NCBI GenBank assembly: GCA_032718475.1
Contig: JAUCBJ010009124.1
Coordinates: 17,422 to 81,421 of the forward strand
Origin: Nemertoderma westbladi
Taxonomy: Eukaryota > Animalia > Xenacoelomorpha
DNA: 64,000 bases
Direction of reading: 5' to 3'
Part shown: positions 1 to 64,000 of the stretch, one piece after another
Numbering within the stretch: position 1 is the first letter of the stretch
Layout of the letters: every line of letters begins with the position of its first letter
Notes under the pieces: model-generated
What the model was told of the DNA's origin: nothing
Seen by the model: only the letters and a program-made list of their open reading frames with translations
Databases searched by the model: none
Made by a program: the position numbers and the translations under genes

Positions 1-3000
1 CTGGGGTAGGTTGGTACAAACCGAGGTAGGTTGGTACAAACCGAGGTAGGTTGGTACAAACCGTGTAGGTTGGTACAAACGGAGGTAGGTTGGTACAAAC
101 CGAGGTAGGTTGTTACTAACCGAGGTAGGTTGGTACACACCGAGGTACGTTGGTACAAACCGAGGTAGGTTGGTACAAACCGAGGTAGGTTGGTATAAAC
201 TGGGGTAGGTTGGTACAAACCGAGGTAGGTTGGTATAAACTGGGGTAGGTTGGTACAAACCGAGGTAGGTTGTTACAAACTGAGGTAGGTTGGTACAAAC
301 CGAGGTAGGTTGTTACAAACTGAGGTAGGTTGGTACAAACCGAGGTAGGTTTGTACAAACCGAGGTAGGTTGGTACAAACCGAGGTAGGTTGTTACAAAC
401 CGAGGTAGGTTGGTACAAACCGTGTAGGTTGGTACAAACCGAGGTAGGTTGGTACAAACCGAGGTAGGTTGGTACAAACTGGGATAGGTTGGTACAAACT
501 GATTGTAGGTTGGTACAAACCGAGGTAGGTTGGTACAAACTGGGGTAGGTTTGTACAAACCGAGGTAGGTTGTTACAAACCGAGTAGGTTGGTACAAACC
601 GAGGTAGGTTTGTACAAACCGAGGTAGGTTGGTACAAACTGGGGTAGGTTGGTACAAACCGAGGTAGGTTGGTACAAACCGTGTAGGTTGGTACAAACCG
701 AGGTAGGTTGGTACAAACTGATTGTAGGTTGGTACAAACTGGGGTAGGTTGGTACAAACCGAGGTAGGTTGGTACAAACCGAGGTAGGTTGGTACAAACC
801 GAGGTAGGTTGGTACAAACCGAGGTAGGTTGGTACAAACCGAGGTAGGTTGGTACAAACCGAGGTAGGTTGGTACAAACCGAGGTAGGTTGGTACAAACT
901 GGGGTAGGTTGGTACAAACCGAGGTAGGTTGGTACAAACCGAGGTAGGTTGGTACAACCCGAGGTAGGTTAGTACAAACCGAGGTAGGTTGGTACAAACC
1001 GAGGTAGGTTGGTACAAACCGAGGTAGGTTGGTACAAACTGGGGTAGGTTGGTTCAAACTGGGGTAGGTTGGTACAAACCGAGGTAGGTTGGTACAAACC
1101 GAGTAGGTTGTTACAAACCGAGGTAGGTTGGTACAATCTGGGTTAGGTTGGTACAAACCGAGGTAGGTTGGTACAAACCGAGGTAGGTTGGTACAAACCG
1201 AGGTAGGTTGGTACAAACCGAGGTAGGTTGGTACAAACCGAGGTAGGTTGGTACAACCCGAGGTAGGTTAGTACAAACCGAGGTAGGTTGGTACAAACCG
1301 AGGTAGGTTGGTACAAACCGAGGTAGGTTGGTACAAACTGGGGTAGGTTGGTACAAACTGGGGTAGGTTGGTACAAACCGAGGTAGGTTGGTACAAACCG
1401 AGTAGGTTGTTACAAACCGAGGTAGGTTGGTACAATCTGGGGTAGGTTGGTACAAACCGAGGTAGGTTGGTACAAACCGAGGTAGGTTGGTACAAACCGA
1501 GGTAGGTTGGTACAAACCGAGGTAGGTTGGTACAAACCGAGGTAGGTTGGTACAAACTGGGGTAGGTTGGTACAAACCGAGGTAGGTTGGTACAAACCGA
1601 GGTAGGTTGGTACAAACCGAGGTAGGTTGGTACAACCCGAGGTAGGTTAGTACAAACCGAGGTAGTTTGGTACAAACCGAGGTAGGTTGGTACAAACCGA
1701 GGTAGGTTGGTACAAACCGAGGTAGGTTGGTACAAACCGAGGTAGGTTGTTACAAACCGAGTAGGTTGGTACAAACCGAGGTAGGTTTGTACAAACCGAG
1801 GTAGGTTGGTACAAACTGGTGTAGGTTGGTACAAACTGATTGTAGGTTGGTACAAACCGAGGTAGGTTGGTACAAACTGGGGTAGGTTTGTACAAACCGA
1901 GGTAGGTTGTTACAAACCGAGTAGGTTGGTACAAACCGAGGTAGGTTGGTACAAACTGAGGTAGGTTTGTACAAACCGAGGTAGGTTGGTACAAACCGAG
2001 GTAGGTTGGTACAAACCGTGTAGGTTGGTACAAACCGAGGTAGGTTGGTACAAACTGATTGTAGGTTGGTACAAACTGGGGTAGGTTGGTACAAACCGAG
2101 GTAGGTTGGTACAAACCGAGATAGGTTGGTACAAACTAAGGTAGGTTGGTACAAACCGAGGTAGGTTGGTACAAACCGAGTTAGGTTGTTACAAACCGAG
2201 TAGGTTGTTACAAACCGAGGTAGGTTGGTACAAACCGAGGTAGGTTGGTACAAACTGGGGTAGGTTGGTACAAACCGAGGTAGGTTGGTACAAACTGAGG
2301 TAGGTTGGTACAAACTGAGGTAGGTTTGTACAAACCGAGGTAGGTTGGTACAAACTGGGGTAGGTTGGTACAAACCGAGGTAGGTTGGTACAAACCGAGA
2401 TAGGTTTGTACAAACTGAGGTAGGTTTGTACAAACCGAGGTAGGTTGGTACAAACCGAGGTAGGTTGGTACAAACCGTGTAGGTTGGTACAAACCGAGGT
2501 AGGTTGGTACAAACTGATTGTAGGTTGGTACAAACTGGGGTAGGTTGGTACAAACCGAGGTAGGTTGGTACAAACCGAGATAGGTTGGTACAAACTAAGG
2601 TAGGTTGGTACAAACCGAGGTAGGTTGGTACAAACCGAGTTAGGTTGTTACAAACCGAGTAGGTTGTTACAAACCGAGGTAGGTTGGTACAAACCGAGGT
2701 AGGTTGGTACAAACTGGGGTAGGTTGGTACAAACCGAGGTAGGTTGGTACAAACTGAGGTAGGTTGGTACAAACTGAGGTAGGTTGGTATAAACCGAGGT
2801 AGGTTGATACAAACGGAGGTAGGTTGGTACAAACCGAGGTAGGCTGGTACAAACCGAGGTAGGTTGGTACAAACCGAGGTAGGTTGTTACAAACCGAGGT
2901 AGGTTGTTACAAACCGAGTAGGTTGTTACAAACCGAGTAGGTTGTTACAAACCGAGTAGGTTGGTATAAACCGAGGTAGGTTGGTACAAACCGAGGTAGG

Positions 3001-4675
3001 TTGGTACAAACTGGGGTAGGTTGGTACAAACCGAGGTAGGTTGGTACAAACCGAGGTAGGTTGGTACAAACCGTGTAGGTTGGTACAAACCGAGGTAGGT
3101 TGGTACAAACCGTGTAGGTTGGTACAAACCGAGGTAGGTTGGTACAAACTGAGGTAGGTTGGTACAAACCGAGGTAGGCTGGTACAAACCGAGGTAGGTT
3201 GGTATAAACCGAGGTAGGTTGGTACAAACCGAGGTAGGTTGGTACAAACTGGGGTAGGTTGGTATAAACCGAGGTAGGTTGGTACAAACCGAGGTAGGTT
3301 GGTACAAACCGTGTAGGTTGGTACAAACCGAGGTAGGTTGGTACAAACCGAGGTAGGTTGGTACAAACCGTGTAGGTTGGTACAAACCGTTTAGGTTGGT
3401 ACAAACCGAGGTAGGTTGGTACAAACCGAGGTAGGTTTGTACAAACCGAGGTAGGTTGGTATAAACTGGGGTAGGTTGGTACAAACTGAGGTAGGTTGGT
3501 ACAAACTGAGGTAGGTTGGTACAAACCGAGGTAGGTTGTTTCAAACTGAGGTAGGTTGGTACAAACCGTGTAGGTTGGTACAAACTGAGGTAGGTTGTTA
3601 CAAACCGAGGTAGGTTGGTACAAACCGAGGTAGGTTGTTACAAACCGAGGTAGGTTGGTACAAACCGAGGTAGGTTGGTACAAACCGAGGTAGGCTGGTA
3701 CAAACCGAGGTAGGTTGGTATAAACCGAGGTAGGTTGGTACAAACCGAGGTAGGTTGGTACAAACTGGGGTAGGTTGGTATAAACCGAGGTAGGTTGGTA
3801 CAAACCGAGGTAGGTTGGTACAAACCGTGTAGGTTGGTACAAACCGAGGTAGGTTGGTACAAACCGAGGTAGGTTGGTACAAACCGTGTAGGTTGGTACA
3901 AACCGTTTAGGTTGGTACAAACCGAGGTAGGTTGGTACAAACCGAGGTAGGTTTGTACAAACCGAGGTAGGTTGGTATAAACTGGGGTAGGTTGGTACAA
4001 ACTGAGGTAGGTTGGTACAAACCGAGGTAGGTTGGTATAAACCGAGGTAGGTTGGTACAAACCGAGGTAGGTTGGTACAAACTGGGGTAGGTTGGTATAA
4101 ACCGAGGTAGGTTGGTACAAACCGAGGTAGGTTGGTACAAACCGTGTAGGTTGGTACAAACCGAGGTAGGTTGGTACAAACCGAGGTAGGTTGGTACAAA
4201 CCGTGTAGGTTGGTACAAACCGTTTAGGTTGGTACAAACCGAGGTAGGTTGGTACAAACCGAGGTAGGTTTGTACAAACCGAGGTAGGTTGGTATAAACT
4301 GGGGTAGGTTGGTACAAACTGAGGTAGGTTGGTACAAACTGAGGTAGGTTGGTACAAACCGAGGTAGGTTGTTTCAAACTGAGGTAGGTTGGTACAAACC
4401 GTGTAGGTTGGTACAAACTGAGGTAGGTTGTTACAAACCGAGGTAGGTTGGTACAAACCGAGGTAGGTTGTTACAAACTGAGGTAGGTTGGTACAAACTG
4501 AGGTAGGTTGGTACAAACCGAGGTAGGTTGGTACAAACCGTGTAGGTTGGTACAAACTGAGGTAGGTTGTTACAAACCGAGGTAGGTTGGTACAAACCGA
4601 GGTAGGTTGTTACAAACCGAGGTAGGTTGGTACAAACCGAGGTAGGTTGGTACAAACCGAGGGTAGGTTGGTATA
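1..4675 (+). repeat. 20-bp tandem array (TGGTACAAACCGAGGTAGGT)n, ~235 copies, running off the left edge; lies in the last intron of the LAR-family PTP gene
   Basis: Unit read directly; 19-bp deletion variants and CTGGGG/CTGATT/CCGTG variants present; ends ~85 nt before the AG acceptor at 4758-4759. Confidence 0.97.
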
Positions 4676-4759
4676 CTAATTATAATACAAAATATACTTT
4701 GATAGTTTTTGTGTTTATAATCCTTTAATTATTAACCAGATATATTTGTAAATTTGCAG

Positions 4760-4828
4760 GACCAATACGCGTTGTGTTATAAAGCGGCATTGGAATACGT
4801 TGGCAGTTACGATCAGTATTTATCCTAG
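4760..4828 (+). CDS. Lar: Last coding exon of a LAR/PTPRD/PTPRS-family receptor protein tyrosine phosphatase (end of D2 domain)
   Basis: tttgcag|GAC CAA TAC... translates DQYALCYKAALEYVGSYDQYLS*, matching the conserved LAR-family C-terminus (VQTE)DQYxxCYxAALEYLGSFDHY; followed by AT-rich 3'UTR-like sequence. Confidence 0.85.
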   Translation, partial: DQYALCYKAALEYVGSYDQYLS

Positions 4829-4910
4829 CCGGTGCGAGCCGTGGTTGTTGCTATAGAAACAGGTCATCTTCCAGCTGTTTAACTGGTTGAGGAATGTGTT
4901 GGGTTTATAG

Positions 4911-4916
4911 AATAAA
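4911..4916 (+). terminator. Candidate polyadenylation signal of the PTP gene
   Basis: AATAAA ~80 nt after the stop, followed by T-rich sequence; another AATAAA lies near 5420. Confidence 0.35.
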
Positions 4917-6253
4917 ACCGTTTCCTCTTAGTAATTTAAATTGTTTCGAACATTATTTTGTTTTTCTTGCTTTTAAAGTTTCTTTTTGTATTGAATTCTG
5001 TTTTGTTTATAAAGTTATTAATTGATTTTAAGTGCTTATAAGTATAATAATTAATTATGTTAAATGTATATAAATTATTTGAATGTTTGTTAAAAAGTAA
5101 TTATGTTAAGTAATTATTTGTTCGTTAAAAGTTGCACATTTTCTAAAGTTATATTGGGTGCAATGCCTAGTGCGTGCAATTAAAGTAGTGCAATGAGTTT
5201 ATCAAGTCAGTCTTCGAATTGATTGAAAATTAATGTTTTTTTTATACATTATTTACTATTATTGTTATTTTCTAAGCTAATTAATTCTAACTTGTGTTGG
5301 GGGGTAACCCCTTTTGTTTAATTTATGTTCTGTAATCGTAAACATAATTTATTACAATTCGATCTCAAACACTCATTATTATAATTATACCGCATACAAA
5401 TACAGGCAATATAAAGGCAAATAAAGGGTCGTATGTGTATCAAGTAGAAAAACCGAAAACCGAAAAACTTACTAACTCAGCTAATTGAGAATTTTCATTT
5501 TCCATAAAAATCTGGCGCTATTTAATTATAAAAAAAAGTGAAACAAATCTTACCATGCGACTGCCATGTCAACTGACAGAGGCAGAAAGAATTTCACGGT
5601 TTCAGATGAGTTGGCCCGCTGTTTATTACCGTAACAATCGCTTTAATCTAAATGTAAGGCTATCGACCAACTGTATTCTATGTAGAATTTTAATGCTACG
5701 GTACCGATATACCTAAAATAGATTATCATATCATTAAAATCAATAGAATACATTCGTCGTATTGATGATAATGTTTCCCACCTGAACGAACAAGACTAAC
5801 CATGTTTCCGTGAATTGGACGAGCGAATAATTATTTCTAACGCCGAAATAAACCTGATAATGTCATTTGTTTATCAGCGTAGCGATTAATGTCTGTTATT
5901 TGGGACATACATTTTTTCATAAATAAAAAATTGCTCAATTCCATTTTTATCTCATCTCATCTGATTTCATTAAATTAAATTAAATGTATTTTTTATTATT
6001 ATTAAGGATGTATTACTGAATTAAATTAATTTTTTATTATTATTAAGGATGTATTACTGAATTAAATTTGAATTAAAAACTAAAATTACGAAATTTTAAT
6101 GGACTTTGTTTTTTCGAAATCAGCGATATCGAGCGAGTGTCGTATTTTTCAAGCATTAATACCGTTATTTTACAAAATTAATTTCAGCACTGTCTGTTAT
6201 TAATATGTAATAGAATGTCCGCTTTGATTTGATCCGATTTGATTTGGCTATTT

Positions 6254-9200
6254 GAATGCCTATTTGAATGCCTGTTCACCACATGGGTGATCTTCCACAG
6301 TAAACTCTTCCACTCTGTTTCCTAAAGGAATGCCTGTTCACCACATGGGTGATCTTCCACAGTAAACCCTTCCGCTCTGTTTCCTAAAGGAATGCCTGTT
6401 CACCACCATGGGTGATCTTCCACAGTAAACCCTTCCACTCTCTTTTCCAAAGGAATGCCTGTTCACTACCATGGGTGATCTTCCACAGTAAACCCTTCCG
6501 CTCTGTTTCCTAAAGGAATGCCTGTTCGCCACCACGAGTGATCTTCCATAGTAAACCCTTCCACTCTCTTTTCCAAAGGAATGCCTGTTCACTACCATGG
6601 GTGATCTTCCACAGTAAACCCTTCCACTCTGTTTCCTAAAGGAATCCCTGTTCACCACCATGGGTGATCTTCCACAGTAAACCCTTCCACTCTGTTTCCC
6701 AAAGGAATGCGTGTTCACCACCATGGGTCATCTTCCACAGTAAACCCTTCCACTCTGCTGTTTCATAAAGGAATGCCTGTTCACCACCATGGGTGATCTT
6801 CCATAGTAAACCCTTCCACTCTGTTTCCTAAAGGAATGCCTGTTCACCACCATGGATGATCTTCCATAGTAAACTCTTCCACTCTGTTTTCTAAAGGAAT
6901 GCCTGTTCACCACCATGGGTGATCTTCCACAGTAAACCCTTCCACTCTGTTTCCTAGAGGAATGCCTGTTCAATACAATGGGTGATCTTCCACAGTAAAC
7001 CCTTCCACTCTGTTTCCCAAAGGAATGCCTGTTCACCACCATGGGTGATCTTCCACAGTAAACCCTTCCACTCTGTTTCCTAAAGGAATGCCTGTTCACT
7101 ACCATGGGTGATCTTCCACAGTAAATCCTTCCATTATGTTTCCTAAAGGAATGCCTGTTCACCAACATGGGCGATCTTCCGCAGTAAACCCTTCCACTCT
7201 GTTTCCCAAAGGAATGCCTGTTCACCACCATGGGTGATCTTCCACAGTAAACCCTTCCACTCTGTTTCCCAAAGGAATGCCTGTCCACCACCATGGCTGA
7301 TCTTCCACAGTAAATCCTTCCATTATGTTTCCTAAAGGAATGCCTGTTCACCACCATGGGTGATCTTCCACAGTAAACCCTTCCACTCTGTTTCCTAAAG
7401 GAATCCCTGTTCATTACCATGGGTGATCTTCCACGTAAACCCTTCCACTCTGTTTCCCAAAGGAATGCGTGTTAACCACCATGGGTGATTTTCCACGTAA
7501 ACCCTTCCACTCTGTTTCCTAGAGGAATGCCTGTTCAACACAATGGGTGATCTTCCACAGTAAACCCTTCCACTCTGTTTCCTAAAGGAATCCCTGTTCA
7601 TTACCATGGGTGATCTTCCACGTAAACCCTTCCACTCTGTTTCCCAAAGGAATGCGTGTTAACCACCATGGGTGATTTTCCACGTAAACCCTTCCACTCT
7701 GTTTCCTAGAGGAATGCCTGTTCAACACAATGGGTGATTTTCCACGTAAACCCTTCCACTCTGTTTCCCAAAGGAATGCCTGTTAACCACCATGGGTGAT
7801 TTTCCACGTAAACCCTTCCACTCTGTTTCCTAGAGGAATGCCTGTTCAACACAATGGGTGATCTTCCACAGTAAACCCTTCCACTCTGTTTCCCAAAGGA
7901 ATGCCTGTTCACCACCATGGGTGATTTTCCACAGTAAACCCTTCCTTCCACTCTGTTTCGCAAAGGAATGCGTGTTAACCACCATGGGTGATTTTCCACG
8001 TAAACCCTTCCACTCTGTTTCCCAAAGGAATGCCTGTTCACCACCATGGGTGATCTTCCACAGTAAACCCTTCCACTCTGTTTCCTAGAGGAATGCCTGT
8101 TCAACACAATGGGTGATCTTCCACAGTAAACCCTTCCACTCTGTTTCCCAAAGGAATGCCTGTTCACCACCATGGGTGATTTTCCACAGTAAACCCTTCC
8201 TTCCACTCTGTTTCCCAAAGGAATGCCTGTTCACCACCATGGGTGATCTTCCACAGTAAACCCTTCCACTCTGTTTCCTAAAGGAATCCCTGTTCATTAC
8301 CATGGGTGATCTTCCACGTAAACCCTTCCACTCTGTTTCCCAAAGGAATGCCTGTTCACCACCATGGGTGATCTTCCACAGTAAACCCTTCCACTCTGTT
8401 TCCCAAAGGAATGCCTGTCCACCACCATGGCTGATCTTCCACAGTAAACCCTTCCACCCTGTTGCTTAAAGGAATGCCTGTTCACCACCATGGGTGATCT
8501 TCCACAGTAAACCCTTCCACTCTGTTTCCTAAAGGAATCCCTGTTCACTGCCATGGGTGATCTTCCACGTAAACCCTTCCACTCTGTTTCCCAAATGAAT
8601 GCGTGTTAACCACCATGGGTGATTTTCCACGTAAACCCTTCCACTCTGTTTCCTAAAGGAATGCCTGTTCACCACCATGGGTGATCTTCCTCAGTAAACC
8701 CTTCCACTCTGTTTCCCAAAGGAATGCGTGTTCACCACCATGGGTCATCTTCCACATTAAACCCTTCCAATCTGCTGTTTCCTAAAGGAATGCCTGTTCA
8801 CCACCATGGGTGATCTTCCACAGTAAACCCTTCCACTCTGTTTCCCAAAGGAATGCGTGTTCACCACCATGGGTCATCTTCCACATTAAACCCTTCCAAT
8901 CTGCTGTTTCCTAAAGGAATGCCTGTTCACCACCATGGGTGATCTTCCACAGTAAACCCTTCCACTCTGTTTCCTAAAGGAATGCCTGTTCACCACCATG
9001 GGTGATTTTCCACAGTAAATCCTTCCATTATGTTTCCTAAAGGAATGCCTGTTCACCAACATGGGCGATCTTCCGCAGTAAACCCTTCCACTCTGTTTCC
9101 CAAAGGAATGCCTGTTCACCACCATGGGTGATCTTCCACAGTAAACCCTTCCACTCTGTTTCCCAAAGGAATGCCTGTCCACCACCATGGCTGATCTTCC

Positions 9201-11543
9201 ACAGTAAATCCTTCCATTATGTTTCCTAAAGGAATGCCTGTTCACCAACATGGGCGATCTTCCGCAGTAAACCCTTCCACTCTGTTTCCCAAAGGAATGC
9301 CTGTTCACCACCATGGGTGATCTTCCACAGTAAACCCTTCCACTCTGTTTCCCAAAGGAATGCCTGTCCACCACCATGGCTGATCTTCCACAGTAAATCC
9401 TTCCATTATGTTTCCTAAAGGAATGCCTGTTCACCAACATGGGCGATCTTCCGCAGTAAACCCTTCCACTCTGTTTCCCAAAGGAATGCCTGTTCACCAC
9501 CATGGGTGATCTTCCACAGTAAACCCTTCCACTCTGTTTCCCAAAGGAATGCCTGTTCACCAACATGGGCGATCTTCCGCAGTAAACCCTTCCACTCTGT
9601 TTCCCAAAGGAATGCCTGTTCACCACCATGGGTGATTTTCCACAGTAAACCCTTCCACTCTATTTCCTAAAGGAATGCCTGTCCACCACCATGGCTGATC
9701 TTCCACAGTAAATCCTTCCATTATGTTTCCTAAAGGAATGCCTGTTCACCAACATGGGCGATCTTCCGCAGTAAACCCTTCCACTCTGTTTCCCAAAGGA
9801 ATGCCTGTTCACCACCATGGGTGATCTTCCACAGTAAACCCTTCCACTCTGTTTCCCAAAGGAATGCCTGTTCACCACCATGGGTGATCTTCCACAGTAA
9901 ACCCTTCCACTCTGTTTCCTAAAGGAATGCCTGTTCACCACCTTGGGTGTCTTCCACAGTAAATCCTTCCATTATGTTTCCTAAAGGAATGCCTGTTCAC
10001 CAACATGGGCGATCTTCCGCAGTAAACCCTTCCACTCTGTTTCCCAAAGGAATGCCTGTTCACCACCATGGGTGATCTTCCACAGTAAACCCTTCCACTC
10101 TGTTTCCCAAAGGAATGCCTGTCCACCACCATGGCTGATCTTCCACAGTAAATCCTTCCATTATGTTTCCTAAAGGAATGCCTGTTCACCAACATGGGCG
10201 ATCTTCCGCAGTAAACCCTTCCACTCTGTTTCCCAAAGGAATGCCTGTTCACCACCATGGGTGATCTTCCACAGTAAACCCTTCCACTCTGTTTCCCAAA
10301 GGAATGCCTGTCCACCACCATGGCTGATCTTCCACAGTAAATCCTTCCATTATGTTTCCTAAAGGAATGCCTGTTCACCAACATGGGCGATCTTCCGCAG
10401 TAAACCCTTCCACTCTGTTTCCCAAAGGAATGCCTGTTCACCACCATGGGTGATCTTCCACAGTAAACCCTTCCACTCTGTTTCCCAAAGGAATGCCTGT
10501 TCACCAACATGGGCGATCTTCCGCAGTAAACCCTTCCACTCTGTTTCCCAAAGGAATGCCTGTTCACCACCATGGGTGATTTTCCACAGTAAACCCTTCC
10601 ACTCTATTTCCTAAAGGAATGCCTGTCCACCACCATGGCTGATCTTCCACAGTAAATCCTTCCATTATGTTTCCTAAAGGAATGCCTGTTCACCAACATG
10701 GGCGATCTTCCGCAGTAAACCCTTCCACTCTGTTTCCCAAAGGAATGCCTGTTCACCACCATGGGTGATCTTCCACAGTAAACCCTTCCACTCTGTTTCC
10801 CAAAGGAATGCCTGTTCACCACCATGGGTGATCTTCCACAGTAAACCCTTCCACTCTGTTTCCTAAAGGAATGCCTGTTCACCACCTTGGGTGTCTTCCA
10901 CAGTAAACCCTTCCACTCTGTTTCCTAAAGGAATGCCTGTTCACCAACATGGGCGATCTTCCGCAGTAAACCCTTCCACTCTGTTTCCCAAAGGAATGCC
11001 TGTTCACCACCATGGGTGATTTTCCACAGTAAACCCTTCCACTCTATTTCCTAAAGGAATGCCTGTCCACCACCATGGCTGATCTTCCACAGTAAATCCT
11101 TCCATTATGTTTCCTAAAGGAATGCCTGTTCACCAACATGGGCGATCTTCCGCAGTAAACCCTTCCACTCTGTTTCCCAAAGGAATGCCTGTTCACCACC
11201 ATGGGTGATCTTCCACAGTAAACCCTTCCACTCTGTTTCCCAAAGGAATGCCTGTTCACCACCATGGGTGATCTTCCACAGTAAACCCTTCCACTCTGTT
11301 TCCTAAAGGAATGCCTGTTCACCACCTTGGGTGTCTTCCACAGTAAACCCTTCCACTCTGTTTCCTAAAGGAATGCCTGTTCACCACCATGGGTGATCTT
11401 CCACAGTAAACCCTTCCACTCTGTTTCCTAAATGAATGCCTGTTCACCACCATGGGTGATCTTCCACGTAAACCCTTCCATTATGTTTCCCAAAGGAATG
11501 CCTGTTCACCAACATGGGTGATCTTCCACAGTAAATCCTTCCA
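6254..11543. repeat. 63-bp satellite (~84 copies) with higher-order structure, intergenic between the two convergent 3' ends
   Basis: Unit GAATGCCTGTTCACCACCATGGGTGATCTTCCACAGTAAACCCTTCCACTCTGTTTCCTAAAG; identical ORF-track blocks recur at offsets of 944 and 440 bp. Confidence 0.97.
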
Positions 11544-11597
11544 CAAATATGTTGTGTGACCCCTAGATCCCTTCCTATAAATGTATAATCCCAAAGG

Positions 11598-11838
11598 CGC
11601 CCATGTGAAGAATACCAGGATTTCACTTTTCATTTCATTTTTTTAATTTATCTTTATTAAATATTTTTGGCGCTTATTTCTGTCTTATAACCTGTACATA
11701 TACTAATTCGTTTATTGTTTTAGTTAAATTCAGCCCTTCTGTAACCTGTGTTTTTGGTGAAAACCTGGTATTCTTCACATGGGGGTAACTGCAAAGTGAA
11801 ATATAACTGCAGAGAGTCTGGTATTCTTCACATGGGCC
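11598..11838. mobile_element. MITE with ~20-bp TIRs and an 8-bp target-site duplication
   Basis: GCCCATGTGAAGAATACCAG ... CTGGTATTCTTCACATGGGC; extra internal TIR copy at ~11765-11783; CCCAAAGG on both flanks (11590-11597, 11839-11846). Confidence 0.75.
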
Positions 11839-11949
11839 CCCAAAGGAATGCCTACTACATTATAGCCCATAAAGATATGTGGGCCCTACGCCTACAATAA
11901 AAAACGATACGGATTTTTATGCGAAGTTTAGACGAAAACGTAGATTATA

Positions 11950-11955
11950 TTTATT
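11950..11955 (-). terminator. Candidate polyadenylation signal of the PKD1-like gene
   Basis: AATAAA on the - strand ~175 nt after the TGA. Confidence 0.45.
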
Positions 11956-12128
11956 CACAAAAATCAAATACAATAATTAAAACATAAACATTCAGAAATA
12001 ACAGCGCAAGAAAGAAATCTCAATTTCATGTTGATATGATGTCAGTGTCAGTTTGTCTGCGGTTTCATAGGTTTGTAAGGTAATATTGACCGGGTTTGTT
12101 ATATCTTTAGCACTCAGTTGGGTGTGTT

Positions 12129-12252
12129 TCAGTAGTGCGGGTGAATGTTGTTGTGGGTCACGGCGGATTTTGGATCCTCCACATCGAATTGGGATGGCGA
12201 GGGTACAGTGATGGTAAACTTATCTGATTGGTTACCCTGAACTCGTTCTATC
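12129..12252 (-). CDS. PKD1-like exon 17 of 17 seen (terminal)
   Basis: attacag|G ATA GAA...; IERVQGNQSDKFTITVPSPSQFDVEDPKSAVTHNNIHPHY*; phase fits the previous exon. Confidence 0.75.
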
Positions 12253-12266
12253 CTGTAATTAAAAAT

Positions 12267-12488
12267 TAATTTTATTTATTTGTGGGGAATTAATTTCGCA
12301 CTATCAAATCGCCAGGGCGCCATATTTTCCAGCTATATATCGCAGTGCGACATTATTTAACAGTATGACCCTACGCCATACATTTTACTATGTACAGTAT
12401 TTCCAGTATGTCACCGCGTCATTATTAGGTTGTTCTAGAAAGTTTGACTGCATAACTACTAATAATTCCCCACAAATAAATAAAATTA
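12267..12488. mobile_element. MITE with perfect 26-bp inverted termini (TA-bounded) in the last PKD1-like intron
   Basis: TAATTTTATTTATTTGTGGGGAATTA ... TAATTCCCCACAAATAAATAAAATTA. Confidence 0.7.
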
Positions 12489-12615
12489 GATTCGCCATTG
12501 TTCATAATTAGCATTTTAAAGCTTTTACGGCCCCCGTTTTATCATGCAGAACCCTATAAGGTGCTATTTTATGAACTATGACGTAGGCGTTTTACCTAAA
12601 TCATAAGTAACTCAC

Positions 12616-12791
12616 GCGTCGACTAGTTTCCCGACTTTATCCTCGAATTCCTCTAAACGTCTCGATAAATTTCGCTTTTTTCTGCTGCCCCTCGGCGCGG
12701 TTTTTGCGTTCCTTCGAGAAATCAAATACCCTAATTTTTCCATCATGAAATTCACAAACCCGAACTCATCTTCCCTTGGTGTTCCTTTTAT
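12616..12791 (-). CDS. PKD1-like exon 16 (cytoplasmic tail, coiled-coil-like)
   Basis: ttcag|ATA...GC|gtgagt; IKGTPREDEFGFVNFMMEKLGYLISRR...LSRRLEEFEDKVGKLVD. Confidence 0.8.
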
Positions 12792-13029
12792 CTGAATAAA
12801 CGTAAATAAATTCTTATGAATATGAAATACTTTTTTTAGTTACAATAACATTTCCAAATTATATAAATGAAAATAAAATAATTAACATTAAGGATTCTTT
12901 CTAGAATGTATTTTGAATGTCTTTCAAAATTCAAATGATCTGGACTTTCATCTTTGTTAACTTTTTTCTACACAAACAACCATTATAAATATTTGCAGTT
13001 CCTTCCTTCATGTGGCATCGCAGTGGGAC

Positions 13030-16000
13030 GCCGTTGGTTGATTACCTTCCGCCGACCTTGTCTGCAGGACTAGCCGTTGGTTGATTACCTTCCGCCGACC
13101 TTGTCTGCATGGCTAGCCGTTGGTTGATTACCTTCCGCCGACCTTGTCTGCAGGACTAGCCGTTGGTTGATTACCTTCCGCCAACATGGTCTGCAGGACT
13201 AGCCGTTGGTTGATTACCTTCCGCCGACCTTGTCTGCAGGACTAGCCGTTGGTTGATTACCTTCCGCCGACCTTGTCTGCATGGCTAGCCGTTGGTTGAT
13301 TACCTTCCGCCAACCTTGTCTGCAGGACTAGCCGTTTGTTGATTACCTTCCGCCGACCTTGTCTGCAGGACTAGCCGTTGGTTGATTACCTTCCGCCGAC
13401 CTTGTCTCCATGACTAACCGTTGGTTGATTACCTTCCGCCGACCTTGTCTGCAGGACTAGCCGTTGGTTGATTACCTTCCGCCGACCTTGTCTGCAGGAC
13501 TAGCCGTTGGTTGATTACCTTCCGCCAACATGGTCTGCAGGACTAGCCGTTGGTTGATTACCTTCCGCCGACCTTGTCTGCAGGACTAGCCGTTGGTTGA
13601 TTACCTTCCGCCGACCTTGTCTGCAGGACTAGCCGTTGGTTGATTACCTTCCGCCGACCTTGTCTGCAGGACTAGCCGTTGGTTGATTACCTTCCGCCGA
13701 CCTTGTCTGCAGGACTAGCCGTTGGTTGATTACCTTCCGCCGACCTTGTCTGCAGGACTAGCCGTTGGTTGATTACCTTCCGCCAACCTTGTCTGCAGGA
13801 CTAGCCGTTGGTTGATTACCTTCCGCCGACCTTGTCTGCAGGACTAACCGTTGGTTGATTACCTTCCGCCAACCTTGTCTGCAGGACTAGCCGTTGGTTG
13901 ATTACCTTCCGCCAACATGGTCTGCAGGACTAGCCGTTGGTTGATTACCTTCCGCCGACCTTGTCTGCAGGACTAGCCGTTGGTTGATTACCTTCCGCCG
14001 ACCTTGTCTGCAGGACTAGCCGTTGGTTGATTACCTTCCGCCAACCTTGTCTGCAGGACTAGCCGTTGGTTGATTACCTTCCGCCGACCTTGTCTGCAGG
14101 ACTAACCGTTGGTTGATTACCTTCCGCCGACCTTGTTTGCAGGACTAGCCGTTGGTTGATTACCTTCCGCCGACCTTGTCTGCAGGACTAGCCGTTGGTT
14201 GATTACCTTCCGCCGACCTTGTCTGCAGGACTAGCCGTTGGTTGATTACCTTCCGCCGACCTTGTCTGCAGGACTAGCCGTTGGTTGATTACCTTCCGCC
14301 GACCTTGTCTGCAGGACTAGCCGTTGGTTGATTACCTTCCGCCGACCTTGTCTGCAGGACTAGCCGTTGGTTGATTACCTTCCGCCGACCTTGTCTGCAG
14401 GACTAGCCGTTGGTTGATTACCTTCCGCCGACCTTGTCTGCAGGACTAGCCGTTGGTTGATTACCTTCCGCCGACCTTGTCTGCAGGACTAGCCGTTGGT
14501 TGATTACCTTCCGCCGACCTTGTCTGCAGGACTAGCCGTTGGTTGATTACCTTCCGCCGACCTTGTCTGCAGGACTAGCCGTTGGTTGATTACCTTCCGC
14601 CGACCTTGTCTGCAGGACTAGCCGTTGGTTGATTACCTTCCGCCGACCTTGTCTGCAGGACTAGCCGTTGGTTGATTACCTTCCGCCGACCTTGTCTGCA
14701 GGACTAGCCGTTGGTTGATTACCTTCCGCCGACCTTGTCTGCAGGACTAGCCGTTGGTTGATTACCTTCCGCCGACCTTGTCTGCAGGACTAGCCGTTGG
14801 TTGATTACCTTCCGCCGACCTTGTCTGCAGGACTAGCCGTTGGTTGATTACCTTCCGCCGACCTTGTCTGCAGGACTAGCCGTTGGTTGATTACCTTCCG
14901 CCGACCTTGTCTGCATGACTAGCCGTTGGTTGATTACCTTCCGCCGACCTTGTCTGCAGGACTAGCCGTTGGTTGATTACCTTCCGCCGACCTTGTCTGT
15001 AGGACTAGCCGTTGGTTGATTACGTTCCGCCGACCTTGTCTGCAGGACTAGCCGTTGGTTGATTACCTTCCGCCGACCTTGTCTGAAGGACTAGCCGTTG
15101 GTTGATTACCTTCCGCCGACCTTGTCTGCAGGACTAGCCGTTGGTTTATTACCTTCCGCCGACCTTGTCTGCATGACATGCCGTTTGTTGATTACCTTCC
15201 GCCGACCTTGTCTGCATGGCTAGCCGTTGGTTGATTACCTTCCACCAACCTTGTCTGCAGGACTAGCCGTTGGTTGATTACCTTCCGCCGACCTTGTCTG
15301 CAGGACTAGCCGTTGGTTGATTACCTTACGCCGACCTTGTCTGTATGTCTAGCCGTTGGTTGATTACCTTCCGCCGACCTTGTCTGCAGGACTAGCCGTT
15401 GGTTGATTACCTTCCGCCGACCTTGTCTGCAGGACTAGCCGTTGGTTGATTACCTTCCGCCGACCTTGTCTGCAGGACTAGCCGTTGGTTGATTACCTTC
15501 GGCCGACCTTGTCTGCGGGACTAGCCGTTGGTTGATTACCTTCCGCCGACCTTGTCTGCAGGACTAGCCGTTGGTTGATTACCTTCCGCCGACCTTGTCT
15601 GCAGGACTAGCCGTTGGTTGATTACCTTCCGCCAACCTTGTCTGCAGGACTAGCCGTTGGTTGATTACCTTCCGCCGACCTTGTCTGCAGGACTAGCCGT
15701 TGGTTGATTACCTTCCGCCAACCTTGTCTGCAGGACTAGCCGTTGGTTGATTACCTTCCGCCAACCTTGTTTGCAGGACTAGCCGTTGGTTGTTTACCTT
15801 CCACCGACCTTGTCTGCATGGCTAGCCGTTGGTTGATTACCTTCCGCCGACCTTGTCTGCAGGACTAGCCGTTGGTTGATTACCTTCCGCCGACCTTGTC
15901 TGCAGGACTAGCCGTTGGTTGATTACCTTCCGCCAACCTTGTCTGCAGGACTAGCCGTTGGTTGATTACCTTCCGCCAACCTTGTCTGCAGGACTAGCCG

Positions 16001-17975
16001 TTGGTTGATTACCTTCCGCCAACCTTGTTTGCAGGACTAGCCGTTGGTTGATTACCTTCCGCCAACCTTGTCTGCAGGACTAGCCGTTGGTTGATTACCT
16101 TCTGCCGACCTTGTCTGCAGGACTAGCCGTTGGTTGATTACCTTCCGCCGACCTTGTCTGCAGGACTAGCCGTTGGTTGATTACCTTCCGCCAACCTTGT
16201 TTGCAGGACTAGCCGTTGGTTGATTACCTTCCGCCAACCTTGTCTGCAGGACTAGCCGTTGGTTGATTACCTTCCGCCGACCTTGTCTGCAGGACTAGCC
16301 GTTGGTTGATTACCTTCCGCCAACCTTGTCTGCAGGACTAGCCGTTGGTTGATTACCTTCCGCCAACCTTGTTTGCAGGACTAGCCGTTGGTTGTTTACC
16401 ATCCACCGACCTTGTCTGCATGGCTAGCCGTTGGTTGATTACCTTCCGCCGACCTTGTCTGCAGGACTAGCCGTTGGTTGATTACCTTCCGCCGACCTTG
16501 TCTGCAGGACTAGCCGTTGGTTGATTACCTTCCGCCAACCTTGTCTGCAGGACTAGCCGTTGGTTGATTATCTTCCGCCAACCTTGTCTGCAGGACTAGC
16601 CGTTGGTTGATTACCTTCCGCCAACCTTGTTTGCAGGACTAGCCGTTGGTTTATTACCTTCCGCCAACCTTGTCTGCAGGACTAGCCGTTGGTTGATTAC
16701 CTTCCGCCGACCTTGTCTGCAGGACTAGCCGTTGGTTGATTACCTTCCGCCGACCTTGTCTGCAGGACTAGCCGTTGGTTGATTACCTTCCGCCAACCTT
16801 GTCTGCAGGACTAGCCGTTGGTTGATTACCTTCCGCCAACCTTGTCTGCAGGACTAGCCGTTGGTTGATTACCTTCCGCCAACCTTGTTTGCAGGACTAG
16901 CCGTTGGTTGATTACCTTCCGCCAACCTTGTCTGCAGGACTAGCCGTTGGTTGATTACCTTCCGCCGACCTTGTCTGCAGGACTAGCCGTTGGTTGATTA
17001 CCTTCCGCCGACCTTGTCTGCAGGACTAGCCGTTGGTTGATTACCTTCCGCCGACCTTGTCTCCATGACTAACCGTTGGTTGATTACCTTCCGCCGACCT
17101 TGTCTGCAGGACTAGCCGTTGGTTGATTACCTTCCACCAACCTTGTCTGCAGGACTAGCCGTTGGTTGATTACCTTCCGCCGACCTTGTCTGCAGGACTA
17201 GCCGTTGGTTGATTACCTTCCGCCAACCTTGTCTGCAGGACTAGCCGTTGGTTGATTACCTTCCGCCAACCTTGTTTGCAGGACTAGCCGTTGGTTGATT
17301 ACCTTCCGCCAACCTTGTCTGCAGGACTAGCCGTTGGTTGATTACCTTCCGCCAACCTTGTCTGCAGGACTAGCCGTTGGTTGATTACCTTCCGCCAACC
17401 TTGTCTGCAGGACTAGCCGTTGGTTGATTACCTTCCGCCAACCTTGTTTGCAGGACTAGCCGTTGGTTGATTACCTTCCGCCAACCTTGTCTGCAGGACT
17501 AGCCGTTGGTTGATTACCTTCCGCCGACCTTGTCTGCAGGACTAGCCGTTGGTTGATTACCTTCCGCCGACCTTGCCTGCAGGACTAGCCGTTGGTTGAT
17601 TACCTTCCGCCGACCTTGTCTCCATGACTAACCGTTGGTTGATTACCTTCCGCCGACCTTGTCTGCAGGACTAGCCGTTGGTTGATTACCTTCCACCAAC
17701 CTTGTCTGCAGGACTAGCCGTTGGTTGATTACCTTCCGCCGACCTTGTCTGCAGGACTAGCCGTTGGTTGATTACCTTCCGCCGACCTTGTCTGCAGGAC
17801 TAGCCGTTGGTTGATTACCTTCCGCCGACCTTGTCTCCATGACTAACCGTTGGTTGATTACCTTCCGCCGACCTTGTCTGCAGGACTAGCCGTTGGTTGA
17901 TTACCTTCCACCAACCTTGTCTGCAGGACTAGCCGTTGGTTGATTACCTTCCGCCGACCTTGTCTCCATGACTAA
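13030..17975. repeat. 43-bp intronic satellite, ~115 copies
   Basis: Unit AGCCGTTGGTTGATTACCTTCCGCCGACCTTGTCTGCAGGACT read directly. Confidence 0.97.
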
Positions 17976-18279
17976 TCATGTATTGTACATTGCAAGCATA
18001 CACAAACCATACCTAACACATTCATAGCGTCCCCAGTATCCATAGTAACATGTGATGATTTGTTTAGTTGACAAGGCGATTCTTAATTAACTATTAATGA
18101 TTAATTGACAACTAATTGGCTAAGAGCTACAGGAACTACATCATTGCTGCCATAGTGGTACGAGAACAATGAGTACCCTGACATCCCAAAAGTAACCCAG
18201 AATCCCATAACGTACCACTAAAATCAATATCATATAATAATAATAATATTATTACCCCACTAATAAATATTAGACTTAC

Positions 18280-18413
18280 AGCGCTGATGCTGTCGTTAAG
18301 AATGGCTATGAACAGATTGATAACAATAACGTTCATAAAGAATGTATAAACGGTAAAGAAGATCGCCCCAAGGATCGGACTAATTGACATCATTTCTTCG
18401 TAATTGAATTTAC
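18280..18413 (-). CDS. PKD1-like exon 15 (S6)
   Basis: ttcag|GT AAA...GCT|gtaagt; GKFNYEEMMSISPILGAIFFTVYTFFMNVIVINLFIAILNDSISA. Confidence 0.92.
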
Positions 18414-18726
18414 CTGAAATCGTTACGTTTGTATTTAAGTAAGACAACATGCCTCCCGGAAAGATTACGATAAGGAGATGATTTGAATGAATAAAGGAAA
18501 TTATTTCCCGCTAAATTAAAATGTGTGGCAACCCGCATACATAACACATGTAATATACAGTCCCGAAACTTTATTTATCTTTAATAATACAAATCAAATT
18601 TACACAAACGATATGGCGAGTTTCTTTGCAAGACACCTCCGTGAAAAATCTATATCTAGATCTATTAAAATCTATATATTATATTAAATCTACATCTATA
18701 AAAATCGAAAATGCATCTCTTAAAAC

Positions 18727-19105
18727 GGGTGAGTACAAAACAAAGACCCAAGACCCAATTAAACTGCATAATCTTGAAACATGTGTTAACTTTCGTTTAT
18801 TGTTTTGGTTCCCCAACACGTCTCTGTAACCTGCTTCTTTACCATTTAAATTTACCATTTAAAAACCTTTAAATGGCAATGGGACCTAACGCTCTTTGGG
18901 ACCTGTACAAAACAAGTCGCCGCTAGTTCCGAAATAGGGTTAGGTCCTAAAGAGCGTCAGTTCCTAAAGAGCGTTAAATCCCTTTGCCATTTAAGGTTAG
19001 TAATGGAGCAGGTTACAGAGGCGTGTTTGGGGAACCAAAACAATAAACAAAAGACTAAAGACTTCTTTAGTCTTTGGGTCTTGGATATTTCTTTTTTACT
19101 CACCC
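18727..19105. mobile_element. MULE-like MITE with long TIRs (copy 1)
   Basis: GGGTGAGTACAAAA ... TTTTACTCACCC; long inverted arms (TTGTTTTGGTTCCCCAA..CTCTGTAACCTGCT); degenerate 9-bp TSD TCTTAAAAC/CCTTATAAC; sister copy at 50088. Confidence 0.7.
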
Positions 19106-19148
19106 CCTTATAACAAAATACAATATTTCTAGAAGACATTCCACCCAC

Positions 19149-19338
19149 CTAGTAGCGTGCTGATTAAACTCTGGGCGGCTGCGATGGGGCTGTGGTACCG
19201 GACCAGGTAAGGCATGAAAAGGAGATAGGCGACCCCCCAGAATCCGCTGAAGAAAAAGAAAAACCACATCGCGAATCCCCCCATCTCTTTACCGGCACGG
19301 GAAATTGTGGCAGACAGCATTGCAATACTGGTGGAAAA
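19149..19338 (-). CDS. PKD1-like exon 14 (S5, pore helix)
   Basis: ccaatag|TTT...CTA G|gtgggt; FSTSIAMLSATISRAGKEMGGFAMWFFFFFSGFWGVAYLLF...LISTLL. Confidence 0.92.
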
Positions 19339-19765
19339 CTATTGGAAAATAACTAGAATATTGATAAGTACTGTATACCGGTAGAACTGCTGGTAAATCT
19401 ATTGGAAATACTAACTATATTCGATTTAAATAAAGTAGCTCGTATTTCACGTCGGTTCGAGTGGGAATATTGCCATTAATCGAGCGTAAGTGAGTGAGTT
19501 AAATATGAAACGAGAATCTGAAAGTGAAATAGGCCTACAGGGACTTTATTAGTTACTGTTAGGCTTACATCATCGTGACCGTAGAATCTGGTACAATCAT
19601 ACTGAAATAATACTGTTACTTTATTTCACGTTGCGATATAGCACACCATAGCCCATTATTTCACGGCGTATTTCACGCCGACTTGAAAATTTAAATAGAT
19701 TATTTATATTAATATATTATTATATAATATAGGGTTAGGTAAAGCAATAATGTGTTGCAACTAAC

Positions 19766-19947
19766 CCGCAATATGTAGAGAAACTTAAGGGTTGAGAAGA
19801 AAGCAATAAATCCCAGCATGTTGAGGAATGTTTCATGAACCGAAGCGATGTACATTAGGTTAATGGATTCCCTGCCTCCGGACTTGACTATTTTATCTAA
19901 ACGTTGTTCCGTTACAGAATAGCGATAAAAGAACAACCCAATCGCGG
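19766..19947 (-). CDS. PKD1-like exon 13 (S3-S4)
   Basis: tttag|CC GCG...CGG|gttagt; SAIGLFFYRY...GFIAFFSTLKFLYILR. Confidence 0.9.
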
Positions 19948-20193
19948 CTAAAATAAACAAACGATAATCCACCGTATTTTATCTGTAGGATTATTTAATT
20001 TATTAATCTGTGTGATTAATATGGACTACGTTAACACTTATTTACGTGTAATATGCCGTAAAAATATGGTAAATTCAATGCTGGCTAACGGGTAATACTT
20101 AACAATGATAAGTTAAATAGTCGGTCTGTTACTTTCAGTATCAATGTATCCTTTTAAATAGGCTCATCCAGACTATCGGCAGCATAATATGTG

Positions 20194-20846
20194 TTATAAC
20201 TTTTTGTTGGGCACAGCTTTTGCAAAGTCGGCAATGACGTCCAGGTGGGATCGAACTGGTGACCTCCGGGTTGGAAGTCTGATGCTCTAAGCATTCAGCT
20301 AGTGGCTCAGGCAAAATATAGACCTGAAAATACAATCTGATACCTTGTATGTCCGCAATTTACCTCCTCATGGCCTCCCATCTGTCATACCATCATCTGC
20401 TGCCACTGTGCTCAACACTACAGTACTTGGCCGTCTATCAATAATAACACCAATAATAAATTATAAATATACCGGTCGCATTTCTCTATGGGTGTAACTG
20501 TCCTACCTAAATTAGTAGCTAGAGTGTATGATTAATCATTGTGGCCGTGATGGTTCATGGTTAATATACACTACACTTTCATTGTAGCGAGTGGTTAAAG
20601 ACGGCCAAGTACTACGGTAGGGTTGTGTACAGTGGCAGCAGATGATGGTATTGGACAGATGGAGGGCCATGATGAGGTAAATTGCGGACATACTAGCTAT
20701 CAGATACTATTTCCACGTCTATCTTTTACCTGAGCCGCTAGCTGAATGGTTAGAGCGTCAGGCTTCCAACCCGGAGGTCACCAGTTCGATCCCACCTGGA
20801 CGTCATTGCCGACTTTGCAAAAGCTGTGCCCAACAAAAAGTTATAA
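20194..20846. mobile_element. Foldback/MITE-like element: two ~245-bp inverted arms, each carrying an outward-facing tRNA-like segment
   Basis: 20194-20436 is the reverse complement of 20599-20846; tRNA-like part at 20732-20804 (TAGCTGAATGGTTAGAGCG ... GTTCGATCC). Confidence 0.8.
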
Positions 20847-20959
20847 TACAGTAATATGAAACCACTCATTCACCCAAAACACCAATAATAATATGTGTAA
20901 TATGCATAATAATTTACTGTATGATTTAGACAATGTGTTTAGTTAACATATTGACTTAC

Positions 20960-21166
20960 ATACGGCTGTCAAAACAATAAGCATATCTAAATAGTTGATG
21001 AGTTTCCTAAAATATTCCTTCTGCTGTCGACAAATCTTGATAATTTCTCCGATGAAAAATATTAGTGTTATTAGAGCCACTGCAATCAGAGAGACGGCCA
21101 TCCACAAATCTTTATCAGCAAAGTCATATTTCATCTTCACGGGTTGTAGACGGTAGAATGGTAGAC
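20960..21166 (-). CDS. PKD1-like exon 12 (S2-S3)
   Basis: ctttag|GT CTA...GTA T|gtaagt; GLPFYRLQPVKMKYDF...KEYFRKLINYLDMLIVLTAV. Confidence 0.9.
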
Positions 21167-21389
21167 CTAAAGGGTAGTGGTAGTAAAAATAGTAGAATTA
21201 GTAGAAATATATTCTGGTTAAAGGTAAATATATACGGTTTATTTTAATTTAAATGTAGATAATTTATTATTTATTATATAATTTATTATTAAACTATTTT
21301 ATATAATTATTAATAGGACATCAGTTAAATAGCGCATTTTTTATATTGAAATTAATTGTTGTAATTCTACATTAAGAGATTACACATAC

Positions 21390-21578
21390 CCGAAGCTGTT
21401 GGGGGGAATTCAACCACGAATGTTGTCACAGCATAAACATTATTTGGGACATTGTAAACGGTGAACTCGACAAATATAGCACGAGTGCGTTCGTCTAGCC
21501 AAAGTTCAGATTCGAGTTTCTTAAGGTCTTCTAGTGTCTCAGCTGGAGTCGGTTTCATTTTGTAAATATAACCACCAC
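21390..21578 (-). CDS. PKD1-like exon 11 (TOP/polycystin domain)
   Basis: ttaaag|GT GGT GGT TAT...TCG G|gtatgt; GGGYIYKM...WLDERTRAIFVEFTVYNVPNNVYAV. Confidence 0.95.
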
Positions 21579-21828
21579 CTTTAAGAATTAATTAGTGATA
21601 ATTAATTAATCAGCAGGGATTAAAGATTAAATAAAATAGTAGAATCCAGAATCTGGGACTACCAATGAATCTATATTAGGCCTATATATTATCCAACGGA
21701 CTATACGGTACCAGTACAACAGAGTTACACGTTCGTGGGGCCTTCGCGCAGCACGAGAGCCTTTATTAGAAAGTACATTATACTAATCTCTATTAGATAT
21801 ACGAAAACTGTCTTTGAACTTCAATTTC

Positions 21829-24800
21829 ACTTTCAACCGGGAGGTCACCATTTCGACCGTAATCAGTCAGACTTTCAACCGGGAGGTCACCATTTCGACC
21901 GTAATCAGTCAGACTTTCAACCGGGAGGTCACCATTTCGACCGTAATCAGTCAGACTTTCAACCGGGAGGTCACCATTTCGACCGTAATCAGTCAGACTT
22001 TCAACCGGGAGGTCACCATTTCGACCGTAAACAGTCAGACTTTCAACCGGGAGGTCACCATTTCGACCGTAATCAGTCAGACTTTCAACCGGGAGGTCAC
22101 CACTTCGACCGTAATCAGTCAGACTTTCAACCGGGAGGTCACCATTTCGACCGTAATCAGTCAGACTTTCAACCGGGAGGTCACCATTTCGACCGTAAAC
22201 AGTCAGACTTTCAACCGGGAGGTCACCACTTCGACCGTAATCAGTCAGACTTTCAACCGGGAGGTCACCATTTCGACCGTAATCAGTCAGACTTTCAACC
22301 GGGAGGTCACCATTTCGACCGTAATCAGTCAGACTTTCAACCGGGAGGTCACCATTTCGACCGTAATCAGTCAGACTTTCAACCGGGAGGTCACCATTTC
22401 GACCGTAATCAGTCAGACTTTCAACCGGGAGGTCACCATTTCGATCGTAATCAGTCAGACTTTCAACCGGGAGGTCACCATTTCGACCGTAATCAGTCAG
22501 ACTTTCAACCGGGAGGTCACCATTTCGACCGTAATCAGTCAGACTTTCAACCGGGAGGTCACCATTTCGACCGTAATCAGTCAGACTTTCAACCGGGAGG
22601 TCACCATTTCGACCGTAATCAGTCAGACTTTCAACCGGGAGGTCACCATTTCGACCGTAATCAGTCAGACTTTCAACCGGGAGGTCACCATTTCGACCGT
22701 AATCAGTCAGACTTTCAACCGGGAGGTCACCATTTCGACCGTAATCAGTCAGACTTTCAACCGGGAGGTCACCATTTCGACCGTAATCAGTCAGACTTTC
22801 AACCGGGAGGTCACCATTTCGACCGTAATCAGTCAGACTTTCATCCGGGAGGTCACCATTTCGACCGTAATCAGTCAGACTTTCAACCGGGAGGTCACCA
22901 TTTCGACCGTAATCAGACAGACTTTCAACCGGGAGGTCACCATTTCGACCGTAATCAGTCAGACTTTCAACCGGGAGGTCACCATTTCGACCGTAATCAG
23001 TCAGACTTTCAACCGGGAGGTCACCATTTCGACCGTAATCAGACAGACTTTCAACCGGGAGGTCACCATTTCGATCGTAATCAGTCAGACTTTCAACCGG
23101 GAGGTCACCATTTCGACCGTAATCAGTCAGACTTTCAACCGGGAGGTCTCCATTTCGATCGTAATCAGACAGACTTTCAACCGGGAGGTCACCATTTCGA
23201 CCGTAATCAGTCAGACTTTCAACCGGGAGGTCACCACTTCGACCGTAATCAGACAGACTTTCAACCGGGAGGTCACCATTTCGACCGTAATCAGTCAGAC
23301 TTTCAACCGGGAGGTCACCATTTCGATCGTAATCAGTCAGACTTTCAACCGGGAGGTCACCACTTCGACCGTAATCAGACAGACTTTCAACCGGGAGGTC
23401 ACCATTTCGATCGTAATCAGTCAGACTTTCAACCGGGAGGTCACCATTTCGACCGTAATCAGTCAGACTTTCAACCGGGAGGTCTCCATTTCGATCGTAA
23501 TCAGACAGACTTTCAACCGGGAGGTCACCATTTCGACCGTAATCAGTCAGACTTTCAACCGGGAGGTCACCACTTCGACCGTAATCAGACAGACTTTCAA
23601 CCGGGAGGTCACCATTTCGACCGTAATCAGTCAGACTTTCAACCGGGAGGTCACCATTTCGATCGTAATCAGTCAGACTTTCAACCGGGAGGTCACCATT
23701 TCGACCGTAATCAGACAGACTTTCAACCGGGAGGTCACCATTTCGACCGTAATCAGTCAGACTTTCAACCGGGAGGTCACCATTTCGACCGTAATCAGTC
23801 AGACTTTCAACCGGGAGGTCACCATTTCGACCGTAATCAGTCAGACTTTCAACCGGGAGGTCACCATTTCGACCGTAATCAGTCAGACTTTCAACCGGGA
23901 GGTCACCATTTCGACCGTAATCAGTCAGACTTTCAACCGGGAGGTCACCATTTCGACCGTAATCAGTCAGACTTTCAACCGGGAGGTCACCATTTCGACC
24001 GTAATCAGTCAGACTTTCAACCGGGAGGTCACCATTTCGACCGTAATCAGTCAGACTTTCAACCGGGAGGTCACCATTTCGACCGTAATCAGTCAGACTT
24101 TCAACCGGGAGGTCACCATTTCGACCGTAATCAGTCAGACTTTCAACCGGGAGGTCACCATTTCGACCGTAATCAGTCAGACTTTCAACCGGGAGGTCAC
24201 CATTTCGACCGTAATCAGTCAGACTTTCAACCGGGAGGTCACCATTTCGACCGTAATCAGTCAGACTTTCAACCGGGATGTCACCATTTCGACCGTAATC
24301 AGTCAGACTTTCAACCGGGAGGTCACCATTTCGATCGTAATCAGTCAGACTTTCAACCGGGAGGTCACCACTTCGACCGTAATCAGTCAGACTTTCAACC
24401 GGGAGGTCACCATTTCGACCGTAATCAGTCAGACTTTCATCCGGGAGGTCACCATTTCGACCGTAATCAGTCAGACTTTCAACCGGGAGGTCACCATTTC
24501 GACCGTAATCAGTCAGACTTTCAACCGGGAGGTCACCATTTCGACCGTAATCAGTCAGACTTTCAACCGGGAGGTCACCATTTCGACCGTAATCAGTCAG
24601 ACTTTCAACCGGGAGGTCACCATTTCGACCGTAATCAGTCAGACTTTCAACCGGGAGGTCACCATTTCGACCGTAATCAGTCAGACTTTCAACCGGGAGG
24701 TCACCATTTCGACCGTAATCAGTCAGACTTTCAACCGGGAGGTCACCATTTCGACCGTAATCAGTCAGACTTTCAACCGGGAGGTCACCATTTCGACCGT

Positions 24801-27800
24801 AATCAGTCAGACTTTCAACCGGGAGGTCACCATTTCGACCGTAATCAGTCAGACTTTCAACCGGGAGGTCACCATTTCGACCGTAATCAGTCAGACTTTC
24901 AACCGGGAGGTCACCACTTCGACCGTAATCAGTCAGACTTTCAACCGGGAGGTCACCATTTCGACCGTAATCAGTCAGACTTTCAACCGGGAGGTCACCA
25001 TTTCGACCGTAATCAGTCAGACTTTCAACCGGGAGGTCACCATTTCGACCGTAATCAGTCAGACTTTCAACCGGGAGGTCACCATTTCGACCGTAATCAG
25101 TCAGACTTTCAACCGGGAGGTCACCATTTCGACCGTAATCAGTCAGACTTTCAACCGGGAGGTCACCATTTCGACCGTAATCAGTCAGACTTTCAACCGG
25201 GAGGTCACCATTTCGACCGTAATCAGTCAGACTTTCAACCGGGAGGTCACCATTTCGACCGTAATCAGTCAGACTTTCAACCGGGAGGTCACCATTTCGA
25301 CCGTAATCAGTCAGACTTTCAACCGGGAGGTCACCATTTCGACCGTAATCAGTCAGACTTTCAACCGGGAGGTCACCATTTCGACCGTAATCAGTCAGAC
25401 TTTCAACCGGGAGGTCACCATTTCGACCGTAATCAGTCAGACTTTCAACCGGGAGGTCACCATTTCGACCGTAATCAGTCAGACTTTCAACCGGGAGGTC
25501 ACCATTTCGACCGTAATCAGTCAGACTTTCAACCGGGAGGTCACCATTTCGATCGTAATCAGTCAGACTTTCAACCGGGAGGTCACCATTTCGACCGTAA
25601 TCAGTCAGACTTTCAACCGGGAGGTCACCATTTCGACCGTAATCAGTCAGACTTTCAACCGGGAGGTCACCATTTCGATCGTAATCAGTCAGACTTTCAA
25701 CCGGGAGGTCACCATTTCGACCGTAATCAGTCAGACTTTCAACCGGGAGGTCACCATTTCGACCGTAATCAGTCAGACTTTCAACCGGGAGGTCACCATT
25801 TCGACCGTAATCAGTCAGACTTTCAACCGGGAGGTCACCATTTCGACCGTAATCAGTCAGACTTTCAACCGGGAGGTCACCATTTCGACCGTAATCAGTC
25901 AGACTTTCAACCGGGAGGTCACCATTTCGACCGTAATCAGTCAGACTTTCAACCGGGAGGTCACCATTTCGATCGTAATCAGTCAGACTTTCAACCGGGA
26001 GGTCACCATTTCGACCGTAATCAGTCAGACTTTCAACCGGGAGGTCACCATTTCGACCGTAATCAGTCAGACTTTCAACCGGGAGGTCACCATTTCGACC
26101 GTAATCAGTCAGACTTTCAACCGGGAGGTCACCATTTCGACCGTAATCAGTCAGACTTTCAACCGGGAGGTCACCATTTCGACCGTAATCAGTCAGACTT
26201 TCAACCGGGAGGTCACCATTTCGACCGTAATCAGTCAGACTTTCAACCGGGAGGTCACCATTTCGACCGTAATCAGTCAGACTTTCAACCGGGAGGTCAC
26301 CATTTCGACCGTAATCAGTCAGACTTTCAACCGGGAGGTCACCATTTCGACCGTAATCAGTCAGACTTTCAACCGGGAGGTCACCATTTCGACCGTAATC
26401 AGTCAGACTTTCAACCGGGAGGTCACCATTTCGACCGTAATCAGTCAGACTTTCAACCGGGAGGTCACCATTTCGACCGTAATCAGTCAGACTTTCAACC
26501 GGGAGGTCACCATTTCGACCGTAATCAGTCAGACTTTCAACCGGGAGGTCACCATTTCGACCGTAATCAGTCAGACTTTCAACCGGGAGGTCACCATTTC
26601 GACCGTAATCAGTCAGACTTTCAACCGGGAGGTCACCATTTCGACCGTAATCAGTCAGACTTTCAACCGGGAGGTCACCATTTCGACCGTAATCAGTCAG
26701 ACTTTCAACCGGGAGGTCACCATTTCGACCGTAATCAGTCAGACTTTCAACCGGGAGGTCACCATTTCGACCGTAATCAGTCAGACTTTCAACCGGGAGG
26801 TCACCATTTCGACCGTAATCAGTCAGACTTTCAACCGGGAGGTCACCATTTCGACCGTAATCAGTCAGACTTTCAACCGGGAGGTCACCATTTCGACCGT
26901 AATCAGTCAGACTTTCAACCGGGAGGTCACCATTTCGACCGTAATCAGTCAGACTTTCAACCGGGAGGTCACCATTTCGACCGTAATCAGTCAGACTTTC
27001 AACCGGGAGGTCACCATTTCGACCGTAATCAGTCAGACTTTCAACCGGGAGGTCACCATTTCGACCGTAATCAGTCAGACTTTCAACCGGGAGGTCACCA
27101 TTTCGACCGTAATCAGTCAGACTTTCAACCGGGAGGTCACCATTTCGACCGTAATCAGTCAGACTTTCAACCGGGAGGTCACCATTTCGACCGTAATCAG
27201 TCAGACTTTCAACCGGGAGGTCACCATTTCGACCGTAATCAGTCAGACTTTCAACCGGGAGGTCACCATTTCGACCGTAATCAGTCAGACTTTCAACCGG
27301 GAGGTCACCATTTCGACCGTAATCAGTCAGACTTTCAACCGGGAGGTCACCATTTCGACCGTAATCAGTCAGACTTTCAACCGGGAGGTCACCATTTCGA
27401 CCGTAATCAGTCAGACTTTCAACCGGGAGGTCACCATTTCGACCGTAATCAGTCAGACTTTCAACCGGGAGGTCACCATTTCGACCGTAATCAGTCAGAC
27501 TTTCAACCGGGAGGTCACCATTTCGACCGTAATCAGTCAGACTTTCAACCGGGAGGTCACCATTTCGACCGTAATCAGTCAGACTTTCAACCGGGAGGTC
27601 ACCATTTCGACCGTAATCAGTCAGACTTTCAACCGGGAGGTCACCATTTCGACCGTAATCAGTCAGACTTTCAACCGGGAGGTCACCATTTCGACCGTAA
27701 TCAGTCAGACTTTCAACCGGGAGGTCACCATTTCGACCGTAATCAGTCAGACTTTCAACCGGGAGGTCACCATTTCGACCGTAATCAGTCAGACTTTCAA

Positions 27801-30800
27801 CCGGGAGGTCACCATTTCGACCGTAATCAGTCAGACTTTCAACCGGGAGGTCACCATTTCGACCGTAATCAGTCAGACTTTCAACCGGGAGGTCACCATT
27901 TCGACCGTAATCAGTCAGACTTTCAACCGGGAGGTCACCATTTCGACCGTAATCAGTCAGACTTTCAACCGGGAGGTCACCATTTCGACCGTAATCAGTC
28001 AGACTTTCAACCGGGAGGTCACCATTTCGATCGTAATCAGTCAGACTTTCAACCGGGAGGTCACCATTTCGACCGTAATCAGTCAGACTTTCAACCGGGA
28101 GGTCACCATTTCGACCGTAATCAGTCAGACTTTCAACCGGGAGGTCACCATTTCGACCGTAATCAGTCAGACTTTCAACCGGGAGGTCACCATTTCGACC
28201 GTAATCAGTCAGACTTTCAACCGGGAGGTCACCATTTCGACCGTAATCAGTCAGACTTTCAACCGGGAGGTCACCATTTCGACCGTAATCAGTCAGACTT
28301 TCAACCGGGAGGTCACCATTTCGACCGTAATCAGTCAGACTTTCAACCGGGAGGTCACCATTTCGATCGTAATCAGTCAGACTTTCAACCGGGAGGTCAC
28401 CATTTCGACCGTAATCAGTCAGACTTTCAACCGGGAGGTCACCATTTCGACCGTAATCAGTCAGACTTTCAACCGGGAGGTCACCATTTCGACCGTAATC
28501 AGTCAGACTTTCAACCGGGAGGTCACCATTTCGACCGTAATCAGTCAGACTTTCAACCGGGAGGTCACCATTTCGACCGTAATCAGTCAGACTTTCAACC
28601 GGGAGGTCACCATTTCGACCGTAATCAGTCAGACTTTCAACCGGGAGGTCACCATTTCGACCGTAATCAGTCAGACTTTCAACCGGGAGGTCACCATTTC
28701 GATCGTAATCAGTCAGACTTTCAACCGGGAGGTCACCATTTCGACCGTAATCAGTCAGACTTTCAACCGGGAGGTCACCATTTCGACCGTAATCAGTCAG
28801 ACTTTCAACCGGGAGGTCACCATTTCGACCGTAATCAGTCAGACTTTCAACCGGGAGGTCACCATTTCGATCCGTAATCAGNNNNNNNNNNNNNNNNNNN
28901 NNNNNNNNNNNNNNNNNNNNNNNNNNNNNNNNNNNNNNNNNNNNNNNNNNNNNNNNNNNNNNNNNNNNNNNNNNNNNNNNNTCACCATTTCGACCGTAAT
29001 CAGTCAGACTTTCAACCGGGAGGTCACCATTTCGACCGTAATCAGTCAGACTTTCAACCGGGAGGTCACCATTTCGACCGTAATCAGTCAGACTTTCAAC
29101 CGGGAGGTCACCATTTCGACCGTAATCAGTCAGACTTTCAACCGGGAGGTCACCATTTCGACCGTAATCAGTCAGACTTTCAACCGGGAGGTCACCATTT
29201 CGACCGTAATCAGTCAGACTTTCAACCGGGAGGTCACCATTTCGACCGTAATCAGTCAGACTTTCAACCGGGAGGTCACCATTTCGACCGTAATCAGTCA
29301 GACTTTCAACCGGGAGGTCACCATTTCGACCGTAATCAGTCAGACTTTCAACCGGGAGGTCACCATTTCGACCGTAATCAGTCAGACTTTCAACCGGGAG
29401 GTCACCATTTCGACCGTAATCAGTCAGACTTTCAACCGGGAGGTCACCATTTCGACCGTAATCAGTCAGACTTTCAACCGGGAGGTCACCATTTCGACCG
29501 TAATCAGTCAGACTTTCAACCGGGAGGTCACCATTTCGACCGTAATCAGTCAGACTTTCAACCGGGAGGTCACCATTTCGACCGTAATCAGTCAGACTTT
29601 CAACCGGGAGGTCACCATTTCGACCGTAATCAGTCAGACTTTCAACCGGGAGGTCACCATTTCGACCGTAATCAGTCAGACTTTCAACCGGGAGGTCACC
29701 ATTTCGACCGTAATCAGTCAGACTTTCAACCGGGAGGTCACCATTTCGACCGTAATCAGTCAGACTTTCAACCGGGAGGTCACCATTTCGACCGTAATCA
29801 GTCAGACTTTCAACCGGGAGGTCACCATTTCGACCGTAATCAGTCAGACTTTCAACCGGGAGGTCACCATTTCGACCGTAATCAGTCAGACTTTCAACCG
29901 GGAGGTCACCATTTCGACCGTAATCAGTCAGACTTTCAACCGGGAGGTCACCATTTCGACCGTAATCAGTCAGACTTTCAACCGGGAGGTCACCATTTCG
30001 ACCGTAATCAGTCAGACTTTCAACCGGGAGGTCACCATTTCGACCGTAATCAGTCAGACTTTCAACCGGGAGGTCACCATTTCGACCGTAATCAGTCAGA
30101 CTTTCAACCGGGAGGTCACCATTTCGACCGTAATCAGTCAGACTTTCAACCGGGAGGTCACCATTTCGACCGTAATCAGTCAGACTTTCAACCGGGAGGT
30201 CACCATTTCGACCGTAATCAGTCAGACTTTCAACCGGGAGGTCACCATTTCGACCGTAATCAGTCAGACTTTCAACCGGGAGGTCACCATTTCGACCGTA
30301 ATCAGTCAGACTTTCAACCGGGAGGTCACCATTTCGACCGTAATCAGTCAGACTTTCAACCGGGAGGTCACCATTTCGACCGTAATCAGTCAGACTTTCA
30401 ACCGGGAGGTCACCATTTCGACCGTAATCAGTCAGACTTTCAACCGGGAGGTCACCATTTCGACCGTAATCAGTCAGACTTTCAACCGGGAGGTCACCAT
30501 TTCGACCGTAATCAGTCAGACTTTCAACCGGGAGGTCACCATTTCGACCGTAATCAGTCAGACTTTCAACCGGGAGGTCACCATTTCGACCGTAATCAGT
30601 CAGACTTTCAACCGGGAGGTCACCATTTCGACCGTAATCAGTCAGACTTTCAACCGGGAGGTCACCATTTCGACCGTAATCAGTCAGACTTTCAACCGGG
30701 AGGTCACCATTTCGACCGTAATCAGTCAGACTTTCAACCGGGAGGTCACCATTTCGACCGTAATCAGTCAGACTTTCAACCGGGAGGTCACCATTTCGAC

Positions 30801-33800
30801 CGTAATCAGTCAGACTTTCAACCGGGAGGTCACCATTTCGATCGTAATCAGTCAGACTTTCAACCGGGAGGTCACCATTTCGATCGTAATCAGTCAGACT
30901 TTCAACCGGGAGGTCACCATTTCGACCGTAATCAGTCAGACTTTCAACCGGGAGGTCACCATTTCGACCGTAATCAGTCAGACTTTCAACCGGGAGGTCA
31001 CCATTTCGACCGTAATCAGTCAGACTTTCAACCGGGAGGTCACCATTTCGACCGTAATCAGTCAGACTTTCAACCGGGAGGTCACCATTTCGACCGTAAT
31101 CAGTCAGACTTTCAACCGGGAGGTCACCATTTCGACCGTAATCAGTCAGACTTTCAACCGGGAGGTCACCATTTCGACCGTAATCAGTCAGACTTTCAAC
31201 CGGGAGGTCACCATTTCGACCGTAATCAGTCAGACTTTCAACCGGGAGGTCACCATTTCGACCGTAATCAGTCAGACTTTCAACCGGGAGGTCACCATTT
31301 CGACCGTAATCAGTCAGACTTTCAACCGGGAGGTCACCATTTCGACCGTAATCAGTCAGACTTTCAACCGGGAGGTCACCATTTCGACCGTAATCAGTCA
31401 GACTTTCAACCGGGAGGTCACCATTTCGACCGTAATCAGTCAGACTTTCAACCGGGAGGTCACCATTTCGACCGTAATCAGTCAGACTTTCAACCGGGAG
31501 GTCACCATTTCGACCGTAATCAGTCAGACTTTCAACCGGGAGGTCACCATTTCGACCGTAATCAGTCAGACTTTCAACCGGGAGGTCACCATTTCGACCG
31601 TAATCAGTCAGACTTTCAACCGGGAGGTCACCATTTCGACCGTAATCAGTCAGACTTTCAACCGGGAGGTCACCATTTCGACCGTAATCAGTCAGACTTT
31701 CAACCGGGAGGTCACCATTTCGACCGTAATCAGTCAGACTTTCAACCGGGAGGTCACCATTTCGACCGTAATCAGTCAGACTTTCAACCGGGAGGTCACC
31801 ATTTCGACCGTAATCAGTCAGACTTTCAACCGGGAGGTCACCATTTCGACCGTAATCAGTCAGACTTTCAACCGGGAGGTCACCATTTCGACCGTAATCA
31901 GTCAGACTTTCAACCGGGAGGTCACCATTTCGACCGTAATCAGTCAGACTTTCAACCGGGAGGTCACCATTTCGACCGTAATCAGTCAGACTTTCAACCG
32001 GGAGGTCACCATTTCGACCGTAATCAGTCAGACTTTCAACCGGGAGGTCACCATTTCGACCGTAATCAGTCAGACTTTCAACCGGGAGGTCACCATTTCG
32101 ACCGTAATCAGTCAGACTTTCAACCGGGAGGTCACCATTTCGACCGTAATCAGTCAGACTTTCAACCGGGAGGTCACCATTTCGACCGTAATCAGTCAGA
32201 CTTTCAACCGGGAGGTCACCATTTCGACCGTAATCAGTCAGACTTTCAACCGGGAGGTCACCATTTCGACCGTAATCAGTCAGACTTTCAACCGGGAGGT
32301 CACCATTTCGACCGTAATCAGTCAGACTTTCAACCGGGAGGTCACCATTTCGACCGTAATCAGTCAGACTTTCAACCGGGAGGTCACCATTTCGACCGTA
32401 ATCAGTCAGACTTTCAACCGGGAGGTCACCATTTCGACCGTAATCAGTCAGACTTTCAACCGGGAGGTCACCATTTCGACCGTAATCAGTCAGACTTTCA
32501 ACCGGGAGGTCACCATTTCGACCGTAATCAGTCAGACTTTCAACCGGGAGGTCACCATTTCGACCGTAATCAGTCAGACTTTCAACCGGGAGGTCACCAT
32601 TTCGACCGTAATCAGTCAGACTTTCAACCGGGAGGTCACCATTTCGACCGTAATCAGTCAGACTTTCAACCGGGAGGTCACCATTTCGACCGTAATCAGT
32701 CAGACTTTCAACCGGGAGGTCACCATTTCGACCGTAATCAGTCAGACTTTCAACCGGGAGGTCACCATTTCGACCGTAATCAGTCAGACTTTCAACCGGG
32801 AGGTCACCATTTCGACCGTAATCAGTCAGACTTTCAACCGGGAGGTCACCATTTCGACCGTAATCAGTCAGACTTTCAACCGGGAGGTCACCATTTCGAC
32901 CGTAATCAGTCAGACTTTCAACCGGGAGGTCACCATTTCGACCGTAATCAGTCAGACTTTCAACCGGGAGGTCACCATTTCGACCGTAATCAGTCAGACT
33001 TTCAACCGGGAGGTCACCATTTCGACCGTAATCAGTCAGACTTTCAACCGGGAGGTCACCATTTCGACCGTAATCAGTCAGACTTTCAACCGGGAGGTCA
33101 CCATTTCGACCGTAATCAGTCAGACTTTCAACCGGGAGGTCACCATTTCGACCGTAATCAGTCAGACTTTCAACCGGGAGGTCACCATTTCGACCGTAAT
33201 CAGTCAGACTTTCAACCGGGAGGTCACCATTTCGACCGTAATCAGTCAGACTTTCAACCGGGAGGTCACCATTTCGACCGTAATCAGTCAGACTTTCAAC
33301 CGGGAGGTCACCATTTCGACCGTAATCAGTCAGACTTTCAACCGGGAGGTCACCATTTCGACCGTAATCAGTCAGACTTTCAACCGGGAGGTCACCATTT
33401 CGACCGTAATCAGTCAGACTTTCAACCGGGAGGTCACCATTTCGACCGTAATCAGTCAGACTTTCAACCGGGAGGTCACCATTTCGACCGTAATCAGTCA
33501 GACTTTCAACCGGGAGGTCACCATTTCGACCGTAATCAGTCAGACTTTCAACCGGGAGGTCACCATTTCGACCGTAATCAGTCAGACTTTCAACCGGGAG
33601 GTCACCATTTCGACCGTAATCAGTCAGACTTTCAACCGGGAGGTCACCATTTCGACCGTAATCAGTCAGACTTTCAACCGGGAGGTCACCATTTCGACCG
33701 TAATCAGTCAGACTTTCAACCGGGAGGTCACCATTTCGACCGTAATCAGTCAGACTTTCAACCGGGAGGTCACCATTTCGACCGTAATCAGTCAGACTTT

Positions 33801-36800
33801 CAACCGGGAGGTCACCATTTCGACCGTAATCAGTCAGACTTTCAACCGGGAGGTCACCATTTCGACCGTAATCAGTCAGACTTTCAACCGGGAGGTCACC
33901 ATTTCGACCGTAATCAGTCAGACTTTCAACCGGGAGGTCACCATTTCGACCGTAATCAGTCAGACTTTCAACCGGGAGGTCACCATTTCGACCGTAATCA
34001 GTCAGACTTTCAACCGGGAGGTCACCATTTCGACCGTAATCAGTCAGACTTTCAACCGGGAGGTCACCATTTCGACCGTAATCAGTCAGACTTTCAACCG
34101 GGAGGTCACCATTTCGACCGTAATCAGTCAGACTTTCAACCGGGAGGTCACCATTTCGACCGTAATCAGTCAGACTTTCAACCGGGAGGTCACCATTTCG
34201 ACCGTAATCAGTCAGACTTTCAACCGGGAGGTCACCATTTCGACCGTAATCAGTCAGACTTTCAACCGGGAGGTCACCATTTCGACCGTAATCAGTCAGA
34301 CTTTCAACCGGGAGGTCACCATTTCGACCGTAATCAGTCAGACTTTCAACCGGGAGGTCACCATTTCGACCGTAATCAGTCAGACTTTCAACCGGGAGGT
34401 CACCATTTCGACCGTAATCAGTCAGACTTTCAACCGGGAGGTCACCATTTCGACCGTAATCAGTCAGACTTTCAACCGGGAGGTCACCATTTCGACCGTA
34501 ATCAGTCAGACTTTCAACCGGGAGGTCACCATTTCGACCGTAATCAGTCAGACTTTCAACCGGGAGGTCACCATTTCGACCGTAATCAGTCAGACTTTCA
34601 ACCGGGAGGTCACCATTTCGACCGTAATCAGTCAGACTTTCAACCGGGAGGTCACCATTTCGACCGTAATCAGTCAGACTTTCAACCGGGAGGTCACCAT
34701 TTCGACCGTAATCAGTCAGACTTTCAACCGGGAGGTCACCATTTCGACCGTAATCAGTCAGACTTTCAACCGGGAGGTCACCATTTCGACCGTAATCAGT
34801 CAGACTTTCAACCGGGAGGTCACCATTTCGACCGTAATCAGTCAGACTTTCAACCGGGAGGTCACCATTTCGACCGTAATCAGTCAGACTTTCAACCGGG
34901 AGGTCACCATTTCGACCGTAATCAGTCAGACTTTCAACCGGGAGGTCACCATTTCGACCGTAATCAGTCAGACTTTCAACCGGGAGGTCACCATTTCGAC
35001 CGTAATCAGTCAGACTTTCAACCGGGAGGTCACCATTTCGACCGTAATCAGTCAGACTTTCAACCGGGAGGTCACCATTTCGACCGTAATCAGTCAGACT
35101 TTCAACCGGGAGGTCACCATTTCGACCGTAATCAGTCAGACTTTCAACCGGGAGGTCACCATTTCGACCGTAATCAGTCAGACTTTCAACCGGGAGGTCA
35201 CCATTTCGACCGTAATCAGTCAGACTTTCAACCGGGAGGTCACCATTTCGACCGTAATCAGTCAGACTTTCAACCGGGAGGTCACCATTTCGACCGTAAT
35301 CAGTCAGACTTTCAACCGGGAGGTCACCATTTCGACCGTAATCAGTCAGACTTTCAACCGGGAGGTCACCATTTCGACCGTAATCAGTCAGACTTTCAAC
35401 CGGGAGGTCACCATTTCGACCGTAATCAGTCAGACTTTCAACCGGGAGGTCACCATTTCGACCGTAATCAGTCAGACTTTCAACCGGGAGGTCACCATTT
35501 CGACCGTAATCAGTCAGACTTTCAACCGGGAGGTCACCATTTCGACCGTAATCAGTCAGACTTTCAACCGGGAGGTCACCATTTCGACCGTAATCAGTCA
35601 GACTTTCAACCGGGAGGTCACCATTTCGACCGTAATCAGTCAGACTTTCAACCGGGAGGTCACCATTTCGACCGTAATCAGTCAGACTTTCAACCGGGAG
35701 GTCACCATTTCGACCGTAATCAGTCAGACTTTCAACCGGGAGGTCACCATTTCGACCGTAATCAGTCAGACTTTCAACCGGGAGGTCACCATTTCGACCG
35801 TAATCAGTCAGACTTTCAACCGGGAGGTCACCATTTCGACCGTAATCAGTCAGACTTTCAACCGGGAGGTCACCATTTCGACCGTAATCAGTCAGACTTT
35901 CAACCGGGAGGTCACCATTTCGACCGTAATCAGTCAGACTTTCAACCGGGAGGTCACCATTTCGACCGTAATCAGTCAGACTTTCAACCGGGAGGTCACC
36001 ATTTCGACCGTAATCAGTCAGACTTTCAACCGGGAGGTCACCATTTCGACCGTAATCAGTCAGACTTTCAACCGGGAGGTCACCATTTCGACCGTAATCA
36101 GTCAGACTTTCAACCGGGAGGTCACCATTTCGATCGTAATCAGTCAGACTTTCAACCGGGAGGTCACCATTTCGACCGTAATCAGTCAGACTTTCAACCG
36201 GGAGGTCACCATTTCGACCGTAATCAGTCAGACTTTCAACCGGGAGGTCACCATTTCGACCGTAATCAGTCAGACTTTCAACCGGGAGGTCACCATTTCG
36301 ACCGTAATCAGTCAGACTTTCAACCGGGAGGTCACCATTTCTATCGTAATCAGTCAGACTTTCAACCGGGAGGTCACCATTTCGACCGTAATCAGTCAGA
36401 CTTTCAACCGGGAGGTCACCATTTCGACCGTAATCAGTCAGACTTTCAACCGGGAGGTCACCATTTCGACCGTAATCAGTCAGACTTTCAACCGGGAGGT
36501 CACCATTTCGACCGTAATCAGTCAGACTTTCAACCGGGAGGTCACCATTTCGACCGTAATCAGTCAGACTTTCAACCGGGAGGTCACCATTTCGACCGTA
36601 ATCAGTCAGACTTTCAACCGGGAGGTCACCATTTCGACCGTAATCAGTCAGACTTTCAACCGGGAGGTCACCATTTCGACCGTAATCAGTCAGACTTTCA
36701 ACCGGGAGGTCACCATTTCGACTGTAATCAGTCAGACTTTCAACCGGGAGGTCACCATTTCGACCGTAATCAGTCAGACTTTCAACCGGGAGGTCACCAT

Positions 36801-37395
36801 TTCGACCGTAATCAGTCAGACTTTCAACCGGGAGGTCACCATTTCGACCGTAATCAGTCAGACTTTCAACCGGGAGGTCACCATTTCGACCGTAATCAGT
36901 CAGACTTTCAACCGGGAGGTCACCATTTTGACCGTAATCAGTCAGACTTTCAACCGGGAGGTCACCATTTCGACCGTAATCAGTCAGACTTTCAACCGGG
37001 AGGTCACCATTTCGACCGTAATCAGTCAGACTTTCAACCGGGAGGTCACCATTTCGACCGTAATCAGTCAGACTTTCAACCGGGAGGTCACCATTTCGAC
37101 CGTAATCAGTCAGACTTTCAACCGGGAGGTCACCATTTCGACCGTAATCAGTCAGACTTTCAACCGGGAGGTCACCATTTCGACCGTAATCAGTCAGACT
37201 TTCAACCGGGAGGTCACCATTTCGACCGTAATCAGTCAGACTTTCAACCGGGAGGTCACCATTTCGACCGTAATCAGTCAGACTTTCAACCGGGAGGTCA
37301 CCATTTCGACCGTAATCAGTCAGACTTTCAACCGGGAGGTCACCATTTCGACCGTAATCAGTCAGACTTTCAACCGGGAGGTCACCATTTCGATC
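21829..37395. repeat. 42-bp intronic satellite, at least ~365 copies, nearly homogeneous; contains a 100-N assembly gap (28882-28981)
   Basis: Unit CTTTCAACCGGGAGGTCACCATTTCGACCGTAATCAGTCAGA read directly. Confidence 0.98.
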
Positions 37396-37447
37396 CCACC
37401 TGGACATCATTGCCGATTTTGCAATGCTGGCCACAATAAAAGTTATA
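37396..37447 (+). mobile_element. Outer end of an arm of the 20194-20846 element family, contiguous with the last 42-bp satellite unit
   Basis: CCACCTGGACATCATTGCCGATTTTGCAATGCTGGCCACAATAAAAGTTATA versus 20792-20845 CCACCTGGACGTCATTGCCGACTTTGCAAAAGCTGTGCCCAACAAAAAGTTATA. Confidence 0.85.
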
Positions 37448-37538
37448 TATGATCTTACAGCATAATATATTAAGATACGATAATAACCTATTGCATGCCT
37501 GTTGATGAAAATGGAACGATATAAGTTCCATTTAGGAA

Positions 37539-37775
37539 GGCGGGGTAGCTCAGTTGGTTGAGCGCCGGGCCTGCTATCTATTGGTTGTTGGTTCAGCTCC
37601 GCCAGGGTCCACTCAGCCTTTCATCCACTGGGGTCGATAAAATGAGTACCAGTTAAATAACTGGGAGCAAAACTTGGGATAGTAGTAGCGCCCACCCCTA
37701 CCCTCGGGTAGCAGCTATCGAAAGAGGAGCCTTCGGGGCGCCTCCGGCTTCGGCCGACTGTTTGCTTGCTTATTT
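37539..37775 (+). mobile_element. tRNA-derived SINE, apparently full length
   Basis: A-box GTAGCTCAGTTGGTTGAGCG; B-box-like GGTTCAGCTCC; middle body CACTCAGCCTTTCATCC...GGTCGATAAAATGAGTACCAG (resembles conserved SINE bodies); simple-repeat tail; second copy at 52692-52864. Confidence 0.8.
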
Positions 37776-38057
37776 AAGTTTAAGTTTTATATATTTAATA
37801 ATACGAATACGAGAATATATAGTGGAAAAATATGGCGGAGAATGATATATGTCATAATATTTTATAAGTTTTTTAAACTATATTTCCTACATGAGATTTC
37901 CAGTTTAGTTGCCATGGTATATAAATTTAAATGTTATTTTATTCCATATTATCAAACATTTATAAACGGAGCAAAGCAAGGTGTAAGTTATACTCTATGC
38001 AATAAATAAGTATTTTATTATTTATTATAAGTATTTATTAATTTAATATATATGTAC

Positions 38058-38264
38058 CTCTGTAAGTATTCAAAAGAGCGGCAAAGTTAGACCCATCTAT
38101 ATCAGCAGGGGAAGTCCATGAGTACCAGGGCACGTTGATGTGGTCTGGGTTACTAAGATCCAACGGGGACCATTTGGTTCCGTATTGGCCTTGGTCTTCG
38201 TCCTTTACTGTATATCCCGGGGCGCAATCTTTACCAAGTTCTTTCAATAACGGTTCACAAAGCC
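38058..38264 (-). CDS. PKD1-like exon 10 (TOP domain)
   Basis: atccag|GG CTT TGT...AGA G|gtacat; GLCEPLLKELGKDCAPGYTVKDED...LLNTYR, joining the next exon as YRGGGY. Confidence 0.9.
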
Positions 38265-38473
38265 CTGGATTTTACACAATTAATTATAATATTGATTGTC
38301 ATATAAAGCGCCTGGAATGACTCTACTGTACTCTATGTCCTACTGTAACAGTCAGTCTGACATGCCATATCAGGTTGGTGACGCTGACGCTAAGCTAATG
38401 TACCTGAAGCACCATGTTGAGCTGACCATCACAGCTACTACTGTAGATGAAGTAAGCCTACTGTGCCACAAGT

Positions 38474-39042
38474 ACGGATCCAAGTTGGATGTTGGACGGA
38501 TCCAAGTTGGATGTTGGACGGATCCAAGTGGGATGTTGGACGGATCCAAGTTGGATGTTGGACGGATCCAAGTTGGATGTTGGACGGATCCAAGTTGGAT
38601 GTTGGACGGATCCAAGTTGGATGTTGGACGGATCCAAGTTGGATGTTGGACGGATCCAAGTGGGATGTTGGACGGATCCAAGTTGGATGTTGGACGGATC
38701 CAAGTTGGATGTTGGACGGATCCAAGTTGGATGTTGGACGGATCCAAGTTGGATGTTGGACGGATCCAAGTTGGATGTTGGACGGATCCAAGTTGGATGT
38801 TGGACGGATCCAAGTTGGATGTTGGACGGATCCAAGTTGGATGTTGGACGGATCCAAGTGGGATGTTGGACGGATCCAAGTTGGATGTTGGACGGATCCA
38901 AGTGGGATGTTGGACGGATCCAAGTTGGATGTTGGACGGATCCAAGTTGGATGTTGGACGGATCCAAGTGGGATGTTGGACGGATCCAAGTTGGATGTTG
39001 GACGGATCCAAGTTGGATGTGGGACGGATCCAAGTTGGATGT
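38474..39042. repeat. 22-bp minisatellite, ~26 copies, with an internal palindrome
   Basis: Unit ACGGATCCAAGTTGGATGTTGG; ATCCAA-G-TTGGAT inverted repeat. Confidence 0.95.
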
Positions 39043-39688
39043 CCTTATTTCTCACGTGTGTTTGTTTGTGTGTTTGTTTTTTTGGTTGTTTGTACACACA
39101 ACTTCTTGCACGTAATGTTGATGGAATTGGATGAAACTTAGATGGTTCATTATCGGACCTAGTTGTGTATGCAAGGTTTTGGGTCGCAAGGGACCTGTTG
39201 GTTGCCTAGCAACAGTGAAATGAATTCTAGAATCACCGATCATAATCGTAGAATTCACTCAATCAAAATTCTGTCGACACCCCATAAGGAGCATCTATTG
39301 AACATGCTTTATGCAAAATTTTGCTTTATTTCGATTAGAATTGTAGAAGATACATTTCCTACAAACAGTGTTTTTTAACATACAGTATATATAATATATA
39401 TACTATTGTGTACTTTTCCCAATGTTTCGCTTTGCGTTTTTCGTTATTAGGCTTCCTGCCCTGCATAGGCACGTAAATTATGACAACAATATTGATAGCA
39501 ATGGATCCGTCCATTATTGCCAGCTCTCGGCTGGCAGGCTTGTCTTCTTACGTACCTCTGCCCCTCACCTTACAGCCTTTACTTCTGACGTTAGTAGTGT
39601 AACTGTAGTAACGTAGTAGTAACGTGGTAGTAGTAACTGTAGTAACGTAACACTACGGTACATAAATGCCGGACAATAAGGGACCTAC

Positions 39689-39866
39689 CCGGTTTCACTC
39701 TTATCTGTCGAACCATCGGCATGCCAACCATGAGATTAGCCTTGTCCCCCAAGTAGCCACGTAGACCCATGGGTTTCGGTTGTTCGCGAGGGTACCAAAC
39801 ATCCGCATACAGTCCTGGTATCAGCCGGTTTCTCATCCAATAGAACCATCCCTCATATGTAAAAGC
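39689..39866 (-). CDS. PKD1-like exon 9 (start of TOP domain)
   Basis: ctttag|GCT...CCG G|gtaggt; AFTYEGWFYWMRNRLIPGLYADVWY...GMPMVRQIRVKP. Confidence 0.92.
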
Positions 39867-40140
39867 CTAAAGGTAGAATAAAAGTTAGTCCTACATTGTT
39901 TTACTTTAAAGGCATTACCCAAAGATAATATCTGCCTTGTACCTCTAAATGGTCGCTAAAAGAGTACCAGTTTCCTCTGGGAAGTAGTGTTTTGGTGATG
40001 ATCGAACTGGGCATGACAAGATTGGCCTTCACTATGGTGCAATGTCGGTAGTCTCAGAAACAAGGCCGCCCCTAATCACTGTCATTGGGTGAACCCCACC
40101 GAAAGGTTACAATAATACAAGCTGACTGTTTAAACCATAG

Positions 40141-41575
40141 CAGTAACTACTATTACGACAGTACTAGGTCGAGCGAGCTCGGACGGTGGAAATTAGATCC
40201 TTCCAGGCTTCCCGATTCTCCATAGTTGTCGCAATTTCGTTTCTCCTAAGTTCAGTATCCCTTTCAAGTTAATCTATATATGTTATGGCCGGTCGTCCAC
40301 GACTACGCTTTCCATGAGTTGGTTGCCAGAGAAGTAGATCTGGTATGACCTCGTCTTTACTTCGCCAGCAGCGCCCACTGAATCTTAATCTGCGTTCACG
40401 GAGGGTGGTTGATTCAGGTGGTATTGTACCATTAAGCTCGGCGTTTGTCATGTGTTGTCTCCAGCTGATGTTTAGGGCTGCCCTTAGTAGTCTTGTGTAG
40501 CAACCATCAATTCGTTGTTCAAGTGATTTCGTTCCTCTGTGGCTCGAAAGAACTTAGTCTCAATGTTCCTGGTGCATCTGCTAAGATATTAGAGAGCAGG
40601 GCGATGTCATCCGCAAAGTCGGTGTCTGTGACTGTAATTGCCGGATATCTACTTACTACTTCTGCGTTCTTGAGGTGTAAATCACAGATCTTCACCCTTT
40701 GTGGCCGTCCTCATCGCGTAATCCAATACAATTACAAATAGTAATGGTGCTAATGTGTCACCTTGCAATACGCCATCCAGGATTGAGAAATACTCAGTTT
40801 CACCATCTGGTGAGAGTACCTGAGTTTCTGTGTCAAAATATAACAACCCAATGCCAGTGACAGTTACTTCTGGTATTCCATAAGCTCTTAGGATTTCAAG
40901 CATTTTACCTCTATGGATGGAGTCGAATGCCTTCTTGAAGCCCATAAAAGTCATGACTGCAGTGAGATTCTTTGACTTAATTCCTTCAATCAGTCTCCGT
41001 AGTGCAAGTATCTGAGCTATTGTTGATCTACTTGGTCGAAATCCGTTTTGGCTCTTACGCAGTAGTTTCTCTATGTGAGGCCTAATGCTATATAGAATCA
41101 TTTTATTGTATATTTTGGCAGCTACCACAAGCAGACAGATCCGGCAATAGTTTGTTGGTATACCGAAGTCTCCTTTCTTTTTGGGGAGAGGCTAGGCTTA
41201 CTTTTAGTTCAAATATTTGATCCGACTTTTAGTCCAAATTGGTGATGGCTTTTTCCCCTTTCAGCATCCGGTTGCAAACATCCAATAATTGTCTGTTTAG
41301 CACTCCTGTTTTCCATACCTCTGCAGGAATTTCATCTAATCAACTCGCTTTATGATTGTACAGTACATGCTTTTATTTAATGATTCTTTGGAGTTCGGCT
41401 GGTGTGAAGTCCCCTGTTTCTATAGGTGGTGTCTTGTCTTGTAATTGCTTCAATTTTATCCTGTATGTACTTTTCCTGGCTGATGTTGTAGGCCAATTTA
41501 AGATCTTCCTTAGCTTTCTCAACCTTGTTAATGTTTTCTGGTATTTGTTGTTAGAAGAAATATCTTTCGGGTGTT
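40141..41575 (-). mobile_element. Degenerate RTE-clade LINE (RT fragment with internal deletion, plus 3' end)
   Basis: QNGFRPSRST, FKKAFDSIHR, GVLQGDTLAP, TDFADDIALL, LLWQPTHGKRSRGRP; frameshifts and stops; TAG-rich tail. Confidence 0.9.
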
Positions 41576-41604
41576 ACAAGTAATCTCAGAGTTCATACAG
41601 ATGT

Positions 41605-42432
41605 ACTACTACTAGGATCGGCATGCTGCATTGCAGCTGCATTTTTAAGAATGCTGTGCCGGCTTATCGACAAAATTGCACCGCCACAACTCCCTATCAC
41701 CCATGACATTTGCTAGATCATCCGCATCTTCAAGGCCAGTGTCCTTTAAGATGCGTCTCAAGAAAGTCATGGGCTGTCCACCATGCTTATTCACTCCATG
41801 AGGCTGCCAAAGTACAAGATTATGCACTGGTTGGTCCTCACGGCGAAAGCAATGTCCTGCAAAGCGGAGGCGATTTTGTTCTAGTGTCAAGCTTGGGGGA
41901 ACCAATGAGACACCTACAATGTTATATAGTGTCTGGTTGGAGATATGTGCATTGTACTTGACACAATGAACCCGGCGTAGCATTCTTGGGAATGTGCCAT
42001 CCAGAGATTTGGTGTCCTCAGTAGTTAGAGCCCAGCATGGACTCCCATAGAGGAGTACTGGAACTACTGCTGCTCTAAATAATCGGACCTTAAGTTTCCG
42101 ATTAATTCTCGGTGACTTCCAAATTCTGGAAAGCCCATTCAAGGCTGCCCATGCCTTTCCCTTACGTATTCGAAGGTCCTCACCTGACTTCCGGATCCAT
42201 GATCCCAGGTAACAGAAGTCATCCACATGCTCAAGCATACCATCTTTTGAGCTTATGCTCATCCGATCAGAGACTTGCTGAGGACTTTTAAAGTTAACTG
42301 TCAAAATTTTGGTCTTTCTGGAGTTAATAAAAAGACCAACACGTTCTAATAAGCTGAGGAGCCGTTGGGCTCCCTCTAGTGATTCTGAGAGTACTCCTAA
42401 GTCATCAGCAAAGTCTAGAGATGTGGTAAATC
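41605..42432 (-). mobile_element. 5'-truncated RTE-clade LINE of a second family, with TSD
   Basis: LDFADDL, DDFCYLGSWI, VLLYGSPCW, RLRFAGHCFRR, LVLWQP; (TAG)n tail; ACAGATGT duplicated at 41597-41604 and 42433-42440. Confidence 0.9.
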
Positions 42433-42487
42433 ACAGATGTGGTAAATACCCTACAGTAGTGAAGGCACTGAATGAAATATTACGTAC

Positions 42488-42732
42488 ATGTTCAAAAGTT
42501 GTCCTGTCTATTTCACGATCAATTTTATTCTTTACAAAAGTTTCTTCGATGTGACTAAATAACTGATACCCATAAATCTCTTGGTTGAAATTGCAGATAA
42601 GAAATAGAAACATACAGAAAGTTATGTAAATTATTAATTCCCATATAATATCCCATATCTTGGCTTCGACTTGTTTTTGTTTGCGAAGTTTGTTGTGGAG
42701 AGTAGGAACCTCACGTTGAAGGATATTCTCAC
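42488..42732 (-). CDS. PKD1-like exon 8 (S1)
   Basis: ttgcag|GT GAG...CAT|gtacgt; ...KQKQVEAKIWDIIWELIIYITFCMFLFLICN...RTTFEH. Confidence 0.87.
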
Positions 42733-43989
42733 CTGCAAATAATTACTAATTATTAATATTCATACGAAAAATTATATTAAGAGGACCATTACCCCCGAAT
42801 CGAATTTTTTTATTTTAAAGCCACTATTCTGAAATTCTAACTCAATTATCTGTGAGCCTTTTACTATGAAAACTGGGTATGGATAGCTACGTAAACCCTT
42901 TTTTTCAAAAAATATGGCACTTTTTGTGAAGTTCGGTTTATTTAAAAAATGTTGTTTATTTTCAGGCTTTTATATATCTCATCTAGAAGGACCAGTAATA
43001 CTACCGTATATACCAGTACCAGTACCAGAGATATTTAGGGAATCTTTTATGAAGCATAAAATTATTATTTTTGAATAATTTATTGGGGCTTTAGTATATG
43101 TTCGGACGATATTTTGAGGATCATATATTTTGAGAGACAAAGAGTAACAGTTACAAAATCGGTTCTAGAACATACAACTGGCCATGCTTTACAAAACGAA
43201 TACTCACGATTGTAGCCCGGAAGCTGCTGAACAATTTGTTATATGTTTAATGAAAATTGAGTAAAAAATAAAAAAAGTAGTAGGGAATTTAGTGATGAAA
43301 AAAGTCAAAATCGACAAACTGATAAAAAGGTTGTTTTATACAGAGAGGCATAAATATCAGCAATATATTATGTTGTTGAAAAGAGCAGATTTGAGGTCAA
43401 AAAATAATTCAATGTTGAAAACAGATATCACCTTTTATGAAAGCCCTTCTATCAAACTACAAAAAAATTTGTAAATTTTCGAAAATTTCATTTCTGTGAG
43501 TGTTATAGTTAAGCCCCCTTAAGGCTGACTGGCCCCTGTAGGCATTTAGCAATTTTGATCGAATCGTGGGAGTATGTTATTTATTTGCTGTAGGTTTTGC
43601 AGGGTACTTATCTTTACAGGACTTGCTGATAAATATAACACACCAAAAGTGTGGGCTTAGTGCAAATATATAATATTTCTGATCTAGATTTGGACTTGCT
43701 GAGAAAGTAATGTTCTTCGATAAGAGAACAGTCTCGGAAATAAGTCCTTTTTGTCAGTAATTTTAATTTACCCAAATTCAATTATGCTGTCCGACAGTTT
43801 TAGGTTTTGCCAGAATTGCACCTAAAATGCCATCGTATGCAAAATGCAATACACGAGGGCAGAACATCTGGATTTCGGTTAAATTAGGGGGAGATGGTAC
43901 CCCAGTACTTTTCAAAAATATGAAAATTTTCGAAATTTTTTTTTATTAATTCTAAATCAGAATTTAACGTAGATTTCAGAAATCGAAAT

Positions 43990-45200
43990 CCTAACATCAC
44001 ATCATAAGCTTAAGTTGTCTGTTTTTCTTTTTGTCTGTCTATTGGTCTGTTTTTCTGTTTGTCAACAAATTATGGATATAAAAATATACACCACCTAACT
44101 AAAATAATTGCTACATGGGTTTTCGTGGTCGCGGATTTCATTTCCAGGGTCAGTTTTCAAATTTGACGTAATCTAGTTTGTCTGTCCGTCTGTCGGTCTG
44201 TCTGTCAAAAACATAACGAATCACACTACGTAAGCTTTTAAGGTCGGTGATTTCATTTCTGGTGTTATCTTTCCTGTTTGGAGGAGTCTATTATGCCTTT
44301 ATATTTGTCTGTCAGTCGATCTGTCTGTACATACAGACAGACTTAAACAGACAGTCTAGGTTCATGCAATTATTAAAAATGACATCATGGGAAATGAAAT
44401 CAGCAACTAGGAAAACCCCCATATCAGAAATTATAGTAAAGTGATGTGTTTACTTATATTTTATCTGTGACACCGACAGTAAGTCAGACAGACAGACAAA
44501 CAGACAGACAGACCGAAAGACAGATAGACATACAGACAGTCCAGATGTCATCAAACATTAAAACATGTATTAGAAATGAAATCATAGACTAGGAAAACCC
44601 CCATATCTGAAATTTTATTCAGGTGACATGCCTCCTTATATTTTGACTGACAGACAGACAGACAAAAAAACAGACAAACAGACATTCTAGGTTCAGTCAA
44701 ATATTAAAATTCACATCGGAAATGGAATCAGACACTAGGAAAACCCCATATCATAAATTATAGTAAAGTGATGTGCTTACTTATTTATTGTCTGTGAGAT
44801 TGACAGTCAGACAGACAGAATGACATACAGACAGGCAGTTCAGATATCATCAAACATTAAAACATATATCAGAAATAAATTCAGCGACTACGAAAAGCCC
44901 CATATCTGAAATTTTATTCAGGTGACATGCCTCCTTATATTTTGACTGACAGACAGACAGACAAAAAAACAGACAAACAGACATTCTAGGTTCAGTCAAA
45001 TATTAAAATTCACATCGGAAATGGAATCAGACACTAGGAAAACCCCATATCATAAATTATAGTAAAGTGATGTGCTTACTTATTTATTGTCTGTGAGATT
45101 GACAGTCAGACAGACAGAATGACAGACAGACAGGCAGTTCAGATATCATCAAACATTAAAACATATATCAGAAATAAATTCAGCGACTACGAAAACCCCT
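43990..45200. repeat. ~150-bp repeats containing (GACA)n microsatellites, in two oppositely oriented blocks; probably internal to a non-autonomous DNA/Helentron-like element
   Basis: GAAAACCCC motif recurs at ~44411, 44593, 44740, 44892, 45038 and 45191; near-exact 299-bp duplication; reverse-complement units at 43990-44330. Confidence 0.7.
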
Positions 45201-46434
45201 AAATCGTAAATTTTGGTTCGTAAATTTTAGTTGGTAAATTTTCGCTGGAGTAGTTTATTATATTTTGGCTTATTTTTGAAATTTCCTGCGTTTTACATAA
45301 AATTAGCGGGAAGGTTTGAAAACTTAAAATGCGTTTTTCTCAGCATCTTATTTTTCGTGAAATTTCGAAATAAATGCACCTTTTTCTCGAGAACGGCTTG
45401 ATGGAATAGGCTGAAATTTTAGTGAATTTAGTGATATTAGTGCTGGAATTTAGTGATAAAAAATTTCGAAATCTACAAACTGAGAAGAAGATTGTTTTAT
45501 ACAATACGCATGTCGCATTCAGAGCTTCATGAATATCAGCCATAAATACTGTTGTTCTTGTTTACGAAAATATTATATGTATTTTGGACAGTCTCCCTGG
45601 GGTACCTACAAAATTACCTCCTCGAGGTATTTTTTTTTCAATTTTCTTATTTCATCAATGAAAATTTCAAAAATATTTGAAGAAATTAAAAAAAAATTTA
45701 TAAATTTTTTTTTAACAAATTTCAAATTTTTTAATTCAAGTTTCTGTTTGGTGATGAAAAAATCACTCTCCAGTGAAAACCGATGTCACCACATGAAAGC
45801 CCTTCTATCAGACTAAAAAAATAGATAAAACAAACTTTGTGAATATTTTCTAAATTTTCTAAAATTACCCACACAAACATTGCGGTCACGTTAAATAATT
45901 ATGATCAAATTTGACCATGGTTCATCGTGTTACATAATATATAAATAAACTATATTAATAAATTAAATAAATAGAAATAGAAAAAATTTAATGAAAAATA
46001 AACAAAATAAAAGAAAAATTATTATATACCATTCTCCAGACTACAGACAGTAGATAGTCCTATAGTGTCGTAATTCAGTGACAACCCCCCCTCACCCCCC
46101 CCCCCCCCCCCACAAAAAAATTATACAAAAAAAAATCTTATAATACTAATATTATTATATAACTAACTACTTGAAATTGTTGTGCCGTTTCTATTTACCA
46201 ATCATTTAGACCAAAATAATTAAGTGTGACGGGATCCAACGGAGTTGGCAGTATGGATCCCGACCGGTGTGTGTTATACGCGTCACCGCGTTCGTAGGCT
46301 GCTAGAAGCTGTGGTCTGGATATATATAATAGGCCGAAAGCCGTTGAAATAACTGAGTTTTTACTCTACAGATACCAACTGAATCATAACCCACAAGTAC
46401 AACGGTTATATATTATTAACATATTAATCACTGC

Positions 46435-46748
46435 TACTGTATTGAGTGGCCTGGCCAGTAGATGAGTTCTAATCACTTCCAATCTGTTTTCCCCTCCCAT
46501 CATTGGCCAACCTGATTAATTGTCACCTCGCCACTCCCTGTTGCCACTCTCCCTACGTGTTAACCTCTGCTAGCCCCTTTACCCCTTTGGAATGGTTTGA
46601 CCTCTCAACTTTCTCTGTGGCTGGCGATGTGTATCGCCTTTGTTGGTTATGATGTGACATTATATTATTGGTAATGTCACCTTCCCAACTATAATTAGTA
46701 AAATGCCACTAAGCCCATTTTCGGTGGGTAGTGCAGGGAATTGAATCC
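46435..46748 (-). mobile_element. Possible degenerate SINE-like fragment
   Basis: B-box-like GGATTCAATTCCC at the - strand start of a GC-richer tract; no second copy in the window. Confidence 0.25.
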
Positions 46749-46799
46749 GCTTACATTAAGCATTAGTTCTTATCGTACGTAATAATGATAGCAACTAAC

Positions 46800-46914
46800 C
46801 GAAAGAATGGAGATATTCTGTATCCTCGTCAACATCAATGTAATTATCATCACATTCTAACTCATCGGCTTTGGGTTTACATAATAAAGCCATTAGAACA
46901 GCAATACAAATAAC
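46800..46914 (-). CDS. PKD1-like exon 7
   Basis: taatag|GTT...TTC G|gttagt; VICIAVLMALLCKPKADELECDDNYIDVDEDTEYLHSF, continuing QPLK|V. Confidence 0.85.
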
Positions 46915-48452
46915 CTATTAATATAAAAATATTATGTTAACAATGAAACGAGAGAAAGCCGCCCCAATATTAGATTATTACAACAACATTTCCGTTGGGT
47001 AAGAAAGTGGAGGAGAGCCAGCCCGTCTCTTAATTTTTTACTTCATATTACGCGATCAATTTTCACTCATCTCGTCATGAACCCAACATGTATGTAACCT
47101 TTTGTTAAATTTGTTGGCTATGCGTTTGCGGTTGTTTGGGCGGAGTGTGGTAGGCCTACACTTTTCACACTTAAATATTTTGGTTGTGAAATGTTACAGG
47201 GCACAGCGATCAGAGATATTTCATATACATTTTATTATGAGAGGAAGAAGAACATACAACGTTATTTACTATATATGTAACAAAATAATTGTTTTCGGGT
47301 TTAACTTGGAAGCCTCCCCAAATAGTTGATATACAATTATATTTAAAATTATTTCCATGGTCATGGTCATTCACCCGTCTTTAGTTAGAAATTTGTTTGC
47401 ATGAAAGACAGTTTAGTTTGGTTTTTACTGATTATTATCTCTTATCTGACTGGGGTAATAATAAAGGATAGGATAAATGGAAGCAAAGTGTGACAGTAAC
47501 AATTATTTCCCTGAGAACCTAGCATGTCTTAAGTATATGATATCTCAAAGGGGGAAGTTTGGATTCACTGCATAAATGCAGTTCACCAAACTTCCCCCGA
47601 ATGCACACTGTAACTTCCCCCTTCCCACAAATATCAACTGTTGAATTAATTTGAAGCGATATAATAAGTACAAAATTGTGCGAGTTTTTAATTGTGTGGT
47701 CCAATTGTTATTTGATTTCTATTTATTTTTTAAAGTTCATTTAATATCACACTGGTTTTAGAATATTATACTATACAACCTTATGTTTTATTAATTTACC
47801 CAATCGAAGCCTCATAAGGGCCGGTTATTTGTACGCATATCCCCTAATGCGCTCAGTAAGGTTCAAACAACATATTAATATGAAAATAAAGTATCTGCAA
47901 AGAAAATAACCCAATACTATATAATTTGACCTTATTAAAAAATTTGCACTTTTGCACACTTATTTGTACAAATGCACTTTAGCAGATCGTAATGGTGGTT
48001 CTTATTTAACAAACTTATGTTTATCCTCTACCGATCTACGATGGTGCATGATCAAGTGTCAGTCGCTAAAAGTGTCAAAAATCCAATTTAATAAATCTGG
48101 ATTTGCGATTTTGGACCATATTCATGGACATTTTAAGTCACTTTATAGACATAAAAAGTTAAACAAATGTTACGATTATAGTTAGAAATCACTCCAAACT
48201 ACATTTTAATCCAAAAAATAACATTCTACGATGAATAGAACTGGAAATAATAGTCTTTGAAATATCGAAAAAATGTTCACTATTTAAGTGCATTTTGCAC
48301 TAAGTGTACATAAGTATTTTCCCAAGTTTTATCCTATTTCACACACTACAATCTATCCTCTATCCAATGATAAAAGTTTCAGATCAAACGGCCCAGTAGA
48401 ACCGAAGTTATTAATGTTTAAAAATAGTCACTCGAAAATTTCAAATTCTCTT

Positions 48453-48525
48453 GGTAACATAGTCTAGTGGTTATCAATCACGTTAATGAAACCTAAGTTC
48501 GCGGGTTCGAAACCCAATATTGACC
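48453..48525 (+). pseudogene. Degenerate tRNA-like sequence
   Basis: TAGTCTAGTGGTTA (A-box) and GGTTCGAAACCC (B-box) at tRNA spacing; stems pair poorly. Confidence 0.4.
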
Positions 48526-50087
48526 TGACCATTCTTATTTTTTTTGGAAAAAAAATTATTTTTATTTTTTTCACTAAAATCGCTCTAACTTCGGTTCTGG
48601 TGGTCCAAATTCAATAAAATTGGTATATTCTTTGCCGTAATTTTTTTCTTAATCTTTTGAGAAGGGGTTATTTTTGGCCCCAAAAAAATTAAAAAAAAGG
48701 GCCAAAATAACGCGATATTTTTCGACCCTTATAATTCGTAATTTTAATTATATATGTTAAGATAAAAGATAGCGGAGTTAATTTGATACTTTTTACAGGT
48801 ACTTTTGGCGCAATACGCTAAATTATAATGGAATAGCGATTTGTTAAAAAAAAAAAATTTTCGTCCCTTTTTATAAATATAATATTTCACACGATCGCCT
48901 GCCGCTCCAGTTTTATAATACCTCCGGCGCTGTGATTAACGCTGTTAGATAGATAATTTAACGCACTATAAGTCTGTGTAAACAAATCTCCCGTAAGTTA
49001 AGTAGTTTTCGAGCTAGACGATTTCCCGCGAAGCAAGTTTGAAGCGCGAAATTATAATTTTGGCCCTCATTTTTTTAATATCATCCTTGGAGCAAAACCG
49101 ATAGCATATTTGAATTCCCCGTATGGATATTGACTGTATAGAATGTACCTTAACCAACTAAAGTTAAAAATAAAAAATCATTCGATAAAAACTACTTTAC
49201 AAATTCTGGCCCTTTTTGGCCCCTATTGCCGACATATTTTTTGTACCCCCATTCGATAGGAACGTAGCCCCAATGGTCTTCTAAGAGTTTCATAAAAGAA
49301 TTAGTGGATTCCTACCCGCGTTGTCGAATTAAACATTTCGGAAATAAGTTTTCTAAAAAAGACGGACAAAAACGTACAAATTTACAGCCCCTTTTTCCAC
49401 CCGAAATTTTAATAAATATCTTACCCCCATTCGATACGAAGGTAGTACCACTCTTCCCCTTTCCAACCGCGTTACTTTCGTCCCCGTACGATTAATATTA
49501 GCCGAGTTATAGCGGATCCCGCAAAGTCATTTTGTCCGTTTTTTCAACTTTGACGGACATTTTAGGAAAAAAGGCATGGTAATCTTTTTTGAAAAAAAAA
49601 ACGAATTCACTAATTAATCCCTTCTATCGTATCCCGGCGTCGGCTAAGCAATAACCTAGGGTTTTTTCGAGCCACTGTAGAGCGCCTTTCAAAAAAATTT
49701 TAAAATTGTCGAAAAAATGACGGTTTTTTGTCCGCCGTGTCCGTCGAAGGGTTAGATTTAATAATGTTAGAGTTGCTAATATCTTAGAATTCCGAGCCGC
49801 TCCCCTGGTGAGAAAATAAAAAAAATTGGTCGTTTCCTTCACCGAAAAGTCCCCCAGAATCCCAAGTTAACCTATATAGTTAGCGATGGCCTGCGGCTTA
49901 AGGAGCGGCCGCGGTATTCACCTCCCTCATAGCGGCCGCGGCGGTGTTGCGTCAAATGGAGAAATATTTATCCCACCAAGCGAAAATATTTTTAACCGAT
50001 AACGTAAATTATTATTCGTCATCAGGCGGACCTTGGGTACTAATGACAGTCAGACAGGAGCGAAACGAGCAATATAGTACAGTATAT

Positions 50088-50303
50088 GGCTGAGTACAAA
50101 ACAAAACAAAGACCAAAGATCCAATTATAAAGACCTGAATAATCTTGTAACACGTTGTAACTTTCGTTTATTGTTTTGGTTCCCCCAACACGCCTCTGTA
50201 ACCTGCTCCTATACCAACCTGCTCCTGTGGCAATGGCAATGTTCGCGAATTTACCTCTTTGTTTTGTACAGAAAAGTATTGTGTCTTTGTTTTGAACTCA
50301 CCC
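50088..50303. mobile_element. MULE-like MITE (copy 2, internally shorter)
   Basis: GGCTGAGTACAAAACAAA ... TTTGTTTTGAACTCACCC; perfect 10-bp TSD TACAGTATAT (50078-50087, 50304-50313); homologous to the 18727 copy. Confidence 0.8.
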
Positions 50304-50436
50304 TACAGTATATAAAACATGCCCGCAAAACACAACATCAAAACTTAGTATGACTCCGCTGGGGTACAGGCTAATGATGGTGACCCCATTGCTAATCTAT
50401 CTTTCCTTATGTAACAATAAAGTGAACTTTATTTAC

Positions 50437-50549
50437 CTTTAGTGGTTGCAGCAAGAACACAGATGACAGGAAGCTGAGGACCATAGATATTGTCATATCG
50501 GCAACTTCATCATCAAGATTATCCTTGTCCCACGGTTTACGAGGTAAAC
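50437..50549 (-). CDS. PKD1-like exon 6 (TM5)
   Basis: ccatag|GT TTA...AAG|gtaaat; GLPRKPWDKDNLDDEVADMTISMVLSFLSSVFLLQPLK. Confidence 0.88.
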
Positions 50550-50633
50550 CTATGGAAAACAACAATAAGTCTGAGTAAACATAAGAAAGTAAAAAATAAT
50601 AACTATTTATAGTACGGTAAATAAAATATGCTT

Positions 50634-51230
50634 TATTTACCGTCTGATATTTACCGACTGTGCGCAGCGAGGGAGGTAAATAAGTCAGATCGAGGGGCGA
50701 AAAGGTAAATAACGTCGTGATTTATTTATCGTACAATAATATGTAATTTTATTTTTAAAATCATCCTTATCATTATAATTATTAAAATATTTACTGTTTA
50801 AATAAGTAATTAAACATTGCACCAGTCGCACCGCAGTTATTCTTCGACCATCTTGTGATTTGTTGATAACAATGGAAAGGTGTTGTTGAATGGATTCCAA
50901 ATTTGTAAATAACTATTAATGTCGTTAAGAAATAGATGAGATATATGGGCGTTCAAAACGTGCAGGTATTTGCATCCTATACAGCCTGCAGGGCAGGGAA
51001 TTTATTATATTTAATAAATACACAATATTCTGGAACATATTATTTATTTGAAGATTATTAATTACTTATGTTATTTCACTAGTCGTAGCTACTCATTAAA
51101 TAAATAAAATGCCCCAGTATAGTATTTATTACAGTGCAAAGTTTGCTGATTCAAGAACAATAATCCCCATTTACCTAGTTAAATAATGCAGATATTATTT
51201 ACCGCTAGCCCATTGACTGGACAGTAAATA
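50634..51230. mobile_element. Possible non-autonomous DNA element with short TIRs
   Basis: TATTTACCGTC ... GACAGTAAATA, with repeated internal TATTTACC/GGTAAATA motifs. Confidence 0.35.
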
Positions 51231-51302
51231 CTTAATATTATTAATATTAAGAAACGGTAATATTATTTATTAGTCACCTCAATGACAAAGGATTTCAGTT
51301 AC

Positions 51303-51441
51303 CTGCGAAGTTTGCAGAGTAGAATAAAAGTAGAAATAGTCCAGTTAGTACGGCTAAAACCGTTAGAATCCAACCAATATAACTGCACCAATAGGGTAAA
51401 GAGAACCCCTTACTGCGCCTCTTCTTAGGTTCAGAGTTCAT
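51303..51441 (-). CDS. PKD1-like exon 5 (TM4)
   Basis: ttacag|ATG...GCA G|gtaact; MNSEPKKRRSKGFSLPYWCSYIGWILTVLAVLTGLFLLLFYSANFA. Confidence 0.9.
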
Positions 51442-52691
51442 CTGTAATCAATTAATTACCAAATTATTAACAATCATTTAATTGGTAAATCTATAAACAA
51501 ATAATTTATTATAATTAAATTAAATGTTATTAAGTATTAATAATTTTTATTTAATTAAATAATATAATCATTATTAAAACCACTAACCCCAATTTAAAAA
51601 CAACCATATTTATTTATCTCAATTCTCTCTCATTAATATACCCACCCACAGGGACAACACCTACTATAGCTACTTAGCTATTCGTTGTTGCCCCTATCCT
51701 TCTCTGATACCATTTTAATTGTGCAATATGTTCTATAGTATGTCGCAAGAAGAACAAAATGTTAATTGAATTGAATTGAATAGATATACAAACAATTTAG
51801 AATAAACAAAGAGTCGGCCGAAGCCGGAAACGACCCGAAGGCCCCACTATTGTTCGCACATTTGTATAACTTCCACAGTATTCTAACAAAGAATTTTATT
51901 AATCACAGAATTCTCACTTAAATTTTGTCAATCAAGTAAAATAAAACTATAAATCAAACTACCGCGGCGTGAGACCCAAAGGGAGTCTGAAATATATTGG
52001 CAGGTTAAAATAGGCCGCGAGTGCATCAGTAGATTAATTCTCGCAAAATAATTCCTAACAGCAATATGGGGGACGAACAGGGATTGTATCAACAGATCCG
52101 TTTGGGATGTCGTGCTCCAGATATCAAACAGGTACATGTCTAACGGCGATTACAACATAAAACTAAGAAAGATTATAGTCTGCATGTCCTTTAGGGACAG
52201 GGTATGTTTATATAATATTAATAACTAATATTAATGGGTCCGCATATTTCTCCATATACATCATAAACCATTATTTACAAAGTTAAGCATTAAGTATAAT
52301 ATACTGTACAAGTGCAGCAGTAATTAGTCAGTCAATAATTGTGCCAAGCCAACGTAACTGACATATTCTCGGCGTCCAGCAAGGATGTTAACACAACAAG
52401 TCCTATCTGCGTCAGCAAAACAGCCGAATGAGATTCTGGAAAGGTTGTACCTAGCAGTTCCAGAAAAAACATGACATCATGGATAGTTGCCGGTTAACAA
52501 CCAATAAAAGCCGCCATTTTGCTCTGTTTACATTTTTATAAAGGGATTCAGAAAGTGAAAAATAGATTCTATTGGTTTATTACTTTCAGTGTATACCAGG
52601 ACAGGACACGGCGGGGCGTGTGGAGTAGTACGGGATAGAGCTTAGCGGCAATAAAAAAGCGAATTTTAGGACGCTAAAGCTTTTACATCTT

Positions 52692-52864
52692 TCGAGGGTA
52701 AGGGTGGGCGTCACTCCTACCCCAAGATTTGCTCCCAGGTATTTAACTGGTACTCATTTTATCAACCCCAGTGGATAAATTGCTGAGTGGACCCTGGCGG
52801 GGCTCGAACCTACAACCAATAGATTGCAGGCCCGGGTCTCAACCAACTAATGAGCTACACCGCC
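52692..52864 (-). mobile_element. tRNA-derived SINE, second copy (head and body); a tail-like piece lies at 51805-51850
   Basis: Reverse complement aligns with 37539-37707; B-box GGTTCGAGCCC intact. Confidence 0.8.
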
Positions 52865-52932
52865 TTTTTAAAACATAGATACAATATACAGTTAACGATG
52901 TATTTATTAGTACTAGTTACCGGTATACTCAC

Positions 52933-53070
52933 GTCGTCTTGTTTATATAAATGTTCCTTATCGGAATCTGACTTGTTATCAATCTCTTTCGCTTTGGAAT
53001 ATCGGAAAAACAGGACGATGAAAGCTGTTAGTGGGAAAACCATAAGAGCCGACATCAGGCCTATACCGAA
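52933..53070 (-). CDS. PKD1-like exon 4 (TM3)
   Basis: tttcag|TTC...GAC|gtgagt; FGIGLMSALMVFPLTAFIVLFFRYSKAKE... Confidence 0.9.
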
Positions 53071-53199
53071 CTGAAAATATATTGGAGTTAGTTAGGGAGA
53101 AAGTACAATATTCGATAAATGATCATCACGTAACGTATCGCTTTACAGAATAGTAACTTTCAGTCTGCTGCAGCTATTGTTTCAGACCTGGACGTTATA

Positions 53200-53545
53200 A
53201 AGTTATCCATAGTTTATAGCTGAAGTGCAACATACGCCAAACAACCAACATTTTATCATTCGAAACATAATAAATGTAATATTCCCCACCAGCAGGGATC
53301 GAACCCGCGTCTCAAGATAAACGTTCAGGTATGCCCACCACTACATCATGGAGTCTCCCGCATGTATTCTGAATTCAATAGCAACCGTAAGGAAGTTTAC
53401 CCCCTATAGCAAAACAATCGGAATGATGCAGGAGCCAACGTGGTGTAGTGGTTAGCATACCTGAACGTTTATCGGGAGACGCGGGTTCGATCCTCGCTGG
53501 TGGCGAATTCATTTTTTCCGCTCTATTTGCTATAGAGTTGGATCA
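53200..53545. mobile_element. Second foldback element with two inverted, outward-facing pseudo-tRNAs
   Basis: 53434-53505 is a 72-nt cloverleaf-like sequence (GCCAACG TGGTGTAGTGGTTAGCAT A CCTGA-ACGTTTA-TCGGG AGAC GCGGGTTCGATCCTCGC TGGTGGCG); inverted homologue at ~53284-53356; inverted similarity continues on both sides. Confidence 0.7.
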
Positions 53546-53669
53546 TCCTAAGTCCTGTTTAAATTACTTATAATTTATAAAATCTCATGGATGTTAAAAC
53601 ATAAACAATAATAATATATAATAATTCAATATTATAATAATTCATTGACCATCAATAATAGAACAATTA

Positions 53670-54480
53670 AACAAAACCTTCTGGACAACGAGATCAAGAA
53701 ATCAGTTGAATCCTTGAAGATCCATGACGACAATACCATCACTCCTTGTACATCGAAGCAAAAGAGTCTGATTACCACCTAGCTCGCGATCATGGTGCCG
53801 CAGCACCTGGGTCAGGTGACTGGCTGAAAGCCATCCCCTCGGGATCATTGGGTCAGCGTCTTTCTGACAAACAACTTCGGATCACTACTTCTGTCCGACT
53901 AGGAGCTAATGTCCACGTTCAGCACAGTTGTACTTGCGGATCTACTTCTGATTCACTGGGTCTCCACTCTTTAGTTTGCAAACAATTGCCTGGCAGACAA
54001 GCAAGGCACCGTCAGGCTCTGAGGGAGGCGATACGATCAGCGGATATACCCAAATACTCTTGAGCCTGTTATCCCTTTCCGACAATATGCGTCCCGAAAG
54101 ATCGACTTTAGTCCCTTGGGCCTCTGGCAAACCGGCTTTCTGTGATTTTACATGTTCGCATCGGATGGCCCTAACCGCGAGCAATCACCACTAATTCAGG
54201 CCCTACAGTAGAGCCACCTCCAAGGAACATCTGAAGGAAGCCAAGTATGCTGAACTTGCCGCGTCCAATTCTGCCACCCTTTTCCCTGTCTCAAATGAGA
54301 CATTGTTAGGCGGATGGAATGAGCGAAGCAAGCTTTCATTAGGAATATCGGCCACAGAATCGAGCTGTCACTTGGCAACCCTAGCTCGACCTCTTTCCTA
54401 CGTCAACGTCTCGGAATCTTGTTCCAGATAGGGAAACTCCATAAGCGTATCAGTTTCAAACAGCCTCTCCCGAGAAGCTC
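53670..54480 (+). mobile_element. Degenerate CRE-clade (RLE-type) non-LTR retrotransposon 3' fragment
   Basis: GSGDWLKAIPS..LR....RLG, CTCG..LHSLVC zinc knuckle, RH, RPERSTLVPWASGK..DFTC, RQRLGILFQ; frameshifted. Confidence 0.75.
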
Positions 54481-54926
54481 TAGCTATGGACTAGTACATG
54501 ATTTAAATGTGATGTTAAAGCGTGATTCTAACTTTTAACTTGGCCTACATCCATTATTAAATTCGATTCATGATTTTAATTAATTTGTGTTATCGTGCTT
54601 TTAACTTACGTACTTTTACTTTTTAAAATTAAATTTGTGATTTTAACTAATTAAGATTTTACATGATTGAATTAATTAATTAATTAAAAATGATATAATT
54701 TATTAATAGAGTTGGTGCGGCATAGGTGGGACTGTTTTTGTGGCACAAATTCAGTGCAAACTATTTATAAAAAAAATTTCAAATTAATGCTTCAAAGTAA
54801 AAGGGCCCCAAAACAATCACAAAGATTAAAGACCCAAAATATAATACAATAATGAGAGGAGCTATCAGTTTGTTAACAATAATTACAAACACACAACAAA
54901 CGCATCTAATAAAGTAGTTTATTTAC

Positions 54927-55058
54927 CTGCTGTATTGGAATAGGAATGGGTCCGAGTTTCACGGTATTAGAAGTTCCTTTACCAGCGATTGTTAGTGAAT
55001 AATAAGCGCAGGCGACACCGAACTCCAAAATAACGAACGCTAAACAGCAGGTGAGCCT
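54927..55058 (-). CDS. PKD1-like exon 3 (TM2)
   Basis: ttacag|AGG...CAG|gtaaat; RLTCCLAFVILEFGVACAYYSL...KLGPIPIPIQQ. Confidence 0.92.
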
Positions 55059-55184
55059 CTGTAAAGTTAAGTTATACCGTCGGGAAATAAACGAAAATAA
55101 ATTGAAAAATAACATCCAAGGAAGGCCAAATAAAAGGGCAGATAAAAACAAATAATAATATATGTCACAACTATTTCCTTATAG

Positions 55185-58100
55185 ACGAGTAAAGGACTTG
55201 TGATTGGTCATTCTTCTTACCTGTACAAGAGTAACTTGTGATTGGTCAACCTTCTTAATTAACTGTACACGAGTAACTTGTGATTGGTCAACCTTCTTAA
55301 TTAACTGTACACGAGTAACTTGTGATTGGTCATCTTTCTTAACTGTACAAGAGCAACTTGTGATTGGTCAACCTTCTTAATTAACTGTACACGAGTAACT
55401 TGTGATTGGTCAACCTTCTTAATTAACTGTACACGAGTAACTTGTGATTGGTCATCTTTCTTAACTGTACAAGAGTAACTTGTGATTGGTCAACCTTCTT
55501 AATTAACTGTACACGAGTAACTTGTGATTGGTCATCTTTCTTAACTGTACAAGAGTAACTTGTGATTGGTCAACCTTCTTAATTAACTGTACACGAGTAA
55601 CTTGTGATTGGTCAACCTTCTTAATTAACTGTACACGAGTAACTTGTGATTGGTCATCTTTCTTAACTGTACAAGAGTAACTTGTGATTGGTCAACCTTC
55701 TTAATTAACTGTACACGAGTAACTTGTGATTGGTCATCTTTCTTAACTGTACAAGAGTAACTTGTGATTGGTCAACCTTCTTAATTAACTGTACACGAGT
55801 AACTTGTGATTGGTCAACCTTCTTAATTAACTGTACACGAGTAACTTGTGATTGGTCATCTTTCTTAACTGTACAAGAGTAACTTGTGATTGGTCAACCT
55901 TCTTAATTAACTGTACACGAGTAACTTGTGATTGGTCATCTTTCTTAACTGTACAAGAGCAACTTGTGATTGGTCAACCTTCTTAATTAACTGTACACGA
56001 GTAACTTGTGATTGGTCAACCTTCTTAATTAACTGTACACGAGTAACTTGTGATTGGTCATCTTTCTTAACTGTACAAGAGTAACTTGTGATTGGTCAAC
56101 CTTCTTAATTAACTGTACACGAGTAACTTGTGATTGGTCAACCTTCTTAATTAACTGTACAAGAGTAACTTGTGATTGGTCAACCTTCTTAATTAACTGT
56201 ACACGAGTAACTTGTGATTGGTCATCTTTCTTAACTGTACAAGAGTAACTTGTGATTGGTCAACCTTCTTAATTAACTGTACACGAGTAACTTGTGATTG
56301 GTCAACCTTCTTAATTAACTGTACACGAGTAACTTGTGATTGGTCATCTTTCTTAACTGTACAAGAGTAACTTGTGATTGGTCAACCTTCTTAATTAACT
56401 GTACACGAGTAACTTGTGATTGGTCATCTTTCTTAACTGTACAAGAGTAACTTGTGATTGGTCAACCTTCTTAATTAACTGTACACGAGTAACTTGTGAT
56501 TGGTCAACCTTCTTAATTAACTGTACACGAGTAACTTGTGATTGGTCATCTTTCTTAACTGTACAAGAGTAACTTGTGATTGGTCAACCTTCTTAATTAA
56601 CTGTACACGAGTAACTTGTGATTGGTCATCTTTCTTAACTGTACAAGAGCAACTTGTGATTGGTCAACCTTCTTAATTAACTGTACACGAGTAACTTGTG
56701 ATTGGTCAACCTTCTTAATTAACTGTACACGAGTAACTTGTGATTGGTCATCTTTCTTAACTGTACAAGAGTAACTTGTGATTGGTCAACCTTCTTAATT
56801 AACTGTACACGAGTAACTTGTGATTGGTCAACCTTCTTAATTAACTGTACAAGAGTAACTTGTGATTGGTCAACCTTCTTAATTAACTGTACACGAGTAA
56901 CTTGTGATTGGTCAACCTTCTTAATTAACTGTACACGAGTAACTTGTGATTGGTCATCTTTCTTAACTGTACAAGAGCAACTTGTGATTGGTCAACCTTC
57001 TTAATTAACTGTACACTAGTAACTTGTGATTGGTCATCTTTCTTAACTGTACAAGAGTAACTTGTGATTGGTCAACCTTCTTAATTAACTGTACACGAGT
57101 AACTTGTGATTGGTCAACCTTCTTAATTAACTGTACACGAGAAACTTGTGATTGGTCAACCTTCTTAATTAACTGTACAAGAGTAACTTGTGATTGGTCA
57201 ACCTTCTTAATTAACTGTACACGAGTAACTTGTGATTGGTCAACCTTCTTAATTAACTGTACACGAGTAACTTGTGATTGGTCAACCTTCTTAATTAACT
57301 GTACACGAGTAACTTGTGATTGGTCATCTTTCTTAACTGTACAAGAGTAACTTGTGATTGGTCAACCTTCTTAATTAACTGTACACGAGTAACTTGTGAT
57401 TGGTCAACCTTCTTAATTAACTGTACACGAGTAACTTGTGATTGGTCATCTTTCTTAACTGTACAAGAGCAACTTGTGATTGGTCAACCTTCTTAATTAA
57501 CTGTACACGAGTAACTTGTGATTGGTCAACCTTCTTAATTAACTGTACACGAGTAACTTGTGATTGGTCATCTTTCTTAACTGTACAAGAGCAACTTGTG
57601 ATTGGTCAACCTTCTTAATTAACTGTACACTAGTAACTTGTGATTGGTCATCTTTCTTAACTGTACAATAGTAACTTGTGATTGGTCAACCTTCTTAATT
57701 AACTGTACACGAGTAACTTGTGATTGGTCAACCTTCTTAATTAACTGTACACGAGTAACTTGTGATTGGTCAACCTTCTTAATTAACTGTACACGAGTAA
57801 CTTGTGATTGGTCAACCTTCTTAATTAACTGTACACGAGTAACTTGTGATTGGTCATCTTTCTTAACTGTACAAGAGCAACTTGTGATTGGTCAACCTTC
57901 TTAATTAACTGTACACTAGTAACTTGTGATTGGTCATCTTTCTTAACTGTACAAGAGTAACTTGTGATTGGTCAACCTTCTTAATTAACTGTACACGAGT
58001 AACTTGTGATTGGTCAACCTTATATTAATTAACTGTACACGAGTAACTTGTGATTGGTCAACCTTCTTAATTAACTGTACACGAGTAACTTGTGATTGGT

Positions 58101-60763
58101 CAACCTTCTTAATTAACTGTACACGAGTAACTTGTGATTGGTCAACCTTCTTAATTAACTGTACACGAGTAACTTGTGATTGGTCATCTTTCTTAACTGT
58201 ACAAGAGTAACTTGTGATTGGTCAACCTTCTTAATTAACTGTACACGAGTAACTTGTGATTGGTCATCTTTCTTAACTGTACAAGAGCAACTTGTGATTG
58301 GTCAACCTTCTTAATTAACTGTACACTAGTAACTTGTGATTGGTCATCTTTCTTAACTGTACAAGAGTAACTTGTGATTGGTCAACCTTCTTAATTAACT
58401 GTACACGAGTAACTTGTGATTGGTCATCTTTCTTAACTGTACAAGAGCAACTTGTGATTGGTCAACCTTCTTAATTAACTGTACACGAGTAACTTGTGAT
58501 TGGTCAACCTTCTTAATTAACTGTACACGAGTAACTTGTGATTGGTCATCTTTCTTAACTGTACAAGAGTAACTTGTGATTGGTCAACCTTCTTAATTAA
58601 CTGTACACGAGTAACTTGTGATTGGTCATCTTTCTTAACTGTACAAGAGCAACTTGTGATTGGTCAACCTTCTTAATTAACTGTACACGAGTAACTTGTG
58701 ATTGGTCAACCTTCTTAATTAACTGTACACGAGTAACTTGTGATTGGTCAACCTTCTTAATTAACTGTACACGAGTAACTTGTGATTGGTCATCTTTCTT
58801 AACTGTACAAGAGTAACTTGTGATTGGTCAACCTTCTTAATTAACTGTACACGAGTAACTTGTGATTGGTCATCTTTCTTAACTGTACAAGAGCAACTTG
58901 TGATTGGTCAACCTTCTTAATTAACTGTACACGAGTAACTTGTGATTGGTCAACCTTCTTAATTAACTGTACACGAGTAACTTGTGATTGGTCATCTTTC
59001 TTAACTGTACAAGAGCAACTTGTGATTGGTCAACCTTCTTAATTAACTGTACACGAGTAACTTGTGATTGGTCAACCTTCTTAATTAACTGTACACGAGT
59101 AACTTGTGATTGGTCATCTTTCTTAACTGTACAAGAGCAACTTGTGATTGGTCAACCTTCTTAATTAACTGTACACTAGTAACTTGTGATTGGTCAACCT
59201 TCTTAATTAACTGTACACGAGTAACTTGTGATTGGTCAACCTTCTTAATTAACTGTACACGAGTAACTTGTGATTGGTCATCTTTCTTAACTGTACAAGA
59301 GTAACTTGTGATTGGTCAACCTTCTTAATTAACTGTACACGAGTAACTTGTGATTGGTCATCTTTCTTAACTGTACAAGAGCAACTTGTGATTGGTCAAC
59401 CTTCTTAATTAACTGTACACGAGTAACTTGTGATTGGTCAACCTTCTTAATTAACTGTACACGAGTAACTTGTGATTGGTCAACCTTCTTAATTAACTGT
59501 ACACGAGTAACTTGTGATTGGTCAACCTTCTTAATTAACTGTACACTAGTAACTTGTGATTGGTCATCTTTCTTAACTGTACAAGAGTAACTTGTGATTG
59601 GTCATTCTTCTTAATTAACTGTACACGAGTAACTTGTGATTGGTCAACCTTCTTAATTAACTGTACACTAGTAACTTGTGATTGGTCATCTTTCTTAACT
59701 GTACAAGAGTAACTTGTGATTGGTCATTCTTCTTAATTAACTGTACACGAGTAACTTGTGATTGGTCAACCTTCTTAATTAACTGTACACGAGTAACTTG
59801 TGATTGGTCAACCTTCTTAATTAACTGTACACGAGTAACTTGTGATTGGTCATCTTTCTTAACTGTACAAGAGTAACTTGTGATTGGTCAACCTTCTTAA
59901 TTAACTGTACACGAGTAACTTGTGATTGGTCATCTTTCTTAACTGTACAAGAGCAACTTGTGATTGGTCAACCTTCTTAATTAACTGTACACGAGTAACT
60001 TGTGATTGGTCAACCTTCTTAATTAACTGTACAAGAGTAACTTGTGATTGGTCAACCTTATATTAATTAACTGTACACGAGTAACTTGTGATTGGTCAAC
60101 CTTCTTAATTAACTGTACACTAGTAACTTGTGATTGGTCATCTTTCTTAACTGTACAAGAGTAACTTGTGATTGGTCAACCTTCTTAATTAACTGTACAC
60201 GAGTAACTTGTGATTGGTCATCTTTCTTAACTGTACAAGAGCAACTTGTGATTGGTCAACCTTCTTAATTAACTGTACACGAGTAACTTGTGATTGGTCA
60301 ACCTTCTTAATTAACTGTACACGAGTAACTTGTGATTGGTCATCTTTCTTAACTGTACAAGAGTAACTTGTGATTGGTCAACCTTCTTAATTAACTGTAC
60401 ACGAGTAACTTGTGATTGGTCATCTTTCTTAACTGTACAAGAGCAACTTGTGATTGGTCAACCTTCTTAATTAACTGTACACGAGTAACTTGTGATTGGT
60501 CAACCTTCTTAATTAACTGTACACGAGTAACTTGTGATTGGTCATCTTTCTTAACTGTACAAGAGCAACTTGTGATTGGTCAACCTTCTTAATTAACTGT
60601 ACACGAGTAACTTGTGATTGGTCAACCTTCTTAATTAACTGTACAAGAGTAACTTGTGATTGGTCAACCTTATATTAATTAACTGTACACGAGTAACTTG
60701 TGATTGGTCATCTTTCTTACCTGAACGCGAGTAAATGGACTTGTGATTGGTCATCTTTCATAC
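55185..60763 (-). repeat. Mixed 42/38-bp intronic satellite (~135 units) derived from the upstream exon end and donor site
   Basis: Sense-strand units CCAATCACAAGTTACTCGTGTACAGTTAATTAAGAAGGTTGA and CCAATCACAAGTTACTCTTGTACAGTTAAGAAAGATGA. Confidence 0.97.
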
Positions 60764-60913
60764 CTGAACGCGAGTAAATGGACTTGTGATTGGCCGCAGG
60801 AACACGGAAAGGTAAATATGCTCATCGGAAATCATATCATGCGACTTGTTGTCAAAAAGCATATTAAACCCGGTTTGGTCTACAGAGGAAGCAACGGCTA
60901 AACGGCGGGAAAT
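60764..60913 (-). CDS. PKD1-like exon 2 seen (linker after PLAT)
   Basis: ttttag|ATT...CAG|gtatga; ISRRLAVASSVDQTGFNMLFDNKSHDMISDEHIYLSVFLRPITSPFTRVQ. Confidence 0.92.
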
Positions 60914-61519
60914 CTAAAATGGAGGAAAATAAATAATTTTTGTTACATTTATATCAACTTAACAGCGAATTACTCGTAACGCTGCAAAGTACTACTTTGC
61001 AGCGTTGCGGTCTATATGACGGAACGCTGCAAAGTAATCAATAACCTGGAAACAACTTCAATTACCGTATTCCAGAATGTATTATTTCCATTTATATTAA
61101 TGGTTGCTGCTTTATTATCCAGTTTGCAATGACCGGGACTAGCTACTATATGTAAATAATTGTTTAACGTGTACTGTAATCCATTATGTTAAAACTTCCA
61201 ATAGACGATACTTACCAAAGAAAATGGCGACAGTGTTCAGTAAAACTGAACGGACACAGACGATGACTAAGTTTGCTTCAGTCGACTATATAGTCAAGAT
61301 GGATTAATGATTTATAACATTCATGCATGAGTTAACTTCCACCCCCGCAATAAACTTTAATTGGATTTAAATGTATAATTAATACTGTGTACCAGTGTAC
61401 CTGTTAATAAATTTCACTTATATTCGATGATATATAGTACATGATTAAAATGTGTAAATGAGTATCCATAAAATCCTTTCTTCACACACCGAACGCTGAT
61501 AAGTTGACAAAATGTTGCC

Positions 61520-62215
61520 ATAATACAGTCCGCGACATGTTCCGCGACAACCTCGCGCTGCGATACGGCCTCACTCCGCCAGGCCTCCCGGCGAAGTGCG
61601 AGGGGTGTGGGGAGCCGTTTACGACAACCCACGCCCTGAACTGCAATTCGGGGGGCGTGATAATAAGGCGGCACGATGGGGTACGTGAGGTCTTTGGGGA
61701 CCTCATTACCTCTGCATTTGGGGGCGCATGCGTCCAGCGCGAGGTTACCCTGGCATCCGGTTACCTGGACAGAAGGGGCCGCGAGGTGAGGGGAGTTAGG
61801 GTGGATCTCCTGGCGAGGGGAGTCTGGACCGAGCAGAGGGTGGCGTCTTTCGATATTGCGATCGTTAACGCTGACGCCCCCTCATATGCTCACCTGCCCT
61901 TGGACTCTGTCCTCCAACAGAGAGTCCAAGCCAAGAAGGTGCACTACACCGCGGCTGTGCGAAGATAAGAAGGCTCTCCTTCACCCCCCCTTGTCGGAAC
62001 CACCGTCTGGGTGTGGTGCAAGGAGACTGATATCTTCATCAGCCACATCGCTGAGACCCTAGTGGCTCGGCGGCAGGGGATGCGGGAACGCGGCCCAGCC
62101 TGCGTTCTCGGGGGAGTTCGGAGGCGGCTGCAGTTCGCGCACCTCCGCTCAAACTCCCTTTGTCTGCGTGGTGGCCGGCGACCGTGGAGGGCGCTGGGCT
62201 TTGGGGATGGTGCGG
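61520..62215 (+). mobile_element. CRE-like (RLE-type) non-LTR retrotransposon 3' fragment, second lineage
   Basis: FRDNLALRYG, CEGCG..HALNC..GG..RHD, RVDLLARGVW, FDIAIVNADAPSY, KKVHY, RRRLQFAHLRSNSLCLRG; GC-rich island ending in TA repeats. Confidence 0.8.
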
Positions 62216-62422
62216 GTATATATACTTACATATACTTTTTTATTATTAACAACATAAAATATAATATTTAGAGAAAATTGATTGATTTTTAATTGTTACT
62301 GAGCGGTACCGGTTATCAAATAGTCAAGTAGTTGAAATTAAATTGAATTGATATTAAAGGATGTTATTTCTATTAATACATATCAAATTAAATATAATAA
62401 TGTTAGTATTTAATTATCATAC

Positions 62423-62588
62423 CTCACAATCGTCTCTATCAAAAGCCAACCACCTGTTACATATAAACACGAATTTATTCCCGGTTTGTATATCTCGAAT
62501 CGATATAAAGTTTAAGTACCAACTCTTGGAGTACCCATCCCCAGAATTATCGTGCCAGATGTTTAAAGCCTTCAAGGGGCCCAGATGT
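62423..62588 (-). CDS. PKD1-like exon 1 seen (C-terminal half of PLAT/LH2 domain)
   Basis: ttttag|A CAT...GAG|gtatga; HLGPLKALNIWHDNSGDGYSKSWYLNFISIRDIQTGNKFVFICNRWLAFDRDDCE. Confidence 0.95.
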
Positions 62589-62692
62589 CTAAAATATTAT
62601 AAATAACTGAATATTATAACGCTGTGGCAGTAACAACAAACTTTTTTTTCAAAAATAATATAGAAAATAACAACAGAGAGCATATAAGAGTG

Positions 62693-62803
62693 AGAAAAAA
62701 TAGAAAATATAGAAAAAATAGAAAATATAGAAAAAATAGAAAATATAGAAAAAATAGAAAATATAGAAAAAATAGAAAATATAGAAAAAATAGAAAATAT
62801 AGA
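62693..62803. repeat. 18-bp low-complexity repeat (AGAAAAAATAGAAAATAT)n
   Basis: About 6 copies read directly. Confidence 0.9.
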
Positions 62804-62941
62804 ACAAAAAAATATACATAAGAAACTACATTTTTCTACTTTTCCACTTTTCAGTGACAAGAATCACTGCCGTTTTTTTTTATCTTACACTAAACTTCTA
62901 GAACACTAGCTCGCTTCTTTATAGAAAATTAGAATAACTTG

Positions 62942-63152
62942 CACTACTACTACTACTACTAGGTCGAGCGAACTCGGACAGTGGAAATGAGATCCTTCCA
63001 GGCTTCCCGATTCTCCATAGTTGTCGCAATTTCGTTTCTCCCAAGTTCAGTATCCCTTTCAAGTTGATCTATATATGTTATGGCCGGTCGTCCACGACTA
63101 CGCTTTCCATGAGTTGGTTGCCAGAAAAGTAGATCTGGTATGACCTCGTCTG
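62942..63152 (-). mobile_element. Short 3' end of an RTE LINE of the same family as 40141-41575
   Basis: Near-identical to 40164-40355; DEVIPDLLFWQPTHGKRSRGRP...VRVRST*; (TAG)n tail. Confidence 0.9.
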
Positions 63153-63370
63153 ACCTCATGGGTGCGCCTCGGAGTCATCAGAGAGGAGCCCAGAAGGACG
63201 CAAGCGTAGACAGGCCAAGGGAGCGGAGAAAGTAACACAACAACTCAATCGCCCAGCTGGTCGTTTATGTTTACTGGAAAGAGACCGAAAACTGTCCGGA
63301 AACTATGGAAGGCAAGATACTCTTCCTACGACCTCTTCCCTAATCCGACAAATATCTAGGGACTCCATAA

Positions 63371-64000
63371 CGTAATAACATATGGAGTGGGCGTGTGACT
63401 ATATTATTTTATCTATTTTATTATATTTTATATGTGAACATTATTATGTACTTTATTATAATCGTTTTTATTCAATTTTATTTAGTAGAAGGTTATTTTA
63501 GATTATTTAGTAGATTAGTGCAATATATTAGTGTTTATTACGTAATTACATATATATAATATATATAGTGTGACGGCGAGAAATAATTTTTCTCTTTCCT
63601 TACTGTCCGTATCATATTATAAATACGTGACTACAGTAAGATGAAATGTCTGTACTTATTAAAGTACAATAAAGCCACTACTATATTCAAGTATTATTGG
63701 TAGGCAGAGTATTAGGAATGCAAAGTTCAGATCCTCGTGTCTCGGCTAGTAGTAGGAGAAGCATAGTTCTCGGCTAACTCCTCCCTAGCCTGGGCTACGG
63801 GCCACATCTCGGAGGCAATTAAAAAATGCCAAATTCCGGTGCTAAATCGAGGTGTTTAATGACCATCTGTCACCATCAATATTGATTCGCGTCGTTGCCT
63901 TCAACCAATCGCTGCCTATCACCTACGCGTAGCCTAACCTCGCGATGCCTGCCTTACTCCTACAGCTGTTACCACCCGCGCGTATTGGTTCGTGTCGTTG
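63371..64000 (+). mobile_element. Possible LTR plus primer-binding site of an LTR retrotransposon running off the window
   Basis: GTAATA...TATTA termini, TATA-like tract, AATAAA at ~63668, then TGGTAGGCAGAG (close to the tRNA-iMet PBS TGGTAGCAGAG); no second LTR or ORF visible. Confidence 0.3.

Follow-up and report, generated by a model that had tools for sequence, protein, structure and literature searches.

A donor-spanning minisatellite of at least 234 units in a LAR-family phosphatase gene, very probably grown from the gene's own exon end and splice donor

In intron 7 of human F7, a 37-bp VNTR has a first monomer that spans the exon-intron boundary, and among the identical donors carried by its units the most upstream alone is used, a choice whose mechanism was tested by mutagenesis (PMC1557585). 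Donor-spanning monomers in arrays of 10-26 units are described in the same source for human IFI6 (6-16), CBS intron 13, LMNB2 and PDGF intron 4; the first donor alone is used in LMNB2 and PDGF, and the first together with the next two in IFI6 and CBS (PMC1557585). Human ABCA7 intron 18 contains a 25-bp VNTR with a donor GT in each unit, ranging from 12 to approximately 427 units and up to 10.7 kb, in which low-level use of the second donor causes a frameshift and effects on splicing depend on length (PMC5954066). Amphioxus has several 'mirage' minisatellites per genome, in Adh3, the globins BflGb6 and BflGb9, TnC and PGBD5, which are length-unstable tandem duplications of exon-intron boundaries and have no reported disturbing effect on normal splicing (PMC3087553, PMC3902484).

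The window, the whole 64,000-nucleotide stretch of Nemertoderma westbladi DNA analyzed here, opens within an array of this kind in a gene encoding a LAR-family receptor tyrosine phosphatase (Table 1). The initial annotation had described about 235 tandem copies of a 20-bp unit, with GT present in nearly all copies and GAG/GTAGGT in most. This description was borne out by Tandem Repeats Finder (period 20, 234.6 copies, 91% matches) and by a unit scan in which GT was kept at 225 and GAG/GTAGGT was exact at 159 of 235 donor positions, a minimum since the left edge of the array is the edge of the window. The unit joins the final 14 nt of the penultimate LAR exon (V-Q-T-E) to GTAGGT, the 6 nt with which the intron opens. 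Units are 20 (199), 19 (29) or 21 nt (6) in length, with the modal unit representing 100 of 234. Variation among the 32 unit types is structured. Internal duplicated blocks comprise 16-23 units, the longest repeated block reaching 23 units versus a mean of 6.0 and a maximum of 10 in 200 shuffles. An 18-base unit pattern allowing up to 3 mismatches yielded 199 matches, all within the array (0.16 expected from shuffles), and no copy of the 20-bp monomer was found elsewhere in the 64-kb window. The repeat is real, and the initial term 'satellite' is better read as a single-locus minisatellite. Distinct classes of change numbered 2 of 24 at the GT (2.4 expected) and 12 of 24 at positions -3 to +6 (10.8 expected), and +2 T and +3 A were invariant in 234/234 units, as were three exon-derived positions. 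The change-class counts fit a neutral repeat; with respect to selection, the donors show a signal neither way.

The coding part of the last exon translates as DQYALCYKAALEYVGSYDQYLS followed by a stop codon, and its five best PDB matches were to PTPRF/LAR, PTPRS and PTPRD (E 2e-5 to 6e-4). Read together with contig loose ends, the window exon carries the LAR-family C-terminal motif RPAMVQTEDQY...AALEY.GS. The initial annotation named MVQTEDQY as a contiguous motif of LAR-family phosphatases, and the C-terminal sequence of PTP-delta is printed as RPAMVQTEDQY (PMC7265247). The family assignment is that of the C-terminal end, with the Ig/FN3 ectodomain, transmembrane helix and tandem phosphatase domains falling outside the window. 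Two further details of the annotation also held, namely the 97-nt distance from the last GT to the acceptor and the TGGTA microhomology between exon (ATGGTAC) and residual intron (TTGGTAT). The residual intron end, with branch-point-like TTAAT/TTAAC at 4725 and 4732, is likely near the ancestral intron.

Table 1. Features of the two donor-spanning arrays and their genes, in window coordinates.
Feature	Position	Strand	Basis
20-bp minisatellite, at least 234 units, head-to-tail	5-4673	+	Repeat finding, unit scan, exon-to-array junction in run X2
Residual 97-nt intron end, last donor-like GT to CAG acceptor	4663-4759	+	Sequence
TGGTA microhomology, matching the exon word 20 nt upstream when a single unit is present	4669-4673	+	Sequence, exon loose ends
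Last exon, coding part, LAR-family (type IIa) receptor tyrosine phosphatase, C-terminus of second phosphatase domain	4760-4828	+	PDB matches, motif
Likely 3' UTR	4829-5351	+	Reach of intronless contig in run X4; contig end is not transcript end
Next polycystin-like exon (RLTCC...), in frame with the exon preceding the array	54927-55058	-	Sequence
Second donor-spanning minisatellite, polycystin-like gene, 38-44-bp units, 137 counted	55196-60793	-	Repeat finding, unit scan
Seed exon of second array, ends ...PITSPFTRVQ, donor GT at 60763	60764-60913	-	Sequence

Of six sequencing runs listed, none of them as an RNA run with the window stretch, four contained it and came from three studies. X1, X2 and X3 are DNA runs of two studies, with X1 and X3 representing one sample and X1 possibly being the source of the window; X4 belongs to the third study. 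In another sample (X2), a 411-nt contig with a loose end at 4611 and single-copy depth (23, unique flank 22.6) reads ...LRTQRPAM and then passes directly into array units, the exon ending LRTQRPAMVQTE, flush with the array. The predicted adjacency of an MVQTE exon to the array was thus found, the exon-to-array loose end occurring in this one of the four runs. In X4, a 2349-nt contig with the loose end ...RTQRPAMVQT runs on through E-DQY to the last exon, intron and repeat both being absent. A second placement of contigs gave 0 records for X4, possibly an effect of the filter, which drops contigs. This run is labelled 'DNA?' and is not on record as RNA, and its evidence is this one contig with 30 loose letters visible, which is likely mRNA. 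The exon end of the contig is identical at 14/14 nt to a variant present with GT in 15 units, and at 13/14 nt to the modal unit. Taken together, the junction contig and the intronless contig indicate that the array arose by amplification of an exon end and its donor. On the other side, X1 and X2 both show the array's 3' end connected to the intron tail at single-copy depth; continuity from exon through array to last exon is given by two junction contigs, no single sequence spanning all three. A 19-nt unit variant (depth 23 in X2, 11.4 in X1) is likely the second unit beside the exon.

A second donor-spanning array lies approximately 50 kb from the LAR array. It begins in the last 30 nt of a polycystin-like exon, and the exon-donor-array architecture is complete within the window for this gene. 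GT is kept only in units 1, 2 and 137, while 134 of 137 units carry TT. This 50-aa seed exon gave no match in a protein search and had no Pfam match of its own. Six large arrays comprise 57% of the 64-kb window, and two of the six have their start at a donor; with one donor array taken as given, the chance of a second was roughly estimated at 0.05-0.10. The place of the LAR array among these six likely reflects a general tendency of the genome to amplify short local sequence. The sequence of the 42-bp array (21829-37393) recurs as a dispersed repeat, at 20251-20282 and at 20757-20789, which shows that other local seeds have been amplified. The 43-bp array (13030-17974) contains a donor-like AAG/GTAATC on the minus strand and was rejected as exon-derived, as it starts about 300 nt inside an intron whose flanking exons join without the array; the 63-, 42- and 22-bp arrays were likewise rejected, none being at an exon end.

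The initial annotation had presented the choice of the first among hundreds of near-identical donors as something the spliceosome would have to make. Such a choice is indeed called for, and the one intronless contig suggests that the first donor likely dominates in LAR; it is not an unexplained puzzle, since the class of donor arrays has been described and first-donor choice was studied experimentally in F7. As contigs drop rare forms, low-level use of later donors could go unseen. With modal units, the previously noted frameshift at the second donor (stop in the last exon) and in-frame TAG at later donors (donors 3 and 4, whose stops precede the last junction by 16 and 36 nt) both stand. With the likely 19-nt second unit the arithmetic for donors 2-3 may differ, and donor 3 would then fall in frame at +39, adding 13 residues, as worked by hand from a contig with two differing letters. 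In one rival reading the array, although exon-derived, is not silent: donors 2-4 would be used appreciably and in a length-dependent manner, yielding LAR forms whose second phosphatase domain is altered or cut short. Nonsense-mediated decay usually acts on stops lying beyond a limit of 50 nt before the last junction, and because this is the last intron, the altered forms, including those stopping 16 and 36 nt before the junction, would likely escape it. Such use would be in keeping with the retention of GT at most donors, with the possible in-frame third donor, and with the next-donor leakage reported for IFI6 and CBS (PMC1557585) and for ABCA7 (PMC5954066). It is nevertheless considered unlikely, as the sole intronless contig is free of extra units and is not joined by any other X4 contig lying on the repeat, donor conservation is not in excess by change classes, and the sister array in the polycystin-like gene has lost nearly all of its donors.

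It is highly improbable that the 20-mer already existed as a dispersed satellite or mobile repeat and came to sit at the exon end, or to overwrite it, its likeness to VQTE/GT being secondary. The conserved VQTE of MVQTEDQY is encoded by the unit in the correct frame and phase, and nothing separates the exon from the array. The abundance of unrelated arrays in the window would suit such an origin, as would an array-free duplicate of about 4657-4899 in X1 and X3, which indicates that pieces of the locus move. This fragment starts about 6 nt before the GT and so gives no view of the ancestral intron; neither an allele lacking the array nor an outgroup was encountered. Summed contig depth was 0.27, 0.63 and 0.04 times the expectation for the window array in X1, X2 and X3, a crude comparison (short stretch, filtered contigs) that gives no sign of a many-locus satellite and, like the absence of another copy in the window, speaks against a dispersed repeat. 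The 15-fold spread of these ratios between runs could bear on length polymorphism between alleles, but the ratios are not copy numbers. A search of metagenome contigs with an exact 33-base pattern gave 0 matches and was uninformative. The same low sums, and the long exact internal duplications, could instead point to an over-expanded repeat that is largely an assembly artefact, a reading given equally little credence. Summed repeat depth far exceeded that of the flank in X1 (9810 versus 25.8) and X2 (19452 versus 22.6), single repeat contigs in X3 reached depths of 171-197 versus a flank of 12.4, and the structured variation among unit types is likewise at odds with an artefact. The array is not invented, though the length given for it may be inaccurate or particular to one allele.

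The explanation best fitting these results, and one held with high confidence, is a minisatellite born at this locus from the LAR exon end and donor, likely started by slippage, likely grown by block duplication and likely tolerated through first-donor splicing. The array likely started with one slippage duplication between the two TGGTA words 20 nt apart and likely grew by block duplication, presumably through unequal exchange or gene conversion. The ancestral intron, presumably close to 97 nt long, would have grown past 4.7 kb. Tolerance likely reflects a co-transcriptional, first-come choice of the first donor, by analogy with F7, and the array itself is presumably without function. Intron gain by tandem duplication was set aside, no new intron having been made here.

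A conserved gene thus tolerates more than 200 near-identical donors behind the real one, consistent with the upstream-first choice of F7, and a 20-bp seed is likely enough to expand an intron from about 0.1 kb to more than 4.7 kb. With intact donors in LAR and mostly dead donors in the polycystin-like gene 50 kb away, leakage and purging become testable in one species. More speculatively, and with considerable doubt, the two donor arrays among the six large ones may mean that the genome amplifies seeds of exon end plus donor far beyond chance and contains many kilobase-scale donor arrays, with donors either intact (LAR) or wiped out behind the first two (polycystin-like). Splicing at the third LAR donor may then produce an in-frame isoform resistant to decay, with 13 additional residues in the second phosphatase domain. 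A genome so rich in donor arrays would offer a natural experiment in how a 5' splice site is chosen, first-come, among hundreds of donors and in whether decoy donors are purged.

The LAR array extends the known donor-spanning class as a real, large example and opens no new class: its units are head-to-tail and within 10-100 bp, its first monomer spans the boundary (X2 and X4, one run each of four), and donors are reiterated downstream. The locus was not found in literature searches made without the organism name and without supplements. Like F7, it has a boundary-spanning first monomer and identical donors repeated into the intron; F7 has 5-9 units with 4 exonic bases per unit, whereas the LAR array has at least 234 units with 14 of 20 bases exonic, and the mechanism established by mutagenesis in F7 is inferred here (PMC1557585). 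IFI6, CBS, LMNB2 and PDGF are similarly donor-spanning, with roughly 10-fold fewer units and with leakage measured (PMC1557585). With ABCA7 reaching about 427 units, the size of the LAR array is within the published range; the ABCA7 unit is intronic and begins at the GT, while the LAR unit is 70% coding exon (PMC5954066). The amphioxus mirages are likewise invertebrate duplications of exon-intron boundaries, the globin examples having 2-6 units of 150-160 bp and including acceptor boundaries, in contrast to the donor-type arrays described here, two of them within 64 kb, one with 137 units and the other with at least 234 (PMC3087553, PMC3902484).

The 20-bp satellite claimed by the initial annotation for the last intron of the LAR-type phosphatase gene was recovered as a tandem array of 234.6 copies, with each unit composed of 14 exon bases followed by GTAGGT. 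Splitting at the donor anchor yielded 234 units of 32 types, 100 of which were the modal unit. Retention of GT in nearly all copies and of GAG/GTAGGT in most was borne out (225 and 159 of 235 donor positions, respectively), and the final donor-like GT indeed lies at 4663, 97 nt from the CAG acceptor ending at 4759. Assignment of the downstream exon to a LAR-family phosphatase agrees with its best PDB matches, PTPRF/LAR, PTPRS, and PTPRD (E 2e-5 to 6e-4), the last two of the eight matches listed being PTPRA (E 1.5 and 6.5). Furthermore, a published C-terminal peptide of PTP-delta starts RPAMVQTEDQY (PMC7265247).

Six sequencing runs from three studies, none recorded as RNA, were considered, and contigs of the four carrying the array flank (X1-X4) were compared with window 4628-6200 and then with 4596-4910. 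X1 may be the source of the window. An X2 contig of 411 nt at depth 23 (flank 22.6) carries an overhang reading LRTQRPAM directly into approximately three array units; therefore, the exon predicted to end in MVQTE adjoins the array in an individual distinct from the likely source sample. This junction was seen in X2 alone of the four runs, X4 having no records on 4596-4910, and no single sequence covers the entire intron. A single X4 contig (2349 nt, depth 50) matches 4758-5351, covering 12 of 30 bins of 4628-6200, and no X4 contig matched intron or repeat in that interval. Its overhang translates RTQRPAMVQT, followed by E-DQY of the last exon with no intron. Based upon the canonical joint, coverage of exon and UTR alone, and a longest X4 record of 11.6 kb versus 30-137 kb elsewhere, this contig is read here as spliced mRNA despite the run having no RNA record, an intronless DNA copy being the alternative. 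The Thr codon at its exon end is ACT, a variant found with GT in 15 units, while the modal unit has ACC (103 with GT); synonymous polymorphism or array drift would each explain this difference. A duplicate of approximately 4657-4899 (intron tail and last exon), located elsewhere and with unrelated flanks, was observed in X1 and X3; its intron has lost 50 nt and its exon carries an insertion of 13 nt. Its depth was 5.35 in X1 and 28.9 in X3, though both are filed as one sample.

The array is very probably a product of microhomology-seeded duplication of the exon end and donor, amplified in blocks, tolerated through choice of the first donor, and without function. As initially annotated, TGGTA occurs in both exon (ATGGTAC) and residual intron (TTGGTAT), at a spacing of 20 nt when a single unit is present, and slippage between these words would yield exactly the unit of 14 exon nt plus GTAGGT. 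Repeated runs of 23, 18, 17, and 16 units exceed those of 200 shuffles (longest averaging 6.0, maximum 10), so later growth was presumably block by block, the pattern expected of unequal exchange or conversion. Assembly error could contribute to these runs; that the array itself is largely an artefact is highly improbable. The intron tail continues into the array at single-copy depth in X1 and X2 contigs. Equally remote is a foreign satellite as its source: all 199 unit-pattern matches in the window fall within the array (0.16 expected by chance), the monomer was not found in the remainder of the 64 kb, and repeat depth in X1-X3 showed no excess, by a crude measure, such as a many-locus satellite would produce. 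Summed contig depth on the repeat, flank-scaled against a simulated window array, was 0.27 (X1), 0.63 (X2), and 0.04 (X3), crude ratios that do not give copy number, and their spread hints at variable array length.

Leaky isoforms from later donors are improbable, if less so than a foreign origin. The frameshift and later TAG attributed to downstream donors hold for modal units: donor 2 would add 38 new residues, its stop lying in the last exon; use of donor 3, 4, or 5 would place TAG 16, 36, or 56 nt, respectively, ahead of the junction. However, a variant (depth 23 in X2, 11.4 in X1) suggests the true second unit is 19 nt, in which case donor 3 at +39 would be in frame (derived by hand, with two letters missing), and the frames annotated for donors 2 and 3 may differ. 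Among 24 distinct change classes there was no sign of purging or conservation of donors (2 at GT versus 2.4 expected; 12 at -3 to +6 versus 10.8 expected). Dominance of the first donor is likely, since the sole intronless contig (X4) lacks an extra unit, minor forms being invisible in contigs.

Features of the window
Feature	Position	Strand	Description
LAR array	5-4673	+	20-bp period, 234.6 copies, 91% matches
Last LAR exon, coding	4760-4828	+	reads DQYALCYKAALEYVGSYDQYLS*
63-bp array	6266-11544		large tandem array
Polycystin-like (PKD1-like) gene	~12130 to beyond 60913	-	~14 exons in window; several exon edges not fixed
43-bp array	13030-17974		large tandem array
42-bp array	21829-37393		15.6 kb, 98% matches; 100-N gap 28882-28981
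22-bp array	38474-39042		large tandem array
Degraded non-LTR retroelement	40685-42430	-	RVT_1 (E 7.8e-18) and DUF6451 matches
Low-copy tandem repeat	44503-45214		~150/300-bp period, CAGA runs
Second donor-spanning array	55196-60793	-	begins in last 30 nt of exon 60913-60764; repeats exon end and donor

Six large arrays comprise 36.6 of 64 kb (57%). These aside, the window contains the polycystin-like gene, which converges on the LAR 3' end; Polycystin_dom or PKD_channel was matched by 6 of 12 scanned segments, three exceeding the curated cut-off. Its introns are swollen by arrays and retroelement remnants. Exons on either side of the second array join in frame (...PFTRVQ-RLTCC...), which we take to be a PKD1-like motif, and exon 60913-60764 had no match in Pfam or by protein database search. 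Units of this array carry GT in 3 of 137 and TT in 134, and 162 nt separate the last GT from the acceptor. At the first donor the sequence is GTATGA; a second, frameshifting donor at +43 (GTAAGA) is nearer consensus. None of the remaining three arrays (63-, 43-, and 22-bp) lies at an exon end. In gene sense (minus strand), the 43-bp unit bears a donor-like AAG/GTAATC; this array lies in mid-intron and may form a series of cryptic donors. At 20251-20282 and 20757-20789, the 42-bp unit matches a segment of a dispersed SINE-like repeat, into which the array's right end runs on. A stretch near 62950-63160 appears by eye related to the retroelement. Given the LAR case, the chance of at least one of the other five arrays starting on a donor is roughly 0.05-0.10, assuming ~14 donors. 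Two such arrays are suggestive of enrichment, short of proof; that the genome as a whole is biased towards donor-seeded arrays whose donors meet contrasting fates is a tentative and rather unlikely extension.

Neither the layout nor the size of the LAR array is new, since comparable cases have been described. As in the minisatellites of F7, IFI6, CBS, LMNB2, and PDGF, whose first monomer crosses the exon-intron boundary (PMC1557585), its monomer spans that boundary; for F7, mutagenesis is reported there to show choice of the most upstream functional donor. In amphioxus 'mirages', exon-intron boundaries are described as duplicated with splicing undisturbed (PMC3087553, PMC3902484). The donor-bearing 25-bp VNTR of ABCA7, whose second donor sees minor use, comprises between 12 and about 427 units (PMC5954066), a range that takes in the LAR array with its at least 234 units.

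Follow-up and report, generated by a model that had tools for sequence, protein, structure and literature searches.

Does this genome enlarge small introns by tandem amplification that starts at exon-intron boundaries? The question arises from a 64,000-nt stretch of Nemertoderma westbladi DNA (the window), which holds the 3' ends of two unrelated, convergent genes on opposite strands. An original prediction proposed that each gene carries an array whose monomer is the exon end and donor of the intron that holds it, and that small introns are inflated in this way. The prediction is supported in part: the two introns did grow by amplification of their own exon end and donor, the phosphatase case coming from homologues. 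Both donor arrays probably arose as a harmless side effect of repeat growth in general, and a dedicated process that inflates introns is the less likely source. The gene features concerned are:

4760..4828, forward strand: last coding exon (22 codons plus stop) of a LAR/PTPRF-type phosphatase, from a protein match to PTPRF (E 2.3e-5)
12129..62453, reverse strand: polycystin-family gene, a 17-exon chain predicted from splice signals and frame, with Pfam matches on 7 exons
60764..60913, reverse strand: source exon of the polycystin donor array, predicted from splice signals and frame; the unit takes its exon part from the final 30 nt
54927..55058, reverse strand: exon downstream of the polycystin donor array, predicted from frame and GT-AG

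Read from 62453 to 12129, the polycystin chain has GT-AG ends at 16/16 introns and 882 codons with zero internal stops; the 5' part of the gene lies outside the modelled stretch. A Pfam scan of 14 of the 17 exons gave seven that match Polycystin_dom or PKD_channel, in order, three of them above the curated cut-off; the other seven scanned exons had no match, and a word-indexed search with one polycystin-domain exon returned no relatives. Searched singly, exon 60764-60913 had zero relatives in the databases (Pfam included), and exon 54927-55058 returned antibody matches only, by chance. These two are predicted exons, and their status rests on splice signals and frame continuity. Within the visible part of both genes the open frame is kept. 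From its architecture we take the polycystin-family gene to be PKD1-like, and the residues flanking the 60764/55058 junction presumably belong to a conserved polycystin-1 motif.

Six tandem arrays longer than 500 nt make up 36,625 nt, or 57% of the window. Four lie in polycystin introns, one past the polycystin stop codon and one in the phosphatase intron:

5..4673, forward strand: 20-bp donor-spanning minisatellite in the last coding phosphatase intron, running off the left edge of the window
6266..11544, no strand given: 63-bp array past the polycystin stop codon, between the 3' ends of both genes; no junction origin
13030..17974, reverse strand: 43-bp array in mid-intron (18279-12792), with a donor-like word and no exon-end match
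21829..37393, no strand given: 42-bp array of 15.5 kb including a 100-N gap, of SINE-like repeat origin; not junction-derived
38474..39042, no strand given: 22-bp array within intron 39688-38265; not junction-derived
55170..60793, reverse strand: 38-44-bp donor-spanning minisatellite in a polycystin intron, degenerate terminal copy included; also delimited as 55196-60793

The large 63-, 42- and 22-bp arrays were absent from the original prediction. A coding role for the 63-bp array was rejected; it lies past the stop codon and no intron joins it.

Splitting 60800-55150 yielded 137 polycystin units. The first joins the 30-nt end of exon 60913-60764 to 13 nt of intron, and the second, which is the first extra copy, is identical in the 30-nt exon part and differs at 1/43 positions overall. 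Against its own exon/donor junction the unit scored 62, compared with a top score of 25 among 200 shuffles aligned to all 33 junctions. Judged from this alignment, the polycystin array is a mirage, or donor-spanning minisatellite, with its unit across the authentic boundary. Bulk units have lost 5 nt, differ by two or three substitutions and read TT where the donor has GT. An intact GT is present in 3/137 units (the authentic donor at 60763, a second at 60720 and one at the far end, 55220), and TT is common to all the other 134. Beyond the GT unit at 55220 lies a degenerate exon-like copy, so that exon-like GT units stand at both array ends with derived units inside; that is, edge units escape homogenisation. 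The 12 unit types are arranged in ordered variant blocks, a structure that in this one haplotype suggests repeat turnover.

The phosphatase array comprises about 235 copies of a 20-bp unit, 234 of them in a unit-by-unit split. The unit reads TGGTACAAACCGAG then GTAGGT and would code (M)VQTE followed by a donor, the first 14 nt being exon end; the commonest form (99/234) is TG-GTA-CAA-ACC-GAG then GTAGGT. More than 30 unit types form ordered variant blocks, and GT is kept in 224/234 units. Because the source exon lies off the window, left of position 1, the boundary was placed by homology. We collected 125 homologous proteins, 123 of which have the ALEY anchor. MVQTE stands directly before DQY, the residues that open the window exon at 4760, in 102 of these 123, most of them redundant PTPRF entries of vertebrates among the best 120 of 6121 matches. 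The remaining 21/123 read xQ-DQY and are most simply genomic gene calls that read through an acceptor CAG at the same place. The intron position thus appears, from these proteins, to be common to other animals. The chance that one unit spells (M)VQTE plus a donor is about 2e-7, and we infer through homology that the phosphatase unit spans the authentic exon-donor boundary. Thus, the predicted pair of exon-end arrays in unrelated genes on opposite strands was recovered, beside the exon itself (62 versus 25) in the polycystin gene and via homologues in the phosphatase.

Assembly artefacts are extremely unlikely to account for the arrays. The 100-N gap in the 42-bp array makes lengths inexact, but the ordered blocks of 12 and over 30 unit types and the distinct edge copies are at odds with such an origin.

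Why are the spare donors dead in one array and alive in the other? The original prediction invoked selection that kills amplified donors, under which the polycystin array would have reached 5.6 kb only after donor death. The contrast itself is real (TT in 134/137 units versus GT in 224/234), the entire polycystin expansion is in a GT-dead lineage, use of the second polycystin donor is predicted to give an immediate premature stop, and many phosphatase variants fall at -2 and -1. However, the 134 dead donors share one TT allele and so represent one event, which means that the loss is no proof of selection; GT loss in the polycystin array is most simply one amplified mutation. With about three substitutions separating bulk units from the exon-proximal unit, simple arithmetic gives a roughly 13% chance of a hit on GT. 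The nearest and strongest spare donor, at 60720, is intact, and it fits the donor consensus at 8/9 positions versus 7/9 for the authentic site. In the phosphatase array, comparing change at GT with other positions, a check proposed with the prediction, revealed no excess: 2/20 distinct substitutions are on GT, which is 2/20 unit positions, and 8/20 lie within the nine donor positions, about as expected. We therefore regard selection against spare donors as improbable.

Donor-spanning minisatellites have already been described and named 'mirages', and the two loci here are very large examples. The original prediction knew of no general description, yet lancelet mirages and human cases including F7 are published (PMC1557585, PMC3087553). 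In amphioxus they are reported in Adh3, the globins BflGb6 and BflGb9, troponin C and PGBD5, the last two added by PMC3902484 (PMC3087553, PMC3902484). Splicing in these lancelet genes is described as undisturbed and normal by RT-PCR (PMC3087553, PMC3902484), and the phenomenon was proposed as possibly general in that lineage (PMC3087553). As described there, the amphioxus mirages resemble ours in being tandem copies of exon-intron boundaries, of donor and acceptor kinds, in several genes per genome, and in having edge units that escape homogenisation; they differ in copy number (2-7 there versus 137 and over 234 here) and in that ours are known from DNA alone. A rule that only donor mirages survive was rejected, as both kinds are given in PMC3087553 and the window has an acceptor duplication.

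The human donor-spanning minisatellites listed in PMC1557585 are the 37-bp VNTR of F7 IVS7, 6-16, CBS IVS13, LMNB2 and PDGF intron 4. As in our arrays, the first monomer spans the boundary and the donor is reiterated down the intron. Their reported 5-26 copies contrast with hundreds here, and the exon share of the unit is 4/37 nt in F7 versus 14/20 and 30/43 nt here. Tolerance of such arrays was predicted to need a strong preference for the first donor or one of two alternatives, and use of the most upstream donor has indeed been shown experimentally for F7 (PMC1557585), a demonstration of first-donor scanning confined to mammalian cells. Human segmental duplications are also reported to contain variable internal tandem repeats at exon-intron boundaries, with 27 intron modifications after manual checks (PMC2812944). 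There too the growth of boundary minisatellites alters gene structure; unlike the present case, that study concerns recent paralogues and intron formation, and its accessible text holds no test for enrichment of seeds at donors. Finally, the Rogers model, as cited in PMC3087553, derives intron gain from tandem duplication of an AG/GT segment. Tandem duplication copies splice signals in both, but here no new intron results, and the copies lengthen existing introns that have their own acceptors. Rogers-type intron gain was rejected; the arrays are inside existing introns, and the phosphatase position is apparently common to other animals, as the homologues suggest.

The original prediction also named a two-copy duplication of an acceptor junction near 19325-19420 and a third array with a donor motif in every unit. 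The first of these was confirmed:

19327..19425, reverse strand: degenerate two-copy duplication of an acceptor and exon start, 60 nt apart, from its alignment score

It scored 36, above the maximum of 26 in 2000 shuffles, and the other 16 acceptors scored 10-21. The true exon starts at 19338. The upstream copy, 19398, was rejected as the true acceptor; it would read 19 codons into a stop, and Pfam profile positions 59-116 then 117-178 are contiguous without it. On the alignment, 19327-19425 is best described as an old duplication of the acceptor boundary, in two copies and not an array. The motif of the third array stood nearly as claimed, with AAGGTAAT in 111 of about 115 of the 43-bp units, but its derivation from a junction did not: the unit matched none of the 33 junctions (score 16, null mean 17), and we rejected it as an exon-end copy. 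About 9% of random intronic 43-mers would carry a word that fits the donor at 7 of 9 positions, and the closest donor and acceptor are 306 and 239 nt away from the array. The array was also rejected as the holder of a missing polycystin exon, which is 12791-12616. The 63-, 42- and 22-bp units likewise had no match among the 33 junctions of the window. Aligning monomers to junctions, the other check proposed with the prediction, thus returned the polycystin match within the window and none for these four units.

Do seeds nevertheless favour junctions? One possibility is that seeds arise or persist preferentially at short-intron donors, so that mirages are over-represented among arrays; we hold this only tentatively. 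Equally tentative are the causes one might propose, such as damage to exon ends during transcription or splicing, or the higher GC content there. Under a null in which seeds fall uniformly over 24,890 collapsed non-exonic bases, finding 2/6 arrays at donors has P(>=2) of 0.009, in one window picked because it showed the pattern. In this pattern-selected window, a target of 12 or 6 kb, as would apply had introns been smaller when seeding took place, raises the value to 0.037 or 0.127. An unbiased scan of the window found eight small local duplications, of which 7/8 miss junctions and 1/8, the acceptor duplication, overlaps one. Pooled as 13 local duplications (without 49245-49444, one of the eight, whose copies are 178 nt apart and not tandem), three lie at any junction (P 0.044 or 0.24) and two at donors (P 0.062 or 0.21), all in one window.

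Two further observations bear on such a bias. With arrays collapsed, the host introns measure 117 and 150 nt, and no other intron among the 17 is as short (median 877; post hoc P 0.007), a suggestive result that uniform seeding leaves unexplained. GC content is 47-54% in 5/6 units, compared with 36% in non-exonic DNA and 43% in exons, but the polycystin mirage unit reaches only 35%. A general tendency was suspected by the lancelet authors as well (PMC3087553). Against it, four arrays, counted as larger or equal, arose elsewhere. We found no genome-wide test of seed enrichment at junctions in the open-licence literature, which misses most subscription papers. The claim that small introns are inflated by junction-seeded arrays therefore holds for two introns and not for the 4/6 large arrays that arose elsewhere, and junction seeding is not the main growth route of the region. 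A junction-targeted process in this genome is possible but doubtful. We give similarly low credence to the stronger form, in which seeds concentrate strongly at the donors of very short introns and amplification regularly turns a 100-150-nt intron into a multi-kb one.

We consider it reasonably probable, if well short of secure, that mirages are ordinary duplications that straddle a donor, survive by first-donor use and grow by general repeat turnover. In a first step, slippage or unequal exchange would have duplicated 20 or 43 nt spanning the junction; in the phosphatase, provided that the exon carries ATG as expected, TGGTA would recur at a distance of 20 nt. In a second step, suggested by the F7 and lancelet data, the most upstream donor alone would be chosen, leaving the protein unchanged and the extra copies as neutral intron. 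In a third step, visible in outline in the arrays, interior variants spread as blocks and edge units stay exon-like: one G+1-to-T variant swept the polycystin interior, and the phosphatase donors stayed intact. Growth would follow the same repeat turnover as in the other four arrays.

Several results count for this by-product reading: the GT edges and TT interior of the polycystin array, which match the edge conservation described for mirages (PMC3087553); the 4/6 arrays and 7/8 small duplications off junctions; and the at least 224 intact phosphatase donors with no excess change at GT. Counting against it are the P values of 0.009 (six arrays) and 0.044 (13 duplications), the shortness of the host introns, and a second polycystin donor better than the authentic one. 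This last site also bears on whether spare donors are functional, their regulated use adjusting polycystin or phosphatase levels through isoforms with a nonsense codon or an altered tail. An exact, stronger donor 43 nt downstream that would give a premature stop suits such a role, and human 6-16 and CBS use nearby pseudo-sites (PMC1557585). However, the unit lengths break the reading frame and the arrays resemble neighbouring non-junction arrays, and we judge a function of this kind very improbable.

How, on the by-product reading, would fidelity be kept? First-donor use in these two genes is likely, by analogy with the other animals from which we borrow it, and of the three mechanisms that the original prediction offered (first-donor preference, NMD and selection that kills donors) it is likely the main one. 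Under the 50-55-nt rule for NMD, stops nearer than this to the last junction escape. Splicing in one extra phosphatase consensus unit is predicted to shift the frame and terminate translation within the last exon; with two or three extra units, termination would fall 16 or 36 nt upstream of the last junction, so these products would escape; the immediate stop from use of 60720 in the polycystin gene is one that NMD could clear. Since the phosphatase array has kept its donors and NMD would miss the nearest mis-splices, fidelity there would come from first-donor choice, and the phosphatase array separates the three mechanisms. If donor-seeded amplification were a regular route in this way, a last intron with intact decoy donors by the hundred, whose nearest mis-splices NMD would be unable to remove, would make the genome a natural test of strict first-donor choice. 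The point about junctions is quantitative, and a genome so rich in young arrays would allow seeds to be tested against junctions.

Dispersed-repeat motifs of the window had no match in the scanned metagenome contigs. Within the window, two nearby SINE-like copies share 88-91% identity with the 42-bp unit across 32-33 nt.

Judged by sequence, the inside of a tRNA-like SINE is the source of the 42-bp array, which occupies 15.5 kb (21829-37393), a length that is uncertain because a run of 100 N lies within it (28882-28981). We read this parent SINE as putatively tRNA-derived from its A- and B-box-like words. Near the array, at 20190-20850, are two free copies of the parent that form an inverted pair (197 nt, 92% complementary). 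Other repeats and mobile-element remains in the window are listed here.

Array and mobile-element features
11596-11840, MITE-like element with inverted ends of 23-27 nt, adjoining the 63-bp array
12267-12488, perfect terminal inverted repeats of 26 nt, 170 nt apart
40160-42430, broken non-LTR retrotransposon in a polycystin intron, with a reverse-transcriptase match (RVT_1)
44330-45212, array with alternating 146/153-nt units around CAGA runs
53434-53505 (within 53281-53508), tRNA-Asn(GTT), an Rfam match of low score (38.8 bits)

The CAGA-run array is an older array and is not located at a junction. In the 20-bp donor-spanning minisatellite of the LAR-type phosphatase gene (5-4673), the commonest variant is a C-to-T change within a CpG, carried by 56 of 234 units that are not independent copies; this variant would fit DNA methylation.

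The MITE-like element apparently has an 8-nt direct repeat on both sides. Its flank shares 12 nt with the unit of the 63-bp array (6266-11544), which lies beyond the polycystin stop codon, and the seed region of that array may thus extend into the area of the element. Relative to the final acceptor of the polycystin gene, the terminal inverted repeats at 12267-12488 start ~15 nt upstream.

The 3' end of the non-LTR retrotransposon has a second copy at 62950-63175, close to the right edge of the window. A GC-rich stretch with broken open frames (61485-62240) may resemble the terminal part of a CRE-type non-LTR element. Several dispersed copies of a second SINE-like repeat are also present (37552-37767, 51804-51857 and 52693-52848). 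The tRNA-Asn(GTT) match may represent a SINE or a pseudogene, and directly upstream of it is an inverted copy (84% complementary).

Follow-up and report, generated by a model that had tools for sequence, protein, structure and literature searches.

A minisatellite in an intron of a PKD1-like (polycystin-1 family) gene of Nemertoderma westbladi is built from copies of the end of the preceding exon together with its splice donor, and the donor is dead in all of its internal units. Within the 64,000 nt of contig JAUCBJ010009124.1 (assembly GCA_032718475.1) analyzed here, referred to as the window, the array runs from 60793 to 55186 on the minus strand and can be split into 138 unit starts. A chance repeat is ruled out by its TRF score of 8544. 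Most probably, a neutral, local minisatellite arose from the PKD1-like exon end and donor, and the unit that founded its interior happened to be donor-dead. The array presumably has no function. Repeats of this type are already known (amphioxus mirages, human F7 and ABCA7 VNTRs), and the array described here is a large, cleanly readable example with its source exon, edge relics and a spliced transcript.

Host gene and intron

An upstream exon of the host gene (62423..62588, minus strand) encodes a PLAT domain (Pfam PLAT, E 6e-9) and matches a spliced contig of X4 with 0 differences. This contig of 4062 nt is taken to be transcript-derived because introns are skipped, a retrocopy being possible; it stems from sample S3, a different sample that may or may not carry the array. 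The source exon (60764..60913, minus strand, 150 nt) ends in ...RPITSPFTRVQ, is 44-52% identical to its homologues and corresponds to positions 1518-1667 of the X4 contig. It is followed by an intron of 5705 nt (60763-55059, minus strand) and by an exon of 132 nt (RLTCC...PIPIQQ; 54927..55058, minus strand; X4 contig positions 1665-1799, including a 3-nt CAG overlap). The non-repeat remainder of the intron measures 127 nt (55059..55185, minus strand) and contains the acceptor in use, as defined by the X4 junction. An earlier note on this DNA described the growth of an intron of about 160 nt to 5705 nt. The present length is correct, but the smaller figure is the 162 nt from the donor of the unit termed L to the acceptor; the ancestral intron was probably about 140-162 nt long. 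Birth of the intron by tandem AG|GT duplication (the Rogers model) was rejected, as the next exon starts with AGG CTC, unlike the intron start, and the acceptor sits within 127 nt of unrelated sequence.

Organization of the array

The seed of the array consists of the last 30 nt of the source exon and the first 13 nt of the intron. This unit, H (60751..60793, minus strand), carries the donor in use, CAG|GTATGA, with 7/9 matches to U1. The adjoining unit I (60708..60750, minus strand) is identical to H at 42 of 43 positions, in agreement with the near-exact 43-nt repeat reported earlier, and its exon-derived part matches the coding exon end at 30/30 nt. Unit I contains a live decoy donor, CAG|GTAAGA, with 8/9 U1 matches; splicing there would bring in an in-frame stop located just past the native donor.

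The 134 internal units (55246..60707, minus strand) measure 42 bp (88 units), 38 bp (43) or 44 bp (3). The earlier note had given 38 bp, or 42 bp through an extra TTAA; both lengths occur, but 42 bp is the majority form, and two further substitutions set it apart from the 38-bp unit. The variants are interspersed, and a block of 17 units occurs repeatedly. Four changes are common to every internal unit: the substitutions -7 C>T, -4 T>A and +1 G>T, and a deletion of 5 nt. Counting the monomer junctions upheld the G>T change at +1 proposed in the earlier note, since all 134 units read CAG|TT and none reads CAG|GT.

Beyond the source unit H there are 136 copies, of which only I and L have GT. Unit L (55208..55245, minus strand) combines a derived left half, with the 5-nt deletion and substitutions, with a live GT (CAG|GTAAGA); its acceptor-like YAG directly abuts the GT at 55221|55220, the layout of a ratchet point. 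The array ends with fragment M (55186..55207, minus strand), 22 nt of ancestral exon-end type with a 1-nt deletion. The interior is thus homogenized, with 134 related units, while the edge units I, L and M diverge. Of the ancestral-type units that had been reported at both edges, only the upstream one, I, is ancestral throughout; L at the other edge carries the derived deletion and substitutions along with its GT. L may be a recombinant because the ancestral G at -8 is retained in the 42-bp units and lost from L and the 38-bp units. A putative fourth degenerate unit after M was discarded, as 1544 of 2000 shuffles scored equally well.

Origin of the repeat unit

The exon end gave rise to the array rather than vice versa, because the motif encoded there is conserved in homologues: R-P-x-x-x-x-F-T-R-x-Q is invariant in all seven aligned sequences, and human polycystin-1 carries RPPRSRFTRIQR at the corresponding place. 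The earlier assignment of the array to a conserved exon end, FTRVQR, is therefore supported. The full HMMER search gave 8 matches, one of which (P0001, eight short repeated matches) was omitted from the alignment; neither a word-based search for homologues of the 50-aa exon, which covered 11 candidates, nor a single-exon PDB search returned a match. A set of 13 related loci, with 11 distinct exon sequences at 40-44% identity, consists of distant relatives and not of orthologues; in 12 of them FTRxQ is not followed by an intron, and at locus L013 an intron lies 2 nt beyond that position.

Short-read contigs were compared over the two stretches 60700-62700 and 54870-55290. Array words reach a depth of 1158 in run X1, against 29.3 for flanking DNA, and of 1477 against 37.4 in run X3, and this high depth in both runs rules out an assembly artefact. 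One X3 contig of depth 19 crosses the H-I junction, and unit L is spanned by an X3 contig with 0 differences; no X1 contig was found over 55196-55229. No array-free allele occurs among all 7 X3 records, all 3 X1 records and the X2 matches listed. It is most improbable that the array represents an assembly artefact or a dispersed satellite with a mere resemblance to the exon end. The array depth, at about half of the window-based expectation, would speak for it: array words occur at approximately 40x single copy in X1 and X3, where this array alone predicts 76x, contig depth being a rough measure. This deficit is compatible with shorter arrays or a single carrier haplotype, and it leaves no excess for a monomer present at many loci, the finding that the earlier note had named as refuting its claim. 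The 30/30 nt identity between coding exon end and unit I, the conservation of the encoded motif, the depth without excess in two samples and the absence of any further monomer copy in the window outside the array largely refute the dispersed or artefactual origin. An exact monomer scan of metagenome contigs, a set from which the organism may be absent, gave 0 matches.

Splicing across the array

The X4 contig splices 60764 to 55058, joining the native donor and the usual acceptor. Regular use of the authentic donor was seen in one contig, from one sample, and rare forms drop out of contigs. The H junction was the only one observed in X4, and no X4 contig was found over 60700-60763 or 55065-55290. 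Transcripts using the donor of unit I could be hidden by the premature stop. Concealment of this decoy by RNA structure was not supported (z +1.75).

The layout of unit L (TACAG|GTAAGA) would also permit recursive removal of the intron, with L as a zero-length-exon ratchet point, so that 5543 nt, comprising the entire array, leave first with re-formation of a donor, and 162 nt thereafter. The donor half of L is strong, no other unit at the far end of the array is live, and AG|GT sites within tandem repeats of human UBC are used as dual sites. Against this, any copied CAG|GT junction has the YAG|GT layout by construction, and the survival of an edge unit is expected without function. Furthermore, another AG lies 14 nt upstream of that of L, in a zone where one is also found for 3 of 15 candidate native acceptors; the 134 internal units present near-identical acceptor-like sequence earlier; and 5.7 kb is not long here, as another intron of the gene has a 15.5-kb array. 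No splicing intermediate was observed among the contigs, which would not reveal one. Recursive removal at L is hence very unlikely. An extended version, in which copying of CAG|GT yields a recursive site for free and selection killed the interior donors and kept that of L, appears just as doubtful. If it were true, a recursive splice site could be seen emerging from a minisatellite at L, and a ratchet function of L would show how such sites arise.

Loss of the donor in the internal units

The 134 dead donors likely reflect a founder unit that already carried the G>T change together with three other changes. In this scenario, a 43-bp tandem duplication would have given rise to a few ancestral-type units, of which I and M would be relics. 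One inner unit may then have acquired the 5-nt deletion and three substitutions, including +1 G>T, and this donor-dead unit would have expanded via unequal exchange or slippage, replacing the interior, while the edge units would have escaped homogenization. The spliceosome would likely pick the most upstream donor, as in human F7, and the array would leave with the intron. The +1 change is just one of the four shared by all 134 units; I, the closest of the decoys, has an intact GT and is a better U1 match than the native donor; and X4 shows the H junction alone, despite this live and stronger decoy. By analogy, edge units outside homogenization, as described for mirages, would also fit.

Selection would equally leave 134/134 units dead at the invariant +1 base. 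It was therefore considered whether live units, being dual YAG|GT sites that create pseudo-exons and stronger decoys, were selected against, so that only the G>T unit could pass a hundred copies. The unit ends in CAG, and its live copies are both acceptor-like and donor-like, unlike the GAG|GT of an array in a phosphatase (PTP) gene of the same window; L may represent an intermediate, G>T being the last change before expansion. In line with such a filter, the donor is dead in every internal unit and the interior is devoid of any credible donor: its best GT context has neither G at -1 nor G at +5, one of which is present in each of 13 candidate native donors. The copied ancestral donor has 8/9 U1 matches compared to 7 for the native one, and decoy donors are used in ABCA7, CBS and 6-16. 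However, this is a single event, and the chance that the shared changes touch the GT is 0.15 for the three substitutions and 0.28 when the deletion is added. Moreover, I and L are live, which leaves in place both the nearest decoy and a pseudo-exon that might end at L, and no corresponding X4 contig was found; nor can the order of changes be fixed from the units. Large donor-bearing arrays exist as well (GT in 224/234 units of the PTP array; up to about 427 units, not necessarily all with GT, in ABCA7). Taken together, a selective filter seems rather unlikely, and the earlier note's conclusion that amplification was open only to a donor-dead unit is not supported as stated, given one change among four, a living nearest decoy and donor-bearing arrays elsewhere.

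The PTP array (5..4673, plus strand) has exon-end/donor units of 20 bp and occupies the final intron of a LAR-type tyrosine phosphatase gene, whose last exon (4760-4825) gives a PTPRF/LAR match with E 2e-5; the source exon of the array lies outside the window. Its donors are mostly intact, in keeping with the contrast drawn in the earlier note. Mutants at +1 (10/233) have not spread, because six other positions show variants more often (13-58/233). GAG is a poor splice acceptor end, and the PTP unit is thus an imperfect control for the filter. The special value of the locus lies in this pairing of a dead-donor, CAG-ended array with a live-donor, GAG-ended one. If CAG-ended arrays lose their donors genome-wide and others do not, this would directly demonstrate a filtering effect of splicing on which satellite variants can expand. 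Altogether, 57% of the window consists of six arrays with unrelated units; one was traced to a SINE-like dispersed repeat, and the 15.5-kb array of the PKD1-like gene has no donor-like unit.

Comparison with known systems

Mirages of amphioxus were reportedly first described by Canestro et al. in 2002. They are tandem copies of exon-intron boundaries, known from Adh3 and the globins BflGb6 and BflGb9, with units of 10-72 bp in Adh3 and 3-6 copies in BflGb6; they leave regular splicing unaffected, and their edges are excluded from homogenization (Ebner et al., 2010; PMC3087553). The array shares with mirages the head-to-tail boundary copies, a unit size in the Adh3 range, normal splicing, divergent edges and a first unit, H, that spans a real exon-intron boundary, as confirmed by the spliced contig. 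It differs in its 136 copies, compared to 3-6 in BflGb6, and in an interior derived from one donor-dead unit. Splice signals are found in “many, but not all” mirage units according to the passages available (PMC3087553), whereas GT is present in 2/136 copies here; because units without signal are permitted there, this is a difference of degree and not a defining failure. In titles and abstract openings, a partial coverage of the literature, no description of an array wholly swept by a donor-dead unit was found.

In the 37-bp VNTR of human F7 intron 7, the first of 5-9 units spans the exon-intron boundary, all donors are live, and a minigene test demonstrated use of only the most upstream one, even against stronger decoys (Borensztajn et al., 2006; PMC1557585, which also cites the 6-16, CBS, LMNB2 and PDGF cases). 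The boundary-spanning first unit and splicing from the most upstream donor recur in the present array, in which, unlike F7, just two of 136 copies are live decoys and the upstream preference is derived from one contig. Leaky splicing in 6-16, CBS and ABCA7 makes use of the nearest decoys (PMC1557585; PMC5954066). The 25-bp VNTR of human ABCA7 intron 18 comprises 12 to about 427 units, and as described it begins at the GT, with no exon bases; its second-unit donor leaks, and array length alters splicing (De Roeck et al., 2018; PMC5954066). Both are multi-kilobase arrays at a splice donor that enlarge the intron several-fold; exon bases are part of the unit here, and no effect of length or leakage was seen. 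Finally, dual-specific AG|GT sites, which are under-represented in human splice-site annotation, are used inside the coding tandem repeats of UBC (Duan et al., 2024; PMC10809524). The AG|GT layout is shared by H, I and L; unlike UBC, the array is intronic, its interior has lost the GT, and dual use would be hypothetical.

Array Structure and Origin

A single minus-strand gene of the polycystin-1 family occupies most of the window. Pfam matches were obtained for five of the seven exons scanned (PLAT, E 6e-9; Polycystin_dom, E 6e-18; PKD_channel, E 7e-9), and, in the PDB, a profile built from the source exon together with seven homologues matched only polycystin-1. The source exon (60913-60764, minus) ends in RPITSPFTRVQ and the next exon, beginning RLTCC, starts at 55058 on the same strand; these bounds give an intron length of 5705 nt. 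Decayed fragments that we take to be non-LTR retrotransposon-like are present in introns (about 53700-54500, 61530-62220, 40270-42430, and 62960-63300), with presumably reverse transcriptase-like reading frames at 40685-42430, and 60967-61515 is, judged by depth, a very high-copy dispersed repeat.

Cutting the array (60793-55186, minus) at a constant 11-mer yielded 138 unit starts. Source unit H (60793-60751) comprises the exon end and native donor, and the following copy I (60750-60708) is identical to it at 42/43 positions, with its donor intact. All 134 internal units (60707-55246) read CAG/TT at the copied junction, confirming the +1 G to T change described in the earlier note; they also share, relative to I, a 5-nt deletion, -7 C>T and -4 T>A. 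The proposed 38 and 42 bp units were both recovered (n = 43 and 88, interspersed), together with three of 44 bp, and a 17-unit block occurs twice. Beyond them lie unit L (55245-55208) and a 22-nt fragment, M (55207-55186). The claim that the edges keep ancestral-type units holds for the intact donors of I and L, the only 2 of 136 copies with GT, but L is otherwise of derived type, with the 5-nt deletion and substitutions.

The exon-end motif R40 P41 F46 T47 R48 Q50 is invariant in 7/7 homologues and also present in human polycystin-1. Therefore, the repeat derived from the exon and not the reverse, as previously claimed. Twelve of 13 distant loci have no intron at this position, and the remaining one carries a 392-nt intron 2 nt downstream, after CAG AG (L013:2150-2544), which forms a near-intron pair with that of the array gene; the array-bearing intron may thus be lineage-specific. 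Intron birth by the array's own duplication is excluded, as the start of the next exon is unlike that of the intron.

Short-Read Contigs and Splicing

Four runs of one species label (X1-X4), all as contigs, were compared with both array ends. Array-word depth was 1158 in X1 and 1477 in X3, two different samples, against flank depths of 29.3 and 37.4. The array is real, and this about 40-fold excess, compared with 76-fold predicted from the window, leaves no surplus indicating other loci; the arrays in these samples may be shorter or carried by one haplotype. Depth at the X3 H-I junction (19) is halved as well. These values, about half of what the window predicts (array words in X1 and X3, junction in X3), concern 55196-55290 and 60721-60793, and the X1 flank contig ends at 55195; heterozygosity or shorter alleles are possible causes.

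In X4, whose type is a guess in its record, which we treat as transcript-derived, and which comes from a further sample whose array genotype may differ, a single 4062-nt contig matches 62588-62423, 60913-60764, and 55061-54927 consecutively with 0 differences: splicing of the gene uses the first donor. At the acceptor, the unaligned end of this contig is the unique exon sequence that runs through H. No X4 contig covers I, L or the intron, and contigs lose rare forms; use of the I donor would immediately introduce a stop codon. At 54925-54968, contigs of a second PKD1-like gene, a paralogue, match the exon end in all four runs, differing at 6 positions over about 44 nt; it is apparently also spliced in X4.

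Other Arrays in the Window

The window contains six arrays whose units are unrelated to one another (20, 63, 43, 42, 22, and 38/42 bp); together they make up 57% of it. Local sequence appears to be readily amplified in this genome, making a neutral origin of the array likely. Two of the six start on a donor, above a rough target-size estimate (p 0.01-0.04; post hoc, junction number assumed). Four are alike in length: 5-4673 (4.7 kb, truncated where the window begins), 6266-11544 (5.3 kb), 13030-17974 (4.9 kb), and 55186-60763 (5.6 kb). The 42-bp array (21829-37393; 15.5 kb, 100-N gap at 28882-28981) comes from part of a SINE-like repeat found elsewhere in the window (about 20251-20282 and 20757-20789; 88-91% identity), whose tail continues at its right edge. 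The intronic 43-bp array (13030-17974, minus) does not derive from a neighboring exon; on the gene's sense strand its unit contains a donor-like AAG/GTAATC, present in 109 copies and located 16 nt downstream of a CAG, so each unit could conceivably hold a micro pseudo-exon.

The 20-bp array at 5-4673 (plus; at least 234 units) occupies the final intron of a gene for a LAR-type receptor phosphatase, upstream of the last exon (4760-4828, plus; LAR-type match, E 2e-5). Its unit encodes VQTE, which we take to precede DQY in LAR, followed by the donor; the source exon lies outside the window. Its donors do mostly stay intact, with GT in 224/234 units (192 with and 32 without G at -1). The ten +1 mutants are dispersed and occur less often than variants at six other sites in the unit.

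Amplification and Donor Loss

The array probably arose by a 43-bp duplication across the exon-intron junction, which would have given a few ancestral-type units; a derived inner unit would then have expanded and homogenized the interior, leaving the edges behind, while first-donor choice would remove the whole array with the intron. L could be an intermediate in which G>T was the last change. An ancestral base that it lost persists in 42-bp units, however, and either order of changes therefore requires one recombination or reversion. The boldest reading, that L is a ratchet point for recursive splicing, with removal of the intron in segments of 5543 and 162 nt, is highly improbable: such a layout results automatically from copying CAG/GT, and the present data contain no use of L in this role.

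The main rival to this history, selection against live donors, seems rather unlikely but has several points in its favor. Because of the CAG at the end of the unit, any live copy would be both an acceptor and a donor site, and dual sites of this kind are under-represented in human annotation (PMC10809524); U1 complementarity is 8/9 positions for the copied donor versus 7 for the native one; the invariant +1 position is mutated in 134/134 internal units; and the interior has no other credible donor. However, the donor was lost only once, and the chance that three substitutions within 38 bp hit GT is 0.15, or 0.28 counting the deletion. Leaking decoys in the human cases are the nearest ones (PMC1557585; PMC5954066), and the nearest decoy here, I, is alive. 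F7 splicing favors the donor lying furthest upstream, even when decoys are stronger or repeats are added (PMC1557585). The phosphatase array also keeps GT in most units, although it is not a perfect control, given the GAG at its unit end and its merely presumed splicing. The earlier suggestion that only a donor-dead variant was free to amplify is therefore unproven, and a selective requirement is more likely unnecessary.

Comparison With Known Boundary Repeats

Donor-side human cases include F7, 6-16, CBS, LMNB2, and PDGF (PMC1557585) and ABCA7 (PMC5954066). In the part of the literature searched, no description was found of an array taken over entirely by a unit with a dead donor. In amphioxus, exon-intron boundaries copied in tandem are called "mirages": splicing there is normal, interior units evolve in concert while edge units are excluded, and signals are missing from some units (PMC3087553). 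The PKD1-like array shows the defining features tested and belongs to this known class of boundary-copy repeats, differing in degree from mirages in that GT survives in so few of its copies.
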